The notes beneath the pieces were generated by a model. The model was not told where the DNA came from and did no database searches. It was given only the letters and a program-made list of their open reading frames with translations. The translations under genes were made by a program, and so were the position numbers. This document shows, piece by piece, positions 1-64,000 of a stretch of DNA of 64,000 nucleotides. This DNA is from a virus (lineage: Duplodnaviria; Heunggongvirae; Uroviricota; Caudoviricetes). The number at the start of each line of letters is the position of its first letter. Within the stretch, counting starts at the first letter, position 1. The stretch spans positions 127,171 through 191,170 of the IMG/VR virus record IMGVR_UViG_3300028833_000001; one strand, written 5' to 3'.

Positions 1-921
1 AGTGGCAAGTTTTCCCTCACTGTTAACAGAAACGGCAATCATAGAAAGACCATAGTCGTCAAGCGGACAATTCTTACCAACAATAGGCTTGCAATCCATA
101 AAATCATCCCTAAGGCAAAAATAAAACTGATTCAAACCATCGTTGGTGTATCTTTCAAACATATGACGGTCCTGCGTTATACACCACGATACATAACTAC
201 TGTATGCGCTGGCGTCATCAAATGAATCAATCTTAACTATATTGTACCTTCCTTCACCAGTCTCAAACTTGTTTAATTCCATCCTGCCATTCTTTTCGTT
301 CGCCTCCATCTCACCTCTGAATATGTTCAGCAGGCGTATCAACGACAAACCGTTTAGATTCCTGTCAAATTCATTTATGTGATTACCAGTCACAATAGCG
401 TTCAAAACACCGTTTACCAACTCAACAAAAACATTATGCCTGAATTTAATTGTCTCAATGTTCAGCCTCATAACACCCAATATGAACTTGGAACCCTTGT
501 CCGTCCTCAATATGGGACACTCCCTCCTTATTGTGTTGCGAACCAAATTGTCAGCTTCATCGTGACTCAGCCACAACTTAGACATCGCTAACTTTATAGC
601 AGCCGATATAGACTTTGCAGCCTGGTCCTCGTTCAACAATCTCCTGGTACATTCAGATACCATAGACATTATGTCTTTTCTGCTAATTTTTGTTTCGTTT
701 ACCGAAGATTCATTGTTGCAAGACAAATACCTGTTTAACCCCCTCATTAACTCCTCGGCAAAATAATAATTGGTCTCATAACCATCCCTGCTTCTCCATT
801 TATCGAAAATCTTTCTGAATTCCCTGCCTTCAATATCATTCGGTATGTCCAGGCCAAATTTATCAACTAGTTTCAATATTCCACGCTTGTTGCGCAATAT
901 GTTGTCAATAGTTATCCTCAT
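1..921 (-). CDS. hypothetical protein, C-terminus beyond window start; its N-terminal part resembles the middle of the 57380..60046 protein (YFCLRDDF...DDYGLSMIAVSVNSEG vs YICLRDDF...DEYALSMISVLVGTDG)
   Basis: Manual reverse-strand translation from ATG at 919-921 (MRITIDNILRNKRG...) runs without stops to position 1. It is absent from the ORF track only because it is truncated by the window edge. Confidence 0.5.
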   Translation of the reverse strand, partial: MRITIDNILRNKRGILKLVDKFGLDIPNDIEGREFRKIFDKWRSRDGYETNYYFAEELMRGLNRYLSCNNESSVNETKISRKDIMSMVSECTRRLLNEDQAAKSISAAIKLAMSKLWLSHDEADNLVRNTIRRECPILRTDKGSKFILGVMRLNIETIKFRHNVFVELVNGVLNAIVTGNHINEFDRNLNGLSLIRLLNIFRGEMEANEKNGRMELNKFETGEGRYNIVKIDSFDDASAYSSYVSWCITQDRHMFERYTNDGLNQFYFCLRDDFMDCKPIVGKNCPLDDYGLSMIAVSVNSEGKLAT

Positions 922-1051
922 AAACAATTAATATACTATATTATTCATTATAATACATAAATAGTTGCTAATCCACACAATACTCAATTGACAATAGCAC
1001 AATTTTAATTTATATTACAAATACAATAAGATAAAATATAATTAAAATTAT

Positions 1052-1411
1052 ATGAAACAAGACAAAGAAACCGTTAATTCTGAATTAAACGACAACGTGA
1101 CACAAGAACAACTGGAATTGATTCACTCAATAGCAGATAGCCTCGAAGACTTCTATAAGAAATGCTATAAGGATGCCGAAATATTCAAACCATCAATGGA
1201 TGAACTTACCCAAATCATCAAGACACTCTATAACAATGAAATATCCGAAGACAGAATTAAAATTGAAATCGATGAAATGTCACAACCATGGTGGAACTTC
1301 AAGAAACTTAACGACCACCAATTCATAGCCTCATGCAACATACCAATGGCTGGAAGAAGCTGGCTTATAGACACTGAACGAAATGTGACATTCCTCCTAT
1401 GGCTGAGCTAA
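1052..1411 (+). CDS. hypothetical small acidic protein
   Basis: 119-aa ORF with an AT-rich upstream region and no overlapping alternative. Confidence 0.4.
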   Translation: MKQDKETVNSELNDNVTQEQLELIHSIADSLEDFYKKCYKDAEIFKPSMDELTQIIKTLYNNEISEDRIKIEIDEMSQPWWNFKKLNDHQFIASCNIPMAGRSWLIDTERNVTFLLWLS

Positions 1412-2075
1412 TCGATACGATATCAAACCTACACTATAATAATATTAATATGATATCATTTTGATATCATTCTAATATTAAAATTTCTACGCCAAATTCC
1501 GTTACTTAACGTGTTGATAGTTACTTGATTTTAATTTTATCCGCAACCTAAGAGAATGAGTTAGAATTGTTTATGACAAGTAATTGAAAATAACATCGTT
1601 ACATAACGAGTTGATATGAAATAAGTTTAGATTGGCTAATTTTAATTGGAATTTATTTAATTATGCGTTGTATACGGTTTTAATTAAAATTGGCGTTTGC
1701 TGGGACGAGAAAGATGAAGAGCAACCGTTTTTTTAATTTTAAATTATATTTATATATGAAGTGAAATTTATTTTTTGATTAAGTTTATTTTTTTTGTTAT
1801 TAACAAATGACAGTCAATTTAAATTTTGGCTGTCATTTCTTTTTATACGCGGCAAAACTTGAAATCTCATAGGGTCAAAAAACCGATTCGAACTGTCAGG
1901 TGTCAAAATTTTAATTTAAAATTTAATTTTTTTTTCAACAAATTTTAACATATTCGGCTCAGGCATTAATTAACTATGTTTTAATTAATTACAATTAAAA
2001 TTTTATATATTTGTAATTAATTAAAATTAAATGTATATTTATTAGAAATAAGGATAAATTTAAATTTAAGTTAGC

Positions 2076-2342
2076 ATGAAGAGGTTATATTTGGAGACCG
2101 AGTATGGTGTTAGGGATGCTCATGATTTATGGCGTGGTGTCATGGACGGATATGTAATGGGCATATTGAATGACATTGAATGTGGGGGAGGATTGACGTT
2201 TGACAAGATAGCCAGGATATACAGGCATTTCAACAGTATTGCTGAGGTTGATGAGCCGTTTGAATTGGTATGGTTCAGCAGGGAGGCGGTAAATGTTTTT
2301 TGGCCGAACGACAATTGGAGGGTTACATTTAAATTAAAATGA
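2076..2342 (+). CDS. hypothetical small protein in a GC-elevated segment
   Basis: 88-aa ORF with AAGGA 8 nt upstream. Its composition differs from the flanking AT-rich DNA. Confidence 0.3.
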   Translation: MKRLYLETEYGVRDAHDLWRGVMDGYVMGILNDIECGGGLTFDKIARIYRHFNSIAEVDEPFELVWFSREAVNVFWPNDNWRVTFKLK

Positions 2343-2439
2343 TATCAATAGAAATGGGTTAAAAAATTTTGGTATCATTTTTTTTTGGATAAAATTTTGT
2401 TTATTAAAAATTAGTTTGTAATATAGTGTAGGATTTAGG

Positions 2440-3100
2440 TTCTTTGATAGAAGACACGACACATGGCTCCTGTAGTTATAACGGAATAGAGCACCAATTT
2501 AAAATTTAATTTTAATTGGAGATTATGGTTCGAATCCATACGGGGGCACTGATAAAGATGGTTGACATAGACTGAATCAAGAAAAGAATAAATTTAGGAC
2601 AAAACAGAGAGCAGGACAGCTGCTTCTTTAAAAGTTTTCTTGAGCTGAAGGCTGTCGAATCTATGGAGACTTGGAATTTGCCCTGAAATGATATATGGGC
2701 GAACATCGCTGGTCGGGATAACGAGATTATCTCAATGTAATTGGAAAGGAAACATTCCAGCGAGAACCTGGCAAGGCCAGAGGCGATTATGCCGTATATA
2801 TGCTTCCTTTCTGCGCAATCTACTCGAAGCGCTTGTATAGTTTGAAGAGAGTTGGAATCTTGGGAGCCAAACATATCTAAAGACCGAGCGATGCAAGACG
2901 GAGCCGAAGCGATAAATTATATTGAAAGAGGCTGTCCGAGAAATATAGGCTGCTTGAACGGTGATGTAAAGTCACTAGTTCGGAAAAAACCAAAGCCGTG
3001 ATGAGCAGACCTTGTGGAAGACTAAAAACGGGGTTCCCGACCAGCAGGGTAAAGGCTTACGGATGTAGTTCTGGCAGAATTTAAATTGAGGTTAGGTTTA
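2440..3100 (+). ncRNA. candidate large structured non-coding RNA, GC-elevated and non-coding; the 5' part carries a tRNA-like T-arm (TATGG-TTCGAAT-CCATA, 2525-2541) followed by CGGGGGC-A
   Basis: About 45% GC against a ~30% background. The only ORF here (2512..2874 minus) has an implausible composition. There is an AGACUAAAAACGGGG motif at ~3018, and a strong intrinsic terminator follows at 3163-3200. Confidence 0.25.
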
Positions 3101-3162
3101 ATCCTCGGTGGAAAATTTAAATTGAACTTATATTTCTTTTCATAGTATACCTCCTTTCTTTG

Positions 3163-3200
3163 AAAACGGATGCCAGGGTAACCTCATCCGTTTTTTTTTA
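3163..3200 (+). terminator. rho-independent terminator (ACGGATG-loop-CATCCGT + T9), A-run upstream so potentially bidirectional
   Basis: AAAACGGATGCCAGGGTAACCTCATCCGTTTTTTTTT. Confidence 0.65.
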
Positions 3201-3358
3201 TATTAAAATTTAAATTATGATTACCATATTATGGCTGTGGGGTATATAATAAGATTTAAATTAAAATTTATATATGGAAAAAGAAAAGACTGGAATTTAA
3301 ATTTTCCAGTCTTCATTAGTGTGGTTATTGATGTATGTGTGTTTGTGGGTGTGGTTGT

Positions 3359-3772
3359 TTAGTTATTATCGGTTTGTAATCTTTGTGGATGTTCCCTGGG
3401 CCTTTCATTATGGTCATGATTATGTTGAGGTCCTGGTTGAGCATCGGTATTAGTTTCAGGTTCCGCTGCATACTTACCGAATTTATGGGCCTTGTCTATA
3501 TTCCCGCATCCTTGAAGGAGGACGAATATGGCTATGACGAATATAATGATATTCATCAAAGATGAAGTAAATGTAACGGTTGCTGAGACATAGAACAGGC
3601 AAACTGCCACGATAAACAACGACATCGATAATACACTATTTAAAAAATCCTTCATAACTCTATATGTTAACAACAATAAATAGACATTGGATGTGGAAAA
3701 TAAATTGGTGGTTATATACATTTTACTAATATATATGGGAATATTGAAGATATTTAAATTATGACGGCGCAA
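3359..3772 (-). CDS. membrane protein with a His-rich C-terminus
   Basis: 137 aa with two hydrophobic segments and a C-terminal PQHNHDHNERPREHPQ. Confidence 0.45.
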   Translation of the reverse strand: MRRHNLNIFNIPIYISKMYITTNLFSTSNVYLLLLTYRVMKDFLNSVLSMSLFIVAVCLFYVSATVTFTSSLMNIIIFVIAIFVLLQGCGNIDKAHKFGKYAAEPETNTDAQPGPQHNHDHNERPREHPQRLQTDNN

Positions 3773-3821
3773 CCAGGCTGAGGTCCATTGCTATATGATA
3801 TGTCCGCGCCAAAATAAATAA

Positions 3822-3876
3822 GGTACGCAAACGCGTACCCTTGTTTTAGAAAAACCCGCTTTACGGCGGGTTTTTT
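3822..3876. terminator. two adjacent hairpins: the GGTACGC-AAAC-GCGTACC palindrome, then A5-CCCGC..GCGGG-T7 (a bidirectional intrinsic terminator)
   Basis: aaggtacgcaaacgcgtacccttgtttt ... aaaaacccgctttacggcgggttttttt. Confidence 0.55.
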
Positions 3877-3920
3877 TGTAGGAAAATAATAATACTTTAA
3901 AAATTAAAATTCATTTAAAT

Positions 3921-4622
3921 TTAAAAATTAGGAGAATTTTGTTTTTCTTTTTTAAGTAATTCAATACATTTACGTGCCACATGGATAATTTTCTTAAAGT
4001 CCATAATTCTTGAGTCCACATATGACATACCAGGTTCATATTTCTCACGCAGGACTCTCTTTACAATATCTGCCTCCCATGGGTTGAGGTCATAGTCTTC
4101 CCAGATATCCCATGGTTGGATTTTATGTTGGCTATAATTTGAATTACCTACATTGAATGAACGGATGTCATCCTCTTCCACATTAAAATCTTCATCATAT
4201 TTATCGTCATCTTCATCATAGTCAATATCATCATAATCAATTTCAATTTCAGTATCTCCATTTACGGTGTCAGATTTTTCATCAAACATAAATGGGGGGT
4301 CATCGTCTTCCTCGTCATAGTCATAATTGTTAGGGTACGCAGACGCGTACCTATCTTCCTGGCATTCGTCTTGTGTTTCCGCCTGGCATTCACACATGCC
4401 GTTCATACATTCTTTATCACTACCATGCAACAAGTTGTTGTATGGATTGTCACATTTTTCATATGTGTCAGGTTCTGCACAGACTTCTGTTACAGTTGAA
4501 CTCCACTCAGGAGTGTTGGAGGTTGTTGCTATCGTGTGTGCGTCATTACAACAATTTGGATAACCCGTCAATTTATCTTCGCATTCAGTTTCAATTTTAA
4601 TTGGAATTACTTTTTTTGTCAT
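3921..4622 (-). CDS. Cys-rich, highly acidic protein with D/E/Y-rich repeats
   Basis: 233 aa containing DYDDIDYDEDDDKYDEDF. One copy of the palindrome element sits inside the CDS at 4333-4351. Confidence 0.5.
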   Translation of the reverse strand: MTKKVIPIKIETECEDKLTGYPNCCNDAHTIATTSNTPEWSSTVTEVCAEPDTYEKCDNPYNNLLHGSDKECMNGMCECQAETQDECQEDRYASAYPNNYDYDEEDDDPPFMFDEKSDTVNGDTEIEIDYDDIDYDEDDDKYDEDFNVEEDDIRSFNVGNSNYSQHKIQPWDIWEDYDLNPWEADIVKRVLREKYEPGMSYVDSRIMDFKKIIHVARKCIELLKKEKQNSPNF

Positions 4623-4766
4623 TTAATCAAACGTTTAATCTTATTATTATGCATTATAATAATACAATTAAAATTGACATTAAACAAGGATTATTTGTTT
4701 TTTTTTTTATTAAAATGACAAAAAAAACCAGGAATATTTTTCCTGGCTTTTTTGGACCATGATATA

Positions 4767-5645
4767 TTAGTAAGCAATGGCGGGAGCAATCATTGTTTTA
4801 AGTTTCTCGATAGCACCGTTTCTGAGTTGTCTAACTCGTTCGGATGACAATCCAAGGATTTCGGCAATTTCTTTGTCCTTATACTCCTTATAGTAGTCTC
4901 CGATGCCAGCATACATTTTAATGATTGTAGCTTCACGTTCTGACAGCTCATTCATAGCTGAGGAAAGAATATATGACAGATTATCTTTGTCCATCACATC
5001 CACATAATCGTTATGCGAGGAAGAAACAATTGCAAATTCGGAAGAATCTTCCATAGTGTATTCATCATCATCGGGACTGCAAGAATCGTCAATATACTCA
5101 ATAGAAGCGCCATAGATGTCACCTGAGTTCTTTACATCAATCCCGTATTCTTCATCCAAAATGGCAACAACTTCGGATGCCAAAGGAAGACGATGATGTT
5201 CATTATAGAAGGCTTGTTCAATCTTTTTGATTTTTGGAGACACGCGGGCATTGTTTGTAGGGACAACCATCATATTCTCTTTGTTGAGAAACTGATTAAT
5301 GGAGCGTCTAATATAGTAATCGGCAATAGTAGTGAACCTATACCCCGTGGCAATGTCATAGGCATAGAAGGCTTCAATCGCGCCACAATTAGCCTCGCTG
5401 ATTAAGTCACCGAGAAGGTCATTCGTGGCATATCTTTTTGCGATAGCGAAGATGAATCGCTGATTACCCTCAATGATTTCATTTCTGATTTGGAGTTTTC
5501 TCTCATTGTCTTCACTTGCATTATACTCTTCAAAGAGTTCTTTCTCCCTTTCGGGAGTCATCACTTTGAGTTTATTGAGGTCATGCAGATAAGACTTCAT
5601 AATGTCAGTTCTTTCAATGAAATTCGTTCTTTTCTTAATGTCCAT
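4767..5645 (-). CDS. sigma-70 family RNA polymerase sigma factor with regions 2, 3 and 4
   Basis: Region 2: FIFAIAKRYATNDLLGDLISEANCGAIEAFYAYDIATGYRFTTIADYYIRRSI. Region 4 HTH: IAEILGLSSERVRQLRNGAIEKLK. The sigma-54-type motif lies 44 nt upstream. Confidence 0.85.
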   Translation of the reverse strand: MDIKKRTNFIERTDIMKSYLHDLNKLKVMTPEREKELFEEYNASEDNERKLQIRNEIIEGNQRFIFAIAKRYATNDLLGDLISEANCGAIEAFYAYDIATGYRFTTIADYYIRRSINQFLNKENMMVVPTNNARVSPKIKKIEQAFYNEHHRLPLASEVVAILDEEYGIDVKNSGDIYGASIEYIDDSCSPDDDEYTMEDSSEFAIVSSSHNDYVDVMDKDNLSYILSSAMNELSEREATIIKMYAGIGDYYKEYKDKEIAEILGLSSERVRQLRNGAIEKLKTMIAPAIAY

Positions 5646-5688
5646 ATTCTTCCTAATTTTTGTTTATAAAATATTTTTGGTACATATT

Positions 5689-5705
5689 AGCAAATACCGT
5701 GCCAA
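5689..5705 (-). promoter_or_regulatory. sigma-54-type -24/-12 promoter motif
   Basis: Minus-strand TTGGCACGGTATTTGCT, 44 nt upstream of the sigma-factor ATG at 5645. Confidence 0.5.
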
Positions 5706-5799
5706 AATTTACATTACGCCATAAACCAAAAAAAAACGCTATTAATTTGTAATTAACAATATAATAGCGCTCTACGAAAAAATAAATTAAAATTTGTCA

Positions 5800-6285
5800 C
5801 TAAAAAATATGTTCATACGATATGTTGCTATCAACAAAGGTTATTTTATAGGTAGTTCTTTTCTTATTGTCATCTATGACAAGTAATGACAATTTGTCAG
5901 GTTCAATTTCTCTTACAAGTCTAAATTTCTTGTACTCTGCAAATATGTCAGTCAAGAACTGCCTCAATGTTTGGTTTGGCAGTGACCCTTTCTTTGATGT
6001 AATGGTCACCAAGTTGTCAGCCACGGTTGAATGTTTCAGTTTAACAAGAAACATACGATAAACGATTAGTTTCATATCTTTATTCCAATTCTTAAAATCT
6101 TTGGATTTATTGTCTTGCGGTTCTTTATCATTCTTTTCGCAAATAGTGATATAATCCTCATAGGGGAAATCATTTATCGTATCAACATATAATTCAATTT
6201 CATTTACCATATATGAATAAATTTTAATTTTATTATCAATTATAATATAACACATTTGTATAAAAAAAGAAAGGAGAATCCGCAT
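5800..6285 (-). CDS. hypothetical protein
   Basis: 161-aa ORF. Confidence 0.45.
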   Translation of the reverse strand: MRILLSFFIQMCYIIIDNKIKIYSYMVNEIELYVDTINDFPYEDYITICEKNDKEPQDNKSKDFKNWNKDMKLIVYRMFLVKLKHSTVADNLVTITSKKGSLPNQTLRQFLTDIFAEYKKFRLVREIEPDKLSLLVIDDNKKRTTYKITFVDSNISYEHIF

Positions 6286-6523
6286 TTTAATGCAAATTCT
6301 CCATACTCACAAACACACAATTAAAATTCTTGATTATGACAGGGAATCAAGTACCCTTGTAGCGTTTCGGGAGACAATTTTAATTTGAATGACTATTTTC
6401 GGTATAATAATTCTTAAAAAAAATTTGCTGTACGTCTCCCCAAAGTTTAAATTGTATAACCCTTAATCATCACTACTATAATACAAATTAAAATTGATAA
6501 AAACAAGTTTTTTTTGAAAAAAA

Positions 6524-6913
6524 TTAATTCAATAGAAATTTGTACACAACCTGCCCATACAAGGTTCGTTTTCGCAATACAGCGTAGCAGTTTTTGTCAT
6601 TATAGGTTGTAAGGCAGGCGGATTCTTTATTACCAAGCGGATTGCAACGGTATGTACATTTATCACCTTGTCGGTCAATCCGTGTAATCGGGAATGAATA
6701 GTCAATTAGACCATCAACTCCGTATGTGGAAAACTTCAACGAATCCCCGCAAACAAATGTGGTGTCAATCATAATCCACGCGTCTGAGAGGGCGTATTCC
6801 GTGTCTTCAACCACACACGACTTTTTAACGGGTACAAGCACATCCTGGGCATAAGTCGCGCCAATGATAGATGCGCAAATGAAAATCGCAATAATTGTAA
6901 TAAATTTCTTCAT
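6524..6913 (-). CDS. secreted Cys-rich protein with an N-terminal signal peptide
   Basis: Starts MKKFITIIAIFICASIIGATYAQ and has 8 Cys. Confidence 0.5.
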   Translation of the reverse strand: MKKFITIIAIFICASIIGATYAQDVLVPVKKSCVVEDTEYALSDAWIMIDTTFVCGDSLKFSTYGVDGLIDYSFPITRIDRQGDKCTYRCNPLGNKESACLTTYNDKNCYAVLRKRTLYGQVVYKFLLN

Positions 6914-7123
6914 ACAAATGATTTTATGTTAAACTTTAATTTAATATGTCAAAGAACTTTTTAATTGAGCAGCATAGCAGAGTCGAACTGCCGATTCAAC
7001 CTTGGAAGGGTTGCGTGTTACCACTACACTAATGCTGCTTGTACGCAAATGCGTACCCTACATTTCTGGTGCTTCCAGAGCCAAACCTTTTTAATTATAC
7101 TGATTTTTTTTCAAACAACCAAA

Positions 7124-7360
7124 TTAATATTCATCATCTGCAACCTCAGCGTTTGGTTGGTTGTATGTGTTCTGATTTTTCCAATGCTCTTTCCATAGAT
7201 GCTTCTTACAACCGTCGGAGATGAAGATTACGATGACAAGACTTATTCCGCATAGGATGGTGTACCAAACGGTGGTGAATACTGCGATAGCACCGATTGC
7301 GAGTGTCATAATCACGAATATTAGACCTATGCTTGCCCAAATTGCCTTTTTATTACTCAT
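7124..7360 (-). CDS. small membrane protein
   Basis: Two TM helices. The start was moved to the internal Met to avoid overlap with 7374..7637. Confidence 0.4.
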   Translation of the reverse strand: MSNKKAIWASIGLIFVIMTLAIGAIAVFTTVWYTILCGISLVIVIFISDGCKKHLWKEHWKNQNTYNQPNAEVADDEY

Positions 7361-7373
7361 AGTAACTATTGTT

Positions 7374-7637
7374 TTAATAATTGAAATTAGGATTGTTCTT
7401 GTTGTAGTCAAAGTTCCGCTTTGATGCCCATGCGAATTGGAAGACAGTCTTGATTACATCTTCGGTGGTCACGCGACCTTGTTCCTCTCTAAACCAACGT
7501 TTGTTGGTTTTCCATTGTTCAAGGAGGAAACCAATACCTTCATTCATTGCATTGTCTTCCTTCTTTACCTCTTCAAGCGTATTGATGAGGTTCACTGCGT
7601 CTTTGATTGTTTCGTTGTTGGGATTGATACTTTCCAT
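7374..7637 (-). CDS. hypothetical protein
   Basis: 87-aa ORF. Confidence 0.4.
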   Translation of the reverse strand: MESINPNNETIKDAVNLINTLEEVKKEDNAMNEGIGFLLEQWKTNKRWFREEQGRVTTEDVIKTVFQFAWASKRNFDYNKNNPNFNY

Positions 7638-7865
7638 TGTGTTTCTTTTTTATTTTTAACTATTTTTTATTTTTCACTTATACTGTATCCCGTCAATCCT
7701 TGTCTATCTCCAACCCACCCGATACTCCTTACTACGTGGTAATGTTTTTCAATATAACGCCAAGTATGACCATAGTATTGGCAGGCTTCCTTTTGGGTTT
7801 TGAAAATTTTAATACCCATAATTCTGTTTTTTTTATTATGGGTACGCGGTCGCGTACCCTTGTTA

Positions 7866-8096
7866 TTAATAACGTTTGCTGCGATGATACCAACGCTTAT
7901 GACCGAAGATTCGGTAGATGAGCATCACGATTGCCGCAACGATAATGAACACCAACACGCAGGTGGCAAATGCCGTCCATCCAAGTCCGATGGTTTCAAT
8001 TGCGGCTGCAAGGATAAACAGTTCTCCGATTTCAAAGACCACAAGAGTTGCGGTGATGATTAATGCGATAAAAATTGACGTGATAAATCTTTTCAT
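7866..8096 (-). CDS. small membrane protein
   Basis: 76 aa with two TM helices. The palindrome copy at 7840-7859 lies just downstream. Confidence 0.4.
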   Translation of the reverse strand: MKRFITSIFIALIITATLVVFEIGELFILAAAIETIGLGWTAFATCVLVFIIVAAIVMLIYRIFGHKRWYHRSKRY

Positions 8097-8121
8097 ATCT
8101 CTAAATTTTAATTGGCTTGAC

Positions 8122-8442
8122 TTATAAGTTAATTACAATTTGGTTGTCTTCCATAGGGATAGTGAACAACAAGTTATCACCATCATAGAAACCGTATCCA
8201 TCGATAAGGCTATTATATTGGTCGTTTTTAATAGCCTTCACTTTGATGCCGTTGCTGAACAACAGTTGCATAAATTCATCAGTGAATTGGCTGCAATCGG
8301 TCTTGATAGACATTTCATTTGATTCTCTGAATGCCACCACCTCATCCCCTCTATCATCAACCAAAATAAGGTCGTGAAAATCGCGTTCAAATTTGCAGTT
8401 GTTTGTTTTTATGAAATCCAAAAAAGCGTAAATAAAATACAT
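8122..8442 (-). CDS. hypothetical acidic protein
   Basis: 106-aa ORF. Confidence 0.45.
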   Translation of the reverse strand: MYFIYAFLDFIKTNNCKFERDFHDLILVDDRGDEVVAFRESNEMSIKTDCSQFTDEFMQLLFSNGIKVKAIKNDQYNSLIDGYGFYDGDNLLFTIPMEDNQIVINL

Positions 8443-8461
8443 AATCTTAAAATTTTATTGG

Positions 8462-8968
8462 TTATTTATTAAGTTCGTGAAAAATTGCCGACAGCATATC
8501 AATACTTAAATTAGCAATTGGCTCACTTGTGGTGTATTCAGTACCATCTTCGCCATAGTATCGTACTGACACGCAATATTGATAGTCCTGCCAATACACA
8601 CAATCGTAGTGGTTTCCGTATTCCGATATGGAAATGTCAATGCTATCCTCTCCAACTTTGCTTTTGAGTGCATCGTTGATGATGCTCACAATTGTGAACA
8701 TATTGGCTCTTATGTTGATGTGGGTATTGGCAAACAACGTTTCATACGTTACTCTGCACTCCCAACAATTTTCCAACACATCCTCATCAATTTCATCATA
8801 AGTTTCTTTGAACTCAACTCCGTTGATATAACGGATAACATATTCATCGGTGAATGAGCCGTTTTGGATTTCAAATACGTCACCATTCCATACATCAGCG
8901 GCAAATTGAACATCTCCGTTCTTCTCCACCTCATCGTGGATAACTTTGATTAATTCTTCTTTTGTCAT
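8462..8968 (-). CDS. hypothetical acidic protein
   Basis: 168-aa ORF. The motif at 9002-9018 lies 34 nt upstream. Confidence 0.5.
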   Translation of the reverse strand: MTKEELIKVIHDEVEKNGDVQFAADVWNGDVFEIQNGSFTDEYVIRYINGVEFKETYDEIDEDVLENCWECRVTYETLFANTHINIRANMFTIVSIINDALKSKVGEDSIDISISEYGNHYDCVYWQDYQYCVSVRYYGEDGTEYTTSEPIANLSIDMLSAIFHELNK

Positions 8969-9001
8969 AATTGAAAATCTTAATTTGTTGTTTGCTATAC
9001 C

Positions 9002-9018
9002 TGCAATTATCGTGCCAA
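9002..9018 (-). promoter_or_regulatory. sigma-54-type -24/-12 promoter motif
   Basis: TTGGCACGATAATTGCA, 34 nt upstream of the ATG at 8968. Confidence 0.5.
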
Positions 9019-9021
9019 AAA

Positions 9022-9720
9022 TTAAAACCTACACCATAAGAGACCTTGCACAATTCCATCTTCTGCACCGATGATATATTGAGGTTTATTGATTTTCATA
9101 AAAGAAGCCACAATGTTTTGATAGCGACAAAATTCCAAATCATTATCTCTCAAATCACTAACATCTTTGAGACCCAAGACATCAACATACAGATAACCTT
9201 TAACTTCAACGCAGGATGGATTCTCCAAAGTTTCAAGGTCAATTGGTTCACCGAATAGTTTGTCTATATCCAAAAGGTCGTTATAGGTTAAATCCATTTG
9301 TGATTTCAGTCCATTCTTGGTTGCAAATTTCACAATTTCTTTATAGTTATCAATATTCTCATTGAAATCATTGTAACGTGACGAAACAATTTCCCAAATG
9401 TCACACACATCGTCAAAAATCAATCTATAACTCGCCACTCTATCCTCATTTTCAACCTCAACATAAAATTCGTTATCATCTTTGAAGGTTTTGATTTGCT
9501 TTACTTCTTCACACATTGACGAGGCATATTCAACGTGATTACCGCCATCGTATGCGATATATAAACCATCGTCATACCGCTTGGTTGTGAGATTGATTGT
9601 ACCACCCATTTCTTTAATCATTGTGACAATATCTGAAACAATGTCACATCTCAATGCTAATGTTTTGGAATGATATTCCTCTAAACGAGACTTAATGTCT
9701 TTGTTATTGATTGCCGCCAT
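9022..9720 (-). CDS. hypothetical protein, paralog of 11557..11901 in its C-terminal domain
   Basis: LENPSCVEV...IIGAEDGIVQGLLWCRF compares with LENPTCITT...LIGAENGICKGIMYCVW. Confidence 0.5.
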   Translation of the reverse strand: MAAINNKDIKSRLEEYHSKTLALRCDIVSDIVTMIKEMGGTINLTTKRYDDGLYIAYDGGNHVEYASSMCEEVKQIKTFKDDNEFYVEVENEDRVASYRLIFDDVCDIWEIVSSRYNDFNENIDNYKEIVKFATKNGLKSQMDLTYNDLLDIDKLFGEPIDLETLENPSCVEVKGYLYVDVLGLKDVSDLRDNDLEFCRYQNIVASFMKINKPQYIIGAEDGIVQGLLWCRF

Positions 9721-9777
9721 AATTCTTAATTTTAATTTTATATAAAAATAAAAAGTGTTGTGTTATGTGACATTTTG

Positions 9778-10074
9778 TCAGTTACACCTTGCCAATCTAA
9801 TGACACTATCTTCATAGACGTCAATGATTTCCCAATCCTCATTGTTCATCGTGTCACGCAGAACTGTGTCGGTGGAGATTAGATAGAAGAATATCACTTC
9901 ATCAAAGGTATTGTCACCTGCCAATTTGTCATATTCTTCTTCCGTGCAATAACACATTGTGACACGTTCAGTCTTTCCGTTGTCCTTGAATTTGATTTCA
10001 CAATCAAATGTGAAAGGTGTTGTCGGGGAAGAGATAAGGACATCAGCTAATTTGGTTAAAATTTCTCTATTCAT
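9778..10074 (-). CDS. hypothetical acidic protein
   Basis: 98-aa ORF. Confidence 0.4.
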   Translation of the reverse strand: MNREILTKLADVLISSPTTPFTFDCEIKFKDNGKTERVTMCYCTEEEYDKLAGDNTFDEVIFFYLISTDTVLRDTMNNEDWEIIDVYEDSVIRLARCN

Positions 10075-10086
10075 TGTTTATGGGGT

Positions 10087-10626
10087 TTATTGGTGATTAA
10101 AATTGATGATTTCCTGCGTGTAATCTTCGGCAATTTTGGAAAGTTTGAAATAATCTTCCCACACGTCATCCTCAAAGCTTAACCCATTTACTACACAAGT
10201 TTTGCAGTATTGGGTATCAATGTATTTGACGTGAATGTACTCATCGTGTGTTTCAATTTTGATATTGATGGAATAGCCTTCATTATTGGCTTTATCAACG
10301 ATATTGGCAATTTCATCGCAATCATAAAAACATACATAGTCATTATCGCCAAACAATTCGATTGAGCGCATAAACTCGGTAAATTCTTCGCACGGCATAT
10401 CGCACAATTTTTGAAGAGCATCAACCTGCTCTTCGTTTTTCTGATTGGCAGGTTTTTCTTCACCAACATATTTGAATGACGCACTATAATACTCTCCAAC
10501 GCAGTTTATCTCATCAGCTAATCCATCATAAATAACGTCAAGCGACCCATTATCAATTAGACGTTCTGTATCCGCCAAAGCCTCAGTTACGCGATAATCT
10601 TCCGCTTGAATTTCAACTTTAATCAT
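10087..10626 (-). CDS. hypothetical acidic protein
   Basis: 179-aa ORF with the promoter motif upstream. Confidence 0.5.
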   Translation of the reverse strand: MIKVEIQAEDYRVTEALADTERLIDNGSLDVIYDGLADEINCVGEYYSASFKYVGEEKPANQKNEEQVDALQKLCDMPCEEFTEFMRSIELFGDNDYVCFYDCDEIANIVDKANNEGYSINIKIETHDEYIHVKYIDTQYCKTCVVNGLSFEDDVWEDYFKLSKIAEDYTQEIINFNHQ

Positions 10627-10671
10627 AATTCTAAATTTTAATTGTTACTATTAATTTGTCATTAATCTATA

Positions 10672-10688
10672 TGCAATTATCGTGCCAA
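10672..10688 (-). promoter_or_regulatory. sigma-54-type -24/-12 promoter motif
   Basis: TTGGCACGATAATTGCA, 46 nt upstream of the ATG at 10626. Confidence 0.5.
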
Positions 10689-10691
10689 ACC

Positions 10692-11462
10692 TCACTCTTC
10701 ATACGAAATCACACGAGGCAGTCCGTTCCTTGAAAGATTCTCATAAATTTGAGTTTCATCGGGATTTATATCCTCCGCAAGTGTCAACGCTTCTTCTTCT
10801 GTATGCGCCTCCACGACAAATTCTTCTGTTGTGGTATATTCAACTTTGATTGTGTATTTCTTTTTGGGGGTTTCCAACTCTTCGAAATACTCATTAACTT
10901 CTTCCCGCGACATTTCCGTAAACCACGGCTCAATCTCCTTGTAATTGGTAGGGATGGTATCGGAGACCTCAATCAAATCACCTTTCCACGTTCCAACCAT
11001 TTCCATAAGTGTACCATTGTAGTCTCCACCACCACAACCATTTCCATCAGCAGTAAGAATTGGAAGAGGATGAGCAATTCCGCCCCAACCTTTCATATCG
11101 GGAATTGTCTGCTTTTTGAGGTCAAACCATTCCTTTTTGTCGTGATTGATATAGATGGTATTGTCATCAAGCGCGCGCTTCACAATAGAGATTTCGATTT
11201 CATCTAATGGGTCAACTTTTTCCGCCTTATAGGTCAAATCATAGTAATTATCATTACCGATAACGGCATCGCCATAATCACCTGCCCAAACAAGTCTTTT
11301 AGGGCATTCAATCATTTTGTAGGTAACATTCATCACGAACTTATTACCAATATACGAATGCTCCATTAATTTAGAACCATTATTTGTGTCCCAAGAATCA
11401 AAATATTCTTTTACATTGTCTTTTTTTTCTGTGATGAAACACGCTTTATAATATTGTCCCAT
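10692..11462 (-). CDS. hypothetical protein
   Basis: 256-aa ORF with the promoter motif upstream. Confidence 0.5.
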   Translation of the reverse strand: MGQYYKACFITEKKDNVKEYFDSWDTNNGSKLMEHSYIGNKFVMNVTYKMIECPKRLVWAGDYGDAVIGNDNYYDLTYKAEKVDPLDEIEISIVKRALDDNTIYINHDKKEWFDLKKQTIPDMKGWGGIAHPLPILTADGNGCGGGDYNGTLMEMVGTWKGDLIEVSDTIPTNYKEIEPWFTEMSREEVNEYFEELETPKKKYTIKVEYTTTEEFVVEAHTEEEALTLAEDINPDETQIYENLSRNGLPRVISYEE

Positions 11463-11538
11463 AATTTTAATTTAATTTGTTAATACTAATTTTAATTGTT
11501 TTTAATGAAAGTTGGGTACGCAAACGCGTACCCTATAT

Positions 11539-11555
11539 ACGCAATAATCGTGCCA
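11539..11555 (-). promoter_or_regulatory. sigma-54-type promoter motif followed by the palindromic hairpin
   Basis: TTGGCACGATTATTGCG, with the palindrome GGGTACGCGTTTGCGTACCC immediately downstream (11513-11532). Lies 77 nt upstream of the ATG at 11462. Confidence 0.45.
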
Positions 11556-11556
11556 A

Positions 11557-11901
11557 TTATGCTGACCAAACGCAATACATAATTCCTTTGCAGATTCCGT
11601 TTTCAGCACCAATTAGAAAATCGGGATGGGAAATAGCACCAAGACCAAGAACAATGTCAGAGTATTCGTAACGCTCATCGTAGGTCAATGGAGAGACATA
11701 TTGCGGCAACTCAACAATAATGTATTGGTCTGTTGTGATGCAGGTTGGGTTTTCAAGTGTGTAGCAATCTATGGCTTCGTAACCAATGTCAAATATGAAA
11801 TCAACTTCTTTCCATTCGGAAGATGTTTCGGTTTTGAGATTATTTTTTTCGCAGAAGGCAATGATTTTGTCTTTTACTTCTTGGAATTTTTCACTTGTCA
11901 T
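11557..11901 (-). CDS. hypothetical protein, paralog of the 9022..9720 C-terminal domain
   Basis: Shared C-terminal motif. The start was set to an internal Met to avoid overlap with 11921..12280. Confidence 0.4.
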   Translation of the reverse strand: MTSEKFQEVKDKIIAFCEKNNLKTETSSEWKEVDFIFDIGYEAIDCYTLENPTCITTDQYIIVELPQYVSPLTYDERYEYSDIVLGLGAISHPDFLIGAENGICKGIMYCVWSA

Positions 11902-11920
11902 ATTGTCTATGGATTTAAGG

Positions 11921-12280
11921 TTAGTAAGCGTATTCGGGGATTTTTTCAACGTAATTGTCAATGACTTCTTGAATGTTGTCGCAATAGCATTCATCAACGC
12001 GGTGTTTTAGGTTTCCGTGTGTGGAGACAAACTCCACCTCATAGTAATCCATATAGTTATAAATGACGTGGACGTACCCTTTGAATTTCATACCATTGAC
12101 CTTGAAACGAAGGCAGGGATTGCCTTTTTCGGTCACGGCATACACAAATCCGTGCGCTCCCCAAGACCAATAAACGTGGACATTTGGGTATTTGATTTGG
12201 CTCATAATCGTTGAGGTGATAGTCTTTGCGTCCTCAACTTGACGCTTGGTCTTCGGTGCTACTAACTTGGTTGCTTCCAT
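11921..12280 (-). CDS. hypothetical protein
   Basis: 119-aa ORF with the promoter motif 42 nt upstream. Confidence 0.5.
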   Translation of the reverse strand: MEATKLVAPKTKRQVEDAKTITSTIMSQIKYPNVHVYWSWGAHGFVYAVTEKGNPCLRFKVNGMKFKGYVHVIYNYMDYYEVEFVSTHGNLKHRVDECYCDNIQEVIDNYVEKIPEYAY

Positions 12281-12321
12281 TTCAATAAATTTTAATCGGT
12301 GAATAAATACGTTGTGCTATA

Positions 12322-12338
12322 TGCAAAAAGTGTGCCAA
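12322..12338 (-). promoter_or_regulatory. sigma-54-type -24/-12 promoter motif
   Basis: TTGGCACACTTTTTGCA, preceded by the upstream GTTGTGCTATA element. Confidence 0.5.
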
Positions 12339-12339
12339 A

Positions 12340-12702
12340 CTATTTCACAATAATCATTTCCTCAACGAACTCTAATCCATCAAGTTCTGCGTGTGCAACA
12401 TCGTATGTTTCACCACTATTATAGCTGCAAACTTCAAATCTTAATGTGCCGTCTTGGTCAATGTAAGCACGTTCCAAAGCCACTTCTTCAACCTCATCAA
12501 ATGCGGTGCAGATAACTCTCGGATAAAAGCAACCGTCTTTATCGTTAAAGACATATTCCTTATTAGGCAGGTTTTCAATTTTCGCCACAATATCTTCGCA
12601 GGTCATAGTGTGTGCAGCCACTTTCAAATCAATTGCAGAAATATTGTTCTCTCTTACGAACTTCACAATGGCATCGTTGCTCATTAAAATATCGGTTGTC
12701 AT
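12340..12702 (-). CDS. hypothetical acidic protein
   Basis: 120-aa ORF. Confidence 0.5.
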   Translation of the reverse strand: MTTDILMSNDAIVKFVRENNISAIDLKVAAHTMTCEDIVAKIENLPNKEYVFNDKDGCFYPRVICTAFDEVEEVALERAYIDQDGTLRFEVCSYNSGETYDVAHAELDGLEFVEEMIIVK

Positions 12703-12751
12703 AATCTATAAATTTTAATTGTGAATACTAAATTTGTTTGTACAGCATATA

Positions 12752-12768
12752 TACAAATACCGTGCCAA
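12752..12768 (-). promoter_or_regulatory. sigma-54-type -24/-12 promoter motif
   Basis: TTGGCACGGTATTTGTA, 50 nt upstream of the ATG at 12702. Confidence 0.45.
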
Positions 12769-12844
12769 ACTTATTATATATGGTTTTTATTGATATGACA
12801 TAATGGCACGACAAAATGGCAGACTGACATTTTGGCATATAAAA

Positions 12845-13040
12845 AAATAAAGGGTGTGACGGAGTATACTCTCCTACTCATTTTAAGTGTGACGGAGTAT
12901 ACTCTCCTATCCATTTTACACACATTTAATCCAATGTTCAGCCCTTTTCGGAGCGACCCGCTCCTTACTGCCCCTATGTCCTATGCTATTATGGCGGTTT
13001 CATTGCTGATGATTTAAGTTAGACAATCAGTTTACAATTC
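12845..13040 (-). ncRNA. candidate small non-coding RNA downstream of a perfect-consensus promoter; contains a 2 x 33-bp tandem repeat and a GGAGCG..CGCTCC hairpin, and ends in a T7 run
   Basis: There is no minus-strand ORF of 60 aa or more between the promoter at 13047-13063 and the next promoter at 12752. The repeats GTGTGACGGAGTATACTCTCCTA(C/T)(T/C)CATTTTA lie at 12854-12886 and 12887-12918. Confidence 0.35.
12854..12918. repeat. 33-bp direct tandem repeat, 2 copies, each with an internal GGAG..CTCC hairpin
   Basis: Seen directly in the sequence. Confidence 0.8.
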
Positions 13041-13046
13041 TCTATA

Positions 13047-13063
13047 TGCAAAAAGCGTGCCAA
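13047..13063 (-). promoter_or_regulatory. sigma-54-type promoter motif (perfect consensus) with no protein gene downstream
   Basis: TTGGCACGCTTTTTGCA, part of a ~65-bp cassette repeated at 13955-14030 and 18940-19015. Confidence 0.5.
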
Positions 13064-13107
13064 ACCCATATTAGGAATGGCACGCTGACAACAATTAAAA
13101 TTAAGAT

Positions 13108-13923
13108 TTATTCTTCATACGGGCATTCAGTATCATCCTGCACATTAACGCAGGTGTCAAAACAAACACCATTGGTTTCACCTCTCTTGAATTTATTGAT
13201 TGCCTCTTCAATGGCGGCATCATCATCTCCATCTGCATCAATAACAACTCTTGTTGTCAGTTCAAATGTGACAAGTTTGGCAGTCTTTGGTGACTTTTTG
13301 TCAAAGGTGATGATTGTAGGCTTGTTTTCCTTTTCACACATATCTATTGTGGCATATAACTTGCCGAGGCTATCTTCATAATCACTTCCCTTATACATTT
13401 TAATCTTGTTATCAATGAGGTCAAATTTGAATTTCCAATGAATCTCATATCGTTTTGTCTGTGTGCCATCCCAATAATAACTGATTGGCTTCAAACGGAA
13501 ATGAGTGGTGTTGACATAACTATTAACACGTACATACTCAAACTCCAATGTAGTGCAAGAATGGGTAAAATTCAAATCATCATAGGATATATCGGCAATA
13601 CAACCGATATTAAGTATGTTTTCATTATATCCGTGTATAAACAATGAATATTCTTCATCGTTTCTTAATGCGAGGTTTAATGTCTTATATAGACCACCTT
13701 TGTATTCATTTAAGAGTTTGTATGACGATACCTCGCCAATGCCAGCGATTTCAAGCATAAAACAAATTCCACAACCACGAACATAATCTAATTTTCTTGT
13801 TGATTTGTTAAAGTAAAAATAGCAAGGTCTTTCGTTGAGTTCAACAATTCTTGCTTCACGGACTTCTCTGCCGTTCTCACCTTTGATGTTTGCGTAAAGA
13901 ATAATGTCATTGATGTTTGTCAT
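13108..13923 (-). CDS. hypothetical protein
   Basis: 271-aa ORF. Confidence 0.55.
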   Translation of the reverse strand: MTNINDIILYANIKGENGREVREARIVELNERPCYFYFNKSTRKLDYVRGCGICFMLEIAGIGEVSSYKLLNEYKGGLYKTLNLALRNDEEYSLFIHGYNENILNIGCIADISYDDLNFTHSCTTLEFEYVRVNSYVNTTHFRLKPISYYWDGTQTKRYEIHWKFKFDLIDNKIKMYKGSDYEDSLGKLYATIDMCEKENKPTIITFDKKSPKTAKLVTFELTTRVVIDADGDDDAAIEEAINKFKRGETNGVCFDTCVNVQDDTECPYEE

Positions 13924-13969
13924 ACTTTTTGAATTTTAATTGTAAATATTAATTTGTCACTACCATATA

Positions 13970-13986
13970 TACAAAAAGCGTGCCAA
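13970..13986 (-). promoter_or_regulatory. sigma-54-type -24/-12 promoter motif
   Basis: TTGGCACGCTTTTTGTA, 47 nt upstream of the ATG at 13923. Confidence 0.5.
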
Positions 13987-14027
13987 ACTTATTATGAGTG
14001 ACACGCTGACAACAATTAAAATTAAGA

Positions 14028-14885
14028 TTATTCAATGTATCTCACCTCAACCTTTCCTTCCCAAATGTCATCACCATCCCTCTTATCGTAAATCGTGTAC
14101 TTGGTTGAATTTGAATCTGCGGTTGACATTTCAAATATTTCATCTTCGTCATAAAAAAGGCTAAAAAGGTTATCCACTTTTTTCTTTTCCTCAATCAAGG
14201 CGTCAGAGGCATCGTCATATTCTTCAAAGAGACGAAATGCAAATTCGGGAGAAAAATGCCCTCCGCCATACCACTTTGATGAAAATGCCCAAACCTTTTT
14301 ATGGTTGAACAACGGTTCGTTAGGGTTGTCAATGTTGTACTTGATTTGGTATTGGATAATCATTTCACCGTTGATAATCTTTGCCAAGTGGCAAAGACCA
14401 ACTTTATCGTAAAGATAGGCTACCACTTTTTGTAACTGCTCACAAGAAAGTCTAACACCACTTGTTAGTTTTTTTGCCGCTACAAATGCCATTGTTCTGT
14501 GGAGTTTATGGTTTATAAACTTTTCAATCTCATTGTAATCGTCAATATTCGGGTATTCTTCCGTGTTATACTCACTCACAATGTCATAGATAATGTCATA
14601 GTAAAGGCTTGCCTCAACCACATTTTCGCAGTAGTGTTCAACAATCTTGTGCGCAATAAAATCGTGCAAACTCATCTCAACCTCATCAATTGTGGCTTCG
14701 CATACGTTTTGAATGTAGCACCCATAATCGTTCTCATCAACAACGAAGTCAATAGTGCTTGATGACCCAATTGCATCATCAACTTTCCCTTTCATATAGA
14801 TTTGTGCCAATTTCATCGTTGGATGTACCTCAACCTGCTTTTCGCTGTTTTTCAAATTCGTGAAAGTCAATACATAAATTTTCAT
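14028..14885 (-). CDS. hypothetical protein; its C-terminus resembles that of 19864..20760
   Basis: ...DIWEGKVEVRYIE compares with ...DVWEGRIRKIYVQE. Confidence 0.55.
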   Translation of the reverse strand: MKIYVLTFTNLKNSEKQVEVHPTMKLAQIYMKGKVDDAIGSSSTIDFVVDENDYGCYIQNVCEATIDEVEMSLHDFIAHKIVEHYCENVVEASLYYDIIYDIVSEYNTEEYPNIDDYNEIEKFINHKLHRTMAFVAAKKLTSGVRLSCEQLQKVVAYLYDKVGLCHLAKIINGEMIIQYQIKYNIDNPNEPLFNHKKVWAFSSKWYGGGHFSPEFAFRLFEEYDDASDALIEEKKKVDNLFSLFYDEDEIFEMSTADSNSTKYTIYDKRDGDDIWEGKVEVRYIE

Positions 14886-14932
14886 AATCTATAAATTTTA
14901 ATTTGTAAATAATGAATTAACGTGTTGTGTTA

Positions 14933-14949
14933 TGCAAATAATGTGCCAA
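14933..14949 (-). promoter_or_regulatory. sigma-54-type -24/-12 promoter motif
   Basis: TTGGCACATTATTTGCA, 48 nt upstream of the ATG at 14885. Confidence 0.5.
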
Positions 14950-14952
14950 ATT

Positions 14953-15531
14953 TTAATTCAACCGTGCGACAAGTTTTCCACAATACATCATCACATCACC
15001 ATAGTGGATTTTTTCATCATCGGGCAAGCCACGATACTCTCTGATAGCATCTACCATAGCCTCATCTTTGACAACCTCAGCCATTTTCGGATAAGTCAAA
15101 ATAATAGTGGATGGGTCTGTTTTTTCAAGTGCGTAAGCAAGAGCAGCACCATCGGCACACTCAACAGTATATTCGTGTTCTTCATCATCACCGAAAAAAT
15201 CATTATCGCAGAACATCACACTGTCTTCGCGGACAACACCACTTGCACATTGGTCTGACACAATGTCAGAATTGTCATCATCTGCCAAATTGTCATCATC
15301 ATAGGTTTCCTCAATAAAGTCGGCTGTTGCTTCTCCAAACTGAAATTCTCCGTTAGGGATTTCAACATATTCGGGAAATTCCGATAATGTTTCACAATTC
15401 AGTGCTTCATCTGCCTTGCACAAAGCGTCATACTCACTATCAGCCTTGACGTTCATATACCCATTATAAACGCAGGAGAGGCTTACACGATAGGTCTTTT
15501 GGCTCTTCTTGGTTTCGTTCTTTTTTGCCAT
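14953..15531 (-). CDS. hypothetical acidic protein
   Basis: 192-aa ORF. Confidence 0.5.
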   Translation of the reverse strand: MAKKNETKKSQKTYRVSLSCVYNGYMNVKADSEYDALCKADEALNCETLSEFPEYVEIPNGEFQFGEATADFIEETYDDDNLADDDNSDIVSDQCASGVVREDSVMFCDNDFFGDDEEHEYTVECADGAALAYALEKTDPSTIILTYPKMAEVVKDEAMVDAIREYRGLPDDEKIHYGDVMMYCGKLVARLN

Positions 15532-15564
15532 AATTCTAAAATTTTAATTGTTCACTATACTCTA

Positions 15565-15581
15565 TGCAAATACTATGCCAA
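15565..15581 (-). promoter_or_regulatory. sigma-54-type promoter motif (GC to AT variant at -24: TGGCAT)
   Basis: TTGGCATAGTATTTGCA, 34 nt upstream of the ATG at 15531. Confidence 0.4.
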
Positions 15582-15615
15582 AATTGCAAGATAGCCTTTC
15601 TCTCGGTGCTTATCT

Positions 15616-15882
15616 TTAATTATTTTCAATGTATTCTTTAACCATTTCAATTGCATCATCCAAATTTCGGGCATTTCCGATGGCTTCGTTCTCAATGCTT
15701 GGTTTTGATGAGTAATTGTCTGGCTCAATCACTACCGAACAATATTTATCATCACGGAGTATCACGTTTCCGTATGCAACACATAATTTGTTCCACGCAG
15801 TTACATATACCTTTAACGTGTATATATTGCCGTTTCTTTCAATGCTGATTGGTAAGGATTCAATGCTATTCATATTATTCAC
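15616..15882 (-). CDS. hypothetical protein
   Basis: 88-aa ORF. Confidence 0.4.
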   Translation of the reverse strand: MNNMNSIESLPISIERNGNIYTLKVYVTAWNKLCVAYGNVILRDDKYCSVVIEPDNYSSKPSIENEAIGNARNLDDAIEMVKEYIENN

Positions 15883-15923
15883 AAATCATTTTAATTTTTT
15901 TTTGTCGGTTTTTAAGTTATTAA

Positions 15924-16214
15924 TTATTCTTCATCCCAATTTGGCTCTTCCTCATAGGCATAGGTGCAAAGGTACATAACCTTTTTCGGTATTGTAATCG
16001 TTCTATCATCTCCTATGTCCATTTGTTCCCAAGATACGATATAAACAACCGATATAGAGAGAATTTCAACATTCTCCCCAAGTCTTTGTTTGAAATTCCA
16101 TACAATAGGGTTTTTAACCGCCTCGTTGCCGTAATTTCTGCGGATTTCTTCTTCGTTATGGACATAATAGTCCATCATACACATATCAGTTGCGACTTTC
16201 TTTATGTTTGCCAT
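15924..16214 (-). CDS. hypothetical protein
   Basis: 96-aa ORF. Confidence 0.4.
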   Translation of the reverse strand: MANIKKVATDMCMMDYYVHNEEEIRRNYGNEAVKNPIVWNFKQRLGENVEILSISVVYIVSWEQMDIGDDRTITIPKKVMYLCTYAYEEEPNWDEE

Positions 16215-16224
16215 AATTCTAATT

Positions 16225-16431
16225 TTAATTGTTGATAATATGTGGATATATGAAATTGTTTAAGATTAACCAATCACTTCCGCTATTCGCCAACTCACAA
16301 AATTCTTGCAATGTGAATATGTCACAATACTTTTCATTTGCTAATTCATATCTTTCATTAGATGACATTTTATCCAATTCTTCACGCTCAAAATCATCAG
16401 CACAAAATAATAAAATAATCGTTTTTTCCAT
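16225..16431 (-). CDS. hypothetical acidic protein
   Basis: 68-aa ORF. Confidence 0.35.
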   Translation of the reverse strand: MEKTIILLFCADDFEREELDKMSSNERYELANEKYCDIFTLQEFCELANSGSDWLILNNFIYPHIINN

Positions 16432-16445
16432 ATTTATCCTAAATT

Positions 16446-16865
16446 TTAATAGTTAAACAATTTCAAGGCACAATCCAATTCGTTTTTTTCATTGTTTAAT
16501 ATCAATAATTTGTTTCTCACCTCATTGTAACGTTTTGTTAATTCTTTTTTTATTGCTTTAATCCTGCCATCCTTATATTCATCTTCTTCTTCTTCCAATC
16601 TAACCCAAAAATATCTATTGCATTGGTCAACAATTGAGTATGCTTGCAATTCAAATGTATGTTTGCCGTTCTCCATAGGGTATTCATACAATTTAGCATT
16701 ATCAATATCATAATCTTCGGAATTAATTTTAGTAAAGCAAAGATAATGTTTGATGATTGCGTTAGAACTATTGTCGTTGGCAAGATTGATATTGTATTTG
16801 TTCAATATCTCCAAATCCCAATCAACCCTTTTATTAAACTCTTGTATAAAATTTTCTATTGTCAT
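16446..16865 (-). CDS. hypothetical protein
   Basis: 139-aa ORF with a degenerate motif at 16882-16900. Confidence 0.45.
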   Translation of the reverse strand: MTIENFIQEFNKRVDWDLEILNKYNINLANDNSSNAIIKHYLCFTKINSEDYDIDNAKLYEYPMENGKHTFELQAYSIVDQCNRYFWVRLEEEEDEYKDGRIKAIKKELTKRYNEVRNKLLILNNEKNELDCALKLFNY

Positions 16866-16898
16866 AATTCTAATTATTATATTTCCCCTATATACAAA

Positions 16899-17233
16899 TC
16901 ACCAAATTTTACGAAATTTTGTTGTCCGTATTCTGCGTCCTACACCATAGTTTTCGTTGTGTACTCTTTCATCTTTGCAGATATAGACATCGCCAACAAG
17001 AATGGGATGCCCGAAACGAGGTACATATTCATTGTTCATCAACGATTCTTTGATATGAGGAAACAATTTATAAAAGTTTCCCCATACATTTTTGTTTCGT
17101 TTCAACGATGGCACTCTTATATTATATCCACAACTACAAGGTGTTCCGCTTGTGTTGTAGTAATCTTTGTTGTCCCGTCCTTTCTTTTCGTTATAAAAGA
17201 CAGTAGGATATTTTGCTCTTATTTTCTTTTTCA
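16899..17233 (-). CDS. hypothetical basic protein
   Basis: The track ORF starts with TTG inside the promoter motif, so the start was reset to the first ATG (VMKKKIRAKYP...). Confidence 0.4.
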
Positions 17234-17261
17234 TCACTTCAATTTTTATTCGTTTGCTATT

Positions 17262-17278
17262 ATACAAAAACTATGCCA
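17262..17278 (-). promoter_or_regulatory. sigma-54-type promoter motif (TGGCAT variant)
   Basis: TTGGCATAGTTTTTGTA, ~29 nt upstream of the ATG at 17233. Confidence 0.4.
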
Positions 17279-17555
17279 AAAGTTCCCTCAATGCCGAAAT
17301 AGTTTCATTGAATACTGATATTTTCTCTTCGTCAGTCATTCGGCAAAATGTCTTACCGAATTTGTATTTTGGATTATTATCCATTTGTTCAAGGCAAAGG
17401 TAATAAATAAATGGCGGATATTCACGCTCATTCTTACTCTTCAAAACCTCATCAAGCTCATTCTCCGCCAATGATATTGCCTTGTTGAAACAATCCTCGT
17501 CATTATCCAAATGATAGTTACGGACTAAATGAAATAAACTATTTTCGTTTACCAT
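17271..17555 (-). CDS. hypothetical protein
   Basis: 94-aa ORF. Confidence 0.4.
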   Translation of the reverse strand: MVNENSLFHLVRNYHLDNDEDCFNKAISLAENELDEVLKSKNEREYPPFIYYLCLEQMDNNPKYKFGKTFCRMTDEEKISVFNETISALRELLA

Positions 17556-17556
17556 A

Positions 17557-17787
17557 TTATTTCAGTTTTTCCAATATTTCTTCAATTCTTACACAATCTT
17601 TCGCATCAGCCAACCCATATTTATCCAACCTGCGAAATTCAATCTCATCACCATTGCAGATGTCGGCAACATAATCAACACCCAACGCTTGCGACACCTT
17701 TGAAGATAAAGATTGCATTGCAAGTTCAAGTTCGTTGCTCTTCTGCAAACACTTGGCATACGCTTTATTTATTTCACTCTTTGTCAA
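17557..17787 (-). CDS. hypothetical protein
   Basis: 76-aa ORF. Confidence 0.4.
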   Translation of the reverse strand: MTKSEINKAYAKCLQKSNELELAMQSLSSKVSQALGVDYVADICNGDEIEFRRLDKYGLADAKDCVRIEEILEKLK

Positions 17788-17796
17788 TGTGTTGTG

Positions 17797-18177
17797 TTAT
17801 TTTGTTGTGTACATATCCTCGGTGGCTTCCAATGCAAGCCCCATAGGAATTAAACCATAGTAATCAAAGTGATTGGAATTTAACCAATGTACCCAATTCA
17901 CTGCGTTTCGGTAATTGAAAATAGAGTTGGAATTGATAAATTTGTCATATTCGTATCTCTCCTCCATAGTCATAGATGACATTGGTCGTAGGTAGGGTTT
18001 AACATCAGTTAAATATACGGAATAGCAATCATCGGTTCTAAAAGAAATATTTGGGACTATACTTAAAATGCCTTGAATTGTTTGTGGTGTGTCGTGCCCT
18101 TTTACAAAAATTTTTACCCCATAAGGCAACATTGCACAAATGACTTGTAGTAACAATTCTTTTTCTTCTTGTGTCAT
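17797..18177 (-). CDS. hypothetical protein
   Basis: 126-aa ORF. Confidence 0.45.
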   Translation of the reverse strand: MTQEEKELLLQVICAMLPYGVKIFVKGHDTPQTIQGILSIVPNISFRTDDCYSVYLTDVKPYLRPMSSMTMEERYEYDKFINSNSIFNYRNAVNWVHWLNSNHFDYYGLIPMGLALEATEDMYTTK

Positions 18178-18220
18178 AATAATCTAAATTTTAATTAACG
18201 TTTGTTTTGAATTTTAATTA

Positions 18221-18478
18221 TTACAAATTATCCTCATCAGTTTCATTGTAGTCAGCGAGGCATCGTTCAATTGAAATATGAGCATCGCCAAAGCATATTT
18301 CATCATCCTTAAACGTTTCCCAATCGGTGATTGCCGTTTCTTTTATGTCCTCCACAACGTCATACAAATAATCTTTCGCAATGGTTTTTGCCTCTTCGTT
18401 GTCACATCCGAGACTTGTTTCGGCAAAGAAAAAAATCTCATCTTTTACCAATTCAATTTGTCTTTTTGTCAGTTCCAT
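18221..18478 (-). CDS. small hyper-acidic protein
   Basis: 85 aa with more than 30% D/E. Confidence 0.45.
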   Translation of the reverse strand: MELTKRQIELVKDEIFFFAETSLGCDNEEAKTIAKDYLYDVVEDIKETAITDWETFKDDEICFGDAHISIERCLADYNETDEDNL

Positions 18479-18496
18479 ATCATTTGTGTTTTTGGT

Positions 18497-18922
18497 TTAC
18501 AAATATTGCAGGATGGTGATGATTGCCTCACGCTTTTGGTCCTCATCATAAATCAAAATCTCCTCCGCATCCTTATCTGTGTATGGATTTCCGCTCCAAA
18601 AATAGATGTCAGCTCCGTTAGTAGTAACATTGGTAATTGTCGCTCCGTTGCATTTGATACCAAAATCTTCAACTGACAAATTGTCAGTATCAAACTCATC
18701 GAATTGGTCTCTCAATTCACATTCCAAGTTGAAAAGGCTTCGTTCATCGTCCCAAATTTCCATCAAGTCATCTCTTGTCTCCGCATCCTCAACGGAGCAG
18801 AGTTCAACAAAATCAAATTCAGCAGGGATGTTCATCATCTCAAATTTGCTTTTTATTTCAGCAATGGAGTCACCACTAAATTTCTTTGCCACTCTAAAAG
18901 TTACGATTGCTTGTTTTTCCAT
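18497..18922 (-). CDS. hypothetical acidic protein
   Basis: 141-aa ORF with the promoter motif 35 nt upstream. Confidence 0.5.
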   Translation of the reverse strand: MEKQAIVTFRVAKKFSGDSIAEIKSKFEMMNIPAEFDFVELCSVEDAETRDDLMEIWDDERSLFNLECELRDQFDEFDTDNLSVEDFGIKCNGATITNVTTNGADIYFWSGNPYTDKDAEEILIYDEDQKREAIITILQYL

Positions 18923-18956
18923 ACCATAAATTTTAATTGGTTAGACGCACCATATA

Positions 18957-18973
18957 TACAAAAAGCGTGCCAA
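18957..18973 (-). promoter_or_regulatory. sigma-54-type -24/-12 promoter motif within a repeated cassette
   Basis: TTGGCACGCTTTTTGTA. The flanking AATTGGTTAGACGC and CACGCTGACAACAATTAAAATTAAGATT are shared with other copies. Confidence 0.5.
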
Positions 18974-19013
18974 ACTTATAAAGCAGGCACGCTGACAACA
19001 ATTAAAATTAAGA

Positions 19014-19418
19014 TTATGATAAATTGATAGTATCTAAATCAATATTACAAATGTAGTCAAAATCTTCAAACCAATCCGATTTATGGTTGTAAACGGTCGG
19101 GTGCGTGTATGGTTTCATATCATCATTTAAGTAACAATATTGATAATAGTAACATTTGCCGTCTCTTGATGGTTTGGAATCAAGTATTGCTATATAATAT
19201 TGGTAATTTCGTAATGGTTCAAATGGATTGTTCGTATCACTAATATTGAAGCATCCATAAACTCCACCAATCTTCAATTGGTCTTTGTTATCATTTTTTT
19301 TCTTCTTGTCATTTATGTTTTCAACAATACATTCAATTGATTTGAATATGAAGAAAGAGAAAACAAGAACGACAAAATTGTAAATGATAAACGATAGTAA
19401 TGTAGTAAACGTAATCAT
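19014..19418 (-). CDS. membrane-anchored protein, tandem paralog of 19430..19852
   Basis: N-terminal TM helix, then IGGVYG...YYIAILDSKPSRDGKCYYYQY...DIDLDTINLS. Confidence 0.5.
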   Translation of the reverse strand: MITFTTLLSFIIYNFVVLVFSFFIFKSIECIVENINDKKKKNDNKDQLKIGGVYGCFNISDTNNPFEPLRNYQYYIAILDSKPSRDGKCYYYQYCYLNDDMKPYTHPTVYNHKSDWFEDFDYICNIDLDTINLS

Positions 19419-19429
19419 AAGTTTTTTGA

Positions 19430-19852
19430 TTATGAAACTTTTATGCTATTCAAGTCAATATCCTTTACATATTCCCAATTATCAAAATAATTTGTTTGAT
19501 TACTATAAATCATAGTGTCACTATAACTGCTATATGGTGACATATTGTCATTTAGAAAGACATATTGGCAGTATTCACAATGTCCATCCCTTGATGGTTT
19601 TATGTCAAGGATTGCCACATAATAACCATAGTCGTGAATAGGGGAAAATGGGTCATTATTATCACCATAAAATCGTCTTTTTCCATATATTCCACCAATA
19701 TTCAATGATGACTTGACTTTTTTCTCTTTTTGTATCTTCTTATTGCTCCTAATATTATCAATGATGTGGCGGAAAAATTTGAAAAATGTGATTGAAAACA
19801 CACTAATGAAGATTGTGAATGAAATAAATGATGGTATATTAAAGGTAATCAT
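19430..19852 (-). CDS. membrane-anchored protein, tandem paralog of 19014..19418
   Basis: IGGIYG...YYVAILDIKPSRDGHCEYCQY...DIDLNSIKVS. The start was set to the internal Met to avoid overlap. Confidence 0.5.
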   Translation of the reverse strand: MITFNIPSFISFTIFISVFSITFFKFFRHIIDNIRSNKKIQKEKKVKSSLNIGGIYGKRRFYGDNNDPFSPIHDYGYYVAILDIKPSRDGHCEYCQYVFLNDNMSPYSSYSDTMIYSNQTNYFDNWEYVKDIDLNSIKVS

Positions 19853-19863
19853 AATTTTAATTT

Positions 19864-20760
19864 TTATTCTTGAACGTAAATCTTTCTTATTCTTCCCTCC
19901 CACACATCAAGACGATAGGAATCCACAAAACTTACTTGGTATACGTCATCGGAACACCGATATGTGACGTTTTCGCCAACGTATTGACTATTGAATGCCT
20001 CAACGGCTTCTTCATATTTTTTCTTCATCGCAGCGGCAGCGGAAGCGTGAGACTTATAAACAGTTGTATCCTCTTCAAGACCAAATCTACTGCCATCCTC
20101 CCAAACCGATGTTGCGACATAGACATAATCTAAATTGAATACCACTTTACGTTGTTCCCTATTGATTTCACCCTTAACATCCTCAATGGCATCTTCTTCA
20201 CCATTGATTACAGCAAGAATTAATGACAATCCACGATTGTCCTTCAAATAATCGGCAACGATTTGGAAATATTTGTTTTGGAAATCATTGTCATAACCGC
20301 TAACAATTTTTGCTGCGGCACGTTTTGCAAACCTTTCCCTCAATTCGGTATCAACGAAATGCTCAATTTCTTCATCATAGAACGGCAAATCATTTTCGGT
20401 GTAACATAATAGTTCATACATAATCAGTTCACGATGCTCTTCGCAAGCACCCGAAAACATCATCACCTTATCAATGATTCTCTCCACTTGCATTTGGTAG
20501 GTGTCCATTGATGTTTGTTTGATTTCATACTCAACCCTATTACCATCGGAAATGGTGGCATAATCATTACCTTTCCAAACATCATACCCGTTGAAAACGA
20601 AATGCTCGCCTTTGCTTGCAAGTATATCTTTTTTAATTTTAATTTCACTTGCAACTTCTGCGAACATAACTTCTTGTGCTTGCGTAAAAGTTGGGAATGA
20701 CCAAACAAGCGTATCGTTATGCAGTTGAGTTCTGATGACATTAAAAATTTTAATCTTCAT
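19864..20760 (-). CDS. hypothetical protein
   Basis: 298-aa ORF with the promoter motif 52 nt upstream. Confidence 0.55.
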   Translation of the reverse strand: MKIKIFNVIRTQLHNDTLVWSFPTFTQAQEVMFAEVASEIKIKKDILASKGEHFVFNGYDVWKGNDYATISDGNRVEYEIKQTSMDTYQMQVERIIDKVMMFSGACEEHRELIMYELLCYTENDLPFYDEEIEHFVDTELRERFAKRAAAKIVSGYDNDFQNKYFQIVADYLKDNRGLSLILAVINGEEDAIEDVKGEINREQRKVVFNLDYVYVATSVWEDGSRFGLEEDTTVYKSHASAAAAMKKKYEEAVEAFNSQYVGENVTYRCSDDVYQVSFVDSYRLDVWEGRIRKIYVQE

Positions 20761-20811
20761 AATCTTATATTTTTAATTGTTGATGATTTGAATTACTTGT
20801 GTTGTGCTATA

Positions 20812-20828
20812 TGCAATTATTGTGCCAA
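20812..20828 (-). promoter_or_regulatory. sigma-54-type -24/-12 promoter motif
   Basis: TTGGCACAATAATTGCA with the upstream GTTGTGCTATA element. Confidence 0.5.
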
Positions 20829-20829
20829 A

Positions 20830-21057
20830 TTAAAAATAGTAACTCACCTCATCCTCATTAAAAGATGTTCCGTTTTCGTTGTTGTAGTCTTCAATTGCAA
20901 GTGATGGGATGTAGGATTCACCTGCAAGTTCAAACTTGCCATTCTTAATGAGTTCCTCCAAAACTGAATTGTCATCGGCAGATAACAATTTTTTGATTGT
21001 ATCTTCATCTGCCTTTATGTCAACACCTACTCTCATCCAAATTTTTTGTTCTTGCAT
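20830..21057 (-). CDS. hypothetical acidic protein
   Basis: 75-aa ORF. Confidence 0.4.
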   Translation of the reverse strand: MQEQKIWMRVGVDIKADEDTIKKLLSADDNSVLEELIKNGKFELAGESYIPSLAIEDYNNENGTSFNEDEVSYYF

Positions 21058-21104
21058 AATACTGAATTTTAATTGTGAATATTAATTTTAAGTGTTGTGC
21101 TATA

Positions 21105-21121
21105 TGCAATTATTGTGCCAA
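21105..21121 (-). promoter_or_regulatory. sigma-54-type -24/-12 promoter motif
   Basis: TTGGCACAATAATTGCA, 48 nt upstream of the ATG at 21057. Confidence 0.5.
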
Positions 21122-21271
21122 CTTACCTGCGCCTCCAATATAATTTTCCGATGAGGTGTTTTCTATTTGATGGCTCAATGATAAACCATTTCCACCATTC
21201 AAGTCTTCCGATATTGATATACTCCCCTACAATCAGTTGAGGGCGGCTCGCCATAGCGATTATGTCATCCA

Positions 21272-21481
21272 TTATTCGTTACCACCATTAAGTTCAAGGT
21301 AAATGTCAGTACACATATCGTCAAAATTGGTTGTGCCGTCATTATAATCATCAAGGACTTCAATGATGGTTTCGTAGTCGCTATCAGCGTCAAGGTTGTC
21401 GGAAATGAGGTTGTTAATTCTAACAATGTCATCTTCACCCAATTCAAGGGCGAATGAATAATCTCTAATAATTTCTTCCAT
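21272..21481 (-). CDS. small hyper-acidic protein
   Basis: 69 aa, extremely D/E-rich. Confidence 0.4.
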   Translation of the reverse strand: MEEIIRDYSFALELGEDDIVRINNLISDNLDADSDYETIIEVLDDYNDGTTNFDDMCTDIYLELNGGNE

Positions 21482-21494
21482 AATGTTATTAATT

Positions 21495-21728
21495 TTAATT
21501 AAACAAATTCATAAATCTACTTTCAAAATCTCTTAAAGTATCTTCGGCAAAATCATCCCACCAATCTTCGCGCTGGCAAGCGCGCAAATATGTAATATTT
21601 GCAACAATATTATTATACTCTTCACAAAACCGTTTTTTCTCCACATTTCGTTTTAAGTTAATGGTTGCCAATGTAATGAAGAAAATTACAATCAATGATA
21701 AGATGATGATTAAAATTATAATTGTCAT
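21495..21728 (-). CDS. small membrane protein
   Basis: N-terminal TM helix. Confidence 0.4.
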   Translation of the reverse strand: MTIIILIIILSLIVIFFITLATINLKRNVEKKRFCEEYNNIVANITYLRACQREDWWDDFAEDTLRDFESRFMNLFN

Positions 21729-21763
21729 ATTCTTATTCTTTTTGCGATATTACAAATATTAAA

Positions 21764-22012
21764 TTAATTTTCAAAATATAAAAAATTCTCAATGCCATCA
21801 ATATCCTCGCAAGAACCGAGAAATTCGTCATTCTCATATACGTTGTACCCACCAACGATGTCGGGTTCAATTGTATAATCATCCTCCCAATAATACGGCT
21901 CTACCGATAGAGTTCTATCGTCAACTTCAAAATAGACGTTGAAGCATTCGCCAACTTTCGGTTGGTATTCGTTGAGGTTTTCGGAATTGATGGTTACGAT
22001 GTTCTTACTCAT
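21764..22012 (-). CDS. small acidic protein
   Basis: 82-aa ORF with the promoter motif 38 nt upstream. Confidence 0.45.
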   Translation of the reverse strand: MSKNIVTINSENLNEYQPKVGECFNVYFEVDDRTLSVEPYYWEDDYTIEPDIVGGYNVYENDEFLGSCEDIDGIENFLYFEN

Positions 22013-22049
22013 AGTGATAAAATTTTAATTGGTTAGACGCTATCATATA

Positions 22050-22066
22050 TGCAAAAAGCGTGCCAA
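22050..22066 (-). promoter_or_regulatory. sigma-54-type -24/-12 promoter motif (perfect consensus)
   Basis: TTGGCACGCTTTTTGCA. Confidence 0.5.
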
Positions 22067-22112
22067 ACCGTTTGACACGCTTAACTGACACATTGGCATT
22101 TGATTTGTGACA

Positions 22113-22379
22113 TTATGGCATAAATGCCATAGAAATCGCTTCTTTTAACTTGTTTTGGTAGTCATCTTCGTTATCGGTGTCATATTCAAACCAACCGACA
22201 ATTTCACCATCAAAATATAGTGTTGCAGCATCTCCGTCATATTCTACTTCAACCAATCCACAGTCGGTTGTTGATAGGTCTTCAAGCGCGTCCTGCTTCT
22301 CTCCATAGACAATAATTGTGTTGTCATCAAAGCAAAGAGGCGTTTTATCTTCTTTAATGATAATGTAATCAATAACCAT
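22113..22379 (-). CDS. small acidic protein
   Basis: Start set at the internal Met (MVIDYIII...) preceded by CAATTAAAATTA. Confidence 0.4.
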   Translation of the reverse strand: MVIDYIIIKEDKTPLCFDDNTIIVYGEKQDALEDLSTTDCGLVEVEYDGDAATLYFDGEIVGWFEYDTDNEDDYQNKLKEAISMAFMP

Positions 22380-22383
22380 AATT

Positions 22384-23169
22384 TTAATTGTTTTTTGAAT
22401 ATTCTTTAATCGCTCCCTCAATCGCTTCTTTCACCTCTTCATAGGTGCAACGTACAGAAGCGTCAAACGTGTACTCCATAGCGTATTTTCCTGCGATTTG
22501 AGAGATTTTTTCATCCTCATTGGTATTGTCGGTCAATGAGGACTTAAACACCGCCAAATACTCCGTTTTTTTCTTTTCAGTAAAATCATCAATAAAATCG
22601 TAATAGTCAGTAAAGTCATCATCATCTCTTTCTTCCCACAACTTTTCCGCCTGCAATGCCCAATCTTGGATTTTACCGACAATAACATCTCTCGGAATGT
22701 CGGTTGTTGATGATATTTCCTCAAAACATTGCAGGGCAATCTCAATGCAGTTCTCCTGCACACGCAGGTTACGATAATGTGCGTCCAAATCAATCGGATT
22801 TTTGACGGGAGGAATAATGGCATCACGAACGGACTTACAAGCCTCCATATCTCCACGCATAGTGGCATAGAGCAAGTCAATCCAACTGACATTATGCAAG
22901 TCCATAAGGTTTCTTGCTTTCTCACCATCCATAAAATTGTTAAAGTCATCAATAGTTACGTTGCAATTGTCAGCACCGATTTGACGGAATGTACCCATCA
23001 AATCTTCAAAAACGAAGAGTTCTATTGACTTTTCGTATAATTCAGAATCGGAATAGTGTTCAAGTGCTTGAATCACCACTTCTTTGGTTATAGTGGTTTT
23101 AGCGTTCGGGTATCTATCTTTGAGATAGGAAATGATGACTTCTGCCATTGAATTTTTAATTTCACTCAT
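22384..23169 (-). CDS. hypothetical protein
   Basis: The first ATG at 23196 is only 10 nt from the promoter motif, so the second Met (MSEIKN...) is the likelier start. Confidence 0.5.
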   Translation of the reverse strand: MSEIKNSMAEVIISYLKDRYPNAKTTITKEVVIQALEHYSDSELYEKSIELFVFEDLMGTFRQIGADNCNVTIDDFNNFMDGEKARNLMDLHNVSWIDLLYATMRGDMEACKSVRDAIIPPVKNPIDLDAHYRNLRVQENCIEIALQCFEEISSTTDIPRDVIVGKIQDWALQAEKLWEERDDDDFTDYYDFIDDFTEKKKTEYLAVFKSSLTDNTNEDEKISQIAGKYAMEYTFDASVRCTYEEVKEAIEGAIKEYSKNN

Positions 23170-23205
23170 AATCACTAAATTTAATTGGTTAGGCATTATC
23201 CATTA

Positions 23206-23222
23206 TGCAAAAAGCGTGCCAA
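23206..23222 (-). promoter_or_regulatory. sigma-54-type -24/-12 promoter motif (perfect consensus)
   Basis: TTGGCACGCTTTTTGCA. Confidence 0.5.
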
Positions 23223-23301
23223 AAATACAAATTGTCATATAAAAAAAACCCACCATTTAGGTGGGTTACATTCATATCACACAAAACCACTCAGAGGTCT
23301 A

Positions 23302-23817
23302 TTACTTGTTGATGGTATTGACAATACCACGGATAAGACTGACAACGTTGTCACGCAAATCTGCCACGCTGTCAGTATGTAACATTTCGGCAGCCTCCAA
23401 TTCAGCTTCGCGATTATCCAATTCAGCTCCACGAGCATTCAGTTCCTCTTCACGCTCATCAAGGTCAATCTCTCGTTCGTCCAATTCAGCATCTCTAACG
23501 TTGAGGTCGTGTTCCCTACCATCAAGTTCATCTTCTCTTGCGTCAAGTTCCTCCTTGCGCTCATCATAGTTGTGACAACAAGTGTTCTCACAAACTTCAT
23601 CATCGCACTCGTCACCATCAACGGAAAGAATGTCCTTCGCCAACTTGATGTAGCGTTCAATCGAAGTGTTGTCGGTAGCAGGTGCAGATTTCGGCATAAT
23701 CGCCTTGATGACGATAGCGTCAAGCATTGAATCAAGCATCATAATGTCCGTGATGGACATATTAGCAATAGCATTCATAATTCCGTTAATAACCATCTTC
23801 TTAATGTTGTTCTTCAT
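23302..23817 (-). CDS. coiled-coil protein with tandem heptad repeats (ELDxREx) x ~7
   Basis: LDAREDELDGREHDLNVRDAELDEREIDLDEREEELNARGAELDNREAELEAAE. Confidence 0.5.
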   Translation of the reverse strand: MKNNIKKMVINGIMNAIANMSITDIMMLDSMLDAIVIKAIMPKSAPATDNTSIERYIKLAKDILSVDGDECDDEVCENTCCHNYDERKEELDAREDELDGREHDLNVRDAELDEREIDLDEREEELNARGAELDNREAELEAAEMLHTDSVADLRDNVVSLIRGIVNTINK

Positions 23818-23867
23818 ACTTTTGAAATTTTAATGTTTATAAAAAATTGTTATTGGATTTTGTTCTA

Positions 23868-23884
23868 TGCAACTATCGTGCCAA
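23868..23884 (-). promoter_or_regulatory. sigma-54-type promoter motif adjacent to the palindromic hairpin (23888-23907)
   Basis: TTGGCACGATAGTTGCA, 51 nt upstream of the ATG at 23817. Confidence 0.5.
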
Positions 23885-23915
23885 AATGGGTACGCAAATG
23901 CGTACCCTATATTTT

Positions 23916-24602
23916 TTAATATCCGTAGTTGTAAATCATATTGGAGTAATTGAAATTGACAAAGTTAATAGTATCGTCATATTCCAACTTCTCAATGAAA
24001 TCCTGCGGCTCAACTCCCTCATTGATGAAAGTGTTGATTTGCTCGCAGAAATGGATATTCTGCTCATCAACCTCTTCGGTTGTATGTGCACCAAATGAGA
24101 GGCATCTTGCCTCCGATGGATTGCTGACAAACATATAGGTAAAGAAACCACGTAGCTTGTAGCGTGTAGCGAACTCGGAGGCATAGCACCATATACCAAT
24201 AATCTCTCTATAACGCAGTAAATCCACGTTGTCGGCATCAATGATATATGGAGACATCCTGCTATAACCAACCGCAATGTCAGCGTCGAGACAATATTGA
24301 CCGCTCATATCCATACAATCACCATAAATGGCATCGTAATAGGTATCATAGTCCATAATATCGTCCAAGTCGGAATATTGATTGTTAATAACCTCAATGT
24401 CATCATCGGCACGGAAAAGACCGCTGCCAGTTCCGTGACCAAGAAATAGACACGTTTCATAGGGTCTATTGCGTAAGACCTCTTCCAATTCAGACCTCTT
24501 TGGGTTGACCAATACAATGTTGTCGGGATTGGCTGACAAATTGTCAAAGAGACGTGACATAATGTCGGTGTCGTGTTGTGTGTTAATGTGTACAGCTATC
24601 AT
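23916..24602 (-). CDS. hypothetical protein
   Basis: 228-aa ORF. Confidence 0.5.
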   Translation of the reverse strand: MIAVHINTQHDTDIMSRLFDNLSANPDNIVLVNPKRSELEEVLRNRPYETCLFLGHGTGSGLFRADDDIEVINNQYSDLDDIMDYDTYYDAIYGDCMDMSGQYCLDADIAVGYSRMSPYIIDADNVDLLRYREIIGIWCYASEFATRYKLRGFFTYMFVSNPSEARCLSFGAHTTEEVDEQNIHFCEQINTFINEGVEPQDFIEKLEYDDTINFVNFNYSNMIYNYGY

Positions 24603-24667
24603 AACTCTATCTAATGATTTTTAATATTATTATACAAACTTTTTTCTTGTCTGCCAAATATACCTTA

Positions 24668-24684
24668 TTCAAATATAGTGCCAA
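24668..24684 (-). promoter_or_regulatory. degenerate sigma-54-type motif (TGGCACT-N4-TTGAA) adjacent to the palindromic hairpin (24690-24708)
   Basis: Minus-strand TTGGCACTATATTTGAA, 66 nt upstream of the ATG at 24602. Confidence 0.3.
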
Positions 24685-24714
24685 ACTTTGGGTACGCAAG
24701 TGCGTACCTAAAAA

Positions 24715-25071
24715 TTAAAGATATTGTTCAATGCTTTCGCAAAGGCAATAAAGAGTTGGAGAGACACAGCACATACCGCCGAATATGGAATACCAACCAT
24801 CATCGTTTAGTACCTCATCATCGGTCATACCATCCAAACTTTCGTTAGAAGAAGCAGGCAGCACACACACTTCACCATCAAATAAAGCAACCGCAAGCAC
24901 TTTGTTTTCGGTGGTTGTCTCCAACGCTTCATCAAAGATGTAGCAGTAGATAGTGTCTTTGTACCAATCTTCATCGGTACGGATAAGCCCGTTGTGTTGT
25001 CTTAAAACGTCCGCCACAGCGTCATTCATACGCTTGTTGAGGGCAATTTGCTCATTAAGTAAATCAGTCAT
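24715..25071 (-). CDS. hypothetical acidic protein
   Basis: 118-aa ORF. Confidence 0.5.
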   Translation of the reverse strand: MTDLLNEQIALNKRMNDAVADVLRQHNGLIRTDEDWYKDTIYCYIFDEALETTTENKVLAVALFDGEVCVLPASSNESLDGMTDDEVLNDDGWYSIFGGMCCVSPTLYCLCESIEQYL

Positions 25072-25105
25072 AACTTTGAAATTTTGTTGAACACTAAATT
25101 GTCAA

Positions 25106-25122
25106 TACAATAATCGTGCCAA
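25106..25122 (-). promoter_or_regulatory. sigma-54-type -24/-12 promoter motif, the first (most upstream) of the array
   Basis: TTGGCACGATTATTGTA, 35 nt upstream of the ATG at 25071. Confidence 0.45.
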
Positions 25123-25129
25123 ACTATAT

Positions 25130-25770
25130 TATATATGGACTGACAATGTGCTATACTGACAACTGACAAAGTGTCATACTGACAAAGTGTCAGGTACTCC
25201 CACCTATATGGGTAGGGTATGGTAGGTGTCCCCTCCCTCCCTAACTCCCCGCAGGCAAAAACCCAAAATAGCACCGCACAGTTGCTTCCGAGAATTTTAC
25301 CCAATTTTTTCGATTTTTCCAGGGGGGGGTCTTTTTTTATTCAAAAGGTACTCCTTTTTTCAAAAATTTTCCATATAAAAATTTCAATTTTTCAAAGTGT
25401 GGGCCAATTTAATTTCAATAGGTACTCCTTTTTCAAAAAAAATTCCACATATAAATTTTCAATTAAATTTCGGCTTTATACGTTGATTATTAAAATTTTT
25501 GTTAATGACATAGACGTTGACCTATAGATAATAAAAAAGGGCGAATCTCTCAGATTCACCCGTTATACAAACAGTTTTGTTGTATATTCCATCCAATCTC
25601 AAATGGATAGAGCTGCACCATTACGAAGTTTTATATTTCATTATTAATTTACTAATACTATTATACAATAAAATAAATTAAAATCCAAACCATTTTCACA
25701 ACATAAATTTAATTTCAATAGGTACTACTTTCTGAAAAAATTTTCCATGGTAAAAATTTGAATTAAGATT
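25130..25770. repeat. non-coding region with iteron-like direct repeats: 3 copies of ~50 bp (GGTACTCCTTTTTTCAAAAATTTTCCATATAAAAATTTCAATT) at ~25347-25395, 25404-25470 and 25704-25770; ACTGACAA x4 at 25139-25190; a C-rich block and a G8 tract
   Basis: Seen directly in the sequence. It separates the promoter array from the next gene block, so it is a candidate origin or regulatory region. Confidence 0.6.
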
Positions 25771-26977
25771 AATTAAAATCTTTTATTACTTTGGATAAAA
25801 ACGATTTATCGTCAATATTTTTTGAATTTTTGATTTTGTTTATAGCCAAGTGTAATCTTGAATCATACCTATACTGTTGTATTTGTTGTAATTTTCGTAT
25901 TGATGTTATGTCAAATGTTGATAAAACATCGTAAGTGTTTTTTGTAATATAATCTTTAAAAGCGTCAGACATTTTTCTAATTGTTTCACAAGCATGATTA
26001 TTTCTATAATCTATGGCATCTTGTAGGTTGTCAAAGCAACCGACATTAGTAATTGCTGCACCGTGTTTATCTTTTTCATGTTCAGTAGTTGTTGCAATCC
26101 AACGCCCATCATCAGTATGTCTGATACATTGGCCAACATAATAATACTTATCACCAAATTTTTTAAAATCTTCCTCATTTAATGCATAATTTGCGACATT
26201 TTGAACTCTTCTGTTTAGTGCTTCTGGCAAGTAGCATATTGTATCTGGTCCTAAGGGTTGCTTCTCAAGTCTTAATACATCACAATTAACGCCCATTGGA
26301 TATTTCTGACTTTTTGGTTTATGTTTTTTAACATATTCATAAAATGAATATAAGTCATCGAAATTACCATAATCAGCAGGTTGTTTTGTTTTTGAAATTA
26401 TATTAGAATAGAAAAAATTAAAATCATCAATCATCACATAATGAGAATTTTGTTTATTTTGATTGGTTTGTTTTTCTTGAACGTTAACAGTTTGTTTTAA
26501 GGTAGGTTGTTTGGTTTCTTGTTTCTTTTTATTTTTCTGATTTTCTTCTAATTTTTCTAATTTTTGTTTAATGTCTTTTATTGTTTTAATAAGGTATTCC
26601 ACATCACATTTGAACCATTCGTTTCCAAAGTTGGCTCTTTCAATGTTGTTTTCTAAAAGATGTTTGTGTATTGTTTTGTCTGTAATGCGCATCCATTGCT
26701 GTTTTCTACCAGACCAATACATAGCGCTTTCCGTATAGAGTAGAACATAATCAATACCCGCTGTTTTTGTATATGTGTCAATTCTAGCTATAGCACATTT
26801 ATTTAACGATTCGCTGTTTGGTTTGTCAAGCATGTTGCTTGGGTCGGCAAAAGAAGTTTCGCCGATTTTAATATAACAATTATGCTTTTCATCTGGAATG
26901 GTAAAAGCATATATCAATTTTGGATTGTGATTATGTTCATATCGAGCCATTAATAGAAAAATAAAATTAAAATCCAA
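25769..26977 (-). CDS. GIY-YIG/T5orf172-like N-terminal domain protein with a Lys-rich linker and an unknown C-terminal domain
   Basis: N-terminus LIYAFTIPDEKHNCYIKIGETS resembles the GIY-(10)-YIG module. Linker: KLEKLEENQKNKKKQETKQ. Confidence 0.35.
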   Translation of the reverse strand: MDFNFIFLLMARYEHNHNPKLIYAFTIPDEKHNCYIKIGETSFADPSNMLDKPNSESLNKCAIARIDTYTKTAGIDYVLLYTESAMYWSGRKQQWMRITDKTIHKHLLENNIERANFGNEWFKCDVEYLIKTIKDIKQKLEKLEENQKNKKKQETKQPTLKQTVNVQEKQTNQNKQNSHYVMIDDFNFFYSNIISKTKQPADYGNFDDLYSFYEYVKKHKPKSQKYPMGVNCDVLRLEKQPLGPDTICYLPEALNRRVQNVANYALNEEDFKKFGDKYYYVGQCIRHTDDGRWIATTTEHEKDKHGAAITNVGCFDNLQDAIDYRNNHACETIRKMSDAFKDYITKNTYDVLSTFDITSIRKLQQIQQYRYDSRLHLAINKIKNSKNIDDKSFLSKVIKDFN

Positions 26978-27000
26978 TTGGTTTACTTGGTTTTGTCATC

Positions 27001-27351
27001 TTATTTATTTTTACATTTGGAAATCAGTCTGTCAAGAATTTCATCAACTCTATCTGCGTCTGCCAGGTCTATTCCGAAAATCGGCTCATATAGATATGTG
27101 AAATTTTCTGTGTATGTATTTTCTCCATCAGTAACAGTTACAATCCATTCTGTATTTTTGCAGTCAAGGTCAAGATACCATTGTATCCCATCTTCATCAC
27201 CTGAGCTGTAGTGCTCGTCTTTGTAGATGTTTGAATCTGATTTACTTGGAGCATCAATCGGATACCAATGAAATCCGTTGGTGTTTAATTCTTCATGTTC
27301 AAGTTTGTTTAACTGGTTATTTTCAGTTATTTTATCTATATTACTCATCAT
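27001..27351 (-). CDS. hypothetical acidic protein
   Basis: 116-aa ORF. Confidence 0.45.
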   Translation of the reverse strand: MMSNIDKITENNQLNKLEHEELNTNGFHWYPIDAPSKSDSNIYKDEHYSSGDEDGIQWYLDLDCKNTEWIVTVTDGENTYTENFTYLYEPIFGIDLADADRVDEILDRLISKCKNK

Positions 27352-27358
27352 TTATATA

Positions 27359-27592
27359 TTACACTTTAATTTCCTCATGACATTCTGGACAAATTACATA
27401 CCAATAACATTGTTGTGCAAGTTCATGTGCTTTTCCACTTGGAAGAATGCCTAGGCTAGGCATAGAATGAAATTTAATCTCAGTTTTTGTATCATATAAA
27501 AATTCACACTCACATTTTGGGCAAATTTGTTTTACTCTTGTTTTTCCGTGTTTTAAAACTTCCATATCACTAAAAATTATCAATTTATACAA
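27359..27592 (-). CDS. zinc-ribbon protein with 2 x CxxC
   Basis: CPKCECEF...CPECHEE. Confidence 0.45.
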   Translation of the reverse strand: MYKLIIFSDMEVLKHGKTRVKQICPKCECEFLYDTKTEIKFHSMPSLGILPSGKAHELAQQCYWYVICPECHEEIKV

Positions 27593-27836
27593 AAAATGCA
27601 GGGAATATCAATGGAGCCGTTTGGTATATGACATATCCGCACCACACAAGTCCTAAAATGCATATTATATTCAAGATATATTTGTCAATGGTCATAACTA
27701 TGCTCATAGTATTGTCACTTAGTTTCAATTTTTGCAATATTTTGAACACAATCAAACCAAAAATGCCATAACCAATAAGTATGACTGACATTGTAATTGA
27801 AAATTTGAATATTGTTGTTATTGCTACGATGCTCAT
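27585..27836 (-). CDS. small membrane protein with 3 TM helices
   Basis: Hydrophobic throughout. Confidence 0.45.
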   Translation of the reverse strand: MSIVAITTIFKFSITMSVILIGYGIFGLIVFKILQKLKLSDNTMSIVMTIDKYILNIICILGLVWCGYVIYQTAPLIFPAFFV

Positions 27837-27841
27837 ATTAA

Positions 27842-28036
27842 TTATAGATTGTTAAATTCCCTATTATAAAATTCACATTCCGTTCTCCAGAACTTATCAT
27901 AAACTCCCATACATTGTTTAGAGTTGCATGATTCGCAGTGGTCCTTATAGAATTTATCAAAACGATTGAATTTATCCATTAATTCTGTAAGTTTTCCGCT
28001 TTCAATGAATTCTTGCGATGAATTTGTTTTTGCCAT
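27842..28036 (-). CDS. small Cys-containing protein
   Basis: 64-aa ORF. Confidence 0.35.
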   Translation of the reverse strand: MAKTNSSQEFIESGKLTELMDKFNRFDKFYKDHCESCNSKQCMGVYDKFWRTECEFYNREFNNL

Positions 28037-28097
28037 ATTGAATTTTAATTTGATTTTATAGTAATCATACAGTGATTAAAGTTAAAATCCAAATAAA

Positions 28098-28135
28098 AAA
28101 TGTCGGAATTATATGGTATTTTTCCGACATTTTTA
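28098..28135. terminator. bidirectional intrinsic terminator
   Basis: AAAATGTCGGAA-loop-TTCCGACATTTTT. Confidence 0.55.
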
Positions 28136-28159
28136 ATAAGTTCAGCAAGTACAGTATGA

Positions 28160-28948
28160 TTACAATACGTTTGCTGTAAATTGTTTAATGAATTTTATGT
28201 TTTGTGGTGGAATATTTTCGTATGTGAAGTATGCATCGAAGTCTTCAACGTTCCAGTCCCTGTAGAATTTGACGTTGTTGAGTCCTTTTAATGAAATGCC
28301 GAAAAGTGCATATTCTCCGTTATTGTATTGGTTTCTGTCCACGGTATAGAGCATGTCGGCCATCATTTGTGGGTTGTCTTTATTTCCGTCATTATAAATA
28401 AGGTGGACTCTGTCTGGGTATACCAGGAATTGGTTTTTGGATTTCGGGACCAAGCCGTTTTTGAGGATTTTATCTGCATATCGTATTGGTGATACATGGA
28501 AAAACGTGTTGCCTCTTTTTTTTCTGAATTCAGAGCCTTTTATATATTCGTCGAATTTTGGTTCGAATTGCATCATAACTACACCATTAATTATCTTCTC
28601 GAAAGAACAGAAATATCCAAAAACATCCATCGCGTGCTTCAATGTTTTTATTGACGGCGATTTTTTTTTGATTTTAACAATGAATTGTTTTATGTCTTCT
28701 TGCGCCGAAAATGATATAAAGTCATGATTTGCGTTTCGTTGTATATATTTTACAACCCACTCAAACGGATAAGTTCTAACAAGGCCCTCTTCCACTAAAG
28801 CTCTTTCTAGTATTTGGTCTTCTGGGTTTGTGAAATGCCTGAATTCATTTGACGGGAATGGTTTGGCTTCGCCAATTATCGTCTTTATCGTGGATTTCAC
28901 GATTCCCTCTATATGATTTTTCAATTCTTGTTCTGTAATTTTCATCAC
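28160..28948 (-). CDS. hypothetical protein carrying the recurrent N-terminal I-T-E-Q-E-L-K motif
   Basis: 262 aa starting MMKITEQELKNHIEGIVKSTIKTIIGE. Confidence 0.5.
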   Translation of the reverse strand: MMKITEQELKNHIEGIVKSTIKTIIGEAKPFPSNEFRHFTNPEDQILERALVEEGLVRTYPFEWVVKYIQRNANHDFISFSAQEDIKQFIVKIKKKSPSIKTLKHAMDVFGYFCSFEKIINGVVMMQFEPKFDEYIKGSEFRKKRGNTFFHVSPIRYADKILKNGLVPKSKNQFLVYPDRVHLIYNDGNKDNPQMMADMLYTVDRNQYNNGEYALFGISLKGLNNVKFYRDWNVEDFDAYFTYENIPPQNIKFIKQFTANVL

Positions 28949-29095
28949 TATGTTTTTTCTTTAAATATCTTGATAACTTTAATTTAATAATATAAAAATT
29001 TAATTTAATTGGCAAGTTTACTTATTTCTTGATATTTATATGGTGATAATCATACTATTATAGTATATAATGAATCAAAGAAAAATTAGTTATTA

Positions 29096-31486
29096 ATGAA
29101 AAAGATACGTTTGACGGAAGAACAATTTATAGAATATCTCGCAAAGAGTCTTTGTGAATCTTTCTTGCAAGAGAAAGGGTCTGAAGGAAAGGGCATAAAC
29201 GCATTTGCGCAAAGAAGGGCGACAGATGTGATAAACCAGATAAAAGACAAGGCTGGTCTGGCTGGTTATGATTCTGACAGCGACATAATGAAATTGGCTG
29301 ATGAGTACGGTATAAATCCAGATTCATTAAGAAGGGATTTTGACAAACAGAAATATATGGATTACCGTAAAAAGGAAATTGATAGGTTGCAGAAGGACTC
29401 AAAAGAGATAAACAAGTGGATTTGTAAGTACATTGACCAATTAAGGGCTTGTTGTGCTGGTGAGTCTTTTATGAGAGACAAAGACAGTTTCAAGATTGAC
29501 AAGGATGGAAATATGCACACGCATAATACTGGTGATACGCCAATGGCTTTTGACAAGATAAAAGACCAGAAGACACGTGCTAATGTTTTGAGACTGAAAG
29601 ATTTTTTGGATAAGATAGGCCTATCGTGTCTTTATAGGGATGCCCCAGCCCCAAAGGGATATCAGAAGAAATACGGTGTGGAATCTTTGGCTTCATTAAA
29701 TAAAAACACGTCTAAGAAAGAGATTATGGCCATGGACTTCATGTCTGCCAGTGATGATGAACTATATGATTTCTACAGCAGTGGAACCAGATATGACACT
29801 ATTAACAAAGATGCTGCGGCTAATTCACCAGGTTTTGATATTAAGGATTCAAAGCGTGATACATTTAATGCGGAAGAAAACGCATATGTAAAAGTGGCCG
29901 CAAAAGTTGGCTTGTTAAAACAACGTTGTGACAGATATCTTGACAGGACATATGGTGTGACTCTAGATTTTGGTGAGAACAACGACATGTTTAAGTTTGG
30001 CAACGCTAAAATACATGATGACACATTAATTGTTAATTTCGAGTCGGCTTTCAGGTGCCCTGCGTGGAACGAGTGCATTCTTAAAGACGCATGTTATGCC
30101 AAAGCAAGTGAGGTTGGATATGACAATACATTGTCTTCAAACTTGAAAAAAGGATTCATATGGTCTCAAACAAAAGAAGACAAGGGGCTTATGGATGCCA
30201 TGTGTGTTTTAATAAGGTCATGCATGTTTGATTATACAAGCGCTTGGCCTAAAATTAGCGCACTTAAAACGTTCAATGACAATAAAGAATACAAACAAAG
30301 ATACAAGGATGCGCTTAATGCGGCCCCAAGTGAAAAAGTAAAGGGTGTTAGAAGCCAGAAAACCGAACAGGGTGCGTTAATGCTTGCTAAGATGACGTTT
30401 TCTGATATACAGAGAGAGTTTGGTGACGAAGCAATTGACATATTGAAAAATGGTGTTGCTAGAAAAACTAAAGAAGGTGTGTCAATGATTAAAAAGGGAA
30501 GTGTAATAAGGTTAAATGAAAATGGCGACTTTATCGGCCAATGGCTTGTAGATGCATGGGAAAAAATAGCTGAGGATTTCAAAATTGTTGATGTTAGAGT
30601 TGCTGCATATACTTGTCGTGCATTAAATTACACTAATGTTAAAAATCTAATACTTAACATTTCTCAAGCAAGTCTAGTGAATAATCAAGAATCTGAAGGG
30701 TTCGCACATTTCTTTTATGCCATATCACACAGGGATTATAATGATTTCCCTGATACATATAACGGAAAAGACCATTCTCTAAACATAGACCAAGAGACCT
30801 TTAAAATCACACCAGTTTATAGAAACTTAATTAATGAAGAAGGCAATTTGGTTGGGTATTATTATAAGTGTCCTTGTGGACGTGGTAAAAGAAAATACAT
30901 ACCAGTTGAAGCAACAAACCAAATAAAGAAAAATGCGGTTGCTTACGATAAAATGCCAAGTTGTCTCGAAGGTGGTGATAAATATATCAATGTTAACGGC
31001 GAATATTTTCAAAGTGTTGAAAACAAAGATATAACAACAAAGGCTGATTGCTATATGTGTAGAATATGTTATGGTAGAAACGAAGACGCTGACATAACCG
31101 TTGAAGGTGGTGGAAAGCCACAGCCTGGGTTGCCTATTTTCGCTCTTGTTGCCACTCATGGAACAAACCAAGACGATTCTAAGGGTATTAACACTAATGA
31201 TTATAGACGAATACTTGGAAAGCCAATTACTTATTGGACTAATTTGATTAAAAACCAAAAACATGTTGGGGTACAAGTTAATCCAGAGGTAGAACCAGCA
31301 TTTTCTACAATTAATGAAGAAATGACTGGGGACCTTAACCAAGGCGCTAACGATGATGAAGTAATAAATCAAATAACAAAAAATATGACTTATAGCGTCG
31401 CAAATATGATGACAAGAAAGTTAAATAGGGTTAATGAAATAAAGAACAATTTCAATAAAACATTGAAAATGTTGGAAGAGTATTAA
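29096..31486 (+). CDS. large hypothetical protein (796 aa) with the recurrent N-terminal motif and CxxC pairs
   Basis: Starts MKKIRLTEEQFIEYLAKSL and contains YKCPCGRGKRKY and CYMCRICYG. A terminator follows at 31515-31556. Confidence 0.6.
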   Translation: MKKIRLTEEQFIEYLAKSLCESFLQEKGSEGKGINAFAQRRATDVINQIKDKAGLAGYDSDSDIMKLADEYGINPDSLRRDFDKQKYMDYRKKEIDRLQKDSKEINKWICKYIDQLRACCAGESFMRDKDSFKIDKDGNMHTHNTGDTPMAFDKIKDQKTRANVLRLKDFLDKIGLSCLYRDAPAPKGYQKKYGVESLASLNKNTSKKEIMAMDFMSASDDELYDFYSSGTRYDTINKDAAANSPGFDIKDSKRDTFNAEENAYVKVAAKVGLLKQRCDRYLDRTYGVTLDFGENNDMFKFGNAKIHDDTLIVNFESAFRCPAWNECILKDACYAKASEVGYDNTLSSNLKKGFIWSQTKEDKGLMDAMCVLIRSCMFDYTSAWPKISALKTFNDNKEYKQRYKDALNAAPSEKVKGVRSQKTEQGALMLAKMTFSDIQREFGDEAIDILKNGVARKTKEGVSMIKKGSVIRLNENGDFIGQWLVDAWEKIAEDFKIVDVRVAAYTCRALNYTNVKNLILNISQASLVNNQESEGFAHFFYAISHRDYNDFPDTYNGKDHSLNIDQETFKITPVYRNLINEEGNLVGYYYKCPCGRGKRKYIPVEATNQIKKNAVAYDKMPSCLEGGDKYINVNGEYFQSVENKDITTKADCYMCRICYGRNEDADITVEGGGKPQPGLPIFALVATHGTNQDDSKGINTNDYRRILGKPITYWTNLIKNQKHVGVQVNPEVEPAFSTINEEMTGDLNQGANDDEVINQITKNMTYSVANMMTRKLNRVNEIKNNFNKTLKMLEEY

Positions 31487-31514
31487 TTGAATTTTCTAAA
31501 GTTAAATTAAATAA

Positions 31515-31556
31515 AAATGGTCGGAAATTTTTTAAATTATTCCGACCATTTTATTA
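31515..31556. terminator. bidirectional intrinsic terminator
   Basis: AATGGTCGGAA-loop-TTCCGACCATTTTATT. Confidence 0.6.
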
Positions 31557-31571
31557 TCGTTAATATTTGTT

Positions 31572-32420
31572 TTACTTTTCTTTGATACCCCAGACAGGTA
31601 TACCTGTGTTAGTTCCAATCATAACGTCAACATTGACATTTTTCTTGTTCTTAATCATTTCAATTTTCTGGTTTTCAAGTTCCAGTGATTTCAGTGCGAT
31701 GAACTGTTGCGGAGAGAAACCGATTGTTGCTTGGTATTCCTTATCTGCCAATGCTCTCTTGTGCTCAGTAATGCGTCTCTCTTCCTGCATTTGTTGCTCC
31801 ATAATTGCAGTTTGTTTTTGCTGCATCTTGATTGCAGTGTTATTAAGTTCCTCAAGAACACCAGCGTTTGGTCGAGCCTTGTCAACGATAACATTACAAA
31901 CTTCGATTGGGAATTCTGCTGTTGTCGACAAACTTGTAATATAAGCGTTAATTCTTTGCATAATGTCAATTTTAACAGTATCATAAATTTCACGCTCGGA
32001 AATAAGACTTCTCATATCGTATGTGCTGATAAAATTTCTGACTGCCTCCCTAAAGATTTCCTTGATGTTGTTCTCATACCACTTAGGGCCATAATTTTGG
32101 TGCAATACAGGTGATTTTCCAGGCTTCAATTTTAATACAATATGAGCTGTCATATCAATAGGTGTGCCGTCATCTGATGCAATATCATCGAAAGTCTCAT
32201 CGAATCTTGTCGGAACTGACGAATAAGTATAAAACCGTGTAGTGAACACTTTCCATTCAGAACCGCTTGTAAGAGGCTCTTGGGACACGCCTCCATCTCC
32301 GAAAAACCAAGGCTGCTTCACGAACACGCCTTCTTCGGTACCATCAACCCTGCAAACATCGCAAGAAGTAAAAGACAACGCAAACAATGCCAGCGTCAAG
32401 GCAAAAATAAATCTCTTCAT
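31572..32420 (-). CDS. SPFH/band-7 (prohibitin/HflC-like) domain lipoprotein
   Basis: Signal peptide plus lipobox (LSFTSC). The SPFH-like core is followed by a coiled coil (QQKQTAIMEQQMQEERRITEHKRALADKEYQ). Confidence 0.55.
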   Translation of the reverse strand: MKRFIFALTLALFALSFTSCDVCRVDGTEEGVFVKQPWFFGDGGVSQEPLTSGSEWKVFTTRFYTYSSVPTRFDETFDDIASDDGTPIDMTAHIVLKLKPGKSPVLHQNYGPKWYENNIKEIFREAVRNFISTYDMRSLISEREIYDTVKIDIMQRINAYITSLSTTAEFPIEVCNVIVDKARPNAGVLEELNNTAIKMQQKQTAIMEQQMQEERRITEHKRALADKEYQATIGFSPQQFIALKSLELENQKIEMIKNKKNVNVDVMIGTNTGIPVWGIKEK

Positions 32421-32542
32421 AATTTGTTAAAATTTTAAGTTAAACTTTTTGTTATAAATTTCAATTTCGATTATACGATAAATTATTTTAATAACCAAAC
32501 ATTATTTTATTTCTATTTATGTGTTAAAGGTGTTTTTTTAAT

Positions 32543-33568
32543 ATGATAAAGATTAACGAAAACAATATAAGATTTATGGTCAACAAGGTGATTAACCAGT
32601 TGCTGGCTGAAAGTGTTAGTAGTGTTGTATATCATTTCACAAGCGTCAACACTTTGATTGATATTTTACGAAGAAACGAGTTTTTTCTTACCATGGCGAC
32701 AAATAAGTCTGATTCTATTGACAAAAAAAGATTATTCTATATGTCGGTACAAAGAACAAGAAGTAATCAGGTCGGCTATGGATATAATAGCGGGCACGCA
32801 AATGTAAGGATTGAACTTGACGGGGAAATGTTGAACCAAAGGTATGCTGGTAAATCATATGATTATTGGTATATGGGTACTGTACAGGGTGAAAGGGCGA
32901 AAAATGACTACCACAGACGTTCTTTTGAGTTCGAGGATAGGGTTTTATCTAACGACCCTGTTATTCCAAATGCACGTAAATATATCAGAAGGGTTGATAT
33001 TTTGCTGAACGGTCGTGTTAAAGATGAGGTTGTTCTGGCGTCTATGGCGTTGCACATGCTTCGAGAAAAAGTTTTTGTCTATGACAATATTCGTGACTTC
33101 AATGCGCAAACAGACAACACAGTAAACGACAGTATATCCAATGAGTATCAAAACGGTGTTGTTCCATTGAATAAAAGTGTGTTTAACAGTTTGAAAAAAA
33201 AGAAAAATATTGAAACGTTACGCTACCTTTGTTCTTTATATGTCAGGAAAATGACAAAATCAAAATACGAGCTTAAAGACAAGAACGCGCTAGTTTCAGG
33301 AATCCTGAAAAAATTCAATCTTCAGGATTATTGTGGGGATGTAATAACACGTATTTGGGCGAACGAGGTATTCAGCGACTATAATATGGCTGAATTTGCA
33401 CATTTGTTGATTAACACTTCTGGTTATTCGCCAAGAAAATTAAACCACGAACAAATGTCTGACGAATCAAACAATGTGATGCGTTTTGCCGCATATGTAC
33501 TTAAAATTTATGGGTGCTCATCATTCAACGAATTGGCTGTCAAGTTTCATAATAATGAAATAAAATAA
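32543..33568 (+). CDS. hypothetical protein with the recurrent N-terminal motif
   Basis: Starts MIKINENNIRFMVNKVINQLLAE. Confidence 0.55.
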   Translation: MIKINENNIRFMVNKVINQLLAESVSSVVYHFTSVNTLIDILRRNEFFLTMATNKSDSIDKKRLFYMSVQRTRSNQVGYGYNSGHANVRIELDGEMLNQRYAGKSYDYWYMGTVQGERAKNDYHRRSFEFEDRVLSNDPVIPNARKYIRRVDILLNGRVKDEVVLASMALHMLREKVFVYDNIRDFNAQTDNTVNDSISNEYQNGVVPLNKSVFNSLKKKKNIETLRYLCSLYVRKMTKSKYELKDKNALVSGILKKFNLQDYCGDVITRIWANEVFSDYNMAEFAHLLINTSGYSPRKLNHEQMSDESNNVMRFAAYVLKIYGCSSFNELAVKFHNNEIK

Positions 33569-33643
33569 CACATTTTAATCTTAATGGTTAAATTTAACTT
33601 ACTATTTATTATTTGAATAATAATAAAAAAATTATGATATATT

Positions 33644-34183
33644 ATGCCTAAAAATGAAAATTATACACATTTTGCTGTAAATAAAAAAACTGGTTTAATT
33701 GTTAATGGATGGGATTACAGTGGATACGATTCAGATGATTTGAGAAGATATAAAAAGGATTATTTTATTAATGACCTTATTGACTACGAGTTTGACCCAA
33801 AAGACTATGTAATTTTAACAAGAAGTACTTGTATAAGAAGGGGAATAAATCCAGATGACATGGAGAATTGCTGGTCTAATAGGGGTGAATTGCCGTTAAA
33901 CAAGGAGAAAAGCACCAAGATTAATGAATCCAAAATAAGGGGGATGGTTGAAGAAGCAGTCAAACGGATTCTTTTTGAAAACGAAAGTTACGGATGGGAA
34001 GTTGACGAAAGCGAAGCGAACTCCGCATATGAATATTTGTGCAACGAAATTGGAGAACAAGAGGCAAACGCAGCAATTGTCAGGTCAATTGGTTCAGAAG
34101 CTTTAGCCGCATCGTTGGCTTATATATTCAGAATGTACGACATGAGGGGATGGAAGGAATATAAGGATGGCGAAATGCAATAA
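33644..34183 (+). CDS. hypothetical protein with an internal copy of the recurrent motif
   Basis: KINESKIRGMVEEAVKRILFENE lies at ~residue 90. Confidence 0.5.
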   Translation: MPKNENYTHFAVNKKTGLIVNGWDYSGYDSDDLRRYKKDYFINDLIDYEFDPKDYVILTRSTCIRRGINPDDMENCWSNRGELPLNKEKSTKINESKIRGMVEEAVKRILFENESYGWEVDESEANSAYEYLCNEIGEQEANAAIVRSIGSEALAASLAYIFRMYDMRGWKEYKDGEMQ

Positions 34184-34207
34184 CAATACAAACAAGAAAA
34201 TTGGCGT

Positions 34208-35020
34208 ATGTTCAATTATGATTTGAACGAAATAGGAAGTGTTATATTTCAACTGAATTTCGACAACGATTACTATAATGAGTGGCTGTCTGAAAACGGT
34301 ATAAGTGATTCGCGACAGGCAAGTATTTCGTTTGTAAGGGATTGCTGTGATTATGATGTTGAATATACCGACAGTGAGACCTACCATCATCTTGGGTATG
34401 CCACAATGACAATTGATGAAATAGAAAACGTGTTTGGGCAGAAAATGGCTATGGATGTTCTGAAGTCTTGCATGGATGGAAATGAACACACGTTCGAACC
34501 GTTAGAATATCAAAAAGATGAGGTCGATTTAAGTGACCCAGAACAATTGTCTAACGCAGCGATGAAATACTTGAAATATGGTAAATATTTCAAAGGTGCA
34601 AGGGGTTTTATATTGCCTAATGGTCTTGTTGTTTATACAGAGACTGAGCATAATATGTGTTCAAGAATACCTGGGGTTGACGGTACGTTTCAATTCATAG
34701 AGTTGGGTTGTATTAGGGTTTTGCCAAATTCTATCGATATGGCCAAAATGCCGACAGAAGAACAATTCAACACAATATATCGGGTGTTGAGATGTTATGA
34801 GGACAGTGACTTGTATTTGGACTTAATAAACAAACAGATTGGTAATTTCAGTAAAAAATATTCATATTACGACCCAGACGATGTGGTTTCTGATATAGAA
34901 AGGTATTTCAAAGGCGGTGTGATGAAGAAACAGAATGTGTATGAAAACAAAATACCGATAACATTGGCTGACGTTAATATGATGGTATATGAAACTATTA
35001 AAAAACTTTACAAGAAGTAA
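34208..35020 (+). CDS. hypothetical protein
   Basis: 270-aa ORF followed by a terminator at 35023-35055. Confidence 0.5.
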   Translation: MFNYDLNEIGSVIFQLNFDNDYYNEWLSENGISDSRQASISFVRDCCDYDVEYTDSETYHHLGYATMTIDEIENVFGQKMAMDVLKSCMDGNEHTFEPLEYQKDEVDLSDPEQLSNAAMKYLKYGKYFKGARGFILPNGLVVYTETEHNMCSRIPGVDGTFQFIELGCIRVLPNSIDMAKMPTEEQFNTIYRVLRCYEDSDLYLDLINKQIGNFSKKYSYYDPDDVVSDIERYFKGGVMKKQNVYENKIPITLADVNMMVYETIKKLYKK

Positions 35021-35091
35021 AAATCTCAAGCTTGGAAATCCCAAGCTTTTTTTGTATAATTTAATTTGTAATATTAAATTATATAATAATA

Positions 35092-35714
35092 TGATTATCA
35101 ACAATTTTGAAAAATTAAACAATATCCTCAAATTTTATACCGAGGATGATTTTTACATGTTGCAGATTATTAAGCGCAGAAAGGAAAATCCAGACATGGA
35201 TAAGAATTCCGTCGCAATTAAGACTGTTTATTTGCATAGAGAAAACCAGTTGCTTGATTTAAAGGATGATTTGATTGACCTTGCAAATAAGAATAATGCG
35301 AGAATTTATCTTAACCCAAACAGAAAATCATTCAAGAAATGTACTCTTGGGTGTTTGAAAGAGTTCGCTAATAGAATTGAAGCTGAGAATTATTACAAAC
35401 CATATAAGATTTTCGATGCTGTTGCTGGCGCTTGTGGTTCCAAAAATGCGGTATGGGTCATCGATGTTGATTGGGCTGATATTGATGGTGTTAATGTTGA
35501 AAATGAATTTGAGCGTAAATTATATATTAACAAGTTGTGCGAATTTGTAAATTCGTTACAGCCTATTGATGTTGGTTGGAAGATTTTGTTGATTAATCAG
35601 ACAAAGAATGGTGTTCATATCCTGACAACACCGTTTAATATAAAAGATTTTATGGATAAGTATAAAATTCAGGTTCATAAGAATAATCCAACCCTTGTTT
35701 GGTGCGGGGAATAA
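35092..35714 (+). CDS. hypothetical protein
   Basis: Start set at MIINNFEKL, the first Met after the terminator. Confidence 0.45.
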
Positions 35715-35725
35715 TATAAATTGCT

Positions 35726-36196
35726 ATGGAAAACATTTATTTAATTGAAACCTCAGTAATGAATGGGGTGCACAAAAACTCGGTTGAACGGACGTGTATC
35801 GGTTCTTTCGATTTAGTAAATAAAGTAAAAAAGGCTGTTGATGACGCCAACAAAAATTCTCCTATGAACGTTATAACGGATATTTACCCAGTAAAATTAT
35901 ACCGTTTAGAGTCTGAAATTCCATTGTTTAATCCAGATATTCAGTATGCTAAAGAAAAAACACATAAAGAAATGGCTAAGGAATTACAGGAAAGGCTTGT
36001 ACAATGCTGCATTGATTACATAAACGAAAATGGTGATAAAGATATTCAAGAGGTCCATTTTAATGCTGATGAGTTACAAGAATCCGCAAAAAACAAAAAG
36101 TGGTCTCCTTGTACAGATTCTTATATTGAATTGGATTCATACGAAAAGGAAGATGGTGGATTAGATTATAGAAATATTTTAGCAATCCATAATTAA
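35726..36196 (+). CDS. hypothetical acidic protein
   Basis: 156-aa ORF followed by a bidirectional terminator at 36222-36251. Confidence 0.5.
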   Translation: MENIYLIETSVMNGVHKNSVERTCIGSFDLVNKVKKAVDDANKNSPMNVITDIYPVKLYRLESEIPLFNPDIQYAKEKTHKEMAKELQERLVQCCIDYINENGDKDIQEVHFNADELQESAKNKKWSPCTDSYIELDSYEKEDGGLDYRNILAIHN

Positions 36197-36231
36197 GTTA
36201 AAAGCTTTGTAAAACTATAAAGAAAAAACCG

Positions 36232-36786
36232 CTAACATAGCGGTTTTTTTGTTCTGGCAATAATATTCGTGATAACGCCATCTTTTGTTTCCCAATTTCC
36301 ATTAAACCACTTTATTGGCTTTTGATAAATGCCATCATTATTTGCAAAAATAACTAGATAATAACCATCGAATGTTGGAAATTCATTTGTGAAGACGAAA
36401 TCGTTGTCTTTAAATTCAATAATTTTTTTAGTGTTAATAGACAGGTTCCATTCAAGTCTTTTTCGCTCGTTATCTTTGTTTTCCCACCATTCTTTAAGTG
36501 TTGGCGGGGTTCGTAAATTCCCAATTCCATATCCAAGAATATGGTCATACCATTCAAATAAACTTTTTTCGTCAACAGAATTGTCTATTGCATATTTTAT
36601 GTTGTTGAAACTGAAGTAGTAATCGCAGATATACAAAACGCCATCAAAACAATTATCGCCTATCCAATAAGAGTCATCATATACATCATTATCAAAATAC
36701 CTATGTTTAAATTCCGAAACATACTCTTCAACGGCATCATTATATTTTTTTTCTATACTATTATCCATAAATTTATTTAATATCAA
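36232..36786 (-). CDS. hypothetical protein
   Basis: 184-aa ORF. Confidence 0.45.
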   Translation of the reverse strand: MILNKFMDNSIEKKYNDAVEEYVSEFKHRYFDNDVYDDSYWIGDNCFDGVLYICDYYFSFNNIKYAIDNSVDEKSLFEWYDHILGYGIGNLRTPPTLKEWWENKDNERKRLEWNLSINTKKIIEFKDNDFVFTNEFPTFDGYYLVIFANNDGIYQKPIKWFNGNWETKDGVITNIIARTKKPLC

Positions 36787-36789
36787 AAA

Positions 36790-37311
36790 TTAACCATTAT
36801 TTTCTTGTATTTCACAATCTTTAAACGAATCGATTATTTGGTTGATTTCGTCGTCATAGAAAATTTCTCTTATATATTCTATTTTTTCTTTAATTTCCGT
36901 TTTAATTTTAAAAAAATTTGAATCATAAGCAAAATAATCATCGCATTTTACTGCTTTGATAAACAGTATTAAATCTTCTACAATATTATATGTTGTATCA
37001 ATGATTTCTTCTTTTGATAACGAATCAGTATTATTATATAATTCTAATGTACCATCATCAGAATTTTTATATAATGAATACACATTATATCTTGCACTAT
37101 TTCTAACGGCGAATTCATATAATTTTATCTTACTAAGCAAATCGTCTATAATTATAGGCGTTTTTTTGCTAACACTTGACATGCAATAGACCAAAATATC
37201 GATTTCCTGAGACCTTTGGTAATATATGTCTGTGGCGTATGAATCTTCACAATATGGCTTATACGTATTAATTTGTTCCTCTGTTGGCTTAAAAATTCTA
37301 AATGTTCGCAT
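36790..37311 (-). CDS. hypothetical protein
   Basis: 173-aa ORF. Confidence 0.45.
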   Translation of the reverse strand: MRTFRIFKPTEEQINTYKPYCEDSYATDIYYQRSQEIDILVYCMSSVSKKTPIIIDDLLSKIKLYEFAVRNSARYNVYSLYKNSDDGTLELYNNTDSLSKEEIIDTTYNIVEDLILFIKAVKCDDYFAYDSNFFKIKTEIKEKIEYIREIFYDDEINQIIDSFKDCEIQENNG

Positions 37312-37318
37312 TTTATTA

Positions 37319-38092
37319 CTATTGTTTTTTATTTTCTATTAAAGTATCGTCTTTAAATTTTCTTATTTCTCCATTTTCACTTATATAGTATATTTCTTGT
37401 GTGTCAAGGCAATATAAATCATATAACCCACAATTAACAAAAATTGGTTTTTGTATCCAAGTATGACCAACTACTTGAATAAGGTTATTTGGGACATTGG
37501 TATTAATGTTAAGATGCAGATTTTTAATATCGATTATGTGTTCGTGTATGTCTGTCCATACAGGCGAGCCAGCTAAATCATATCCTCCTCTATATTCTGA
37601 TATGTCGCATAATATGTTTATTAAATTTTCATTCTTGATAGAATTTAACTCATCTGCCGTATAATTAAAGTTATCGCCTAAAATATCTTTATGCTTATTA
37701 ACCCAAAAAGGGTTTATTCCTGCATGTGTTAGTAGAAATCTGTTGCCATTTATTTCAATATCATAGGCAAGTTTAAATAAATTTTTATTTTCTTCAAATA
37801 TACGTTCTATTTTTTTTAAGTTTTTCCAATCGTGTCTACAAGAACACATTTCTTTACTTTTAAACGCATAGCTATCATGGTTTCCGTATAATAGCACAAC
37901 CCTATCTATATTTTTTTTTGTAAATTCAATAATTTCATTAAAATTATCTATCGCTTCATCTGGAGTAATCCCTTCAATTGATGTGTATGGGTCAAGATAA
38001 TCACCAAGAAAAACTATTTTTGTGTCCACAACGTTTTTTATGTCTTTCCAAAATGTCCTACCATGAACATCTGGAATGATTATTAATTCCAT
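37319..38092 (-). CDS. calcineurin-like metallophosphoesterase (PP-lambda/ApaH-like)
   Basis: Motifs DVHG, GDYLD and GNHD in canonical order. Confidence 0.65.
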   Translation of the reverse strand: MELIIIPDVHGRTFWKDIKNVVDTKIVFLGDYLDPYTSIEGITPDEAIDNFNEIIEFTKKNIDRVVLLYGNHDSYAFKSKEMCSCRHDWKNLKKIERIFEENKNLFKLAYDIEINGNRFLLTHAGINPFWVNKHKDILGDNFNYTADELNSIKNENLINILCDISEYRGGYDLAGSPVWTDIHEHIIDIKNLHLNINTNVPNNLIQVVGHTWIQKPIFVNCGLYDLYCLDTQEIYYISENGEIRKFKDDTLIENKKQ

Positions 38093-38116
38093 ATCAATCG
38101 TTAAACTAATAAATTA

Positions 38117-38431
38117 TTATTTAAGTGCCATTTTATTTGCTATTTTGTTATATATTTTTTGACCCTTTTCGTTAAATTTCCACCGCCATATAACTTCATT
38201 ATCGCAAGTTACCTCCTTTTCCATGTCAACTATATAATCTCTCCAAGATTCTGTCATTTGATGATATAGCCAACTAACCATAGCGCCAGTTGTTTTAAAA
38301 TCCTCTTTTGTTATATATTTTAAATTATCTACTTGAAATTTACAAGTACCTTCTATTTTGTATTTATTGAACAGATTAAGTAGTTCTGCTATTTTTTCAT
38401 TTTGTTTTTTTAGTTTTTTCAAGTATTCCAT
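38117..38431 (-). CDS. hypothetical protein
   Basis: Start reset to MEYLKKLKK to avoid overlap with the upstream gene. Confidence 0.4.
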   Translation of the reverse strand: MEYLKKLKKQNEKIAELLNLFNKYKIEGTCKFQVDNLKYITKEDFKTTGAMVSWLYHQMTESWRDYIVDMEKEVTCDNEVIWRWKFNEKGQKIYNKIANKMALK

Positions 38432-38441
38432 AATTTTAATT

Positions 38442-38990
38442 TTAATCAATAACTTCGTATCCGAACGGAACCGTGCCATCAACGATATTTTTCCAATGTT
38501 CGGCAACTTTTTCACATGCTGGTAATGCGTATTCATCACCGTTTTCAAGTCGGGCTTTTTCTGACAAATATTCATTATATAGTTCAGATGCCTTCTCTTG
38601 CATTTTTTTCCATGTTTCCGAATCTATCGTTTTTTCAAAACAGTCTTCATATTGCGGATAAAGCATTTGGTTGTAATTTAAAAGTTTCATTCCACAATCG
38701 TGCTCAGATATAAGTAATTTGTCAATAATTCCCCACATGATACATCCAACCTGGAATCCACTTAATCCAAATTGTTCTGCACACATCTCAACTGCCGCAT
38801 ATGCTAAAGATGTTGCTGCATTTGCCGTTTCTTCGTATCCATCAGCTCCGTTTAATTTATTGCAATATTCGACAAGTTTATTAGCAAACCTTTTCAAATC
38901 CTCAGGAGTATGGATTTGTGTTTTAGCTTCATTGGACCATGCTTCTTTATTTTCTGCCCATCGTTTTCTTTGTTCTTCTGTAATTTCCAT
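38442..38990 (-). CDS. hypothetical protein
   Basis: 182-aa ORF. Confidence 0.45.
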   Translation of the reverse strand: MEITEEQRKRWAENKEAWSNEAKTQIHTPEDLKRFANKLVEYCNKLNGADGYEETANAATSLAYAAVEMCAEQFGLSGFQVGCIMWGIIDKLLISEHDCGMKLLNYNQMLYPQYEDCFEKTIDSETWKKMQEKASELYNEYLSEKARLENGDEYALPACEKVAEHWKNIVDGTVPFGYEVID

Positions 38991-38998
38991 TTTAATAT

Positions 38999-39910
38999 CT
39001 ATTTGTTTTGTTCTTTAATAAAATTTTCTACAAAATCATGAAATGAATCAAATTTTTCAATTTCACATCCAAATTTAGTTGTTTTTGACAATTCATTAAG
39101 GTTGACATTGGTGTTATAAGGTGCAGCAATAAGCACTCCGTGTTCGGCTTTGCAGTTTTTAAAATTCCAATCATTGTCGTCAATAAAATAATCACAATCA
39201 ACTATTGATTTGTCTTTTGCAAAAACAATACTGTCATATTCAACACAATTTTTTTCGAGCCATTCCAGTGTTTGTTGTTTGTTTAAAGGCGTTTTTTGAT
39301 AGGTAACTATTACAATATCGCCGTATTCTTTAAGTTTTTTAATGTCTTCTGAAACATAATTGAATGGTTTTGCTTCAACAAACAATTCATGCGAATGGTC
39401 CTGAAAGAACCATTTACTTGAGGTTTGGCCAGTTTCCTCTTCTATCTTTGGGAACTCAATCTCTGTTTTATAGTTTGTAATAGTTGAAACATCTTTTGTG
39501 TCATTGAAATGCTCATTATAAAGCTTAACCATTTCTCCCAGATTATCTCTTAGTACGTTGTCAACATCAATAGCAAAAACCAATCGTTTTGTTTCGGCTT
39601 CTTGTTGTTTTAGCCATTCGTCTATTTCATCATCAACTCTTGCTTCAGTTAGCAGGAAAATATCGCGCAAGTTATTAAATTCATCAGATAAATCTCGGTG
39701 TAGTTTTTTTTCTGTATTTTTGAGGATTTGGTTATATTTTTCATACAAAACTCTTTCACCCCAAACGTATGTTTTCCATTCCTGTTGCGAAGAGTATTCT
39801 GTTATTCCGTTTTCAGTGATGCTTTTCATAACAGAACATACTTTATCAAGAACATCATTCATTCCATTATTTCTTAAAATTTTTCTAGCTTTGGCTCTTT
39901 GGTTATTCAT
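38999..39910 (-). CDS. HAD-superfamily 5'(3')-deoxyribonucleotidase-like protein
   Basis: HAD motif I (IDVDNVL) in the C-terminal half. The N-terminal ~120 aa are unknown. Confidence 0.45.
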   Translation of the reverse strand: MNNQRAKARKILRNNGMNDVLDKVCSVMKSITENGITEYSSQQEWKTYVWGERVLYEKYNQILKNTEKKLHRDLSDEFNNLRDIFLLTEARVDDEIDEWLKQQEAETKRLVFAIDVDNVLRDNLGEMVKLYNEHFNDTKDVSTITNYKTEIEFPKIEEETGQTSSKWFFQDHSHELFVEAKPFNYVSEDIKKLKEYGDIVIVTYQKTPLNKQQTLEWLEKNCVEYDSIVFAKDKSIVDCDYFIDDNDWNFKNCKAEHGVLIAAPYNTNVNLNELSKTTKFGCEIEKFDSFHDFVENFIKEQNK

Positions 39911-39931
39911 TTCAAAAAAATTAAATTAATA

Positions 39932-40138
39932 TTAACTATGTTTATTAACTATTTTTGCGACGATGTAAGGTAATAGGGATAAAAATATAATAAGCGCACT
40001 AAATAATATGAAACCAATCCATAATGGAGACAGAACCCAAATGTAACTCCACGCAATAACGCCAAAAATTTTTAAAACAATAAAAACTATTGTTAAAACT
40101 ATAATAAACATTGCTACTTTAATACTTGGATTTGACAT
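39932..40138 (-). CDS. small membrane protein
   Basis: 68 aa with two TM helices. Confidence 0.4.
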   Translation of the reverse strand: MSNPSIKVAMFIIVLTIVFIVLKIFGVIAWSYIWVLSPLWIGFILFSALIIFLSLLPYIVAKIVNKHS

Positions 40139-40194
40139 ATTTTATCAATTTTTATTTACGTTATTTTTTAATTGAAAATACGGTATGTGAATTA

Positions 40195-40539
40195 TTATGT
40201 AAATATTTTACCAATTAGTGAATAATTTGAATCATAAACTTCAATTATATCTGACTTTTCTCCAATTTCAAATATTTTTTTACACATTTTTTTACCGTTT
40301 TTTGTTTGAACTACAATATCATTGTTCACGACCTTACATATTAGAAATACACAATCAACATGATATTGATTTGGTAGCTCGTTATTTAACGATAAACATT
40401 TAACAATCCTTCCTCTTCTGAATAATTCCTTCCTGACTTTAAAATCATTAACTTCCGTATAATGACAACATAATATGAATGTAGCTAAAATAGATAATAC
40501 AAATAAAACTATCCAAATCGTAAACGCTTGCGTGGCCAT
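40195..40539 (-). CDS. membrane-anchored protein
   Basis: N-terminal TM helix. Confidence 0.4.
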   Translation of the reverse strand: MATQAFTIWIVLFVLSILATFILCCHYTEVNDFKVRKELFRRGRIVKCLSLNNELPNQYHVDCVFLICKVVNNDIVVQTKNGKKMCKKIFEIGEKSDIIEVYDSNYSLIGKIFT

Positions 40540-40565
40540 AATAATTGATTTTTTTCATTAAAACA

Positions 40566-41003
40566 TTACTTTCCAGTATGGCCAAATCCGCCAGTACCTC
40601 TTTCTGTTTTACTTAGTTCATCAACAACAACAAACTCCATAATTGGGTATGGCATTACTTGAATTTGTGCCACTCTATCACCAACGCTATATGGCTTTGG
40701 CATGTATTTATCATTGTCTTTAGTTGATTTATACTTAATAAGTAATTCTCCTCTATATCCGCTGTCTAGAATACCAACTGAGTTTGGTAGATAGCATATT
40801 GTTTTGGTGTTGCTTGAACGTGGATAAATTTTCAAACAATATCCTTCTGGTATTTCAAAGGCTAAACCAGTATGGTACACATGTAAATCGTTTTTAAGGT
40901 CATATTCATAACTGATTGCTGTTACATCACAACAAGCATCTCCATTTTTTGCGTATGATGGAATTACAGCATTTTCGTTAAGTTTTTTAATTCTAATTTT
41001 CAT
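40566..41003 (-). CDS. dut: dUTP diphosphatase
   Basis: Motifs AKNGDACCDV, RSS, GILDSGYRGEL and ERGTGGFGHTG (dUTPase motifs 1, 2, 3 and 5). Confidence 0.8.
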   Translation of the reverse strand: MKIRIKKLNENAVIPSYAKNGDACCDVTAISYEYDLKNDLHVYHTGLAFEIPEGYCLKIYPRSSNTKTICYLPNSVGILDSGYRGELLIKYKSTKDNDKYMPKPYSVGDRVAQIQVMPYPIMEFVVVDELSKTERGTGGFGHTGK

Positions 41004-41113
41004 ATTAATACAACATTTTATTGTTATAATACATTTTTTTTACCGCAAAACAAAATTGTTGCGCCATATAATATCTTATGAGACTATTTATGGTAGAATT
41101 AAAATAAATTAAT

Positions 41114-41452
41114 ATGGGTAAAACGAATAAAATAATTATATCAGAATCTAATTTACGCGATTTGGTTACTGAATGTTTTGAAAAATTATTAAAAGAAGTT
41201 ATTGGCTCTTATAACGGACACTTCGGAATGGACAACAAACACTCGATAGAAAGAGTTGCTGATGCTTTGTCTAAATTTGATGATGCTATGATATCTGATA
41301 CATACACTAATAATAATAGAATTGTAATTGAGTTTAAACCAAATTCAACACATATAAATCAAGTAATTGACATGATGAAAGAATATGGCTATAGATATTA
41401 CTCAATGAACAGTACAACATCTAAAACATTGGTTGTTTTCAAACGTAAATAA
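41114..41452 (+). CDS. hypothetical protein with the recurrent N-terminal motif
   Basis: Starts MGKTNKIIISESNLRDLVTECFEKLLKEV. Confidence 0.5.
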   Translation: MGKTNKIIISESNLRDLVTECFEKLLKEVIGSYNGHFGMDNKHSIERVADALSKFDDAMISDTYTNNNRIVIEFKPNSTHINQVIDMMKEYGYRYYSMNSTTSKTLVVFKRK

Positions 41453-41580
41453 CTTGCTATTGAAATAACCATCAACGACATACACAACTTAGTTTTAGGG
41501 GCTGTGACTGAAACAATCCGTCCATGATATAGACGACGATAGGACATTCATGTCGATAATAAAAATTTAATGATGTAAAG

Positions 41581-42408
41581 ATGAGTGTGTTTGAAAGTGA
41601 TGATAAAAAATTAATATCTCCAGAAGAAGCTAAAAAATTAGGGTTTGCGATACCTGATGAAAATCTTATCGGTTACGTTGACGGTGAATTTGTTATACCA
41701 ACAAATATAGGTGTTGGTTATAAAGTGTTTGAGCTGAAAGACGGTAAATTATATCCTCCAATGGTTAGAAACGCCAACAACTCTAACACCGAGATTGGTG
41801 TTTGGATACCAGCAAGTACACCTCCAGTTGTTGGCTATACAGCAAAAGAGCATAGACCTCAAGTAGCTGCAAAAGGTTCCACAAGCAAGACGTTAAGTTT
41901 TAGACCTGGTTGGCATCTTGGTAAATTACCAATAGCGTTACAATTTATAAAAAAACACAATAAAAAGCCTATGCTATATAAAGGACGGTTCGTTTGGCCA
42001 TCAAATTTAGTTTGGGCAAAATGCTATTATAGTAAAGACATTGATTATCAAGAAGCAGCTATGAGTTATGGAAAAACAAAAAATGGTGGATTTATTCATA
42101 GCAGAGCTGGTCTTCCAATGGTGCCGAAAAACGGAAGTTATGAGTATAGAACAAATCCAGACCCAAAAACAGAGGCTTGGGTTATTACTGGGGCCATGAA
42201 AATTGTTGATATTTTGTCTTTCGATGAAGTTGATAAAATTTTAACCGATAATGGTATTACGCCTCCAGTTGTAATGACAAACGATGAAATTAAAAAATAC
42301 AGGGAAAAATTAAAAGAATCACCTATTGAGATAGATGAAAATAAGATGAAGGAACTAGTACACGATGTGTTTAACAAACTTATTTTGGAAATATTAAATT
42401 CTAATTAA
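41581..42408 (+). CDS. hypothetical protein with the recurrent motif at its C-terminus
   Basis: Ends ...IEIDENKMKELVHDVFNKLILEILNSN. A terminator follows at 42446-42475. Confidence 0.5.
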   Translation: MSVFESDDKKLISPEEAKKLGFAIPDENLIGYVDGEFVIPTNIGVGYKVFELKDGKLYPPMVRNANNSNTEIGVWIPASTPPVVGYTAKEHRPQVAAKGSTSKTLSFRPGWHLGKLPIALQFIKKHNKKPMLYKGRFVWPSNLVWAKCYYSKDIDYQEAAMSYGKTKNGGFIHSRAGLPMVPKNGSYEYRTNPDPKTEAWVITGAMKIVDILSFDEVDKILTDNGITPPVVMTNDEIKKYREKLKESPIEIDENKMKELVHDVFNKLILEILNSN

Positions 42409-42478
42409 ATTTGTCAAAATAGTGGTGGTAAATAATGTTAAAAAAAATGGGCCCATGTTTTAGGGCCCATTTATTATT

Positions 42479-42985
42479 TTATTTTAATGAATCTCTAACT
42501 TTATCTAAAACTTTACCCAAAAGATTTTTGCCTTTCCATGTTGATTCGTCATCTGATGCCGTTTTAAAACTAACCCCTATGCCCCATATTTTATCGTATG
42601 GACTACCTTCGACAAAATGCTTATCAGCTATTGTTTCATCCATTAATTTTTCAAACAAGTCTCGGTTTTGGGTATATTTAAGGTAATTAGCATCAAACAT
42701 TATATTTTCTTTAACTTCATTCCATTTCTTATCATCGTAGTTTCTTACTAGTCTACCAAGTCTTTTAGCTTCTTTTGGGTTCGAACCATTTTCAATTATT
42801 TCGTGCGCAATATCAATGTCGTTAAAGTATAAGGCTTTTAGAAACATAAAATATTGTTCTGTATTATAAAACATATATTCAGTATTGTTTATTGTCGCAG
42901 TGAATTTTGACGGATACCAATTTGACGGCCATCCGAACCAGAAGAATATATGTTTATCAGTTACTCGTATGTTTTTATCGTTCAT
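42479..42985 (-). CDS. NADAR (YbiA/DUF1768) domain protein
   Basis: FFWFGWPSNWYPSKF...EYMFYNTEQYFMFLKALYFND...EAKRLGR...EGSPYDKIWGIGVS matches NADAR signatures. Confidence 0.7.
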   Translation of the reverse strand: MNDKNIRVTDKHIFFWFGWPSNWYPSKFTATINNTEYMFYNTEQYFMFLKALYFNDIDIAHEIIENGSNPKEAKRLGRLVRNYDDKKWNEVKENIMFDANYLKYTQNRDLFEKLMDETIADKHFVEGSPYDKIWGIGVSFKTASDDESTWKGKNLLGKVLDKVRDSLK

Positions 42986-43039
42986 ATAGTTTTTATATAT
43001 ATTTGTATATTATTATCATTTTTTACGATTAACGTGCAA

Positions 43040-44405
43040 GAAAGCCCACTGCTTTAGCTGTGGGATGAATTGCACTCTATTATAATATACATTTTTTTTG
43101 AAAAAACAAAACTTTTTTAAAAAACACACTATTTATAAGTACATGATACAGTACAGGACATATACAATCAGGCTGTTTCCGAACAGGGAGCAGGAACAGG
43201 AACTCAAAAACCTGTCCCTTGCAAGGAACACATTGTACAACATGCTTGTCGGAATCGAACAGAAAACCTACGAAGAGACCAGAAAAATAAAAACCGAGTT
43301 CGACCTCGACAGGGATATCACTGTGCTGCGAAAAGAACACCCGTTCCTGACCAAACTCAACTCCAAGGCGAGCCAAAGGGTCGCCAAGGAGGTGTATTCA
43401 GCCTATAAATCGTTCTTTAGCCTTGTCAAAAAGGACAATACAGCGAAGCCGCCTCAGCAGATAAAAGACGTGGATAGGTTCCATACTGTGGCATACAACC
43501 AGACTGGCTGGAAGTTTATCAGTGAGAACATCTTGAAACTGAACGGTTTAGTCGTGAACTACAAGGGAATCCCTGGCATGGACTACAAGTTCATGTCGAT
43601 TAAGGAAGTCAAGCTGAAACGTGTGAATGGCAAGTATCTGCTGGACTTGGGTGTGGCAAACAGTGTGGAGGAAAAACAAACAATAACCAATGAAAACAAG
43701 GTGCTTGCGATAGACCTCGGACTCAAGAACCTTTGCAACGGCGTGGACAACATAGGCTCAGTTGTAGTGTTACCAAACAAAGCCAGAAGAATAAACAGGT
43801 ACTTCAGGAAACAGATATCGGCTATACAGTCGAAGATGGACAAGCGCATCAAGGGCAGCAGCCGACACAGCAAGCTTAAAAAAACGAAAAGGAAACTGTA
43901 CAACAGAAGGAACGCACAAATAAAACAGACTCTGCATATCCAGAGCAAAAAACTAGTGGATATGAACTACAAGACGATTGTAGTTGGTGACTTGAGCGTG
44001 AAGAAGCTGATGGAGAAGGGGAGCAACAAGCTGACCAAGACTTCCAGAAGCTTCAGCGAATCATCTATAGCCACATTCATGGAATACCTTGCATACAAGT
44101 GCCAGAACAGTAACACGGAGCTGGTGACAATCAACGAGATGTGGACAACACAGCAGAACTGTCTGACAGGCAAGCTGTTCAAGGAGAAGGTCGGATTGTC
44201 CGACAGGACTGTCATGCTTTCGGATTCCATAGAGATAGACCGTGATTTGAACGCCGCAATCAACATAATGAAGCGGTACGAGCAGAATCACCTTGCGCTG
44301 CTGACAGCGCCGCTGGATGTTTCCAGTGTGGTCAACAGGCACAACCTGTTGACAGATACGTGTTCTTGAAAGAAGTCAAGAACCCCACGGTTTCAACCGT
44401 GGGAG
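43040..44405 (+). mobile_element. IS200/IS605-family TnpB-only (IS1341-like) insertion, with GC content above the surrounding DNA and subterminal hairpins at 43044-43065 and 44384-44403
   Basis: Right end: CCCACGGTT-TCA-ACCGTGGG immediately 3' of the tnpB stop. Left end: GCCCAC-N10-GTGGG. No tnpA is present. Confidence 0.7.
43143..44369 (+). CDS. tnpB: TnpB (OrfB_IS605) RNA-guided nuclease-like protein; the RuvC motifs are intact but the zinc-finger cysteines are lost
   Basis: MIQYRTYTIRLFPNREQ (OrfB N-terminus), DLGLKN (RuvC-I), DRDLNAAINIMK (RuvC-III). The CxxC..CxxC region reads QNCLTGK...LSDS. The start was taken at Met16 of the track ORF. Confidence 0.8.
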   Translation: MIQYRTYTIRLFPNREQEQELKNLSLARNTLYNMLVGIEQKTYEETRKIKTEFDLDRDITVLRKEHPFLTKLNSKASQRVAKEVYSAYKSFFSLVKKDNTAKPPQQIKDVDRFHTVAYNQTGWKFISENILKLNGLVVNYKGIPGMDYKFMSIKEVKLKRVNGKYLLDLGVANSVEEKQTITNENKVLAIDLGLKNLCNGVDNIGSVVVLPNKARRINRYFRKQISAIQSKMDKRIKGSSRHSKLKKTKRKLYNRRNAQIKQTLHIQSKKLVDMNYKTIVVGDLSVKKLMEKGSNKLTKTSRSFSESSIATFMEYLAYKCQNSNTELVTINEMWTTQQNCLTGKLFKEKVGLSDRTVMLSDSIEIDRDLNAAINIMKRYEQNHLALLTAPLDVSSVVNRHNLLTDTCS

Positions 44406-44443
44406 TATGTCAGTATTGTACATTATTTTTTTGTTTAATACAA

Positions 44444-44734
44444 CTATTTTGGGTATTGTAGTATATCATTAAATTTTGTATCAATAATAGTACATATATT
44501 AAATGGTACTATTGATATGCATTGCCCTCCAGCAGCCAATAGCATATTTTCATTGTCATTAAACGTATCTAATCTTTTTTGTTTTAACGATTCCGCAATA
44601 TTTGGATTGTCTAAACACTGCTTGGCGTATTTATCCCAATGTTCAGAGACATCTTCTTTGGTTTGTGGGTAAAAAAACCAATCTTTAAATGCATCAGAAT
44701 CTTGATTTAATTTAATTTTTACAAATTTATACAT
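44444..44734 (-). CDS. hypothetical protein
   Basis: 96-aa ORF. Confidence 0.4.
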   Translation of the reverse strand: MYKFVKIKLNQDSDAFKDWFFYPQTKEDVSEHWDKYAKQCLDNPNIAESLKQKRLDTFNDNENMLLAAGGQCISIVPFNICTIIDTKFNDILQYPK

Positions 44735-44807
44735 ATGTTTTATTATAAAAATAATAAAATATAGAAAATAGTAAACTAAAAGCTATTTATGTAAAATTAC
44801 TTTAATT

Positions 44808-45644
44808 ATGGGATTTATTAATAGTATAATTCAATTTTTCCGTGATTTGTTTTGTAACGAAAAAACAAACACAGAGACTGTAGTCACAATAAACGAGACT
44901 GATTCTAAGGTTTCTGACGATACTACTATTAAAGTGGAAAACAATGTTGAAACTGACGAAAAAGATAACACTATCAACGTTGAAAGTGCTGATGAACCAC
45001 AAGATTTGGGGCTTAAACAATTTCACGTACTGATTGATAACGGCCACGGTAAAAATACTAGTGGAAAGGGTAGCCCGTATTCGTTGGCAGGTGTTGAACC
45101 AAAGTTGTCATATAAAGAATATGCATGGGCAAGAGAAATAGCTGGTATGATTGAGGCTGAATTAAGTAAGCACGGAATAAACGCAGAAAGAATAGTTCCA
45201 GAAGAAACGGATATTACACTAACAGAAAGGGTCAGAAGGGTTAATACTAAGTGTAATTTGTACGGCGTTAAAAACACCATTTTAATATCAATACACAGTA
45301 ACGCTGCTGGCAACGGATTAAAGTGGATGACTGGACGCGGATGGAGTGCTTATACAAGTAAAGGCCAAACTTCTGCCGACATTCTTTGTGAATGTCTATA
45401 TAAAGAAGCAGAAAAAAACTTTAAGGGTATGAAAATCAGAAAAGACACGACTGATGGCGATAGCGATATGGAAGAAAATTTCACGATGTTAAAGAAAACA
45501 TCTTGCCCAGCAGTTTTAACAGAAAACTTCTTTCATGATAACATAGAGGACGTTGAATTTATTACATCTGATATCGGCAAAAATGCAGTTGTTAAAACTC
45601 ATGTTGATGGTATAATAGAGTATTTTAAACAAAAAATAAAATAA
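44808..45644 (+). CDS. N-acetylmuramoyl-L-alanine amidase (Amidase_3), a putative endolysin
   Basis: FHVLIDNGHG, ISIHSNAAGNG and LTENFFHDN, with a ~70-aa acidic N-terminal extension. A terminator follows at 45652-45677. Confidence 0.75.
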   Translation: MGFINSIIQFFRDLFCNEKTNTETVVTINETDSKVSDDTTIKVENNVETDEKDNTINVESADEPQDLGLKQFHVLIDNGHGKNTSGKGSPYSLAGVEPKLSYKEYAWAREIAGMIEAELSKHGINAERIVPEETDITLTERVRRVNTKCNLYGVKNTILISIHSNAAGNGLKWMTGRGWSAYTSKGQTSADILCECLYKEAEKNFKGMKIRKDTTDGDSDMEENFTMLKKTSCPAVLTENFFHDNIEDVEFITSDIGKNAVVKTHVDGIIEYFKQKIK

Positions 45645-45651
45645 TATTAAA

Positions 45652-45677
45652 GGCCGCTGTTTAGCGGCCTTTTTTTG
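45652..45677. terminator. intrinsic terminator
   Basis: AGGCCGCT-GTTT-AGCGGCCT + T6. Confidence 0.7.
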
Positions 45678-45691
45678 TTTAGCACAGTTGA

Positions 45692-46153
45692 TTACTTCTT
45701 TTTGTTTTTAGTCACTTTAATTGTTGTTTCTTCTGGTTCGCAATCAGTTTCCATTACATTTGTTTTCTTTGCTGTAATTTTAAGTTTTCCATCTTTACAT
45801 AGTTTAGCTTCTAGTGTTGAAGCATCAGCATCGTTTGGCAATGTGGTTGAAAAGTATGTTGAATTTTTGCAACTATGATTGTCATCTGACCACTCATAAT
45901 CACTTGAAATCTCAACAACATTCATTCCATCATTTTCGTCTACGTTGACTTTGATGTTTGAATCTTTGGCATTTGGCCCAAAGGCTGTTTCCATAACGTA
46001 TTCTCCATCAATTTCCTGGAATCCATCAATCTTGGAGGATGGTACATTCAAATTATCATACAAATCTGAAAATTTTAAACTTTTAAAGTCAACATTGCAA
46101 ATGTCATCAATAAGCTTATCAATAAAGCTTGATTTTTTTGTTAAATTACTCAT
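45692..46153 (-). CDS. Hsp20/alpha-crystallin-like small heat-shock protein
   Basis: ACD-like core (FQEIDGEYVMETAFGP...IKVNVDENDGMNVVEI...AKLCKDGKLKITAKK). Confidence 0.45.
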   Translation of the reverse strand: MSNLTKKSSFIDKLIDDICNVDFKSLKFSDLYDNLNVPSSKIDGFQEIDGEYVMETAFGPNAKDSNIKVNVDENDGMNVVEISSDYEWSDDNHSCKNSTYFSTTLPNDADASTLEAKLCKDGKLKITAKKTNVMETDCEPEETTIKVTKNKKK

Positions 46154-46179
46154 AGTACTTTAATTTTATTAAAAATTTA

Positions 46180-46398
46180 TTAAGATAGTCTTCTACTAAT
46201 ACGACCTTTTGTTAAATCGTATGGCGACATTTCAATAAGGACCTCATCGCCTTCTATTACTTTAATTCTATTTTTTCTCATTTTGCCACTTAAAACACAT
46301 AATATTGTGTGGCCATTTTCTAGTTCCACTTTAAACATTGTGTTTGGTAGTGCTTCTATAACTGTTCCTTCAATTTCTATTGGTTCTATTTTTGCCAT
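46180..46398 (-). CDS. infA: translation initiation factor IF-1
   Basis: [67 protein letters not shown] is collinear with bacterial IF-1 (S1-like OB fold). Confidence 0.9.
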
Positions 46399-46399
46399 A

Positions 46400-47524
46400 T
46401 TAAATTATACTTTTTTTTATTGATTCATAAGAATCGTTGTCATTATAAAATATGTCAGACAAGGACATAGGCTTATTTGATTTATCATAACCTAACTCTT
46501 CAAGTAGTTTATTGGTTTTTTCAATACATAAATTTTTAAATTCATATTTTGATACCAATCTACCCCTTCTTAATAATGCTGGGTCAATGTTTTTAATATC
46601 ATCGTTAAACGTACAAATAAACTTAATTCCAAGGTCATCAGATAAAATACCATCAGTCATGTTTAATAGTAGTGATACTGATGATGCGCTATTGTTTTGT
46701 CTTCTATCTTGAATTACGTTTTCACAATCCTCAACAACTATAATGTGATTGTTTAATGATGATAAAAAACTACCGAATGATGGCTCACTAAACGAAGAAA
46801 CTAAGTTAGATGGTACATATACAAATTTTTTTGTTGGATTAACATGTATTAAATGCTTAATATATGTACTTTTACCAGTACCTTTATCTCCGTGTAAAAT
46901 AACTAATCCGTTTGCGTCTTTAGTTTCGATGAAATTTTTTATTTTTTCGTCTTCTTTTTTAAAATCATCGTTATAGATTTTATCTATATCAAAATTTTCT
47001 GGGCATTTAATTTTACCTTTTGTTAAATAATACGAGCCGCTTGACATTGCAAGTCGCCAATATGTGTCAGTCTGAGCATTTTCGTCACTTATTAATTGTT
47101 TAATTGAGTCTGCTAGCTCTTGAGCTTCTTTAATATGGTTGTTATCGAATAAAATATAAGATTCTGTTGCTAATCTTTCTATTCTACCATAAATATTTAA
47201 TCCGTTTATGATAAAATTAATAGAATAGTTATCGTCTTGTTGCGTATCAGTTTCACATATCTTCTTTGTGATATATGGTATAATTTCTAAATCATATTGT
47301 TCATTGTAATTTTTAATCAAAAGTTCAATAACGGCTTGTGTATTAATGTACATATCTCCAACCCTTTCGTCATATTCAAATAGGATACATCCAGGAAAAC
47401 ACTTATGCCTTGTATAAAATAAATTTTGTAGTGATAATCCATCGATGTTGCCATATAATTTGGCATCATCTTCTGACATACTAATATTAGCTTTATTATG
47501 AAGTAAATTTTCCATTTTTTCCAT
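46400..47524 (-). CDS. classical AAA ATPase
   Basis: Walker A ([11 protein letters not shown]), Walker B (IIVVEDCE) and SRH-like [10 protein letters not shown]. Confidence 0.65.
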
Positions 47525-47569
47525 ATCATTTTTATTAATAATACAATTAAATCACGAAAAAAACAAAAT

Positions 47570-47782
47570 TTAAATTACTCTATTCGAATTGCATTTCAAT
47601 GGTTTGCCACCAAATTTCAATGACCACACATTTTGTGACATATCTGATGAATAATTACTATCAAATAACTTATATATTGAAGCAAAATCATAAGAAACGT
47701 CACCACCGAATGTAATATAGTCATAATAATCAAACACCGAATCAGTGTCAGAAGACATTTTTCTAAATCTAGTTAACCCCAT
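47570..47782 (-). CDS. hypothetical small protein
   Basis: 70-aa ORF. Confidence 0.35.
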   Translation of the reverse strand: MGLTRFRKMSSDTDSVFDYYDYITFGGDVSYDFASIYKLFDSNYSSDMSQNVWSLKFGGKPLKCNSNRVI

Positions 47783-49365
47783 TAATTTTGTATTTCTTGT
47801 TTTATTTTTTTTAATTCTGTATATAGTGAAATAGAGTCAACCCCATACTGCTTTGGACTAAATTCTTTTTCTGAAATAAAGTTTAACGACAATTTAGGTC
47901 TAGTAGACATTACATATAGCAAATGTTGCTCTTCTTCAATTTCCCAATCTAGTTCTGCAAATCTACTTGGTATTAACGATGGGCATAGAATAAAAACATT
48001 ATCAGCTTCCATGCCCTTAGCCCTATGAATAGTCGAAAGCATCACTCCGTCAGAAGTTTCATCTTTAAACACATCTTTAATAAACAATTCCAATTCATAT
48101 CTATTTGTTACTGTTTTAGGCAACGATTCCATGGTTCTTATGGTGTCTAATAACGAAGCAAGTCTTTTATCGTTTGAGGCTTCTTGTTCGTTTTCACCAT
48201 TTATTTCTTGGATTTGTGACCACATATCAATAAGTACGTGTTTCATTTCGAGTATCATTCCTTCTACATCGTCGCTCTCTGTACAATCAGTTGCTAATAT
48301 AATATTTCTACCAAGTTCCTCGCTTATAAAATATGCTTTCTGACCTATTGAGATTAATTGTCTATAAAGTCTCATTAGCGGGGCTATGTTTCTGCATAAA
48401 ACCATATCGTTGTTTTTAATTGCAGTCAATTGAACATCAAAATTAACGGAGCCGTCTATTGCGTCATCTTTTGCATGTATATTATTATTTGTATATTGTT
48501 TTGCATATTCTATAATTTTTTTACCACATCTGTAGTTTGTTGTTAACGGAAGTTCTACGGCATCACGTCTAAATGTTGTTGGGTCTTGTAAATGCTCGAA
48601 CGAATCGGTATCACTACCGCACCATGAATTAATTGTTTGGTCTCTATCGCCAAAAGCGAAAAGCCTGGTATTTCTCTTAAAACACCTACTAATAATATCT
48701 TGTTGTGCAATAGATGCGTCTTGAGCTTCGTCAAGCATTATAACATCAGCTAAATATTTTTTTGTAAAGTATCCATACTCAGAAGGAAACCATAGTAAAT
48801 CTTGATAATCAACCACATCTATAACGGTTTCACCCCATTTTAACACTTTTGCAACGCACTCAAACTCGTTGGCTATACTAGTTATGCCGTATTTTTTTGT
48901 TGCTAGTTTTCTAATTTCTTTTTCTGATTGTTTAAGATTATGCCTAGCCTTGTTGATTAAGTCAAATACAGTTGCTTTATAAGTGGATTTTGAGTTTTTA
49001 TCTAACGAGATGTATTCTTCACCGCCTAATTCGGTTATATTTGCATTTACGTATTTTCTATATTTATCGTCATCTATTGTAGGCTCTAAGTCAAAGTGTT
49101 CGGTAAACATTCTCCATGCTAGTCCGTGTAATGTATATATTTTTATGTTATCACTATTACCTATTCTTTGCTTAAGTGTATCTCTCGTAGACCTGTTATG
49201 AGCTAAAATAAGTACTTTTTTTGCTGTGTCAATTCTATTTGCACATTCTACTAATGTAGTAGTTTTGCCAGCACCAGCAACTGCTTGTACTATAAGGTTT
49301 AGCACCCCCTTTTCGGCTTGTTCAAAAATATCTTTTTGCTCTTGGCTATATTCAAAATTTGACAT
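47782..49365 (-). CDS. UvrD/Rep/PcrA-like SF1 DNA helicase
   Basis: Motif I AVAGAGKTTTL, motif II VIMLDEAQD and downstream SF1 motifs. Confidence 0.75.
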   Translation of the reverse strand: MSNFEYSQEQKDIFEQAEKGVLNLIVQAVAGAGKTTTLVECANRIDTAKKVLILAHNRSTRDTLKQRIGNSDNIKIYTLHGLAWRMFTEHFDLEPTIDDDKYRKYVNANITELGGEEYISLDKNSKSTYKATVFDLINKARHNLKQSEKEIRKLATKKYGITSIANEFECVAKVLKWGETVIDVVDYQDLLWFPSEYGYFTKKYLADVIMLDEAQDASIAQQDIISRCFKRNTRLFAFGDRDQTINSWCGSDTDSFEHLQDPTTFRRDAVELPLTTNYRCGKKIIEYAKQYTNNNIHAKDDAIDGSVNFDVQLTAIKNNDMVLCRNIAPLMRLYRQLISIGQKAYFISEELGRNIILATDCTESDDVEGMILEMKHVLIDMWSQIQEINGENEQEASNDKRLASLLDTIRTMESLPKTVTNRYELELFIKDVFKDETSDGVMLSTIHRAKGMEADNVFILCPSLIPSRFAELDWEIEEEQHLLYVMSTRPKLSLNFISEKEFSPKQYGVDSISLYTELKKIKQEIQN

Positions 49366-49501
49366 AATATATATTCGTATTAATATTATTAATTATAATA
49401 ATATTATTTTTTTGTGTTTTTTCAAAATTAATTAATATTTATTTCTCGTAAAATGATTGCGGGGCGGAGTGCCGCGTTTCGTTTTAGGGCACCGCAGCTG
49501 C

Positions 49502-49535
49502 TTCGTTTTCAAGATGGTCATCTGGCCATCTTTTT
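49502..49535. terminator. intrinsic terminator (AGATGG-loop-CCATCT + T9), preceded by a GC-rich element at 49450-49500
   Basis: gatggtcatctggccatcttttttttt. Confidence 0.5.
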
Positions 49536-49571
49536 TTTTGTATATCCTATTTATTGAAAAATTAGTATTAT

Positions 49572-50318
49572 ATGGTTCCAACAGAAGAATGGGTAGAAGA
49601 AAATTTTTTTAAATACAATAGAATATATTTTAACGGAGAACTTCCAACCCCAAGAATTATAGTTTCTGAAGATTGCACTTATAATGGCGAAGATTGTTTT
49701 GGATATTACAGCCTATTTGGGTGCAGATTCGATAAAATCAATAGAAAAATTATTAGTTTACGAAATAATGGTACATTATGTATTTCGTCAAAATATGACA
49801 GACCAGAAAAAGATATAATAGGAACATTGTTGCACGAAATGATACATGTATATGTTAACCTTTGTTTATTAGTGTATCCTAAAAATCCTCATGGTAAAGA
49901 ATTTACAAAAATGGCAAATAAAATAAACGCAGATGGGTGGGATATATCAGAGTCAAATGAGATGGGTGCTGGATTTGTTGCTGGTTCTGGAGGGAGTGAT
50001 GGCTCTGGCAGTCAACCAGTTTTCGGAATATTATGTCTTATTTACAAACCAACTGGTACTGATTATAAATATTGGTTTTGCAGGGCTGAGCCAAATCAAT
50101 TTGATGCAATAAGACATACAGCGTCAACGTGGGGTTCAGATATACAAGTACATTTTTACCAGACAAAATCATCGAAATTGATGTCACTTGAGGCTAACGT
50201 AGCAACACTTCCTGGTTTTGGTTCAATGAACGTTAATGATGCTATACGTAATTTGGCTAACTTTTTAGGTGAATCTATTGACGTTTTTTCAACTCATAAT
50301 TTACAGAAAATAAACTAA
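49572..50318 (+). CDS. SprT-like zinc metalloprotease domain protein
   Basis: N-terminus FFKYNRIYFNGELPTP...LLHEMIHVYV (SprT_N with HExxH) plus a Gly/Ser-rich linker. Confidence 0.55.
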   Translation: MVPTEEWVEENFFKYNRIYFNGELPTPRIIVSEDCTYNGEDCFGYYSLFGCRFDKINRKIISLRNNGTLCISSKYDRPEKDIIGTLLHEMIHVYVNLCLLVYPKNPHGKEFTKMANKINADGWDISESNEMGAGFVAGSGGSDGSGSQPVFGILCLIYKPTGTDYKYWFCRAEPNQFDAIRHTASTWGSDIQVHFYQTKSSKLMSLEANVATLPGFGSMNVNDAIRNLANFLGESIDVFSTHNLQKIN

Positions 50319-50686
50319 TGAACATAACTCCAATCATTAATATTAGGGCATTATTAATTTGGGAATACATGTCTGAAAAGAAAATATCCGATATTTCAAA
50401 TTCAGATGATGATATCCAAAACATGAAGTATTCCTCATTTATCTCTGGAGGGGCTTCAATTACGAAGTCGGGATTTAACATACTTTATGGTTCATATGAT
50501 TTCAGAAATAACTTTGATACTGTGTTTTTGTCTTCTTTTAATAATTTTGAATTATACGGTAAACATTTATTTACTACATATACTGTAAAAGATTTGATTT
50601 TTTTGCTAATGGAAAAATACAAAATAGATTATGAAACTATAGTGAATAAGATGACTTTCCAAGAAATAAACATGTTGCTAAAATAA
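50318..50686 (+). CDS. hypothetical protein
   Basis: 122-aa ORF followed by a terminator at 50687-50720. Confidence 0.4.
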   Translation: MNITPIINIRALLIWEYMSEKKISDISNSDDDIQNMKYSSFISGGASITKSGFNILYGSYDFRNNFDTVFLSSFNNFELYGKHLFTTYTVKDLIFLLMEKYKIDYETIVNKMTFQEINMLLK

Positions 50687-50693
50687 AAGGGCC

Positions 50694-51287
50694 TTATTTT
50701 GAGGCCCTTTCTTTTAATTTATTCTTTAATACCAACGCATAGTCCTTAAACGGCTTTTGTTGCTTGTTCCCTCTGTATAACCACTTTTTAAAAATTGGTA
50801 TTGTAACTTTTGTTATTGCCATAAATCCATGCCAATTTTTACTATAATTTGATAAGTATGCTTTTTTTGCCTCTTCTTTTGATAAAAATCCCAACATTAC
50901 TTTGCTTTCATCGAAACTTCCGTCTTTTCCTTTTTGGTCAACAACAAAAACATGTTCAAAGTCATCGACATGATTACCAATGAAAACGTCTACAGCGTCA
51001 CCGTCTTTTCCGTTTCCGCTTGTATTTTTGAAATATCCATAATGGTTCTTCATTGTTGTATGGCCTTCTTTTCCGTTTTGGTCTTTCCATTTTCTAATAC
51101 TACCCTTTGGGTTTTCTATGGAAATACCCATGCCTTTTATGTATATATGCCCATGTTTGTAGTTGTTTGCGCTGATTTGCAATTCTGTTGGGTTTTGATT
51201 TGCATCATACGCCCTTTCTTCAATATCTGACTGTGATATTTCGTTTAAAAGATTTTTAAACTGAGTCTGAGTTAATATAATATCCAT
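50694..51287 (-). CDS. hypothetical protein with the recurrent N-terminal motif
   Basis: Starts MDIILTQTQFKNLLNEISQ. Confidence 0.5.
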   Translation of the reverse strand: MDIILTQTQFKNLLNEISQSDIEERAYDANQNPTELQISANNYKHGHIYIKGMGISIENPKGSIRKWKDQNGKEGHTTMKNHYGYFKNTSGNGKDGDAVDVFIGNHVDDFEHVFVVDQKGKDGSFDESKVMLGFLSKEEAKKAYLSNYSKNWHGFMAITKVTIPIFKKWLYRGNKQQKPFKDYALVLKNKLKERASK

Positions 51288-51298
51288 AACGTATTTTA

Positions 51299-51730
51299 TT
51301 ATAAATGATTAATTGGCAACATACCAAGTGGTGATATTTTATCATCAAACCAATAATTTATTATTTTATTCATGAAAAGTTGCCTTTCATTCTTATCTGA
51401 AAACATGTTTTGGAATCGTGTAATAACTTGGTCCTCTAAATCGTCTAAATACATGTTTCGTAAAATGTTTCCGCTATCTTTGTCCAATAAACCAACCACT
51501 TTTACCTTTTCTTGCATGCCGTTTGGGCCAATTCTAGTCATTGTAGCCCTTTCAAAATTATTGTCCAAAAATTTTTTAACAATTTTTACTTTGTTTGGGT
51601 CTATACAATACGGTTTGTTGGTGGATTTCATACCAGGATTTTGCGGGCCTGGTTCAGAATATATTTCTTTTCCAGATAAGTTTTCCATCAACAATTTGAA
51701 TTGCTTTTCATTTAAAATAATGTTTCTCAT
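51299..51730 (-). CDS. hypothetical protein with the recurrent N-terminal motif
   Basis: Starts MRNIILNEKQFKLLMENL. Confidence 0.5.
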   Translation of the reverse strand: MRNIILNEKQFKLLMENLSGKEIYSEPGPQNPGMKSTNKPYCIDPNKVKIVKKFLDNNFERATMTRIGPNGMQEKVKVVGLLDKDSGNILRNMYLDDLEDQVITRFQNMFSDKNERQLFMNKIINYWFDDKISPLGMLPINHL

Positions 51731-51812
51731 ATGTATATACGTTTATATCAATTAATAAATAGTTTATAGGTCTTGTTTTAAATAAAAATGACCGCTTGTT
51801 GCGGTCATTTGT

Positions 51813-54362
51813 CTATCTAACAGTAACACATTCATCGTTTTTATTGATTTCTGCATAAAATACATGCTCGTTGTCATATGTGTTTTCTATTAGTAAATCA
51901 GTTATCTGATTTTCAATAATATCCTGAATTGCCCTTATAATTGGCCTTGCACCATATTCTTTGTCATTTTTAATATATTCTAAAATATAATCTATTACGT
52001 CATCTGATATTGAAAGACTATAACCTATATTGTTTAGACGTTCTTTTAATTTATTAATTTCCAAATTAATAATTCGTTTTAAATCATCATCACTTAATTG
52101 ATTGAAATATACTATATTATCGATTCTGTTTAAGAATTCTGGCGGAAATTTCGACTTCAAATGTTTTATTAGTATTTTTTTCGTATTTTGGTCTTTGTCT
52201 TCATTAAATCCTATTCCGTTTCCAAATTCGCCAGCACTTTTTACCCCTATATTTGATGTGAATATAACTATAACGTTTTTAAAATCAATTTTTTGGCCAG
52301 AATTATCAGTTAAAAAGCCTTCATCTAATACCTGCAAAAATACATTATATATCTCTTTATCTGCTTTTTCTATTTCATCAAGTAACAATATGCAATGTTT
52401 TTTATTTTTAATGGCCTCAGTCAATTGACCACCTTCTTCATATCCAACATATCCTGGGTTTGAGCCTATTAATTTGTTTACCGCTACTTTATCTGAAAAT
52501 TCAGACATATCAAATCTAACAAGAGACTTTTCATTTCCGAATAATTCTTTTGCTAACTTTTTGGCCAAAAGAGTCTTACCAACTCCAGATTTTCCAATCA
52601 TCATTGCACTGAACATGCAACCATTTTTTGTTAGACCGACCCTATTTCTCTTTAACGCTTTGCACACTGTGTCAATTGCTTCGTCTTGCCCAATTATTTC
52701 ACTTTTTAGTCTATCGTTAATTGTTGCCAATTTTTGTTTATCATCAGAAGTTAGATTTGTAATTGGTATTCCAGTTTTTTTTGATACTATTGTAAGTATA
52801 TCATTAACCCCTATAGTCGACGGATTGTTCTTTTTGTCTTCCATCATCTTTTCTTTAGCTTTGTTAAATGAAACTTTTAGCCAAGACAAATATTCTTCTT
52901 TTTTATTACTTTCTTCGTAATCCCCTTTCTTTTTACTGTTGGCAATTTCAGATTCTGTATACTTAATTTTATTTCTGAGGATTCTAATATTTTTTGGTTC
53001 ATTACCTGTTCCAATATAAGCACCTGTTTCATCAAGTATGTCTATGGCTGAATCTGGTAAATTTCTTTCTGTTATATACTTGTTGGCTAGTTTTACACAT
53101 GATTTAATGGCGTCATCTGTATATTTCACACCGTGAAAATCTTCATATGATTTTCTAATACCAAACATGATGTCAATGGTTTCAGAAACTGTTGTTGCTT
53201 CAACTATTATTTTTTGAAAGCGTCTTGCTAATGATGGGTCCTTATCAAACGTCTTTCTATACGACATAAAATCTGATGTCCCTATAACCTGTAATTCCCC
53301 AGTTTCCAATGACCTGGATAACATTGCGGATATTTCATAATCGTTTTTTCCTTTATCAGCTAAAATCGCCCCAATATTGTCCATAAACAAAATATATTTG
53401 TTATTGGCCTTTATTTCGTCTAATATTCCTTTTACCCTCTCTTCAAACATGCCTCTAAGTGTGGTCCCAGCCATAAGCGCTGTCATGTCCAACGATACTA
53501 TTTCTTTGTCTGATAAGAAACCAGGTACATCGCCATTTATTATTTTAACTGCTAAATATTCTCCAATAGCTGTTTTTCCTACTCCCTCACCACCTAATAA
53601 TATTGCATTGTTTTTGTTTTTTCGGCCTAAAATTCGTATAATTTCTTCCATTTCCTTTTCTCTTCCGATTAATGGCGATATTTTGCCTTCTTCTGCTAAT
53701 CTATTGAGATTAGTACAATAAGACTCTATGTATGAACCAGAATTGCCTTTTTTTGTTGGTGCCATGTTTTGAGTAACTGTTGCTGTTATTTTAACAGGAT
53801 TTATTTTTTCATTTTGAACTTTGTTTTGTTGGCCTAATTTTTCCTCTGTGATTTCTGACTGTAATTGTGACCTTAAATTAGCGTATGTAATCCCGCCAGA
53901 TTTTGAAAATACACTCCTTATTGTGTTGTTTGGTGAATCATCTTTTAGTATTGCCAGAAAAATTAATTCTGTGGTTATTTTGTCTGATGTTAAACTTATA
54001 GCCTCTTCATTCGCAGTAACTATTGCGTTAAAAAAATTTTCACTCATTAAAGGCTCACGATTTGGCTTTATAGCATTTAATGATTTTGATGATAGCTTTT
54101 GATACCATGTATCATAAATTGAATCTAACGAGCTTGACATCAATTGATTATTAAGTCGTTTGTACAATAGATTATTTTTATCTGAAATACACGCAAATAT
54201 AAAATAATCTAAATCAATAACCAACGTTGGAAATTCTTTAATCAAGTCATCCTTGCACATGTTCAAAATTCTTAAACACTCTTCTGAAAAGCTTAAAGTG
54301 TTCACATGTTTTGTGCTTTTAACTATTTTTATTTCGTCCATAATATTAATGTGTAATTTCAT
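51813..54362 (-). CDS. ClpA/ClpC-like Hsp100 ATPase with two AAA+ modules
   Basis: D1: AILLGGEGVGKTAIGEYLAVKIINGDVP and SLARRFQKI. D2: MIGKSGVGKTLLAKKLA, RFDMSEF and GSNPGYVGYEEGGQLTEAIKNKKHCILLLDEIEKA, collinear with ClpA/ClpB. Confidence 0.8.
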   Translation of the reverse strand: MKLHINIMDEIKIVKSTKHVNTLSFSEECLRILNMCKDDLIKEFPTLVIDLDYFIFACISDKNNLLYKRLNNQLMSSSLDSIYDTWYQKLSSKSLNAIKPNREPLMSENFFNAIVTANEEAISLTSDKITTELIFLAILKDDSPNNTIRSVFSKSGGITYANLRSQLQSEITEEKLGQQNKVQNEKINPVKITATVTQNMAPTKKGNSGSYIESYCTNLNRLAEEGKISPLIGREKEMEEIIRILGRKNKNNAILLGGEGVGKTAIGEYLAVKIINGDVPGFLSDKEIVSLDMTALMAGTTLRGMFEERVKGILDEIKANNKYILFMDNIGAILADKGKNDYEISAMLSRSLETGELQVIGTSDFMSYRKTFDKDPSLARRFQKIIVEATTVSETIDIMFGIRKSYEDFHGVKYTDDAIKSCVKLANKYITERNLPDSAIDILDETGAYIGTGNEPKNIRILRNKIKYTESEIANSKKKGDYEESNKKEEYLSWLKVSFNKAKEKMMEDKKNNPSTIGVNDILTIVSKKTGIPITNLTSDDKQKLATINDRLKSEIIGQDEAIDTVCKALKRNRVGLTKNGCMFSAMMIGKSGVGKTLLAKKLAKELFGNEKSLVRFDMSEFSDKVAVNKLIGSNPGYVGYEEGGQLTEAIKNKKHCILLLDEIEKADKEIYNVFLQVLDEGFLTDNSGQKIDFKNVIVIFTSNIGVKSAGEFGNGIGFNEDKDQNTKKILIKHLKSKFPPEFLNRIDNIVYFNQLSDDDLKRIINLEINKLKERLNNIGYSLSISDDVIDYILEYIKNDKEYGARPIIRAIQDIIENQITDLLIENTYDNEHVFYAEINKNDECVTVR

Positions 54363-54459
54363 AAGTTATTATATCAATAATATAAAAAAAAATATTAAAT
54401 TACAACACACAACACTTGATATTACTGGTAGTTTTAGATTATCTTTTAATAAAAAAATT

Positions 54460-55185
54460 ATGATAATTAAAAAAATTTACGACGAACAAACAAGAACACA
54501 GAAAATATGGTATGATTCATCAATGCTTCTATATTCTGAAATGGTTGAATCTGAAACAGAAAATAACGGTGATTTATACATAACGTTCAAAAACGGGACA
54601 ACTTATAAGTATAATAACGTTTCACTTGAAGATTATGTATTATTAATTGGCGCTTCAACAGACGCTTCGCATGGTAAAACATTAAACAAAATCATAAAAC
54701 AAAAATATGAATGTTCAAAAATAGGAGATGCAGATGTTGAAAAAATTAATAAAGAATTACTAGAAGTTATCGATAAATCATCTGATAAAGCTAAAACATA
54801 TTTTATTTCTGGACATAGAAATATAACGGATATTGAATTTGAAAATTATTACCACGCAATGATTAATTATGCGTTAAGCGAGACAAACGACGCTAAATTT
54901 GTCGTAGGCGATTATTACGGAGTGGATATAATGGCACAAAATTATTTAATAGATGTATTAGGAATAGAGCCAGAACGAATAACAGTGTATCATATGTTTG
55001 ATTCCCCAAGAAACTTTAACCCAAAAATAACTAAATTTGTTGGTGGATTTAAAACAGATGATGATAGAGATGAAGCAATGACAAATGCTTCATTTGATGA
55101 TATAGCAATGGTCAGAGATTGTAATGAATTATCTGGCACTGCTAAAAATATTTTAAGACGCCATATGTTTGGCAATTTTGTTTAA
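54460..55185 (+). CDS. KTSC-domain protein fused to a Rossmann-like (SLOG/DprA-like) domain
   Basis: IWYDSSMLLYSEMVE...LYITFKNGTTYKYNNVSLEDYVLLIGASTDASHG matches the KTSC signature. The start was reset downstream of the clpA-like overlap. Confidence 0.4.
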   Translation: MIIKKIYDEQTRTQKIWYDSSMLLYSEMVESETENNGDLYITFKNGTTYKYNNVSLEDYVLLIGASTDASHGKTLNKIIKQKYECSKIGDADVEKINKELLEVIDKSSDKAKTYFISGHRNITDIEFENYYHAMINYALSETNDAKFVVGDYYGVDIMAQNYLIDVLGIEPERITVYHMFDSPRNFNPKITKFVGGFKTDDDRDEAMTNASFDDIAMVRDCNELSGTAKNILRRHMFGNFV

Positions 55186-55209
55186 AAATACTATTTATTG
55201 AATAAATAA

Positions 55210-57036
<1,827 letters not shown>

Positions 57037-57072
57037 ATAAAAGAAAATAATAATATTTAAAAAGATAATAAA

Positions 57073-57261
57073 ATGGACAAGTTTAATACTTATGATTACA
57101 TTGAAGGTACTGAATTTGAAGGCTTAATGCCTGCTGTACTCAAAAAATTACCAACCATTGGTGCTACAGAGGAAAAAAAGAACATTAATTTTTTTGAAAA
57201 TTTCCAACGTGGGAATGATTATCTAGAAGTTGTTGATACGCAAAAAATGTACGACGAGTAA
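57073..57261 (+). CDS. small protein sharing an N-terminal motif with the fibre protein
   Basis: YDYIEGTEFEGLMPAVLKK compares with [20 protein letters not shown] terminator follows at 57284-57314. Confidence 0.4.
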   Translation: MDKFNTYDYIEGTEFEGLMPAVLKKLPTIGATEEKKNINFFENFQRGNDYLEVVDTQKMYDE

Positions 57262-57379
57262 TTTTTAGTTAATAGCGATAATATAGCCAGGCAACATTTG
57301 TCTGGCTTTTTTAATTACTTTTTTGTAAAAAATTCATACTATTTATTTTGTATAAAACATTTTAATCAATAAGTATTTT

Positions 57380-60046
57380 ATGAAAATTTTTGAACTAACA
57401 AATAAAGAAATACAAAAACGTAAAAAGGCTATACAAATTAAAGTCGAGGAACATATTTCTAAAAATGTTCCTGTGATATTAAAAAGTAAACTGAATGACC
57501 CAATCGTTAAGGTTAGTTGGTTTTCAGTTTATTCACAAAGCGATTCGCCAGCTTCTCAATTATACTGGAGTGTGGCTAAAAACAGAAGTGGTCGTTTTTT
57601 CGTGTGGAGTTCGGTATTAAATAAATGGTGTGACCTTGGTGGGCCAAACGGTAAAGATAATCCACATGAAGTTAAAGATAGTTCTGGCCACGTAATAGAG
57701 GTTGTTGACTATGAATTAGACCCATATAAAGTATTTTCCACAAAAGAAGAATTATTTTCAAACGTTCCTCATGGTCAAGCTGGCGATATGTATTTAATTG
57801 GTGCTAAAAACAGACTTATTGATTTTTTAAGGCTTAACTTGTATTCTCAATTTTCTGTTGGTTTTAATAGTGGCCCAGAACAATATTTGCCTGGAATAGC
57901 AAGAATAGCTTGTGGCGAGTTAGGGTTTTATTCTTTTAACTATGCAGAAATGAAAGGCGGCGAAATATCTAAGTTGGCTAAATACATGAACTTATTGTAT
58001 AGGTGTAAGGATATTATATTTGGTAACGATTTCGATTTTGATAGCGATTTAAACGGATTAACATATACTGAGTTAGAAAGTATTTTGTCTGACGGATACA
58101 ATAAATTTAAAGAAGAAGAAAATTTAAAATTATCTAATTTCATAAAAGATAATGATGGTCATAAATATAAGATAATATCTATCGATGATAGGCCGTCACC
58201 TCAAGCTGGTTATGTTCCAATTGGAAGCGGAAAAAATATTTTACACAAATTGTCTCAATATGTTGATTGGTGCATATGTAATGATGATAGTGAATTTTCA
58301 CAATATACTGGTAACGGAGGAAAATTTTATATCTGTTTACGAGACGACTTTAAAGCTATAAAAAAACCAGAAAACAAAAACGATGATTCTCTTGATGAAT
58401 ATGCATTATCTATGATATCTGTTTTAGTTGGTACTGATGGATATCCAGATTTAATAACAACTAGATGGAATCATAATTATGGTGGAGAAAACAATAAAGG
58501 ATTGTGGAGGGCTAGCCAGCTTCAAAAAATACTTAATGTAGAATATTTCTCAGTGTTTAAACCTAGAACAAGAGAAGAACTAGAACAATCACATCTTTAT
58601 GAATCAAAAAGTATTTCGGCACAAGACCAAGTGCACAACAAAGTTAACGCTGGAATTATGGACGGCGTTTGTGCTGGAGAGTGCGCATTAGAAGAATCTA
58701 ATGAATCAGAAGGTAAAAATACCGCAATCCAAAAATTAATGACTTCAATTGCCAACTTCATGGCTAATGAAGGGCTAAATGTTAAGCCGTTTCCAACAGT
58801 AGAACTTAATTGGGACGAACAAGACGGAGTTTTTATAAAAACTGGATACTACTCTCCAGAAGAGAAAAAAATAGTTGTTTTCTGTAAAGATAGGCATATT
58901 AAAGATATATTAAGAAGCTTTTCTCATGAAATGATTCACCATATACAGAATTTGGACGGTGAAAATCTTGATTTTACAAATAGTGATGGTCTTGAAAGTA
59001 ACAAAAAATTAGAACAGATAGAAGGCGATGCTTTTTTGCGTGGTAATCTATATTTTAGAAAATGGACTGAAAGAAATGACGGAATTAAAAGAAAAGAATT
59101 AAATGAAAGCAATAAGAAACCAGTATTTAACGATGAAGGTAAATTGGTTCCAGAAAAATGTGATAAATGTGGGGCGAAAATAGGGGTATATATTTGTGGT
59201 GAACCTATTTATAAGTGTACAAAGTGTGGTAAATATTACGGAACGATGCCTTTCACGTTAAATGAAGATAAAGAAATTGAAGAATATCTTGAGCCAGACG
59301 AAGTTGATTTATCATCTTTTAACATAAAGCATAACCTTAACCCTAAATTTTGGAAAGATGAAAGATTGGATTCTAGAATAAGAATGAAACTTCTTGACAT
59401 TGCCGATGATTTCATTGATTTTTTAAATGTTGATTGGATTGACCCAGAAGACATTGTTATTACTGGCTCACTAGCCAATTTTAATTGGGATAAACAATTT
59501 TCGGATATAGATATACATGTGATTTATGATTTCAAAAAAATAGATGATAATTTTGATTTCGTAAATGATTATTTTTACTCAAAGAAAAAATTATGGAATG
59601 ACGAACATAAAAATTTAACAATATATGGTTTTCCTGTTGAAATGTATGTTGAAGATATTAATAATGATAGATGTTCAACTGGTGTTTATTCATTAGAATC
59701 AGATGAATGGATTGAAGAACCGAATAGAAAAACATTGGCGTCATCCAAAATTAACAAATCTCTTATCTGTAAAATAGTGTCTATATATACTAAGAAAATA
59801 GACAAATTGTCTAACGAATATGAACAATCTGGACAAGATAATTATAAATTAGAAAAAATTAACAAAAAAGCATTAGATTTATTTGACGAAATTAAAAAAA
59901 TGAGAAAAGAAAGCTTATCTAAAAGCAAAAAAGAAATTTCTAACGGAAATATTATATTTAAAACTCTTCGTAGAATTGAATATATTGATAAATTAACTAA
60001 TATAATCCAAAATTCATATAATGAATTAAATTCAATTGACGAATAA
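57380..60046 (+). CDS. large multidomain protein (888 aa): a paralog-like region shared with the window-start gene, an HExxH motif, a C4 zinc ribbon and a pol-beta-type nucleotidyltransferase motif
   Basis: FYICLRDDF...YALSMISVLVG; SFSHEMIHHIQN; CDKCGAKIGVYICGEPIYKCTKCGKYY; ITGSLANFNWDKQFSDIDIHVI. Confidence 0.6.
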   Translation: MKIFELTNKEIQKRKKAIQIKVEEHISKNVPVILKSKLNDPIVKVSWFSVYSQSDSPASQLYWSVAKNRSGRFFVWSSVLNKWCDLGGPNGKDNPHEVKDSSGHVIEVVDYELDPYKVFSTKEELFSNVPHGQAGDMYLIGAKNRLIDFLRLNLYSQFSVGFNSGPEQYLPGIARIACGELGFYSFNYAEMKGGEISKLAKYMNLLYRCKDIIFGNDFDFDSDLNGLTYTELESILSDGYNKFKEEENLKLSNFIKDNDGHKYKIISIDDRPSPQAGYVPIGSGKNILHKLSQYVDWCICNDDSEFSQYTGNGGKFYICLRDDFKAIKKPENKNDDSLDEYALSMISVLVGTDGYPDLITTRWNHNYGGENNKGLWRASQLQKILNVEYFSVFKPRTREELEQSHLYESKSISAQDQVHNKVNAGIMDGVCAGECALEESNESEGKNTAIQKLMTSIANFMANEGLNVKPFPTVELNWDEQDGVFIKTGYYSPEEKKIVVFCKDRHIKDILRSFSHEMIHHIQNLDGENLDFTNSDGLESNKKLEQIEGDAFLRGNLYFRKWTERNDGIKRKELNESNKKPVFNDEGKLVPEKCDKCGAKIGVYICGEPIYKCTKCGKYYGTMPFTLNEDKEIEEYLEPDEVDLSSFNIKHNLNPKFWKDERLDSRIRMKLLDIADDFIDFLNVDWIDPEDIVITGSLANFNWDKQFSDIDIHVIYDFKKIDDNFDFVNDYFYSKKKLWNDEHKNLTIYGFPVEMYVEDINNDRCSTGVYSLESDEWIEEPNRKTLASSKINKSLICKIVSIYTKKIDKLSNEYEQSGQDNYKLEKINKKALDLFDEIKKMRKESLSKSKKEISNGNIIFKTLRRIEYIDKLTNIIQNSYNELNSIDE

Positions 60047-60131
60047 AGATATATTTAATAATATTTTCTATTATTCGACCTATTTATATGAAAAAACGAA
60101 AATAATTATTACGAAAAAAATATTAAACAAT

Positions 60132-61910
60132 ATGTCAAGTTTTGAAGAAACCCTAGCCAGAATGAAAGGGCTTTATACTTACGGACAAGAACTTAATGAA
60201 GATAAAAGAACACCTAATTGCACATTGGAATACCATAAATTGGGCGCCGATGGAGTTAATTATGGTATAGTTAAAGAATGTAGTAAGTATTATATCAAAT
60301 CAGCCCCTAAGGGCAAGGAAAATATTGCGGAAGCTTATGACTATCTAGGCGGATTCTGCAATAAAAAAAATTATGAATATACAAGTTATGCGAATGCACT
60401 AAAACATTTCAAATTAAAACTTGGTTCTATAAATGAAGCGTATGATTCAAATGTACAAACGGAAAATACTGATAGTTTTATGTCAAATTCGCTAATGACT
60501 GAATCAAGCGAAAGCATGATGCGTGAAATTGCACGTCAGCGCCAAATCATGTACAATGTATCAATGATTATGAACGAATCATGCGATATTAATCCGAACA
60601 AATACCCAGTTAAATGCAATGACAAAAATCCTGAAGCAGAAACTGGTAAATCTGGTAGTGAAGGGTACACAAAAACTAATGCAAAGCCAGAATATAACGG
60701 ACAAAAAACTAAAGGCTTGCAAAAGAAAGCTGCACCTTTTAAAGATGAACCAAAAAAATCTGAAGACCAACTAGAAGAATGTTGTTGTTCTTCTGAAGAT
60801 GACTGGGGGTCAAGAGGTTTGTGTAAAGGTAAAGACCCTAAAAAAATAGGTTGGGAAATGGATAATCAAGAAGTGGTATCTGAAGAGTGCGAAGAGTGGG
60901 ACGAAGGATTGCCTAACACTTCTGGAGTTGGTGAAGCTGATACCAGCAAAAACAATGCTCCATTTAATAAAAGTGTGAATGAAGAAGAAGACAACGATTT
61001 TGATTATGAAGTATCAGATGATGATATTGATTCTGACGATGATATTGATTCTGACGATGATATTGATTTAGGTGTCGATGGTGATATTGACAATTCAGAA
61101 GATGAAGATGTTATAGATTCTGATGAAGATATGCCAGAAGGAGATGAAGATATGCCAGAAGGAGATGAAGATGCTGTGGATTCTGATGAAGATATGCCAG
61201 AAGACAGTGAAGATGTTGAGGGTTCTGATGAAGATATTGCAAACGACGATGAATTTGCTGATGGCGAAGAAGACAATGCTGACATTGATGGTGATGTAAC
61301 AACAGATGATATTGACATTGATGACGACATCGATGATTTAGATTTAGATTTTGGCGCCACAGACGACTATGACAATGAAGATGACTTTGACGGTGACAAT
61401 GATTTTGAGTCTGAAGACGAAATTGAAGGTAACGATGAGTCAGATTTAGGAACGGAATACGACAATGACGATAACATTGATTTCGGTGAAGAATATAATG
61501 ATGATTTTTCAGATGATGAGTTTGAAAACGACGATTTAGACAATGAAAACAATGAAATTGAAGAATGTGGCGATGGATGTAATCCTAATCCAAACGCAAT
61601 GTTAGAATCTAAACGTAAAAAAATGGACCAAATTGTTGAAAATGTAGTATCAAAAATATTATCAGAAGATGAGCTACATGTATTCGGTAAACATCCTGGA
61701 TATAGGAAAAAACCTTTCACATTGCCACAAACTGGAGAAGATAAAAATCAGTGGGGTGAAGATTGGAATGACGAAAGCGTGTATAGCGAACAACCATTTG
61801 GGGAAACAATTGGCGACGGAAAACCTTTTGACGAATTAGTACAAAAAATTACTAACGATGTTCTTTACCAATTAAAGACTGGTTCGGCTTTTAAAAAAAA
61901 AGTCAAGTAA
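60132..61910 (+). CDS. hyper-acidic low-complexity protein (D/E-rich repeats)
   Basis: DDDIDSDDDIDSDDDIDLGVDGDID...DEDMPEGDEDMPEGDED. Start set at MSSFEETLARMKG. Confidence 0.55.
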   Translation: MSSFEETLARMKGLYTYGQELNEDKRTPNCTLEYHKLGADGVNYGIVKECSKYYIKSAPKGKENIAEAYDYLGGFCNKKNYEYTSYANALKHFKLKLGSINEAYDSNVQTENTDSFMSNSLMTESSESMMREIARQRQIMYNVSMIMNESCDINPNKYPVKCNDKNPEAETGKSGSEGYTKTNAKPEYNGQKTKGLQKKAAPFKDEPKKSEDQLEECCCSSEDDWGSRGLCKGKDPKKIGWEMDNQEVVSEECEEWDEGLPNTSGVGEADTSKNNAPFNKSVNEEEDNDFDYEVSDDDIDSDDDIDSDDDIDLGVDGDIDNSEDEDVIDSDEDMPEGDEDMPEGDEDAVDSDEDMPEDSEDVEGSDEDIANDDEFADGEEDNADIDGDVTTDDIDIDDDIDDLDLDFGATDDYDNEDDFDGDNDFESEDEIEGNDESDLGTEYDNDDNIDFGEEYNDDFSDDEFENDDLDNENNEIEECGDGCNPNPNAMLESKRKKMDQIVENVVSKILSEDELHVFGKHPGYRKKPFTLPQTGEDKNQWGEDWNDESVYSEQPFGETIGDGKPFDELVQKITNDVLYQLKTGSAFKKKVK

Positions 61911-61999
61911 GTAGTATTTCTGAAGATAAAAAAAAAGTTATTAAAATAAAGAAAAAAGCGCCTTCTGCACCAGTCGATAATGGTGAAGGTGCTTTTTCT

Positions 62000-62467
62000 A
62001 TGCCACAGCAAAACGTGCCTGAACCTTCTAATATTGATACGGAACCAATTGGACAAGATACTCCTATGGACCAAGATACTCCTATGGACCAAGAACCTCC
62101 TATGGACCAACCAATGAATGACATGGGAAATACTGATATGCCACAAGACGATATGGGAAGTATGCCTGAAAATGGAGACAATATTGGTGATATGGGTGAT
62201 GACAGTACAATGGGTATAATTAACCAATTAAGTGATACCGACAAAAAAGCAGTACGAGCATACGCTGAAAGTATGTTAGATAGAGATGAAACACCAAATG
62301 ATAATAATATGTATGAAAATTTTATTTTCACAAAAGGTCAATTAGATAAAATACATGAAGTGTTAATGGCGAATGACGATAACCATGAAAAAGACCCAAT
62401 AGACAAAGTTAATAAAAAAACAAAAAAAGGTAATACTAAATCGCCGTTCGATTCTCCGTTTGCATAA
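62000..62467 (+). CDS. acidic protein with DTPMDQ repeats
   Basis: QDTPMDQDTPMDQEPPMDQPMNDMGNTDMPQDDMG. Confidence 0.45.
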   Translation: MPQQNVPEPSNIDTEPIGQDTPMDQDTPMDQEPPMDQPMNDMGNTDMPQDDMGSMPENGDNIGDMGDDSTMGIINQLSDTDKKAVRAYAESMLDRDETPNDNNMYENFIFTKGQLDKIHEVLMANDDNHEKDPIDKVNKKTKKGNTKSPFDSPFA

Positions 62468-62489
62468 TATATAAATAAAAATTTATAGT

Positions 62490-63143
62490 ATGAAAAAGAA
62501 ATTTATAATAACAAAAGCCCAATTACGACACATACAAGAAAGCGTTGACGTTTCTGTTAAACCAGCTGGCAACAACGTATCATCAGTTACACAAGCACTT
62601 ACAAGTCCAGAAACACTGAACGATATAAATAAGGCAAAACAAACAAGTAACGATGTTAATGCTGTTATACAATCAGACGATGACAAACCAGTTGTCGATT
62701 TAAATGTTGCAAAAGGTGAAACAGTCCAATCTGCTATTGCAAACAATCAAGATGTTCAAAAAGCCATAAACAACAACGCTGGCTTAAGAGTTCATGGCGA
62801 TGGTTATCCAAATGAGTCAAAATTGTACACCAAGTCAAAAATAGAGGAAATGAGACTTGGTAAGATGTTAGACAATGGTGTTGCAATCAAGAAAGGTTTA
62901 TTTGAAGAAGCTGTAAATACTAACACTGGCTATAAATCTTGGACACCAGAAATACTTGAAGAAATTTATTCAAATATAGAGGATTATAGTAAAAATAGTG
63001 AAGAATATAAAGCTGTAAGGCACGCAGTGCTTGAAATGCAGAGACGTGGTATTAAATATCCGTTTTTATGCAAAGATAAATTTCCAAGCATTTTAATGTA
63101 CGAAGGAAGCTATTTTGCTAACGGTAATTTAATTGAAGATTAA
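62490..63143 (+). CDS. hypothetical protein with the recurrent N-terminal motif
   Basis: Starts MKKKFIITKAQLRHIQESV. Confidence 0.5.
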   Translation: MKKKFIITKAQLRHIQESVDVSVKPAGNNVSSVTQALTSPETLNDINKAKQTSNDVNAVIQSDDDKPVVDLNVAKGETVQSAIANNQDVQKAINNNAGLRVHGDGYPNESKLYTKSKIEEMRLGKMLDNGVAIKKGLFEEAVNTNTGYKSWTPEILEEIYSNIEDYSKNSEEYKAVRHAVLEMQRRGIKYPFLCKDKFPSILMYEGSYFANGNLIED

Positions 63144-63165
63144 AATAAAATTTCATTCATCAAAG

Positions 63166-64000
63166 ATGAGAACAATCTTTTTAAATGAATCACAATTAAA
63201 CGATATTGTTCCTTCTGTTAAAGGAGCAAATTCCGATATTGGCAATAATATGGGTTTAGAAATGAATGAAAAGATTATTAACGACATGGCAAACAACACC
63301 ACATTTTTTGGTGACTGTTTAAGCGGATATGAAGTTAATGGCGAATCATGGATTGAAAAAATTGTAGTACCAACATTTGACGGACTTTTGAAAAACAAAA
63401 TAATGTCTGGGTTGAATACGGTTGCAGATATTGAACTAAGGCTTTCTAAATTAATGGCTAAATGTGTTGAACTTGAAAAACCAGTACGTGAAAACCTTGA
63501 AAAAGCATGTTTTAACTACGTAATTGAATTGTTTGGAGTTCCAGATGATTTTATAATGATTGATTTAAAGCTATGTGATAATATTGACATGAGAGATGAG
63601 AATATTATACTTGACCCAATAGATGGGGACATGCAAAATAAAGATGCTGGAATAAGTTTAAAACATGAAATAAATAAACGAAAACTTTTATTAGCGTTAT
63701 GCGTTGGATGTGGAATGTGCTTTTCAAGAGATAGTAAAAACTATTGTCAAGATTTACCAATAGAAAATGAAAAATTGTCTGAATTATATCATGAAATTTT
63801 AATTTTAAATACTTTATTGCTGTTTCTTAAAAGCGAAGATTCAATTACAGATAAAGATAAAAAGCAAATAGGTTGTTCAATTGTAAAACTTGGAAATAGT
63901 GAGAATAAAACTCGTATTTCTGTACAAGCTAAAATATTTCCAGTATTACTCAGTGAAACCATTAGCGCTTTAATGGAGTTGTTCATATCTCATGGTTTAC
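63166..64000 (+). CDS. hypothetical protein, 3'-truncated by the window end, with the recurrent N-terminal motif
   Basis: Starts MRTIFLNESQLNDIVPSV and stays open to the window edge. It is not in the ORF track because it is truncated. Confidence 0.45.
   Translation, partial: MRTIFLNESQLNDIVPSVKGANSDIGNNMGLEMNEKIINDMANNTTFFGDCLSGYEVNGESWIEKIVVPTFDGLLKNKIMSGLNTVADIELRLSKLMAKCVELEKPVRENLEKACFNYVIELFGVPDDFIMIDLKLCDNIDMRDENIILDPIDGDMQNKDAGISLKHEINKRKLLLALCVGCGMCFSRDSKNYCQDLPIENEKLSELYHEILILNTLLLFLKSEDSITDKDKKQIGCSIVKLGNSENKTRISVQAKIFPVLLSETISALMELFISHGL

What the first reader, a model, noticed from the sequence alone, without database searches (positions are those of the whole stretch)
25130..25770. 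Iteron-bearing boundary region between the promoter array and the next gene block
Three ~50-bp direct repeats (GGTACTCCTTTTTTCAAAAATTTTCCATATAAAAATTTCAATT), four ACTGACAA repeats, a C-rich tract (CCCCTCCCTCCCTAACTCCCC) and a G8 run lie in 640 bp with no credible ORF. The region sits at the point where promoter orientation and architecture change. It is a candidate replication origin or master regulatory region.
Basis: seen in the sequence. Interest (0 to 1): 0.55.

Follow-up and report, generated by a model that had tools for sequence, protein, structure and literature searches.

The report
Control region heading a phage promoter array
This 700-base gene-free stretch of a ~360-kb rumen megaphage is most likely the conserved control region in front of the first of 17 sigma-54-type promoters, with later duplications and a small RNA gene inserted beside it, and the tests that could be run do not support a replication origin.

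Summary
The interpretation needs revising.

**Position.** The gap (25072-25768) lies between two minus-strand genes. Gene orientation switches at about 29.0 kb, not here. Promoter type does change here.

**The layers of the region:**
- **ACTGACAA repeats.** These are TGTCAG units, partly dyad-symmetric. They start 18 nt upstream of the first of 17 sigma-54-consensus promoters. The same motif is about 5-fold enriched upstream of those promoters across the clade. They are probably activator sites.
- **Conserved block.** It contains one ~60-nt repeat (R1), an A7 run, the window's only G/C run of 7 or more, phased A/T tracts and the window's only G-quadruplex motif. It is found in every relative that covers this stretch. 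It is 93-100% identical where the neighbouring genes are 87-88%. No conserved ORF, RNA covariation or Rfam match was found. Its function is unknown. My best guess is curved, protein-bound DNA.
- **Extra repeats R2 and R3.** These are lineage-specific. Copy number is 3, 2 or 1 in different lineages. In the window they bracket a lineage-specific insert holding a promoter, a 123-nt structured RNA and a terminator.
- **Left edge of R1.** It adjoins a hypervariable island of selfish genes.

**Origin hypothesis.** The skew minimum is at 28 kb, the ~60-nt repeats are not iteron-like, and no replication gene was recognised nearby. An origin is not excluded.

The parts
25106..25121 (-). First (most upstream) sigma-54-type promoter of the array, TGGCACGATTATTGTA (-24 GG, -12 GT). 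It drives the 118-aa gene that starts at 25071.
   Evidence: Consensus scan: 17 hits, all on the minus strand, 5704-25121; shuffles give a mean of 1.55. The same element heads the array in L015, L017 and L020.
25139..25192 (-). It holds 7 half-sites at about 8-bp steps, including two perfect TGACA-N3-TGTCA dyads in a 16-bp tandem. Proposed activator/regulator binding sites for the promoter.
   Evidence: Relatives carry 2-7 units. TGTCA is enriched upstream of the -24 elements: 14 against 2.9 expected in the window, and similar in 6 relatives.
25193..25229 (-). Small hairpin (CCTACC-CATATA-GGTGGG, 25199-25216) followed by the conserved GGTGGGAG. The L015 and L010 lineages carry an extra insert of about 100 nt here.
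   Evidence: The hairpin arms differ between lineages, and helix support is weak.
25230..25250 (-). It fits the G-quadruplex motif.
   Evidence: It is the only G3+N1-7 x4 motif in the 64 kb. It is identical in W, L008, L015 and L010, and is GGGAGGG(N)GGG in L018 and L020.
25251..25321 (.). Conserved core with helically phased A/T tracts, containing TCGGAAG...TGTGCGG.
   Evidence: It is 98-100% identical to L015 and L010, where the adjacent genes are 87-88%. It lies in the top 0.1-0.2% of the window for 9.5-11.5-bp phasing and for density of A4+/T4+ tracts.
25322..25338 (.). G8 run (C8 on the minus strand) joined to a T7/A7 run.
   Evidence: It is the only G/C homopolymer of 7 or more in the window. 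Relatives have C8-C10 or CCCCCACC, always next to A6-7.
25332..25392 (-). R1, the ancestral copy of the ~60-nt repeat. It forms the left edge of the conserved block.
   Evidence: It is present next to the C run in every relative that reaches this far, at 93% identity in L015 and L010 and 78% in L018. The sequence to its left is unrelated in each lineage.
25406..25466 (-). R2, an extra copy that is part of a 74-nt tandem duplication with R1.
   Evidence: It is absent from the relatives; L015 has a different extra copy, and L017 and L018 have none.
25531..25688 (-). Lineage-specific small transcription unit. It has a promoter TTGGAT-N17-TATAAT with an upstream TG (25688-25660), an RNA of about 123 nt (about 25653-25531) and an intrinsic terminator (stem 25561-25539 plus a T run). 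Candidate small RNA, or possibly a 21-codon micro-ORF.
   Evidence: The promoter class is shared with the tRNA-Gly promoter at 7122 and others. Terminator. Fold energy z = -4.0, with 0 of 200 shuffles as stable. It is found only in the same phage, L001-L003.
25706..25766 (-). R3, an extra copy abutting the stop codon of the T5orf172-domain gene. Together with R2 it brackets the 239-bp insert.
   Evidence: It shares an identical 21-nt stretch with R2.
25769..26977 (-). 402-aa gene with a T5orf172 (GIY-YIG-like) nuclease domain. Probable selfish or homing-type gene and the first gene of the low-GC variable island.
   Evidence: Pfam PF10544, E = 1.8e-4, above the family cut-off. GC falls from 0.39 to 0.305 across the boundary. 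The island's gene content differs in L015 and L017.

Best explanation
The gap is a layered, cis-acting head region of a long minus-strand array of small genes. Most of these genes have their own sigma-54-type promoter. The description below runs in the direction of transcription.

**1. Conserved block of about 200 nt.** In order, it contains R1, an A7 run, a C8 run, phased A/T tracts, a conserved core, a G tract and a small hairpin. I infer that it acts as DNA: an intrinsically curved, protein-bound element that flanks the enhancer and separates the array from the island upstream.

**2. Cluster of TGTCAG units.** I infer that these bind the activator or regulator of the array promoters, in the manner of an upstream activating sequence.

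**3. The first promoter, TGGCACG-N4-TTGT.**

**4. The extra repeats R2 and R3.** These are not iterons. They are lineage-specific duplications of the R1 and C-run unit, made at a recombination-prone junction. In this phage they bracket an inserted small RNA gene and abut a selfish nuclease gene.

**What is shown:** the anatomy, the conservation, the uniqueness of the block, the promoter association of TGTCAG, and the lineage-specific nature of R2, R3 and the insert.

**What is inferred:** protein binding, the enhancer function and the architectural role of the block.
For: **The promoter array**
- 17 matches to the sigma-54 consensus lie on one strand and end at 25121. Shuffles give 1.55.
- The same arrays occur in L015, L017, L020, L022 and L038.

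**TGTCAG units belong to the promoters**
- TGTCA occurs 14 times in the 90 nt upstream of the -24 elements, against 2.9 expected. The first promoter has the most copies.
- The enrichment holds in all 6 relatives tested.
- A second promoter, at 12767, has the same layout of TGTCAG/TGCCA repeats followed by CATATATAATAAG.

**The conserved block**
- Where the contig reaches it, the block always lies directly upstream of the first array promoter.
- It is 93-100% identical where the adjacent genes are 87-88%.
- It contains the window's only G/C run of 7 or more and its only G4 motif.
- It is at the extreme of the window for A/T-tract phasing and density.
- A-tracts in the window are replaced by T-tracts at the same positions in L018. 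This fits a constraint on DNA shape rather than on sequence.

**R2, R3 and the insert**
- R copy number is 3, 2 or 1 in different lineages.
- The insert is absent from relatives.
- To the left of R1 lie unrelated selfish genes: T5orf172 in the window, GIY-YIG in L017, an IS1595 transposase in L015.
Against: - No enhancer-binding protein was found. There is no GAFTGA motif anywhere in the six-frame translation of the window. Only 64 of about 360 kb were searched.
- The TGTCAG units lie 18-71 nt upstream of the -24 element. That is closer than classical enhancers.
- The curved block lies upstream of the units, not between them and the promoter. It therefore cannot act as a looping bend of the IHF type.
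- Nothing shows that any protein binds R1 or the G tract.
- Curvature and a G-rich tract would fit an origin equally well.
- Only about five lineages are available, and only one (L017/L018) is divergent and complete.
Confidence: 0.4

Rival explanations
1. Replication origin. The TGTCAG units, or the R copies, act as iterons for a phage initiator. The AT-rich R region melts. The G-rich non-template tract downstream stabilises an R-loop primer, as at ColE1 or mitochondrial CSB II (both recalled from memory).
For: - The noncoding block is unique in the window and conserved.
- It has short repeated units, curved DNA and a GC-rich/AT-rich juxtaposition.
- The cumulative skew curve flattens starting here.
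Against: - The skew minimum is at 28.0 kb and the strand switch at 29.0 kb.
- TGTCAG units also occur at other array promoters.
- R copy number and spacing are not conserved.
- Twelve places in the window are more AT-rich.
- No replication or initiator gene was recognised within about 20 kb.
Confidence: 0.15
2. The conserved block encodes an RNA. This could be a leader or small RNA transcribed toward the array, for example a put/nut-like antitermination element that lets polymerase read through the hairpins between array genes. Alternatively it could be a plus-strand RNA ending at the G8 and U7 runs.
For: - Conservation is higher than in the neighbouring genes.
- The C run can pair with the G tract in every lineage.
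- G8 followed by T7 is conserved and resembles a terminator on the plus strand.
- A comparable noncoding stretch with tandem hairpins follows the promoter at 13062.
Against: - The minus-strand consensus fold has no compensatory pairs. The plus-strand fold has five, but its covariation term is unfavourable (+0.76). In both, the inner helices break in L018.
- Single-sequence folds are no better than shuffles, with z between +0.6 and -2.0.
- There is no Rfam match.
- No recognisable promoter lies upstream in either orientation.
- The 3' part is deleted in the window relative to L015 and L010.
Confidence: 0.15
3. Genome end or packaging signal. The array of small genes, each with its own promoter, would be the first DNA to enter the cell. 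The block would mark a physical terminus or a pac/cos site.
For: - Four independent contigs begin within 11 nt of each other, at positions equivalent to window 25279-25289 (L004, L008, L020 and the right half of scaffold L017).
- The element is unique, repeat-rich and curved.
- By analogy (from memory), repeat-rich noncoding DNA lies at the edge of the early region in T5.
Against: - Eleven other contigs run through the site, including two of more than 300 kb, where it lies mid-contig.
- The break in L017 has a 55-nt overlap flanked by homopolymers of variable length. That is typical of assembly-graph branching.
- No terminase gene was recognised nearby.
Confidence: 0.07
4. Evolutionary debris. 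The repeats are relics of gene starts left by recombination, with no function of their own. The 5' part of R resembles the array's leader motif plus an ATG.
For: - R begins with AATTGAAAATTTATATG, close to the leader AATTAAAATTTATAGATTATG. The core motif AATTAAAATT occurs 45 times in the window, against 3.7 expected.
- The mini-ORFs in R are not conserved.
- R2 and R3 are lineage-specific.
Against: - R1 plus the core is more conserved than the neighbouring coding DNA.
- It is retained in every lineage, including the 57%-identity one.
- This reading fits R2 and R3, which the main explanation already treats as duplications. It does not fit R1 and the core.
Confidence: 0.1

Closest known systems
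Upstream activating sequences (enhancers) of sigma-54 promoters, e.g. NtrC or NifA sites (established knowledge, from memory)
   Same: - Dyad-symmetric sites are clustered upstream of a GG-N10-GC/GT promoter.
- The same motif recurs at co-regulated promoters.
- Bent DNA lies nearby.
   Different: - The sites are only 18-71 nt from the -24 element.
- In L018 the units are direct repeats rather than dyads.
- No enhancer-binding protein was identified.
- The system is viral, with 17 or more promoters in 20 kb.
Iteron-type origins (lambda ori, P1 oriR, theta plasmids; from memory)
   Same: - Short repeated units lie beside A-tract curvature and an AT-rich stretch.
- The locus is unique in the sequence available.
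   Different: - The repeat motif is not unique to the locus.
- The ~60-nt repeats vary in number and spacing.
- There is no adjacent initiator gene.
- There is no skew inflection.
Promoter-stem-loop cassettes (PeSL) in the hyperplastic regions of T4-type phages (from memory)
   Same: - Repeated regulatory units lie between small early genes.
- They act as recombination joints.
- Selfish nuclease genes and variable cassettes accumulate at such joints.
   Different: - The promoter class here is sigma-54-like.
- The conserved block at the head of the array has no counterpart in T4.
Repeat-rich noncoding region at the edge of the T5 first-step-transfer (pre-early) DNA (from memory)
   Same: A long noncoding, repeat- and palindrome-rich stretch borders an array of early genes.
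   Different: - In T5 it lies at the distal end of the transferred segment and is tied to DNA entry.
- Here it lies upstream of the array, and no link to entry is shown.

Membership tests
Iteron-type replication origin | Three or more short direct repeats, with number and helical spacing conserved among relatives | tested here: not met
   R copies number 3, 2 or 1, with spacing of 74 and 300 nt. TGTCAG units are 16-bp tandems, but their number varies from 2 to 7 and they also occur at other promoters.
Iteron-type replication origin | Adjacent, exceptionally AT-rich unwinding element | tested here: inconclusive
   The R region is 16-30% GC, but 12 other 120-nt windows in the 64 kb are more AT-rich.
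Iteron-type replication origin | Initiator or replication genes next to the origin | tested here: not met
   No replication domain was found in genes from 22 to 38 kb. The nearest helicase (UvrD-type) is at 47.8 kb. Many of the proteins have no annotation at all.
Iteron-type replication origin | Strand-composition inflection at the site | tested here: not met
   The cumulative G-C minimum is at 28.0 kb and gene orientation switches at 29.0 kb. Only 64 of about 360 kb were available.
Iteron-type replication origin | Origin activity (marker frequency, initiator binding) | not testable with these tools
   This needs sequencing reads or experiments.
Sigma-54 promoter with upstream enhancer | -24 GG and -12 GC/GT elements with exact spacing | tested here: met
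   TGGCACGATTATTGTA at 25121-25106. Sixteen further matches lie on the same strand, and the arrays are conserved in relatives.
Sigma-54 promoter with upstream enhancer | Repeated, dyad-symmetric sites upstream, shared by co-regulated promoters | tested here: met
   Two perfect TGACA-N3-TGTCA dyads are present. TGTCA is 4-6-fold enriched upstream of the -24 elements in the window, L015, L017 and L020, and about 3-fold in L022, L038 and L043.
Sigma-54 promoter with upstream enhancer | Cognate AAA+ enhancer-binding protein (GAFTGA loop plus DNA-binding domain) | tested here: not met
   The six-frame translation of the window has no GAFTGA motif. The PF00158 hit in the 849-aa protein is better explained as ClpB. 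The rest of the genome and the host were not searched.
Sigma-54 promoter with upstream enhancer | Dependence on sigma-54 holoenzyme | not testable with these tools
   This needs in vitro transcription or host genetics.
Structured noncoding RNA (conserved block) | Conserved secondary structure supported by compensatory changes | tested here: not met
   RNAalifold was run on both strands. The minus-strand fold has no compensatory pairs. The plus-strand fold has five pairs with a double change, but its covariation term is unfavourable (+0.76). The inner helices break in L018 in both. Only 5 sequences from 3-4 lineages were available.
Structured noncoding RNA (conserved block) | Match to a curated RNA family | tested here: not met
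   No Rfam match at gathering thresholds. At E up to 10 there are only chance-level hits.
Small RNA gene (insert 25531-25688) | Own promoter, intrinsic terminator and a stable fold | tested here: met
   Promoter TTGGAT-N17-TATAAT with an upstream TG. Terminator with 10 pairs plus T6. Fold energy z = -4.0.
Small RNA gene (insert 25531-25688) | Conservation in relatives | tested here: not met
   It is present only in the same phage, L001-L003. It has no match in IMG/VR.
cos/pac packaging site | Physical DNA end or read-start pile-up, with a terminase gene nearby | tested here: inconclusive
   Four contigs start within 11 nt of each other, but most contigs run through the site. No terminase gene was recognised nearby. 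Reads were not available.

The most novel reading that the evidence does not exclude
The conserved block (R1, C8 run, curved core and G-quadruplex tract) is a single-copy master element of a ~360-kb rumen megaphage. It would govern the whole sigma-54-type gene array. It could be a transcription-primed replication origin, or an entry or loading site from which an activator reaches the 17 or more downstream promoters. Either would be a kind of phage control element not yet described.
Probability: 0.15. Interest if true: 0.7.

Novelty: new variant of a known kind. Interest (0 to 1): 0.45.

Why it matters
Megaphages related to the Lak group are uncultured, and nothing is known about how they time gene expression or start replication.

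This region gives a concrete, conserved and unique piece of DNA to test. It sits at the head of an array of sigma-54-type promoters, a promoter class that three full-text literature searches did not link to phage gene arrays.

If the TGTCAG units are activator sites, they define the regulator's target and could be used to find the regulator.

The conserved block also appears to attract selfish nuclease genes. That marks it as a sequence the phage cannot afford to change.

If the origin or master-element reading were right, it would be the first cis-acting control element defined for this phage group.

Tried and rejected
- **Close DNA relatives in annotated phages.** None found with megablast or distant blastn.
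- **Exact-pattern scans.** Probes were the R repeat, the conserved core and the G tract, against IMG/VR. The core was also scanned against JGI metagenomes, giving one chance hit in a high-GC SMC-like gene. The G tract was scanned against GTDB genomes with no result.
- **Protein-based search with the 118-aa gene in IMG/VR.** Nothing.
- **Relatives.** They came only from the protein database plus exact-protein look-ups. L022, L025 and L045 are not syntenic at this locus. L023 and L024 are bacterial.
- **R as a promoter.**
  - Sigma-70 spacing fails.
  - The Bacteroidetes -33/-7 pattern fails.
  - The sigma-54 GG-N10-GC rule fails in every copy. All three were read directly from the sequences.
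- **R as a protein-coding repeat or leader peptide.** The mini-ORFs are not conserved.
- **The 102-codon ORF at 25219-25527.** It is not kept in L015 or L018.
- **RNA structure of the block.** No support.
- **The two nuclease genes beside R in the window and in L017.** They are unrelated.

Full report
**Setting**

The window comes from a contig of about 360.7 kb (ENA ERZ27257202 k141_2937494). The same sequence appears in several other assemblies. Overall GC is about 33%.

The window encodes a sigma-70-family protein, a ClpB-like ATPase, a UvrD helicase, a TnpB and a tRNA-Gly. One neighbouring protein hits the Lak megaphages of Prevotella weakly. No annotated phage is close at the DNA level.

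The finding covers the 697-bp gap at 25072-25768. This gap lies between two minus-strand genes: a 118-aa gene (24715-25071) and a 402-aa gene with a T5orf172 nuclease domain (25769-26977). Gene orientation therefore does not change here. It changes at 28948/29096.

**Observation**

- The three ~60-nt repeats (R1-R3) match a 23-nt probe found nowhere else in the 64 kb.
- ACTGACAA occurs four times in 47 bp, where 2.6 copies are expected in the whole window.
- The G8 run is the only G/C homopolymer of 7 or more in the window.
- The C-rich tract, read on the other strand, is the window's only canonical G-quadruplex motif.

**What lies to the left**

The "promoter array" consists of 17 matches to the sigma-54 consensus TGGCACG-N4-TTGC(A/T).
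- All 17 are on the minus strand, from 5704 to 25121. Shuffles give 1.55.
- The last copy, at 25121-25106, is the promoter of the 118-aa gene.
- The same arrays occur in all related contigs.

To the right of the gap, promoters are of a different type, TTGG(A/T)T-N17-TATAAT. This type is also used by the tRNA gene.

**The ACTGACAA repeats**

On the transcribed strand these read as TGTCAG(T). They include two perfect TGACA-N3-TGTCA dyads in a 16-bp tandem. The nearest unit ends 18 nt upstream of the -24 element.

Several observations tie them to the promoters:
- Relatives keep 2-7 units at the same place.
- TGTCA occurs 14 times in the 90 nt upstream of the window's 17 promoters, against 2.9 expected. 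Seven of the 17 promoters carry it.
- The enrichment holds in six relatives.
- The promoter at 12767 has the same layout.

The repeats therefore belong to the promoter system. They are most simply read as binding sites for its activator or regulator. No such protein was identified, and there is no GAFTGA motif in the window.

**The conserved block**

All relatives that reach this far share one module directly upstream of the first array promoter. These are L006/L007/L015/L016, L009-L013 and L017/L018. L008 and L020 share its right half.

In order, the module contains:
1. one R copy
2. an A6-7 run
3. a C8-10 run
4. A/T tracts
5. a TCGGAAG...TGTG core
6. a GGGAGGG(N)GGG(G) tract
7. a small hairpin followed by GGTGGGAG
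8. the TGTCAG units

Between the window and L015 or L010, R1 and the core are 93-100% identical. The adjacent genes are 87-88% identical. This points to purifying selection on noncoding DNA.

I found no evidence that the block encodes a protein or a structured RNA.
- No ORF is conserved.
- There is no Rfam match.
- Single-sequence folds are no better than shuffles.
- Consensus folds give no convincing covariation. The minus-strand fold has no compensatory pairs. The plus-strand fold has five, with an unfavourable covariation term. The inner helices break in L018 in both.

Other evidence points to DNA shape.
- The block is in the top 0.1-0.2% of the window for helical phasing of A/T tracts, and it has the window's highest tract density.
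- A-tracts in the window are replaced by T-tracts at the same positions in L018.

I therefore favour a role as DNA: curved and protein-bound. This is an inference.

**The extra repeats**

R copy number is 3 in the window, 2 in the L015 lineage (with a different extra copy) and 1 in L017/L018. Spacing in the window is 74 and 300 nt. These are not iterons.

R2 and R3 bracket a 239-bp insert found only in this phage. The insert holds:
- a promoter of the tRNA type
- an RNA of about 123 nt that folds far better than shuffles (z = -4.0)
- a strong terminator

It is a candidate small RNA. A 21-codon ORF is also possible.

**The junction**

To the left of R1, each lineage has different DNA:
- the T5orf172 gene in the window
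- an unrelated GIY-YIG/DUF723 gene ending exactly at R in L017
- an IS1595 transposase and a 618-aa gene in L015

GC drops from 0.39 to 0.305 across this point. R1 is thus the fixed edge of a hypervariable island of selfish genes.

The 5' part of R resembles the array's leader motif. That motif, AATTAAAATT, occurs 45 times in the window against 3.7 expected. It may serve as a recombination joint.

**The origin hypothesis**

The evidence against an origin is as follows.
- The cumulative G-C minimum is at 28.0 kb. The curve is flat from 25.8 to 29 kb and rises after the strand switch.
- No replication gene was recognised nearby.
- The repeat motif is not unique to the locus.

The block's uniqueness, curvature and G-rich tract would still suit an origin. 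I keep this reading at 0.15.

**Unexplained**

Four independent contigs begin at positions equivalent to window 25279-25289. Branching of the assembly graph between strains is the simplest cause. A DNA end cannot be excluded without the reads.

**Verdict**

This is a real, conserved, composite control region at the head of a sigma-54-type promoter array, with lineage-specific duplications and an inserted small RNA gene. The available tests do not support the origin reading. The function of the conserved block remains open.

Noticed in passing
window 5704-25121, minus strand: There are 17 matches to the sigma-54 -24/-12 consensus (TGGCACG-N4-TTGC[A/T]), each in front of a small gene. Shuffles give 1.55. 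Similar arrays occur in relatives, with 18-20 matches in 12-14 kb in L022, L038 and L043. Three full-text literature searches found no paper linking sigma-54 promoters to megaphage gene arrays.
   Followed up: partly
L027-L030, L032, L035-L037, L039, L042 (IMG/VR 3300045988, about 11 kb each): These small phi29-like phages encode a Phi29-type capsid protein, a connector, a Gp16 ATPase and a protein-primed type-B DNA polymerase. L027 has 131-nt inverted terminal repeats. They carry the same TTTGGCACGCTTTTTGCATA promoter motif at both ends, reading inward. Two unrelated phage groups therefore use this promoter, which points to a host polymerase holoenzyme.
   Followed up: partly
window 12703-13107, minus strand: This is a second long gap inside the array. 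The promoter at 13062 is followed by about 220 nt of noncoding sequence. That stretch contains a GGAGCG-GGT-CGCTCC hairpin, two tandem copies of GGAGAGTATACTCCGTCACAC and a T run (fold z = -2.8). TGTCAG/TGCCA repeats and the promoter at 12767 come next. It is possibly a promoter-driven noncoding RNA.
   Followed up: partly
window 3821, 4333, 7039, 7841, 11514, 23888, 24690: A hairpin, GGGTACGC-N3/4-GCGTACCC, recurs between array genes. It often abuts the next promoter's TTTGGCAC. It is likely a gene-end terminator unit.
   Followed up: no
window 1000-22400, mostly minus strand: AATTAAAATT occurs 45 times against 3.7 expected. In the promoter contexts printed it lies shortly upstream of the start codon. 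No Shine-Dalgarno sequence is visible in those contexts. It may be a translation-initiation or recombination-joint motif.
   Followed up: no
window-equivalent 25279-25289 in L004, L008, L020 and L017: Four independent contigs or scaffold pieces start within 11 nt of each other inside the conserved core.
   Followed up: no
L015 9203-9348; L010 equivalent: These lineages carry an insert of about 100 nt between the G tract and the TGTCAG units. With the flanking G tract, the stretch contains five copies of (A/C)(G/T)TTAGGG, one of them inverted, and a GGGGA-GTATG-TCCCC hairpin. The insert is missing from the window.
   Followed up: no
window 43098-44369 (+); L015 6114-6929: The window carries a TnpB/IS605 OrfB-type gene. 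A relative carries an IS1595 transposase with its own sigma-54-like motif upstream at 6972.
   Followed up: no
L023, L024: A bacterial homologue of the phage 228-aa protein sits next to NT5C, VWA and a 1106-aa UvrD/HRDC helicase, in a sugar-catabolism neighbourhood. The window also encodes NT5C-domain and UvrD-type proteins, at 38999-39910 and 47782-49365.
   Followed up: no
window 55401-55719 and 60977-61256: An 18-nt-period coding repeat lies in a collagen-like 604-aa protein. Acidic D/E-rich 21-nt repeats lie in a 624-aa protein.
   Followed up: no

Follow-up and report, generated by a model that had tools for sequence, protein, structure and literature searches.

A recurrent peptide on unrelated proteins of a T4-like jumbo gut phage, probably a capsid-targeting leader

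About eleven unrelated proteins of a T4-like jumbo gut phage carry a common peptide of 16–28 residues, which is probably (we put it at roughly 0.6) a capsid-targeting leader, or propeptide, of a T4-type head-assembly system. The best reading is that of a variant, apparently not yet described, of the capsid-targeting sequence (CTS) of T4, longer than the T4 peptide itself and present on carriers that look like cargo and include two ART-fold enzymes, an InPase domain and another domain of polyvalent proteins. The window is the whole stretch of 64,000 nucleotides analysed, and its genes are referred to by their lower coordinate.

The peptide and its copies

A first-pass annotation had listed the same pattern of about 20 residues in ten proteins. 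All ten peptides were found at their genes and positions and an eleventh, with a core at residues 108–122 (FIFTKGQLDKIHEVL) of the 62000 protein, was added (Table 1). The consensus is h-x-[LI]-[TNSD]-E-x-[QN]-[LF]-[KR]-x-h-h-x-E, then [LI]-x-E at +9/10 or +18, and the peptide has the character of an amphipathic, charged helix, with transmembrane and signal-like N-termini forming a group apart. Its position is usually N-terminal, as noted earlier (8 of the 11 copies), while two copies are internal and one is C-terminal; none was seen among the ~55 genes of 1–28 kb of the window. Gene 63166 runs past the window end and its product has 397 aa in a closely related strain-variant contig of 360.7 kb.

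Table 1. Copies of the peptide in the window.
Copy	Residues	Peptide	Coordinates	Strand	Evidence
Leader of gene 28160–28945	1–26	MKITEQELKNHIEGIVKSTIKTIIGE	28868..28945	-	sequence, orthologues, AF2, Foldseek
Leader of gene 29096–31486	1–26	MKKIRLTEEQFIEYLAKSLCESFLQE	29096..29173	+	sequence, de novo motif set
Leader of gene 32543–33568	1–23	MIKINENNIRFMVNKVINQLLAE	32543..32611	+	PSSM, alignment A2, AF2
Internal copy in gene 33644–34183	90–112	STKINESKIRGMVEEAVKRILFE	33911..33979	+	PSSM, homologues
Leader of gene 41114–41452	1–28	MGKTNKIIISESNLRDLVTECFEKLLKE	41114..41197	+	PSSM, external HMM
C-terminal copy in gene 41581–42408	249–270 of 275	IEIDENKMKELVHDVFNKLILE	42325..42390	+	PSSM
Leader of gene 50694–51287	1–24	MDIILTQTQFKNLLNEISQSDIEE	51216..51287	-	PSSM
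Leader of gene 51299–51730	1–16	MRNIILNEKQFKLLME	51683..51730	-	PSSM, external HMM
Internal copy in gene 62000–62467	106–122	ENFIFTKGQLDKIHEVL	62315..62365	+	11th copy, absent from first-pass annotation
Leader of gene 62490–63143	1–17	MKKKFIITKAQLRHIQE	62490..62540	+	PSSM, de novo motif finder, synteny
Leader of gene starting at 63166	1–19	MRTIFLNESQLNDIVPSVK	63166..63222	+	PSSM, related contig

Leave-one-out PSSM scoring placed 32543, 33644, 41114, 50694, 51299 and 63166 far above every one of the 14,408 positions of the remaining 83 proteins, with 41581 and 62490 intermediate and 28160 and 29096 weak. A blind de novo motif finder run on 76 non-transmembrane N-termini returned the same motif with nine members (29096 among them), whose leave-one-out scores sum to 133.2, against a mean of 68.4 (sd 4.6, maximum 84.1) for 60 composition-preserving shuffles; internal segments gave 61.3. 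The proteins of the first-pass annotation were ranked 1–6, 8 and 9 among 93 by an HMM built from 32 leaders from outside the window, and a single regular expression matched 5 of 95 N-termini compared with about one match per 10,000 residues elsewhere. The motif is kept in orthologues at 41–50% identity; those of 28160 have a canonical leader (e.g. MKKTLKLNESEFKSHV...) and a 45% identical orthologue of 32543 also retains it. Since codon usage varies freely between the copies, the signal lies at the protein level and is not a DNA repeat, and when the leader is removed no significant pairwise similarity is left among the carriers (best E 0.034).

An artefact, due to chance or to the composition of AT-rich N-termini with their Lys/Ile/Asn-rich starts, would fit the 30–37% G+C of the genome and a pairwise N-terminal similarity just modestly above shuffles. 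It was rejected as scarcely credible given a de novo score ~14 sd above the shuffles, the recovery of the same proteins by an independent external profile and the conservation in orthologues, including the canonical leader in those of 28160.

Carrier proteins and leaders in other phages

The 28160 protein (261 aa) has a KptA/Tpt1-like ART fold (Foldseek against PDB KptA/Tpt1, E 3e-5) and in its AF2 model a helix of residues 5–23 is followed by a low-confidence linker of ~35 residues before the domain. A DarT/Tpt1-like ART fold was identified with Foldseek for 32543 (341 aa), where the AF2 model (pLDDT 87) shows the leader as a helix of residues 6–21 (leader pLDDT 73–79) and then a loop. T4 Alt is a packaged ART. 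Gene 29096 encodes a Cys-rich protein of 796 aa with a weak GP88 match, 41114 a small basic protein (112 aa, mature pI 8.9) and 51299 a basic protein of 143 aa. The 197-aa product of 50694 matches the InPase family PF18823 at 6e-48, with PHROG matches to DarB-like, minor head and virion structural proteins, and in the relative L001 an InPase protein of 836 aa is headed by the same leader; InPase is said to be packaged (PMC5512222). Two further carriers belong to the head module, 62000 (155 aa, acidic and Pro/Asp/Met-rich, with the same arrangement at 3634–4146 of L001, VIFTKKQLNMIQENL) and 62490 (217 aa, acidic, at a gp67/gp68-like position). The carriers in the head module are acidic, those that resemble cargo basic.

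In the 33644 protein (179 aa) two cargo modules are fused. A canonical leader stands ahead of its N-module (NYTHFAVNK family) in most homologues, and in the C-module homologue P0185 the leader is N-terminal. The body of the 41581 protein (residues 40–250) is a module of polyvalent proteins of 3000–4000 aa in phage contigs of 20–70 kb, where the motif is absent, and among 199 ORFs of 80 phage loci with giant polyvalent proteins there were 0 N-terminal regular-expression matches. C-terminal copies were also seen in L094.

The 32543 family comprises 1475 cluster representatives and its [hydrophobic]-H-x-[TS] core begins within the first 70 residues in 118 of 151 sequences examined, typically preceded by a short leader ending in [LI]-x-E. 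In other T4-type phages, homologues have this leader or else one peculiar to their lineage (e.g. MKIDxLYESLLEE, or MIKLKSLLQE in the Microcystis phage Mel-JY01); within one domain family the leader is freely swapped for unrelated ones of 8–30 residues, and each lineage's own leader recurs on several unrelated neighbouring genes. A pattern search found the Alishewanella leader MK[IF][DE]xL[YL]ExxLhxE on 8 genes, with MDKLYDSLLEE as a ninth variant, and in LR756508, an uncultured T4-like phage of 484 kb, the leader MRL[ST]ExKLRRIVKEEIxxVLxE is found on more than 20 genes around the protease and capsid genes, including both genes directly upstream of the protease. No annotation or discussion of the leaders of Slickus01, Mel-JY01 and LR756508 was found in the records or literature searched.

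Head genes, predicted cleavage site and alternative explanations

A prohead protease gene, which the first-pass annotation had proposed to look for, is present in the related 360.7-kb contig, where it comes right after the final pair of motif genes, 62490 and 63166. The order there is a 592-aa protein (a candidate portal, named from gene order), the 155-aa, 217-aa and 397-aa proteins, an intein-split T4 gp21-type Peptidase_S77 (2e-19), an acidic, scaffold-like protein of 567 aa, the Gp23 capsid protein (2e-71) and TerL. A similar layout, in which small genes lie just upstream of the protease and a scaffold-like protein and the capsid protein come further downstream, is seen in Flavobacterium phage immuto, Alishewanella phage Slickus01 and LR756508. 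No enrichment of the T4 late-promoter consensus was found.

The earlier remark that Glu follows the hydrophobic stretch in most copies stands in a recast form, as [LIVM]-x-E with the Glu 9/10 or 18 residues past the N-cap in 7 of 10 copies, at offsets picked after inspection and with a background for the narrower [LI]-x-E of 3.7% per position there. This latter motif is low in information (1.3% per residue). It appears as L-K-E at +18 in the 41114 leader, L-Q-E at +19 in 29096, L-M-E at +9 in 51299 and I-Q-E at +9 in 62490, while 63166 shows no obvious [LI]-x-E at the canonical offsets; the +1 residue is Q/K, not E, in 50694 and 62490. In alignment A2 (32543, its orthologue, LR756508 and five Alishewanella paralogues) all leaders end at one invariant Glu, E23 in 32543, immediately ahead of the shared domain. 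The junction L-x-E-[GSA]-h-S is retained in the 32543 family also where the domain sits inside a large protein of 600–2000 aa, so the Glu could belong to the domain fold and not to a cleavage site.

In the proposed mechanism the short beta-strand and N-capped amphipathic helix would dock the carrier on the prohead scaffolding core as the surrounding Gp23 shell is built. The gp21-family protease, whose gene lies just past the downstream end of the window, would then cleave behind the Glu in the last [LI]-x-E, 9/10 or 18 residues past the N-cap; the other [LI]-x-E, located right at the N-cap, may be a further cut site. The freed leader would exit the head and the basic cargo enzymes remain with the DNA to be ejected into the host, a set predicted to include the two ART-fold NAD-utilising enzymes, the InPase, the polyvalent-protein module and small proteins. 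The acidic carriers 62000, 62490 and 63166 may be core proteins like T4 gp67/gp68, and the internal and C-terminal copies may be leaders of fused modules and perhaps processing sites between them. The likeness to capsid-targeting or propeptide sequences drawn by the first-pass annotation was supported on every part open to computation; core docking, packaging, cleavage and ejection are inferred. Against it count the difference from the T4 CTS in sequence and length and the 3 of 11 copies that are not N-terminal.

A common docking helix, offered earlier as the alternative, is not really a rival because the CTS itself docks on the scaffolding core. A docking or adaptor helix for another hub, with carriers that do their work within the infected cell and do not get packaged at all, is different and we consider it unlikely. 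Candidate hubs are the ClpB-like AAA+ unfoldase (51813–54362), a replication/transcription factory or a homo- or hetero-oligomerisation helix; 50694 and 51299 sit immediately downstream of the ClpB-like gene, amphipathic helices are common interaction elements, and C-terminal and internal copies are unusual for a classical N-terminal CTS. Such a hub leaves unexplained why leaders end in a protease consensus at a fixed boundary, why the carriers, both here and in LR756508, cluster around the genes for protease, scaffold and capsid, why T4-CTS-like leaders precede homologous domains in T4-type phages and why the cargo has domains of the kinds known from polyvalent proteins that are packaged; moreover, the gene at the InPase position in L002 retains the leader, yet its orientation relative to ClpB differs.

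The persistence of the L-x-E-[GSA]-h-S junction before internal domains, together with the fair confidence at which AF2 models the 32543 leader, would also suit a mobile N-terminal structural helix that caps or stabilises domains, with a structural Glu and no common targeting, spread through domain shuffling and common descent. This is improbable, as the same peptide heads at least 10 sequence-unrelated bodies (ART, OB-fold InPase, small alpha/beta), can also be C-terminal, is swapped freely for unrelated leaders within one domain family and in 28160 is parted from the domain by the linker. A terminal peptide common to unrelated proteins is a typical mark of sorting signals and this is a jumbo phage, but sorting elsewhere, by export, membrane association or to a compartment built by the phage, such as nucleus-forming jumbo phages have, is more doubtful still: the peptide is amphipathic and charged and not a hydrophobic signal peptide, the signal-like N-termini are a distinct group, no chimallin- or tubulin-type genes were seen within the window, the head genes are T4-type and not phiKZ-type and some carriers lie within the head-morphogenesis operon.

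Comparison with known systems

Mullaney and Black are said to have described, in 1996, the T4 CTS of the internal proteins IPI, IPII, IPIII and Alt and its removal by gp21. The T4 CTS, MKTYQEFIAE, has been reviewed for these proteins (PMC9026906, PMC5694885), and gp21 cuts after Glu, removing CTS propeptides of 10–19 residues (PMC9026906, PMC5694885, PMC8442874). As in T4, a short terminal peptide is common to otherwise unrelated, largely non-structural proteins and ends in hydrophobic-x-Glu, the gp21 consensus (T4 gp21 cuts after L/I-x-E); the genes for the gp21-family protease, the scaffold-like protein and the Gp23 capsid protein stand in T4 order; putative cargo includes ART-fold enzymes (cf. 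Alt) and small basic proteins (cf. IPs); and proteins at the gp67/gp68 position bear the leader. Terminal propeptides are known at both ends of T4 Alt, which may be compared with the non-N-terminal copies. Unlike the T4 CTS, the peptide is unrelated to MKTYQEFIAE, occurs in short and long forms, has a distinctive N-cap box [LI]-[TNSD]-E-x-[QN]-[LF] and is also found C-terminally and internally between fused modules. The clade is one of gut jumbo phages (~360 kb) and not Straboviridae sensu stricto.

The resemblance noted earlier thus holds for T4 but not for the phiKZ-like giants (phiKZ gp175, 201phi2-1, SPN3US gp245). These are also jumbo phages that process many head-internal proteins after Glu and have N-termini conserved between diverged paralogues (SPN3US gp53/gp54), but their cleavage motifs are S/A/G-x-E or A-x-E and their propeptides often exceed 100 residues. 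Here the leader is short, capsid and protease match T4 Pfam families directly, and P3 is L/I/V, which makes the system T4-like. With the polyvalent proteins (Iyer et al. 2017, PMC5512222) the carriers share InPase, ART-superfamily domains and the 41581 module in the effector repertoire, and delivery with DNA at infection is predicted for both. Polyvalent proteins hold many domains per polypeptide and target via MuF, portal-associated or other head domains, whereas here mostly single-domain genes have a leader each and targeting is predicted to use the CTS-like peptide. Slickus01, Mel-JY01 and LR756508, T4-type in the three inspected regions of their records, which surround capsid, protease or scaffold genes, share the domain families (32543 homologues) and the L/I-x-E boundary before the domain. 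The leaders of Slickus01 and Mel-JY01, with 10–13 residues, are close to that of T4 and unlike the one here, while the LR756508 leader is essentially identical in kind to the long leader of this phage.

The leader peptide in the window

All ten peptides listed in the first-pass annotation as copies of one motif were found as described, and an eleventh copy was identified in the gene 62000. The eleven proteins (named by window coordinate: 28160, 29096, 32543, 33644, 41114, 41581, 50694, 51299, 62000, 62490 and 63166; here called carriers) show no significant mutual sequence similarity once this leader is removed, just as had been claimed. Eight of the copies are N-terminal, in keeping with a motif described as usually N-terminal in at least ten proteins, but the remaining three lie elsewhere. 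The leader follows the consensus h-x-[LI]-[TNSD]-E-x-[QN]-[LFIM]-[KR]-x-h-h-x-[ED] and closes with [LIVM]-x-E. In seven of ten copies the distance from the N-cap, the residue at about which the helix starts, to the closing Glu is 9/10 residues in the short form and 18 in the long one, so a Glu after the hydrophobic stretch does occur in most copies, as proposed, but 63166 has no clear site. At the level of sequence only, this ending agrees with the consensus of gp21, the T4 prohead protease (L/I-x-Glu, cut after Glu), although that cleavage consensus has a low information content.

AlphaFold2 models of two carriers place the start of the helix at about the N-cap residue. The leader of 32543 is modelled as a separate helix (residues 6-21) followed by a loop, and that of 28160 as a separate helix (residues 5-23) with a linker of some 35 residues, modelled at low confidence, behind it. 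The residue pattern suggests a short beta-strand ahead of the helix.

When scored with a leave-one-out PSSM, six copies exceeded all 14,408 positions of the other 83 proteins, two were intermediate and two weak. An initial de novo motif search converged on transmembrane segments, and transmembrane N-termini were thereafter left out. Given 76 non-transmembrane proteins, each cut to its first 30 residues, the motif finder then recovered the same motif with nine members and a summed leave-one-out score of 133.2, compared with 68.4 ± 4.6 (maximum 84.1) in 60 composition-preserving shuffles and 61.3 for internal segments; the enrichment over shuffled sequences on which the first-pass annotation had staked its claim is thus present. 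An HMM scan, a kind of check that it proposed, gave the same picture: a profile built solely from 32 leaders of proteins outside the window ranked the proteins listed there 1-6, 8 and 9 of 93. Pairwise N-terminal similarity showed only a modest excess over shuffles in a test that is under-powered. Orthologues at 41-50% identity retain the motif, and for the weak copy in 28160 the orthologues carry it as well (e.g. MKKTLKLNESEFKSHV..., MGKKIIRLTESELRNLIENTV...). A DNA-level repeat or a common 5' regulatory element was ruled out, since there are codon differences all along the copies and no likeness between their upstream regions; the varying codon choice places the signal at the peptide level.

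Two further de novo candidates, 21764 (VTINSENLNEYQPK) and 36790 (FKPTEEQINTYKPY), are doubtful since each has a proline within the helix and lacks [LI]-x-E. The 888-aa head-module protein may be a twelfth, degenerate carrier, because the start of its counterpart in the related phage contig L001 is a fair match to the leader; its C-terminal third is common to Lak megaphages, cyanophages and Flavobacterium/Maribacter phages. A second common N-terminal segment, approximately [FY]-x-[IF]-[ES]-[GA]-[TE]-EFEGL[MI]PA, is found on the collagen-repeat tail fibre and the small ORF beside it, the best-scoring N-terminal pair of the window. Two neighbouring genes of another related contig, L002, carry it as well, and it is therefore probably a common baseplate-attachment module.

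Features of the window, related contigs and two further phages
Feature	Location	Strand	Details
tRNA-Gly(TCC)	window 6967-7038
Tandem paralogous membrane proteins	window 19014-19418, 19430-19852
Carrier 33644	window 33644-34183	+	fusion of two cargo modules
TnpB / IS605 OrfB-like gene	window 43143-44369	+	OrfB_IS605, Cas12f1-like TNB domain, HTH_OrfB
IF-1-like ORF	window 46180-46398	-	72 aa; resemblance to translation initiation factor IF-1 seen by eye from sequence
ClpB-like double AAA+ protein	window 51813-54362	-	849 aa; AAA_2, AAA_lid_9, ClpB_D2-small
Collagen-repeat tail fibre	window 55222-57036		604 aa; EFEGL segment
ORF neighbouring the tail fibre	window 57073-57261		62 aa; EFEGL segment
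Head-module protein	window 57380-60046	+	888 aa; N-terminus MKIFELTNKEIQKRKK
Counterpart of the 888-aa protein	L001 6126-8501		N-terminus MKTIYITEEQKRKIMLAE-S
Carrier 62000	window 62000-62467		eleventh copy, FIFTKGQLDKIHEVL
Adjacent genes with EFEGL segment	L002 7266-7505, 7543-9102
Prohead protease, Peptidase_S77 (T4 gp21)	L008 11879-13699, just past the window end		2.2e-19; intein with LAGLIDADG domain inside
Scaffold-like protein	after protease, related contig		567 aa, acidic, homologous to immuto scaffold
Major capsid protein	after scaffold-like protein, related contig		Gp23, 2e-71
Homing endonuclease	between capsid and terminase genes, related contig		634 aa
Large terminase	after homing endonuclease, related contig		T4-type
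Genes annotated for a macro domain protein and NAD salvage	Slickus01 (L010) 30368-30856, 42569-45028		macro domain protein, ribose-phosphate pyrophosphokinase, nicotinate phosphoribosyltransferase
Genes with short leader-like starts	LR756508 (L098) 22697-28576		at least five, starting M[RK][LF]K.[IL]L.E, then 'YRGT' motif

Genome setting, head genes and carrier identities

The G+C content of the window is 30-37% by 4-kb window. The window is part of a jumbo phage, and its genes are shared by a closely related strain-variant contig (ENA ERZ27257202 k141_2937494, 360,704 bp). In IMG/VR the relatives are contigs with lengths of 148-344 kb; megablast of 10 kb against phages gave no match. The major capsid protein is of T4 type, its nearest counterparts in the phage collection being those of Microcystis phage Mel-JY01, the uncultured 484-kb LR756508 and Flavobacterium phage immuto. 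Size, T4-like markers and the IF-1-like gene fit the recently described 'Jug' jumbo gut phages (PMC12880540), in which IF1 is reported as core. Positions 1-28000 hold about 55 short minus-strand genes, mostly with no database matches and all free of the leader, and are presumably an early region. A TnpB-like gene also lies inside the phage genome. The T4 late promoter TATAAATA is not enriched (9 matches against 11 expected).

In the strain-variant contig, which extends past the window end, the head genes follow directly after the gene for 63166 (397 aa), within 0-5 kb beyond the window, and begin with the prohead protease gene whose presence had been set as a check on the motif. With its intein this protease reaches 606 aa, whereas those of other phages have about 200 aa. 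The gene order is 592 aa, 155 aa, 217 aa, 397 aa, protease, scaffold and capsid, and is similar in three other phages. In immuto it runs Gp20 portal, 284, 73 and 360 aa, protease, two small ORFs, scaffold-like protein and Gp23, with a protease (2e-20) and a scaffold (2e-5) homologous to those of the related contig; in Alishewanella phage Slickus01, portal, 116 aa, 201 aa, gp21, scaffold and gp23; and in LR756508, two small leader genes right before the protease, with about a dozen small genes separating it from the scaffold-like protein and capsid. By this order, 62000, 62490 and 63166 take the place of the T4 prohead-core genes 67 and 68. These three carriers are acidic (pI 4.1-5.2) and the remaining ones basic (pI 8.7-9.4). 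The 592-aa protein is placed as the portal by gene order alone, since BLAST against the Slickus01 and immuto portals was not significant; tblastn of the 592-aa and 397-aa proteins against phages found no match.

Among the carriers, 50694 contains an InPase domain (PF18823, 6e-48), with PHROG matches inside DarB-like, minor-head and virion structural proteins; the other carrier families have no Pfam model. Iyer et al. (PMC5512222) attribute the InPase domain to polyvalent proteins, described there as packaged and injected. The AlphaFold2 model of 32543 (pLDDT 87) has its best PDB structure matches in DarT and Tpt1, both ART folds, and that of 28160 matches KptA/Tpt1 (E 3e-5), while PDB sequence searches with these two and the 592-aa protein gave nothing useful. 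Comparison of 28160 with L007 10855 gave only a local 'FHV[ST]' match (E 0.05). Carrier 41581 has as its body a module of polyvalent proteins of 3000-4000 aa in phage contigs of 20-70 kb, where the motif does not accompany it, and the motif was therefore added in this phage. In 33644 the N-module belongs to the NYTHFAVNK family, most members of which have a canonical leader ahead of it (e.g. MKRIRLTESDLHQIIKESVKRYLSE), and the C-module has the leader at its N-terminus in the homologue P0185. The extreme N-terminus of 33644, MPKNENYTHFAV, resembles what remains of a lost leader, since homologues show ...L-x-E-x-x-NYTHFAV after a full one.

Leaders in homologues and other phages

For 32543 a word-indexed protein search returned only three relatives and a pattern search in IMG/VR none; an exhaustive search was used instead and gave a family of 1475 cluster representatives. 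H31 and S68 are nearly invariant in the family, and R71 and E129-x-E131 invariant. Of 151 family sequences (150 from the exhaustive search) 118 have the conserved [hydrophobic]-H-x-[TS] core inside their N-terminal 70 residues, as a rule directly preceded by a short N-terminal peptide ending in [LI]-x-E-[GSA]-h-[ST]. The window motif, in its long or short form, is matched by about 30 of these peptides; others differ, e.g. MKIEALIESLLEE, MKILDLLTE and MINE. When 32543 and its orthologue were aligned with LR756508 and five Alishewanella paralogues, all lineage leaders ended at one invariant Glu, situated at the leader/domain boundary. This Glu might instead be structural where it precedes the ART-like domain, because it persists in internal copies.

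Pattern searches found eight genes of Slickus01 starting with MK[IF][DE]xL[YL]ExxLhxE, and a ninth neighbour has the variant MDKLYDSLLEE; part of these genes are ART-like and part unrelated. The Mel-JY01 leader is MIKLKSLLQE. In LR756508 a stretch of 90 kb around the protease and capsid genes holds more than 20 genes that start with MRL[ST]E[RK]KLRRIVKEEIxxVLxE, among them both genes immediately upstream of the protease. A strict leader regex matched the N-termini of 5/95 proteins in the window, 12/93 in LR756508 and 4/67 in two further T4-marked contigs, and none in Slickus01 (0/191) or in polyvalent-protein phages (0/199). C-terminal and inter-module copies also occur in other phages.

LR756508 has, besides its long leader, a run of genes with short leader-like starts, whose products may be Alt-like R-S-E ADP-ribosyltransferases bearing short leaders of the T4 kind. 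Slickus01, with its nine-gene ART cluster whose leaders resemble the T4 capsid targeting sequence (CTS), is also annotated with a macro domain protein and NAD-salvage enzymes, which fits heavy use of NAD by the ARTs.

Proposed role and comparison with known systems

By analogy with T4, the leader would dock its carrier onto the scaffolding core of the prohead, after which a gp21-type protease would cut behind the terminal h-x-E. The released leader would exit the head and the acidic core proteins would be degraded, while the basic cargo would remain with the DNA and later be ejected. The modelled ART folds and the InPase domain are consistent with cargo that is ejected and acts on host targets. 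Leader anatomy, gene context, folds and the variety of leaders are what the analysis shows; docking, cutting, packaging and ejection are inferred from them and from T4. Another candidate partner for the leader is the ClpB-like protein, which adjoins two leader-bearing genes.

We consider it about an even chance (roughly 0.5) that the leader, in its short and long forms, is an undescribed, sequence-recognisable and portable capsid-targeting and processing cassette used across a broad clade of T4-like huge phages, most of them uncultivated. No description of it was found in the searchable literature, the Jug-phage paper (PMC12880540) makes no mention of such a leader, and searches with motif strings and Mel-JY01 gave nothing relevant. 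Its users would then include gut 'Jug'-like and LR756508-like phages, with the cassette placed at either terminus or between fused modules, and the T4 CTS principle would extend well past the T-even phages. Huge gut phages are uncultivated and function is assigned for only a minority of their genes. If the leader marks head-packaged, injected proteins, part of the uncharacterised genes would be sorted into the class acting first in the infected cell, and a simple profile could list a whole 'ejectome' of a dozen or more injected enzymes, several of them NAD-utilising ART-fold proteins. It would point to new anti-host or anti-defence enzymes, here the DarT/Tpt1-like and KptA-like ART-fold proteins and the InPase, and could be used for loading foreign proteins into capsids. 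For uncultivated huge phages, the leader provides a sequence-based marker of the injected proteome, and a testable starting point for mass spectrometry, for protease assays and for tools to load cargo.

The first-pass annotation had compared the motif with propeptides of both T4 and phiKZ-like phages, and only the former likeness held. Propeptides of phiKZ-like giant phages are cleaved at S/A/G-x-E and often exceed 100 residues, whereas the window leaders have L/I/V/M at P3 and span 16-28 residues; with a P3 of L/I/V and this short length the leader is not phiKZ-like. Neither is the system a polyvalent protein, although the effector repertoire is in common (the InPase domain and the 41581 module): polyvalent proteins join at least two disparate effector domains in one polypeptide (Iyer et al. 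2017), whereas the carriers are single-module apart from the two-module 33644, with larger versions in relatives (836 aa in L001, 1349 aa in L002). This suggests an evolutionary trade-off between many single leader-bearing effectors and one giant polyvalent protein. With the T4 CTS the system shares a short terminal peptide on otherwise unrelated proteins, the L/I-x-E ending and, in the related contig, genes for a gp21-family protease, a scaffold-like protein and a Gp23 capsid protein. T4 Alt loses propeptides at both ends (PMC9026906). The T4 peptide itself, MKTYQEFIAE (PMC8442874), is different, with a length of 10-19 residues as against 16-28 and another consensus in the window, while T4-like leaders of 10-13 residues are found on homologous cargo in Slickus01 and Mel-JY01. 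In all testable respects other than sequence and length likeness to the T4 peptide, the leader system agrees with the T4 CTS, which it most likely resembles in function.

Follow-up and report, generated by a model that had tools for sequence, protein, structure and literature searches.

NADAR-domain proteins remove ADP-ribose (ADPr) from guanine in DNA (Schuller et al. 2023, PMC11543638), and the sequence-only reading of the locus described here was on firm ground in starting from this activity. Guanosine-ADPr is hydrolysed by every NADAR subtype assayed to date, and thymidine-ADPr by none of them (PMC11543638, PMC11125620). The types are told apart by the residue at position 125 of PnNADAR, the enzyme of Phytophthora nicotianae, which is Glu in YbiA-type proteins, Asp in the DarT1-associated BC4488 clade and His in T4-like proteins (PMC11543638). 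Among characterised proteins, the nearest relative of our gene product is AdfN-Bas60 (bas60_0111 of Escherichia phage PaulScherrer, MZ501100), which neutralises DarT1 in E. coli (Johannesman et al. 2025, Nat Commun, PMC11825919). AdfN-Bas60 restores plaquing of phages RB69, T5 and Bas25 on DarTG1 hosts, gives no help to T5 against the thymine-modifying DarTG2, and clusters with bacterial NADARs that are neither DarT-associated nor YbiA (PMC11825919). The broader statement of the sequence-only reading, that phage NADARs counter DarT toxins, holds, with protection demonstrated by experiment against the guanine-modifying DarT1 only and not against DarT2 (Johannesman et al. 2025, PMC11825919).

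Other family members differ in how far their chemistry translates into protection. YbiA and T4 gp30.3 (AdfN-T4) are both active on G-ADPr in vitro and fail to rescue uninfected cells from DarT1 toxicity (PMC11125620), so that activity in vitro does not predict specificity in vivo. AdfN-T4 is fully effective only in T-even infection; alanine mutants of its E36 and K43 lose full activity, and counter-defence is impaired. The antitoxins of the DarG1 type (E. coli C7, Geobacter lovleyi; BC4488 clade) are encoded beside DarT1, carry a basic N-terminal DNA-binding extension and neutralise the toxin enzymatically, without binding it. Iyer et al. (2022, PMC9503650) reported NADAR domains in >48% of phages of medium or jumbo size, and the presence of one in a jumbo phage is therefore ordinary.

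The gene under study lies in a 64-kb stretch of phage DNA (hereafter the window), with the following features.

42479..42985, minus strand: stand-alone coding sequence of a NADAR-domain protein, 168 aa, with ATG at 42985 and TAA at 42479-42481

42445..42472, both strands: terminator-like GC-rich hairpin, AAATGGGCCC-loop-GGGCCCATTT, with T-runs on either side

42986..43014, minus strand: short AT-rich leader upstream of the NADAR ATG, with an approximate end at the boundary of the TnpB element

The interval 42479..42985 coincides exactly with a single minus-strand ORF of 168 codons, and the feature first marked there, with no strand given, is thus a real gene with one intact reading frame. The hairpin lies 7 nt past the NADAR stop codon and is common to this gene and to a convergent gene on the plus strand (41581..42408). 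It is an inverted repeat and was called on both strands in the terminator scan, in which 0.4 calls are expected per shuffle. No Shine-Dalgarno motif was found in the leader (42986..43014). A scan of positions 42300-44900 against Rfam for TnpB-associated or cis-regulatory RNA returned chance-level matches only, far under gathering scores. An identical protein (P0001) recurs on several metagenomic contigs that are independent of one another and reach 361 kb, a length that assigns the gene to a jumbo phage.

The NADAR/YbiA signatures first noticed in the sequence alone were borne out by profile, sequence and structure searches alike. Pfam NADAR (PF08719, DUF1768) matches as a single domain with E=4.7e-45 and 154.2 bits against a gathering cut-off of 35.1, spanning protein residues 18-168 and profile positions 11-163 of 163; judged by these scores, the family match lies far above chance level. 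The protein also belongs to PHROG 1017 (E=3.9e-49, 167.9 bits) and passes NCBIfam TIGR02464 (riboflavin biosynthesis intermediates N-glycosidase; YbiA/COG3236 domain) with 139.5 bits against a cut-off of 73.7. In a sequence search of the PDB, the P. nicotianae NADAR (8BAU) was the best match (E=3.9e-20), followed by E. coli YbiA (2B3W, E=2.3e-4). Repeating the search with the family profile again returned only 8BAU (E=5.6e-38) and YbiA (E=2.8e-15), which indicates that the DarT1-linked antitoxin type is no close relative.

A 100-sequence alignment of database homologues served as the basis of both the AlphaFold2 model and the conservation figures. The model (mean pLDDT 97.1, pTM 0.91) has strands at residues 6-8, 12-15, 28-32, 35-39 and 123-126, plus six helices, and its predicted fold is the YbiA-like one, an alpha-helical core between two small beta-sheets. 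When compared with the PDB by Foldseek, it superimposes on ADP-ribose-bound 8BAU with a TM score of 0.88 (rmsd 2.3 Å, E=9.5e-13, 32% identity); YbiA 2B3W follows at a TM score of 0.71, and there was no further significant match.

The published ADP-ribose contacts of PnNADAR are E43, K50, R79, W89, R93, E125, D130 and W133 (Schuller et al. 2023, PMC11543638). The 8BAU chain is numbered two higher than the published protein, and all eight residues were verified on the alignment. Their equivalents, the predicted ADP-ribose-binding and catalytic residues of the phage protein, are E43, K50, R78, W88, K92, E126, D131 and W134. Seven of the eight are identical to those of PnNADAR, and the eighth, K92, is a conservative replacement of Arg. 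Among the 100 homologues there is no variation at E43, K50, W88, E126 or D131; conservation of R78 and W134 is 90% or higher, and position 92 holds either R or K. E43 and K50 align with E43 and K50 of PnNADAR and with E36 and K43 of AdfN-T4. Missing catalytic residues had been named as grounds for abandoning the counter-defence proposal; E43, K50, R78, W88, E126, D131 and W134 are all retained, and by this in silico alignment the active site gives no reason to do so.

To place the protein among NADAR types, it was compared with two AdfN proteins, AdfN-Bas60 and AdfN-T4, and with PnNADAR, YbiA and the DarT1-associated antitoxins. A rough neighbour-joining tree of BLOSUM distances, rooted on T4 gp30.3 as outgroup and meant for orientation only rather than as a phylogeny, groups the phage protein with metagenomic jumbo-phage homologues and with NADARs of rumen Prevotella/Bacteroidales; AdfN-Bas60 and PnNADAR form the next groups outward, with YbiA beyond. 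AdfN-Bas60 shares 43% identity with the phage protein (E=6e-35) and likewise belongs to phrog_1017, where it scores 170.4 bits. Both are stand-alone phage NADARs (183 and 168 aa, respectively), neither adjoins a DarT gene, and both have a Glu-type active site (E, K, R, W, R/K, E, D). AdfN-Bas60 differs by two short insertions and by a Tyr in place of the Trp at position 134 of the phage protein. It derives from a 150-kb E. coli myovirus, whereas the present gene is from a ~361-kb jumbo phage with a probable Bacteroidota host, and its activity on DarT1/DarTG1 was shown by experiment, whereas the present protein is known from its sequence and predicted structure.

PnNADAR is the best PDB match by both structure and sequence and, like the phage protein, is not DarT-associated. 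This eukaryotic enzyme hydrolyses guanine-ADPr in vitro, and it carries a ~20-residue insertion after the WGIG motif that is missing from the phage protein. AdfN-T4 has in common with the phage protein the NADAR superfamily and the proposed role of an orphan anti-DarTG1 hydrolase. It nonetheless falls in phrog_652 rather than 1017 and is seen in the alignment to have His at the equivalent of position 126; BLASTP of the phage protein against AdfN-T4 detected no similarity. By these sequence comparisons, the phage protein is a fairly divergent new member of the Glu-type branch that resembles AdfN-Bas60 and PnNADAR.

The DarG1-type antitoxins share the NADAR fold and guanine-ADPr hydrolysis with the phage protein, yet their catalytic residue is Asp (D171 in E. 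coli C7), whereas the position equivalent to PnNADAR E125 is Glu126 in the phage protein. At E<=1, neither the single-sequence search of the PDB nor the profile search retrieved a DarG1-type structure. We rejected this type on the grounds that there is no DarT gene in the 64-kb window and that position 126 is Glu, not Asp. Membership of two NADAR-containing anti-phage defence systems was also rejected. For DS32_2 (NF053876), the score of 56.7 bits falls far short of the cut-off, 240. For the PADLOC candidate PDC-M42, the component PDC-M42C scores 122.8 bits, but none of the four neighbours scanned matches a PDC-M42 partner, and the PDC-M42C match reflects similarity at the level of the domain.

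Glu126 is also the signature glutamate of the YbiA family. Combined with the TIGR02464 match, it raises the alternative that the protein is a YbiA-type N-glycosidase destroying reactive intermediates of riboflavin biosynthesis, in which case the gene would be an auxiliary metabolic gene and take no part in defence. Database labels seem at first to agree. A tblastn search found homologues in 740 phage records, none of which reaches 60% identity (best ~45%); the records include 233 from Staphylococcus phages (phage K and relatives among the matches listed) and 118 from Escherichia phages, with further carriers among Listeria, Bacillus and Enterococcus phages and Lak megaphages. They are variously labelled 'hypothetical', 'NADAR family protein', 'N-glycosidase' and 'GTP cyclohydrolase II', and many bear one of the last two names. 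The 'GTP cyclohydrolase II' labels, however, look as if carried over from RibA-fusion proteins, and no riboflavin gene or RibA/RibD fusion is present in the 64-kb window. The phage gene has no LexA/dinG-type context either. The protein is moreover much closer in sequence to the ADPr-bound oomycete NADAR than to YbiA, which does not protect against DarT1 in cells and itself hydrolyses G-ADPr in vitro (PMC11125620). A riboflavin-directed role is thus very improbable.

The surroundings of the gene are those of a phage genome. On one side of the NADAR gene are genes for a calcineurin-like phosphoesterase, an NT5C deoxynucleotidase, a dUTPase and two small proteins of unknown function. The other side holds a TnpB/OrfB_IS605 gene, a 96-aa gene, and genes for an amidase, an HSP20, an IF-1-like protein, an AAA ATPase and a UvrD helicase, with a SprT-like protein, an InPase and a ClpB-like chaperone further along; the neighbours also include a 275-aa protein of unknown function (phrog_30118). 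Phage genes in the window encode a tail-fibre-like protein, a DNA helicase, an N-acetylmuramoyl-L-alanine amidase, a dUTPase and a sigma factor. Megablast of positions 38-48 kb of the window against 50,697 phage records gave no match, and the phage is thus absent from this collection of isolates.

Pfam scans of the 86 non-overlapping ORFs of the 64-kb window identified no ART, DarT, macrodomain, SIR2 or Nudix family, nor any NAPRTase, Isochorismatase, RNA ligase or riboflavin-pathway family. With no ADP-ribosyltransferase, macrodomain or NAD-metabolism gene among these ORFs, and hence no partner toxin gene, the NADAR gene is an orphan in the 64-kb window.

A related phage contig, L013, encodes a NADAR 69% identical to ours at a syntenic position, in the order UvrD-AAA-IF1-HSP20-amidase-95aa-NADAR...dUTPase. 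There the spacer between the 95-aa gene and the NADAR gene measures only 47 bp. Alignment with this uninterrupted arrangement identifies a ~1.4-kb element carrying tnpB as an insertion in the corresponding spacer of the window genome, and the leader at 42986..43014 is the remnant of the former spacer on the NADAR side of the element. To trace the host, TnpB was compared with 185,579 species genomes, and no relative was confirmed.

An insertion just upstream makes expression of the NADAR gene in this genome uncertain. The element now fills the spacer to the upstream neighbour, and it is conceivable that it has cut the gene from its promoter, leaving a silenced remnant that contributes nothing to infection. 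The ORF is nevertheless intact with all conserved residues kept, the identical protein recurs on independent contigs, a terminator follows the gene, and AT-rich promoter-like sequence is still present upstream. We consider a silenced remnant highly unlikely.

The host of the phage can be approached through its translation signals. A Shine-Dalgarno-like motif precedes only 3 of 70 window genes, and use of this motif is scarce in Bacteroidota. The closest cellular homologues of the NADAR protein are in rumen Prevotella/Bacteroidales genomes, and the related contigs are apparently from the rumen. These three observations suggest a Bacteroidota host, probably one living in the rumen.

More distant relatives place the gene in a different context. 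In three jumbo-phage contigs whose NADARs are 57-61% identical to ours, the gene sits within a conserved block of Isochorismatase (nicotinamidase-like), NAPRTase, one or two RNA ligases, Metallophos, CTP_transf_like and PolyA_pol/CCA-type genes, a set whose predicted functions combine NAD+ salvage with RNA repair. Among chromosomal homologues, Prevotella sp. tf2-5 encodes a 293-aa NADAR with a C-terminal extension, located after AddAB-like helicase-nuclease genes and before SIR2 and HAD hydrolase genes, and a Prevotellaceae MAG has a LigT/2H phosphoesterase gene downstream of its NADAR. Both settings recall the original 'NAD and ADP-ribose' association and would suit an enzyme directed at a metabolite or at RNA. 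Instead of DNA adducts, its substrates might then be soluble derivatives of NAD+ or ADP-ribose, or by-products formed when RNA is repaired at the expense of NAD; the enzyme would support phage NAD+ homeostasis by cleaving N-glycosidic ribosyl bonds in small molecules that arise from host NADase or signalling defences or from tRNA repair. We count this context, like Glu126 in place of the Asp of DarT1-associated antitoxins, against an AdfN-type role. The partner genes of the block are, however, absent from both the 64-kb window and syntenic L013; when the products of the NAD-salvage/RNA-ligase block were compared with the window by tblastn, only genes syntenic with L013 matched. No soluble ADPr signal is known to be a NADAR substrate, guanosine-ADPr is hydrolysed by all members assayed, and AdfN-Bas60 works against DarT1. 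A role in NAD+ homeostasis is in our estimate unlikely.

A further alternative keeps the chemistry and changes the source of the lesion. The natural target could be guanosine- or cytidine-ADPr placed on RNA or DNA by a transferase unrelated to DarT, such as a pierisin/ScARP-like or YarT-like enzyme or an undescribed defence transferase of Bacteroidota. NADARs reverse guanosine-ADPr on RNA (PMC11833690), some of them, YbiA-type included, reverse cytidine-ADPr (PMC12945103), and YarT, a toxin other than DarT, has a YbiA-like NADAR as its antitoxin (PMC11125620). The phage protein has the Glu-type active site of clades that are not DarT-associated, which is in line with such a target. Against this, the conserved active site and a relative as close as AdfN-Bas60 suffice for DarT1 counter-defence, and our analysis found no candidate for the alternative transferase. 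We therefore give this possibility little weight.

The two preceding ideas can be merged into a more far-reaching one, in which the Glu-type NADAR clade of rumen jumbo phages is a component of an NAD+-salvage/RNA-repair module, visible in relatives as Isochorismatase-NAPRTase-RNA ligase-NADAR-Metallophos-CTP_transf_like blocks, and not primarily directed against DarT1. Its members would target soluble ADPr immune signals, or G/C-ADPr left on RNA by an undescribed Bacteroidota transferase, and the window copy would be a dispersed remnant. We regard this as a rather doubtful proposition.

With moderate confidence, we favour the reading that the gene encodes a Glu-type ADP-ribosyl glycohydrolase with an orphan, AdfN-type role in counter-defence, which would remove ADP-ribose from guanine in phage DNA and so reverse DarT1-type modification. 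The chemistry, hydrolysis of guanine-ADPr, is held more confidently than the biological role. In the proposed mechanism, a DarT1-type or other guanine-specific ADP-ribosyltransferase of the host would place ADP-ribose on the N2 amino group of guanine in phage ssDNA, which would block replication. The NADAR protein would bind the ADP-ribose moiety in its conserved helical pocket, where E43 and E126 would hold the distal ribose, and K50, R78, W88, K92, D131 and W134 the pyrophosphate. Hydrolysis of the N-glycosidic bond between ribose and guanine would then restore unmodified DNA and allow replication to proceed, and the enzyme would act in an antitoxin-like manner without binding the toxin. By analogy with the NADARs assayed to date, its activity would probably not extend to the thymine lesions made by DarT2. 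We infer the substrate, the timing of expression and the matching host toxin. As a hypothesis, the counter-defence idea of the sequence-only reading is supported by these comparisons, and it restates published work on the AdfN family.

NADAR biochemistry and the anti-DarT1 role are already established, and the present gene opens no new question; its practical value is one of annotation, many homologues still being called 'GTP cyclohydrolase II' or 'hypothetical protein'. If our reading is correct, the locus would add a divergent AdfN-type counter-defence gene from an uncultured ~361-kb jumbo phage with a probable rumen Bacteroidota host. The published anti-DarTG1 strategy would thereby extend beyond coliphages, and guanine-directed ADP-ribosylation of nucleic acids would also serve immunity in gut and rumen anaerobes.

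The NADAR gene is parted from its upstream neighbour, on sequence comparison, by a recent insertion of a TnpB-only element of the IS605 family.

~43015..44414: TnpB-only IS605-family element, between the 96-aa gene and the NADAR gene
43098..44369 (+): tnpB ORF, with OrfB_IS605, Cas12f1-like TNB and HTH_OrfB domains
44444..44734 (-): 96-aa gene, upstream neighbour of NADAR on the far side of the element

In the syntenic related phage contig L013, the equivalent spacer upstream of NADAR is only 47 bp, whereas in the window it is occupied by the element, and it is this difference that marks the element as a recent insertion. The start codon of tnpB is probably the ATG at 43143, and a TAnnTTTG motif lies on the + strand at 42998, ~100 nt ahead of tnpB. 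The ends of the element gave no Rfam RNA, and no relatives of this TnpB were confirmed among 185,579 species genomes.

Two genes are convergent with NADAR.

41114..41452 (+): 112-aa protein, with a weak PADLOC match to PD-Lambda-3_A (E=6.2e-5)
41581..42408 (+): 275-aa protein, whose sole match is phrog_30118 (unknown function)

The 112-aa protein is similar to a portion of a 210-aa L013 protein, and the gene for the 275-aa protein accompanies NADAR on contigs L001 and L002. Elsewhere, the window carries a proteostasis/translation-type cluster (HSP20, IF-1-like, AAA ATPase and ClpB-like) that is unusual for small phages, with InPase and SprT-like genes near a UvrD-type helicase.

25769..26977 (-): 402-aa protein, with a weak N-terminal T5orf172/MUG113 (GIY-YIG-like) domain (E=1.8e-4)
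45692..46153 (-): HSP20
46183..46398 (-): 72-aa IF-1/eIF-1a-family protein
46400..47524 (-): AAA ATPase
47782..49365 (-): UvrD-type helicase
49572..50318 (+): SprT-like metalloprotease-domain protein
50694..51287 (-): InPase (PF18823), a strong Pfam match (E=6.4e-48)
51813..54362 (-): 849-aa ClpB-like protein (AAA_2, AAA_lid_9, ClpB_D2-small), labelled 'ATP-dependent protease' in PHROGs

The 402-aa gene may be homing-endonuclease-like or DNA-binding.

Contigs from related jumbo phages, the longest 404 kb (L008:1-12504, L009:1-12516, L010, L011:1-11118 and L012), carry NADAR copies 57-61% identical inside a conserved same-strand block with Isochorismatase (nicotinamidase-like), NAPRTase, one or two RNA ligases, Metallophos, CTP_transf_like and PolyA_pol/HD genes. 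The block has the appearance of an island that joins NAD+ salvage to RNA repair; the 64-kb window contains none of the partner genes. The closest chromosomal homologues (49-51% identical) belong to Prevotella sp. tf2-5 (L017:35-7322) and a Prevotellaceae MAG (L016:5001-7111), and both are directly preceded by AddAB-like PD-(D/E)XK and UvrD-PDDEXK genes. On the 3' side follow SIR2 and then a HAD hydrolase in tf2-5, and a LigT/2H phosphoesterase and then a HAD hydrolase in the MAG. The tf2-5 protein has an additional C-terminal region of ~125 aa without a Pfam match.

Many phage homologues in public records are labelled 'GTP cyclohydrolase II' or 'GTP cyclohydrolase', probably a legacy annotation inherited from RibA-fused COG3236 proteins (records noted for homologue annotation: H4, H12, H24, H53, H72, H75-H77, H81, H86 and H88). 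One match falls under a feature labelled 'DNA methyltransferase'.

Across the whole window, an AGGA, GGAG or GAGG motif occurs in the 20 nt before the start codon in just 3 of the 70 predicted genes, a scarcity that would fit a host whose translation starts without Shine-Dalgarno sequences, as in Bacteroidota.

Follow-up and report, generated by a model that had tools for sequence, protein, structure and literature searches.

A 64-kb stretch of DNA (64,000 nucleotides, here called the window) encodes a 72-residue product resembling bacterial InfA. This raises the question of whether the protein is a genuine translation initiation factor IF-1, whether its gene is carried by a phage, and what such a factor would do in the course of an infection.

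Identity of the IF-1 coding sequence

The gene was found at exactly the coordinates given in the original prediction, which had left out its strand:

46180–46398, minus strand: coding sequence of the 72-aa IF-1 (infA homologue), with its stop codon (open reading frame, profile matches, predicted fold, dN/dS)

Its ATG start codon occupies positions 46398–46396 and its TAA stop codon positions 46182–46180. The Pfam profile PF01176 matched the product at all of profile positions 1–64 of 64 (2.4e-27, 94.8 bits against a cutoff of 30.2), and TIGR00008, the NCBI infA equivalog, paired residues 5–70 with profile positions 3–68 of 69 (2.1e-29, 101.3 bits against a cutoff of 61.15). The proposed collinearity with InfA was also borne out, as 12 solved IF-1 sequences aligned gap-free over residues 1–70 (1e-16 to 3e-27), and both of the motifs that had been cited were present, the 14-residue motif at residues 17–30 and SGKMRKNRI at residues 37–45. 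By these sequence comparisons the similarity to InfA lies far above chance. In both its length of 72 aa and its OB-barrel topology the protein is the same as bacterial IF-1, exemplified by E. coli IF1 (PDB 1AH9, and 9FCO chain I) and by T. thermophilus IF1 on the 30S subunit (1HR0). Its identity to bacterial IF-1 was 60–69% in named GTDB representatives and at most about 73% in metagenomic proteins outside the phage clade described below.

Two further members of the OB-fold superfamily to which IF-1 belongs, aIF1A/eIF1A and the N-terminal domain of RsgA, appeared among the lower-ranked matches in a structural search with Foldseek. As identities for the product both were rejected, with TIGR00523 at 23 bits (cutoff 102.9) and NF003084 at 21.2 (cutoff 91) for aIF1A/eIF1A, and PF16745 at 23.6 bits (cutoff 27) for RsgA. 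It had been recognized at the outset that closest homologues among non-IF-1 proteins of the S1/CSD type would speak against the assignment; the nearest homologues instead all proved to be IF-1, and the evidence supports an IF-1 orthologue as distinct from an OB protein of general S1 or cold-shock type. The product was furthermore matched over residues 1–70 by phrog_30201 (4.8e-28), a phage protein family that carries no functional label, showing that IF-1-like proteins already constitute a recognized phage family.

Predicted fold and 30S-contact residues

An AlphaFold2 model of IF-1, built from a 28-sequence alignment, had a mean pLDDT of 91.9 and displayed the order beta1-beta2-beta3-short helix-beta4-beta5, with strands at residues 7–17, 21–26, 31–36, 52–57 and 64–70 and the helix at residues 38–42. 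When this model was compared with the PDB using Foldseek, the top 13 matches were all IF-1 (TM 0.77–0.92), and comparison with 30S-bound E. coli IF1 (9fco_I) gave a TM of 0.92 with an rmsd of 1.1 Å.

Contact residues have been named for the IF1 proteins of C. difficile and T. thermophilus in the same numbering as that of the window IF-1 (PMC10913371), and the C. difficile protein aligned to the window IF-1 position for position. From NMR and modelling of C. difficile IF1, residues K39 and M42 are directed to the 530 loop, R41 and R46 to the flipped A1492/A1493 and the beta1–beta2 loop to helix 44, with H35, Y60, R64 and R66 making up the S12 side and with H30 and W69 among the residues perturbed upon 30S binding (PMC10913371). 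The C-terminal Arg69 of the E. coli factor (mature numbering) is, according to a review, essential for 30S binding (PMC4611024), and R70 is its counterpart in the window IF-1. The latter also retains N19, H30, K39, R41, Y60 and R66, carries Lys at positions 42, 46 and 64 as do many bacteria, and has kept all 17 positions that are invariant across 66 distinct bacterial IF-1 sequences. The 30S A-site contact set is hence present or conservatively replaced, with the exceptions of H35, here a Val, and the aromatic residue at position 69, here an Arg.

These two exceptions belong to a larger set of derived residues. R69 is conserved throughout the clade of the window protein, while bacterial IF-1 always has an aromatic residue there (66 sequences). 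Also conserved in the clade, and found in fewer than 10% of bacteria, are P6, V35 (His in 56 of 66), R44 (Tyr/Phe), V47, I48 and E49 (Pro); its members usually also have E52 (Lys/Arg in bacteria) and L54. The window IF-1 thereby differs from bacterial IF-1 in the clade-specific substitutions H35V, Y/F44R, P49E, K52E and Y/F69R, and its net charge is 0, as compared with +2 for E. coli IF1 and +3 for a Prevotellaceae IF-1. Because 30S binding perturbs residues 35 and 69 of C. difficile IF1, the former of which faces S12, the predicted binding of the window IF-1 to the 30S subunit may be altered rather than simply preserved.

Phage or cellular origin of the window

The window has a GC content of 33.7%, is approximately 83% coding and fits the standard genetic code, with 72 of its 86 open reading frames ending in TAA, 8 in TAG and 6 in TGA. 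It holds one tRNA (Gly-UCC) and no rRNA, and Rfam gave nothing beyond the tRNA. Most of its open reading frames are short and have no family assignment. Those that could be recognized included a collagen-repeat tail-fibre-like protein, an N-acetylmuramoyl-L-alanine amidase, a sigma-70-family factor, ClpB and a dUTPase, together with a 5'-nucleotidase, NADAR, a SprT-like protein, an inorganic pyrophosphatase and TnpB. No capsid, portal or terminase gene was found within the 64 kb, and assignment to a phage therefore rests on the neighbours, the relatives and the contig size. By tblastn, an 888-aa protein of the window was matched best by Lak Prevotella megaphages (38–39% identity) and by other huge phages. 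Megablast of window positions 40000–60000 against 50,697 phage records gave no match, so that no close sequenced relative exists in that collection.

The genes next to infA were informative. Within 3 kb of infA, rpmJ, rpsM or map was found at 58 of 80 bacterial loci, as compared with 0 of 14 in the window clade and 0 of 26 in IMG/VR, and the map/rpmJ/rpsM cluster was absent across the whole 64-kb window; a missing map-infA-rpmJ-rpsM context is what is expected for a virus-borne copy. The window could conceivably be a bacterial chromosome, a large plasmid or some other non-viral element with its own cellular infA, as might be argued from the missing capsid, portal and terminase genes, from the cellular-type genes present (ClpB, sigma factor, dUTPase, TnpB) and from the fact that the lineage itself had no match in the IMG/VR search. 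We hold this to be very improbable, considering the ribosomal-protein context that is lacking here and present at most bacterial loci, the single tRNA and zero rRNA across 64 kb, the preponderance of open reading frames without family, with best matches in Lak, jumbo and huge phages, and the head-maturation protease of relatives having neighbours in common with the window. In addition, no IF-1 homologue of at least 70% identity was found among 185,579 GTDB species representatives, in a scan biased by the peptide patterns used. The claim that the gene lies on a phage-like genome was thus supported by indirect evidence, namely the tail-fibre-like protein and amidase, the non-cellular context, the Lak and jumbo-phage best matches and the relatives with a head-maturation protease, and the case for the window as part of a huge tailed phage is strong but indirect.

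Organization of the IF-1 gene cassette

IF-1 is the fourth gene of a block on the minus strand, in which a UvrD-type helicase, a 70-aa open reading frame, an AAA+ ATPase, IF-1 and an HSP20-like protein follow each other with minimal gaps. The features of this region, together with the more distant ClpB gene, were as follows:

51813–54362, minus strand: ClpB/Hsp104-type two-ring AAA+ chaperone, 849 aa (PF07724, PF17871, PF10431, phrog_4871)
47782–49365, minus strand: UvrD/Rep-type superfamily 1 helicase, 527 aa, first in the co-directional block (PF00580, PF13361, phrog_1967)
47570–47782, minus strand: small 70-aa open reading frame between helicase and AAA+ ATPase (open reading frame list)
46400–47524, minus strand: AAA+ ATPase, 374 aa, directly upstream of IF-1 (PF00004, 37.9 bits; phrog_14322)
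46399–46428, minus strand: translation initiation region of the IF-1 gene (sequence reading)
45692–46153, minus strand: HSP20/alpha-crystallin-like small heat-shock protein, 153 aa (PF00011, 30.0 bits, cutoff 20.8)
45649–45672, no strand assigned: GC-rich 10-bp hairpin AAAGGCCGCT-GTTT-AGCGGCCTTT (terminator-like scan)

The TAA stop codon of the ATPase gene (46402–46400) ends 1 nt ahead of the ATG of IF-1, a spacing that suggests translational coupling of IF-1 to the upstream AAA+ ATPase gene. The string upstream of IF-1, atgaatcaataaaaaaaagtataatttaatATG, is an initiation region without a Shine-Dalgarno motif, with an A-run at −20 to −13 and an A at −3. The HSP20 gene follows 26 nt downstream of IF-1, and beyond it the hairpin sits between the convergent HSP20 and amidase genes, with a clear T-tail on the plus strand only; it likely marks the end of the operon. 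From this arrangement we infer co-transcription from the helicase through to HSP20. A scan for sigma-70-type promoters was uninformative (42 found vs 33 expected), with Bacteroidia and phage promoters lying outside the models of the scan.

The classic AAA domain of the ATPase comprises residues 208–329, its N-terminal part having no assignment, and tblastn matched the protein, at 34–40% identity, to ATPases encoded by the jumbo phages XacN1, PA5oct and MIJ3 ('AAA+ ATPase and BCS1 domain'). A search of PDB sequences returned no match for either the AAA+ ATPase or the HSP20-like protein. The helicase matched the DNA helicase family phrog_1967 at 4.5e-70. For the 70-aa open reading frame there was no Pfam or PADLOC match, and relatives carry an open reading frame of 69–90 aa at its position. 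ClpB, approximately 5.4 kb from IF-1, matched phrog_4871 at 3.4e-196 and was 48% identical to an open reading frame located 9 kb from IF-1 in a distant relative (L003, see below). Using PADLOC, IF-1 and HSP20 had no match and the AAA+ ATPase had one at the P-loop level only (20.5 bits). The PADLOC match of the helicase to GajB is generic for the UvrD family, and no GajA partner was present. The cassette is accordingly without a defence-system assignment by PADLOC.

Conservation and age of the IF-1 gene

At least 11 related IF-1 variants were found at 75–100% identity. A contig of 361,445 bp, longer than the 200 kb used as the mark of a huge phage, carries an identical IF-1 protein, which was also met on contigs of 6.5 kb and 4.3 kb, and relatives were located on contigs of 309 kb and 172–175 kb from ruminant gut metagenomes. 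In a neighbour-joining tree of IF-1 with 100 bootstraps, the window clade (ten proteins at 81–100% identity, six of them in the tree) was obtained at 97% bootstrap, and a further variant, P0011, with 75% identity, joined it at 56%. The same gene order, with ClpB, pyrophosphatase and SprT genes followed in turn by the UvrD helicase, small open reading frame, AAA+ ATPase, IF-1, HSP20 and convergent amidase genes, was common to all five variants whose neighbourhood was examined (the window's own, P0003, P0007, P0008 and P0011, at 75–100% identity). The gap from ATPase to IF-1 was −1 to 11 nt in the relatives L029, L033, L037 and L119, and that from IF-1 to HSP20 was 22–28 nt across the loci examined.

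Pairwise dN/dS of IF-1 against four relatives was 0.06–0.15, at dS values of 0.8–1.8; the gene is intact and kept under purifying selection. Its GC content of 32%, with a GC3 of 19%, is close to the 33.7% of the window, as compared with 45–51% for infA of rumen bacteria, and such a phage-like composition indicates that the capture is old. Taken together, the dN/dS values, the conserved gene order and the phage-matching GC content suggest that the IF-1 gene is an old, functional resident of this lineage.

Other phage-borne IF-1 genes and the bacterial donor

As had been claimed, IF-1 is uncommon in phages, with a homologue in 35 of 50,697 phage records, and it is found disproportionately on very large genomes: of these 35 records, 15 are Lak megaphages and several others measure 219–595 kb, and there are also some short or unannotated ones. 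In IMG/VR, relatives of this IF-1 are encoded by at least 587 stretches. Among the best 80 IMG/VR loci, 79 had no cellular context, and 24 of those 79 were on contigs of at least 200 kb. A 'prokaryotic initiation factor-1' has been reported in silico for Lak megaphages by Devoto et al. 2019 (PMC6784885), and IF-1 was listed in silico among the translation genes of huge phages by Al-Shayeb et al. 2020 (PMC7162821). The literature that we searched contained no experimental study of any phage IF-1. While IF-1 in Lak megaphages and other huge phages is therefore already known, what is new here is the lineage, the conserved AAA+ ATPase/IF-1/sHSP cassette and the set of derived surface residues.

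The Lak IF-1 shares with that of the window a setting on a very large, phage-like genome from the gut of an animal and a probable Bacteroidia host, and both are infA homologues. The two IF-1 proteins are, however, just 64% identical, there are no neighbours in common within 10 kb and no similarity at the DNA level, and the neighbour-joining tree separates them, but only on deep nodes of at most 18% bootstrap. Moreover, Lak phages recode TAG (PMC6784885) whereas the window reads in the standard code, and the cassette of AAA+ ATPase, IF-1 and sHSP is specific to the window lineage. Two huge-phage contigs from IMG/VR, L003 (356 kb) and L004 (211 kb), encode IF-1 proteins 63–66% identical to that of the window and share with it ClpB and proteins of 888, 592 and 143 aa within 10 kb, as well as the IF-1 signature C-[VF]-L-S-G-K (residues 34–39). 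Their IF-1 genes adjoin a head-maturation protease and a scaffold-like acidic protein instead of the AAA+ ATPase and sHSP.

A phylogeny had been suggested as a means to identify a host-derived origin. It resolved the window clade, as described above, but not the donor, the deep nodes having at most 18% support and most of them 0–4%. The best GTDB representatives in the pattern-biased scan, at 60–69% identity, came from groups as diverse as Clostridia, Gammaproteobacteria, Bacteroidales, Saccharibacteria and Bacillaceae, and the phage IF-1 genes formed no single resolved group in the neighbour-joining tree. A single origin of all huge-phage IF-1, considered on the basis of the shared C-[VF]-L at residues 34–36, was rejected as the tree gave it no support and some bacteria carry this signature too.

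Start sites and probable host

The original prediction had connected IF-1 with a start-site context lacking Shine-Dalgarno sequences. Such sequences are indeed scarce in the window, with a core motif (AGGA, GGAG or GAGG at −20 to −4) preceding 2 of 85 genes, as compared with 5.0 ± 2.3 at random positions. IF-1 is not known to take part in Shine-Dalgarno recognition. Adenine instead peaks upstream of the start codons at −13 (76%), −12 (73%), −6 (61%) and −3 (55%), and A at these four positions constitutes a positive determinant of initiation in Flavobacterium johnsoniae and other Bacteroidia, the ribosomes of which ignore Shine-Dalgarno sequences (PMC6847099). The scarcity was thus confirmed, but the link to IF-1 was not supported: since the start sites carry a Bacteroidia signature, the lack of Shine-Dalgarno sequences is most simply a property of the host and gives no evidence of manipulation driven by IF-1.

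The same signature suggests that the host is probably a member of Bacteroidia such as Prevotella, an assignment drawn only from the start sites and the distant Lak similarity, and one that fits the rumen origin. The samples from which the lineage derives were from rumen and ruminant gut.

Proposed function of the phage IF-1

Our preferred reading, which we regard as reasonably probable, is that the gene encodes a working IF-1 of a huge tailed phage, and that this protein binds host 30S subunits at their A sites and adds to the host factor in the course of infection. Identity, fold, residue conservation, purifying selection, gene order and non-cellular context were all computed for this IF-1, and ribosome binding and a benefit to the phage are what we infer. 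Bound at the A site, the phage IF-1 would act together with host IF2 and IF3 in formation of the 30S initiation complex; host IF-1 would be supplemented or replaced, and initiation capacity might thereby be sustained through a long, protein-intensive infection.

A modified IF-1 might instead compete for the 30S subunit with the host factor and hijack initiation, favouring phage mRNAs or altering the fidelity of start-site selection, which corresponds to the manipulation of host initiation suggested in the original prediction. That idea agrees with the accumulation of bacteria-rare clade substitutions (H35V, Y44R, V47, I48, P49E, K52E and Y/F69R) in or close to the surface that faces S12 and the loop leading from the helix to beta4, and interception of initiation by phage IF1, IF3, S1 and S21 has been proposed for huge phages (PMC7162821). 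Nonetheless, V35 and R44 also occur sporadically in bona fide bacterial IF-1 (Atopobiaceae, Alphaproteobacteria), and the phage start sites share their A signature at −13, −12, −6 and −3 with Bacteroidia mRNAs of the host type, so that no phage-specific mRNA feature is visible for IF-1 to select. We accordingly find hijacking unlikely, if still the most credible of the alternatives. The protein might also act away from initiation altogether, as an RNA chaperone or antiterminator, or in a stress-proteostasis module with the AAA+ ATPase, sHSP and ClpB. Some credence comes from E. coli IF1, which shows RNA-chaperone as well as antitermination activity and is able to stand in for cold-shock proteins, and from the conserved position of the gene, flanked by those of an AAA+ ATPase and an HSP20-like protein and lying 5.4 kb from ClpB. 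However, conservation follows the residues of 30S contact along with the loop SGKMRKN that is specific to IF-1, the score lies above the equivalog cutoff, and other phage IF-1 genes (L003, L004 and Lak-like loci) are without chaperone neighbours, which indicates that the chaperone association is lineage-specific; a role off the ribosome consequently appears improbable.

That the gene would be a recently captured passenger without function for the phage seems to us exceedingly improbable. Phages do sporadically acquire host genes, and phage IF-1 genes form no single clade, but this one combines its low dN/dS with near-saturated synonymous change, retains its presence and position across lineages down to 75% identity, and is fully phage-like in composition down to its GC3. 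Compared with these readings, a more elaborate scenario would take the derived IF-1, with H35V and Y/F69R on its S12-facing side and P49E and K52E on a more acidic back face, together with the coupled AAA+ ATPase and the downstream sHSP, as a phage-specific module that remodels, reactivates or monopolizes host ribosomes, for example upon infection of slow-growing rumen Bacteroidia. We consider this speculative and give it little weight; should it be true, the phage IF-1 would be more than a spare housekeeping copy.

Returning to the preferred reading of a working IF-1 that supplements the host factor, the present locus extends known biology rather than changing it, given that phage IF-1 was already reported in 2019–2020. 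It adds a well-supported and selectively maintained IF-1 from a previously undescribed lineage of rumen huge phages, with a gene partnership that is both conserved and unusual. Translation factors carried by viruses blur the line between virus and cell and point to steps of the host that limit phage reproduction. With its 72 residues, the protein offers a compact test case on Bacteroidia ribosomes, where initiation proceeds without Shine-Dalgarno pairing, for discerning whether a phage IF-1 would supplement the host factor or change the selection of start sites.

Translation signals and accessory genes

Upstream of 85 ORFs in the window, the start sites carried A at positions -13, -12, -6 and -3, which is a Bacteroidia-type signature, together with a near absence of Shine-Dalgarno motifs. 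The same sites showed a strong preference for T at -1 (76%), for which no counterpart in published work was found. ARAGORN and Rfam gave a single tRNA-Gly and no other RNA gene in the 64-kb window, which also encodes a sigma factor and several accessory proteins.

4767-5645, minus strand: sigma-70-family factor with regions 2 and 4 (phrog_351, 6e-35)
6967-7038, minus strand: tRNA-Gly, anticodon UCC
31572-32420, minus strand: SPFH/Band 7 protein
38999-39910, minus strand: NT5C-type 5'-nucleotidase
40566-41003, minus strand: dUTPase
49572-50318, plus strand: SprT-like metalloprotease domain protein
50694-51287, minus strand: InPase-family inorganic pyrophosphatase

IF-1 in other records and in related viral contigs

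Among the GenBank 'phage' records matched in the IF-1 homologue search, H2, H23 and H25-H27 (Staphylococcus SA 1306 Kay, Enterococcus Efs 1-1-1 and Listeria LM contigs of 1.5-4.4 kb) were unannotated and had IF-1 sequences that look host-like, so that these genes may represent host contamination instead of phage genes. In the related 356-kb IMG/VR viral contig L003, IF-1 is adjoined by a head-maturation protease gene.

L003 8655-9899, minus strand: head-maturation protease, 414 aa (phrog_207 match)

The protein is 414 aa long in L003 versus 260 aa in the contig L004, and its phrog_207 match is split into two separate stretches, which suggests that the L003 gene holds an inserted element, possibly an intein.

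Mobile element and defence-related matches

Three genes of the window had matches to an insertion-sequence family or to defence-system models.

42479-42985, minus strand: NADAR-domain protein (154 bits)
43098-44369, plus strand: IS605/IS200-family TnpB, with OrfB_IS605 and Cas12f1-like TNB domains
47782-49365, minus strand: UvrD-type helicase heading the IF-1 block

The TnpB gene, flanked by a 96-aa ORF and the NADAR gene, was also found in the compared loci L001 and L002. Because it is absent at the corresponding position in the relatives L029 and L037, it looks like a recent insertion in the sub-lineage of the window; in the same comparison, the NADAR gene was missing from the corresponding position in the related locus L033. 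The NADAR-domain protein also matched the PADLOC candidate component PDC-M42C. Since NADAR enzymes undo the ADP-ribosylation of nucleic acids, the protein may act in counter-defence. The helicase matched Gabija GajB models with up to 106 bits and had no adjoining GajA-like partner, and this match probably reflects generic UvrD-family similarity.

Large plus-strand genes and chaperones

Three large plus-strand genes form a block at 55222-61910, a probable module for the virion or for host recognition.

55222-57036, plus strand: collagen-repeat tail-fibre-like protein
57380-60046, plus strand: 888-aa protein, its C-terminal 260 aa matching Lak phages, Maribacter/Flavobacterium phages and phrog_36119
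60036-61910, plus strand: 592-624-aa protein common to the window, L003 and L004

Two chaperone genes lie near IF-1.

45692-46153, minus strand: HSP20-like small heat-shock protein
51813-54362, minus strand: full-length ClpB/Hsp104-type disaggregase, 849 aa (phrog_4871, 3e-196)

Since disaggregases of this type and small heat-shock proteins form a functional pair in cells, the presence of both in the window suggests a phage-borne protein-disaggregation system.
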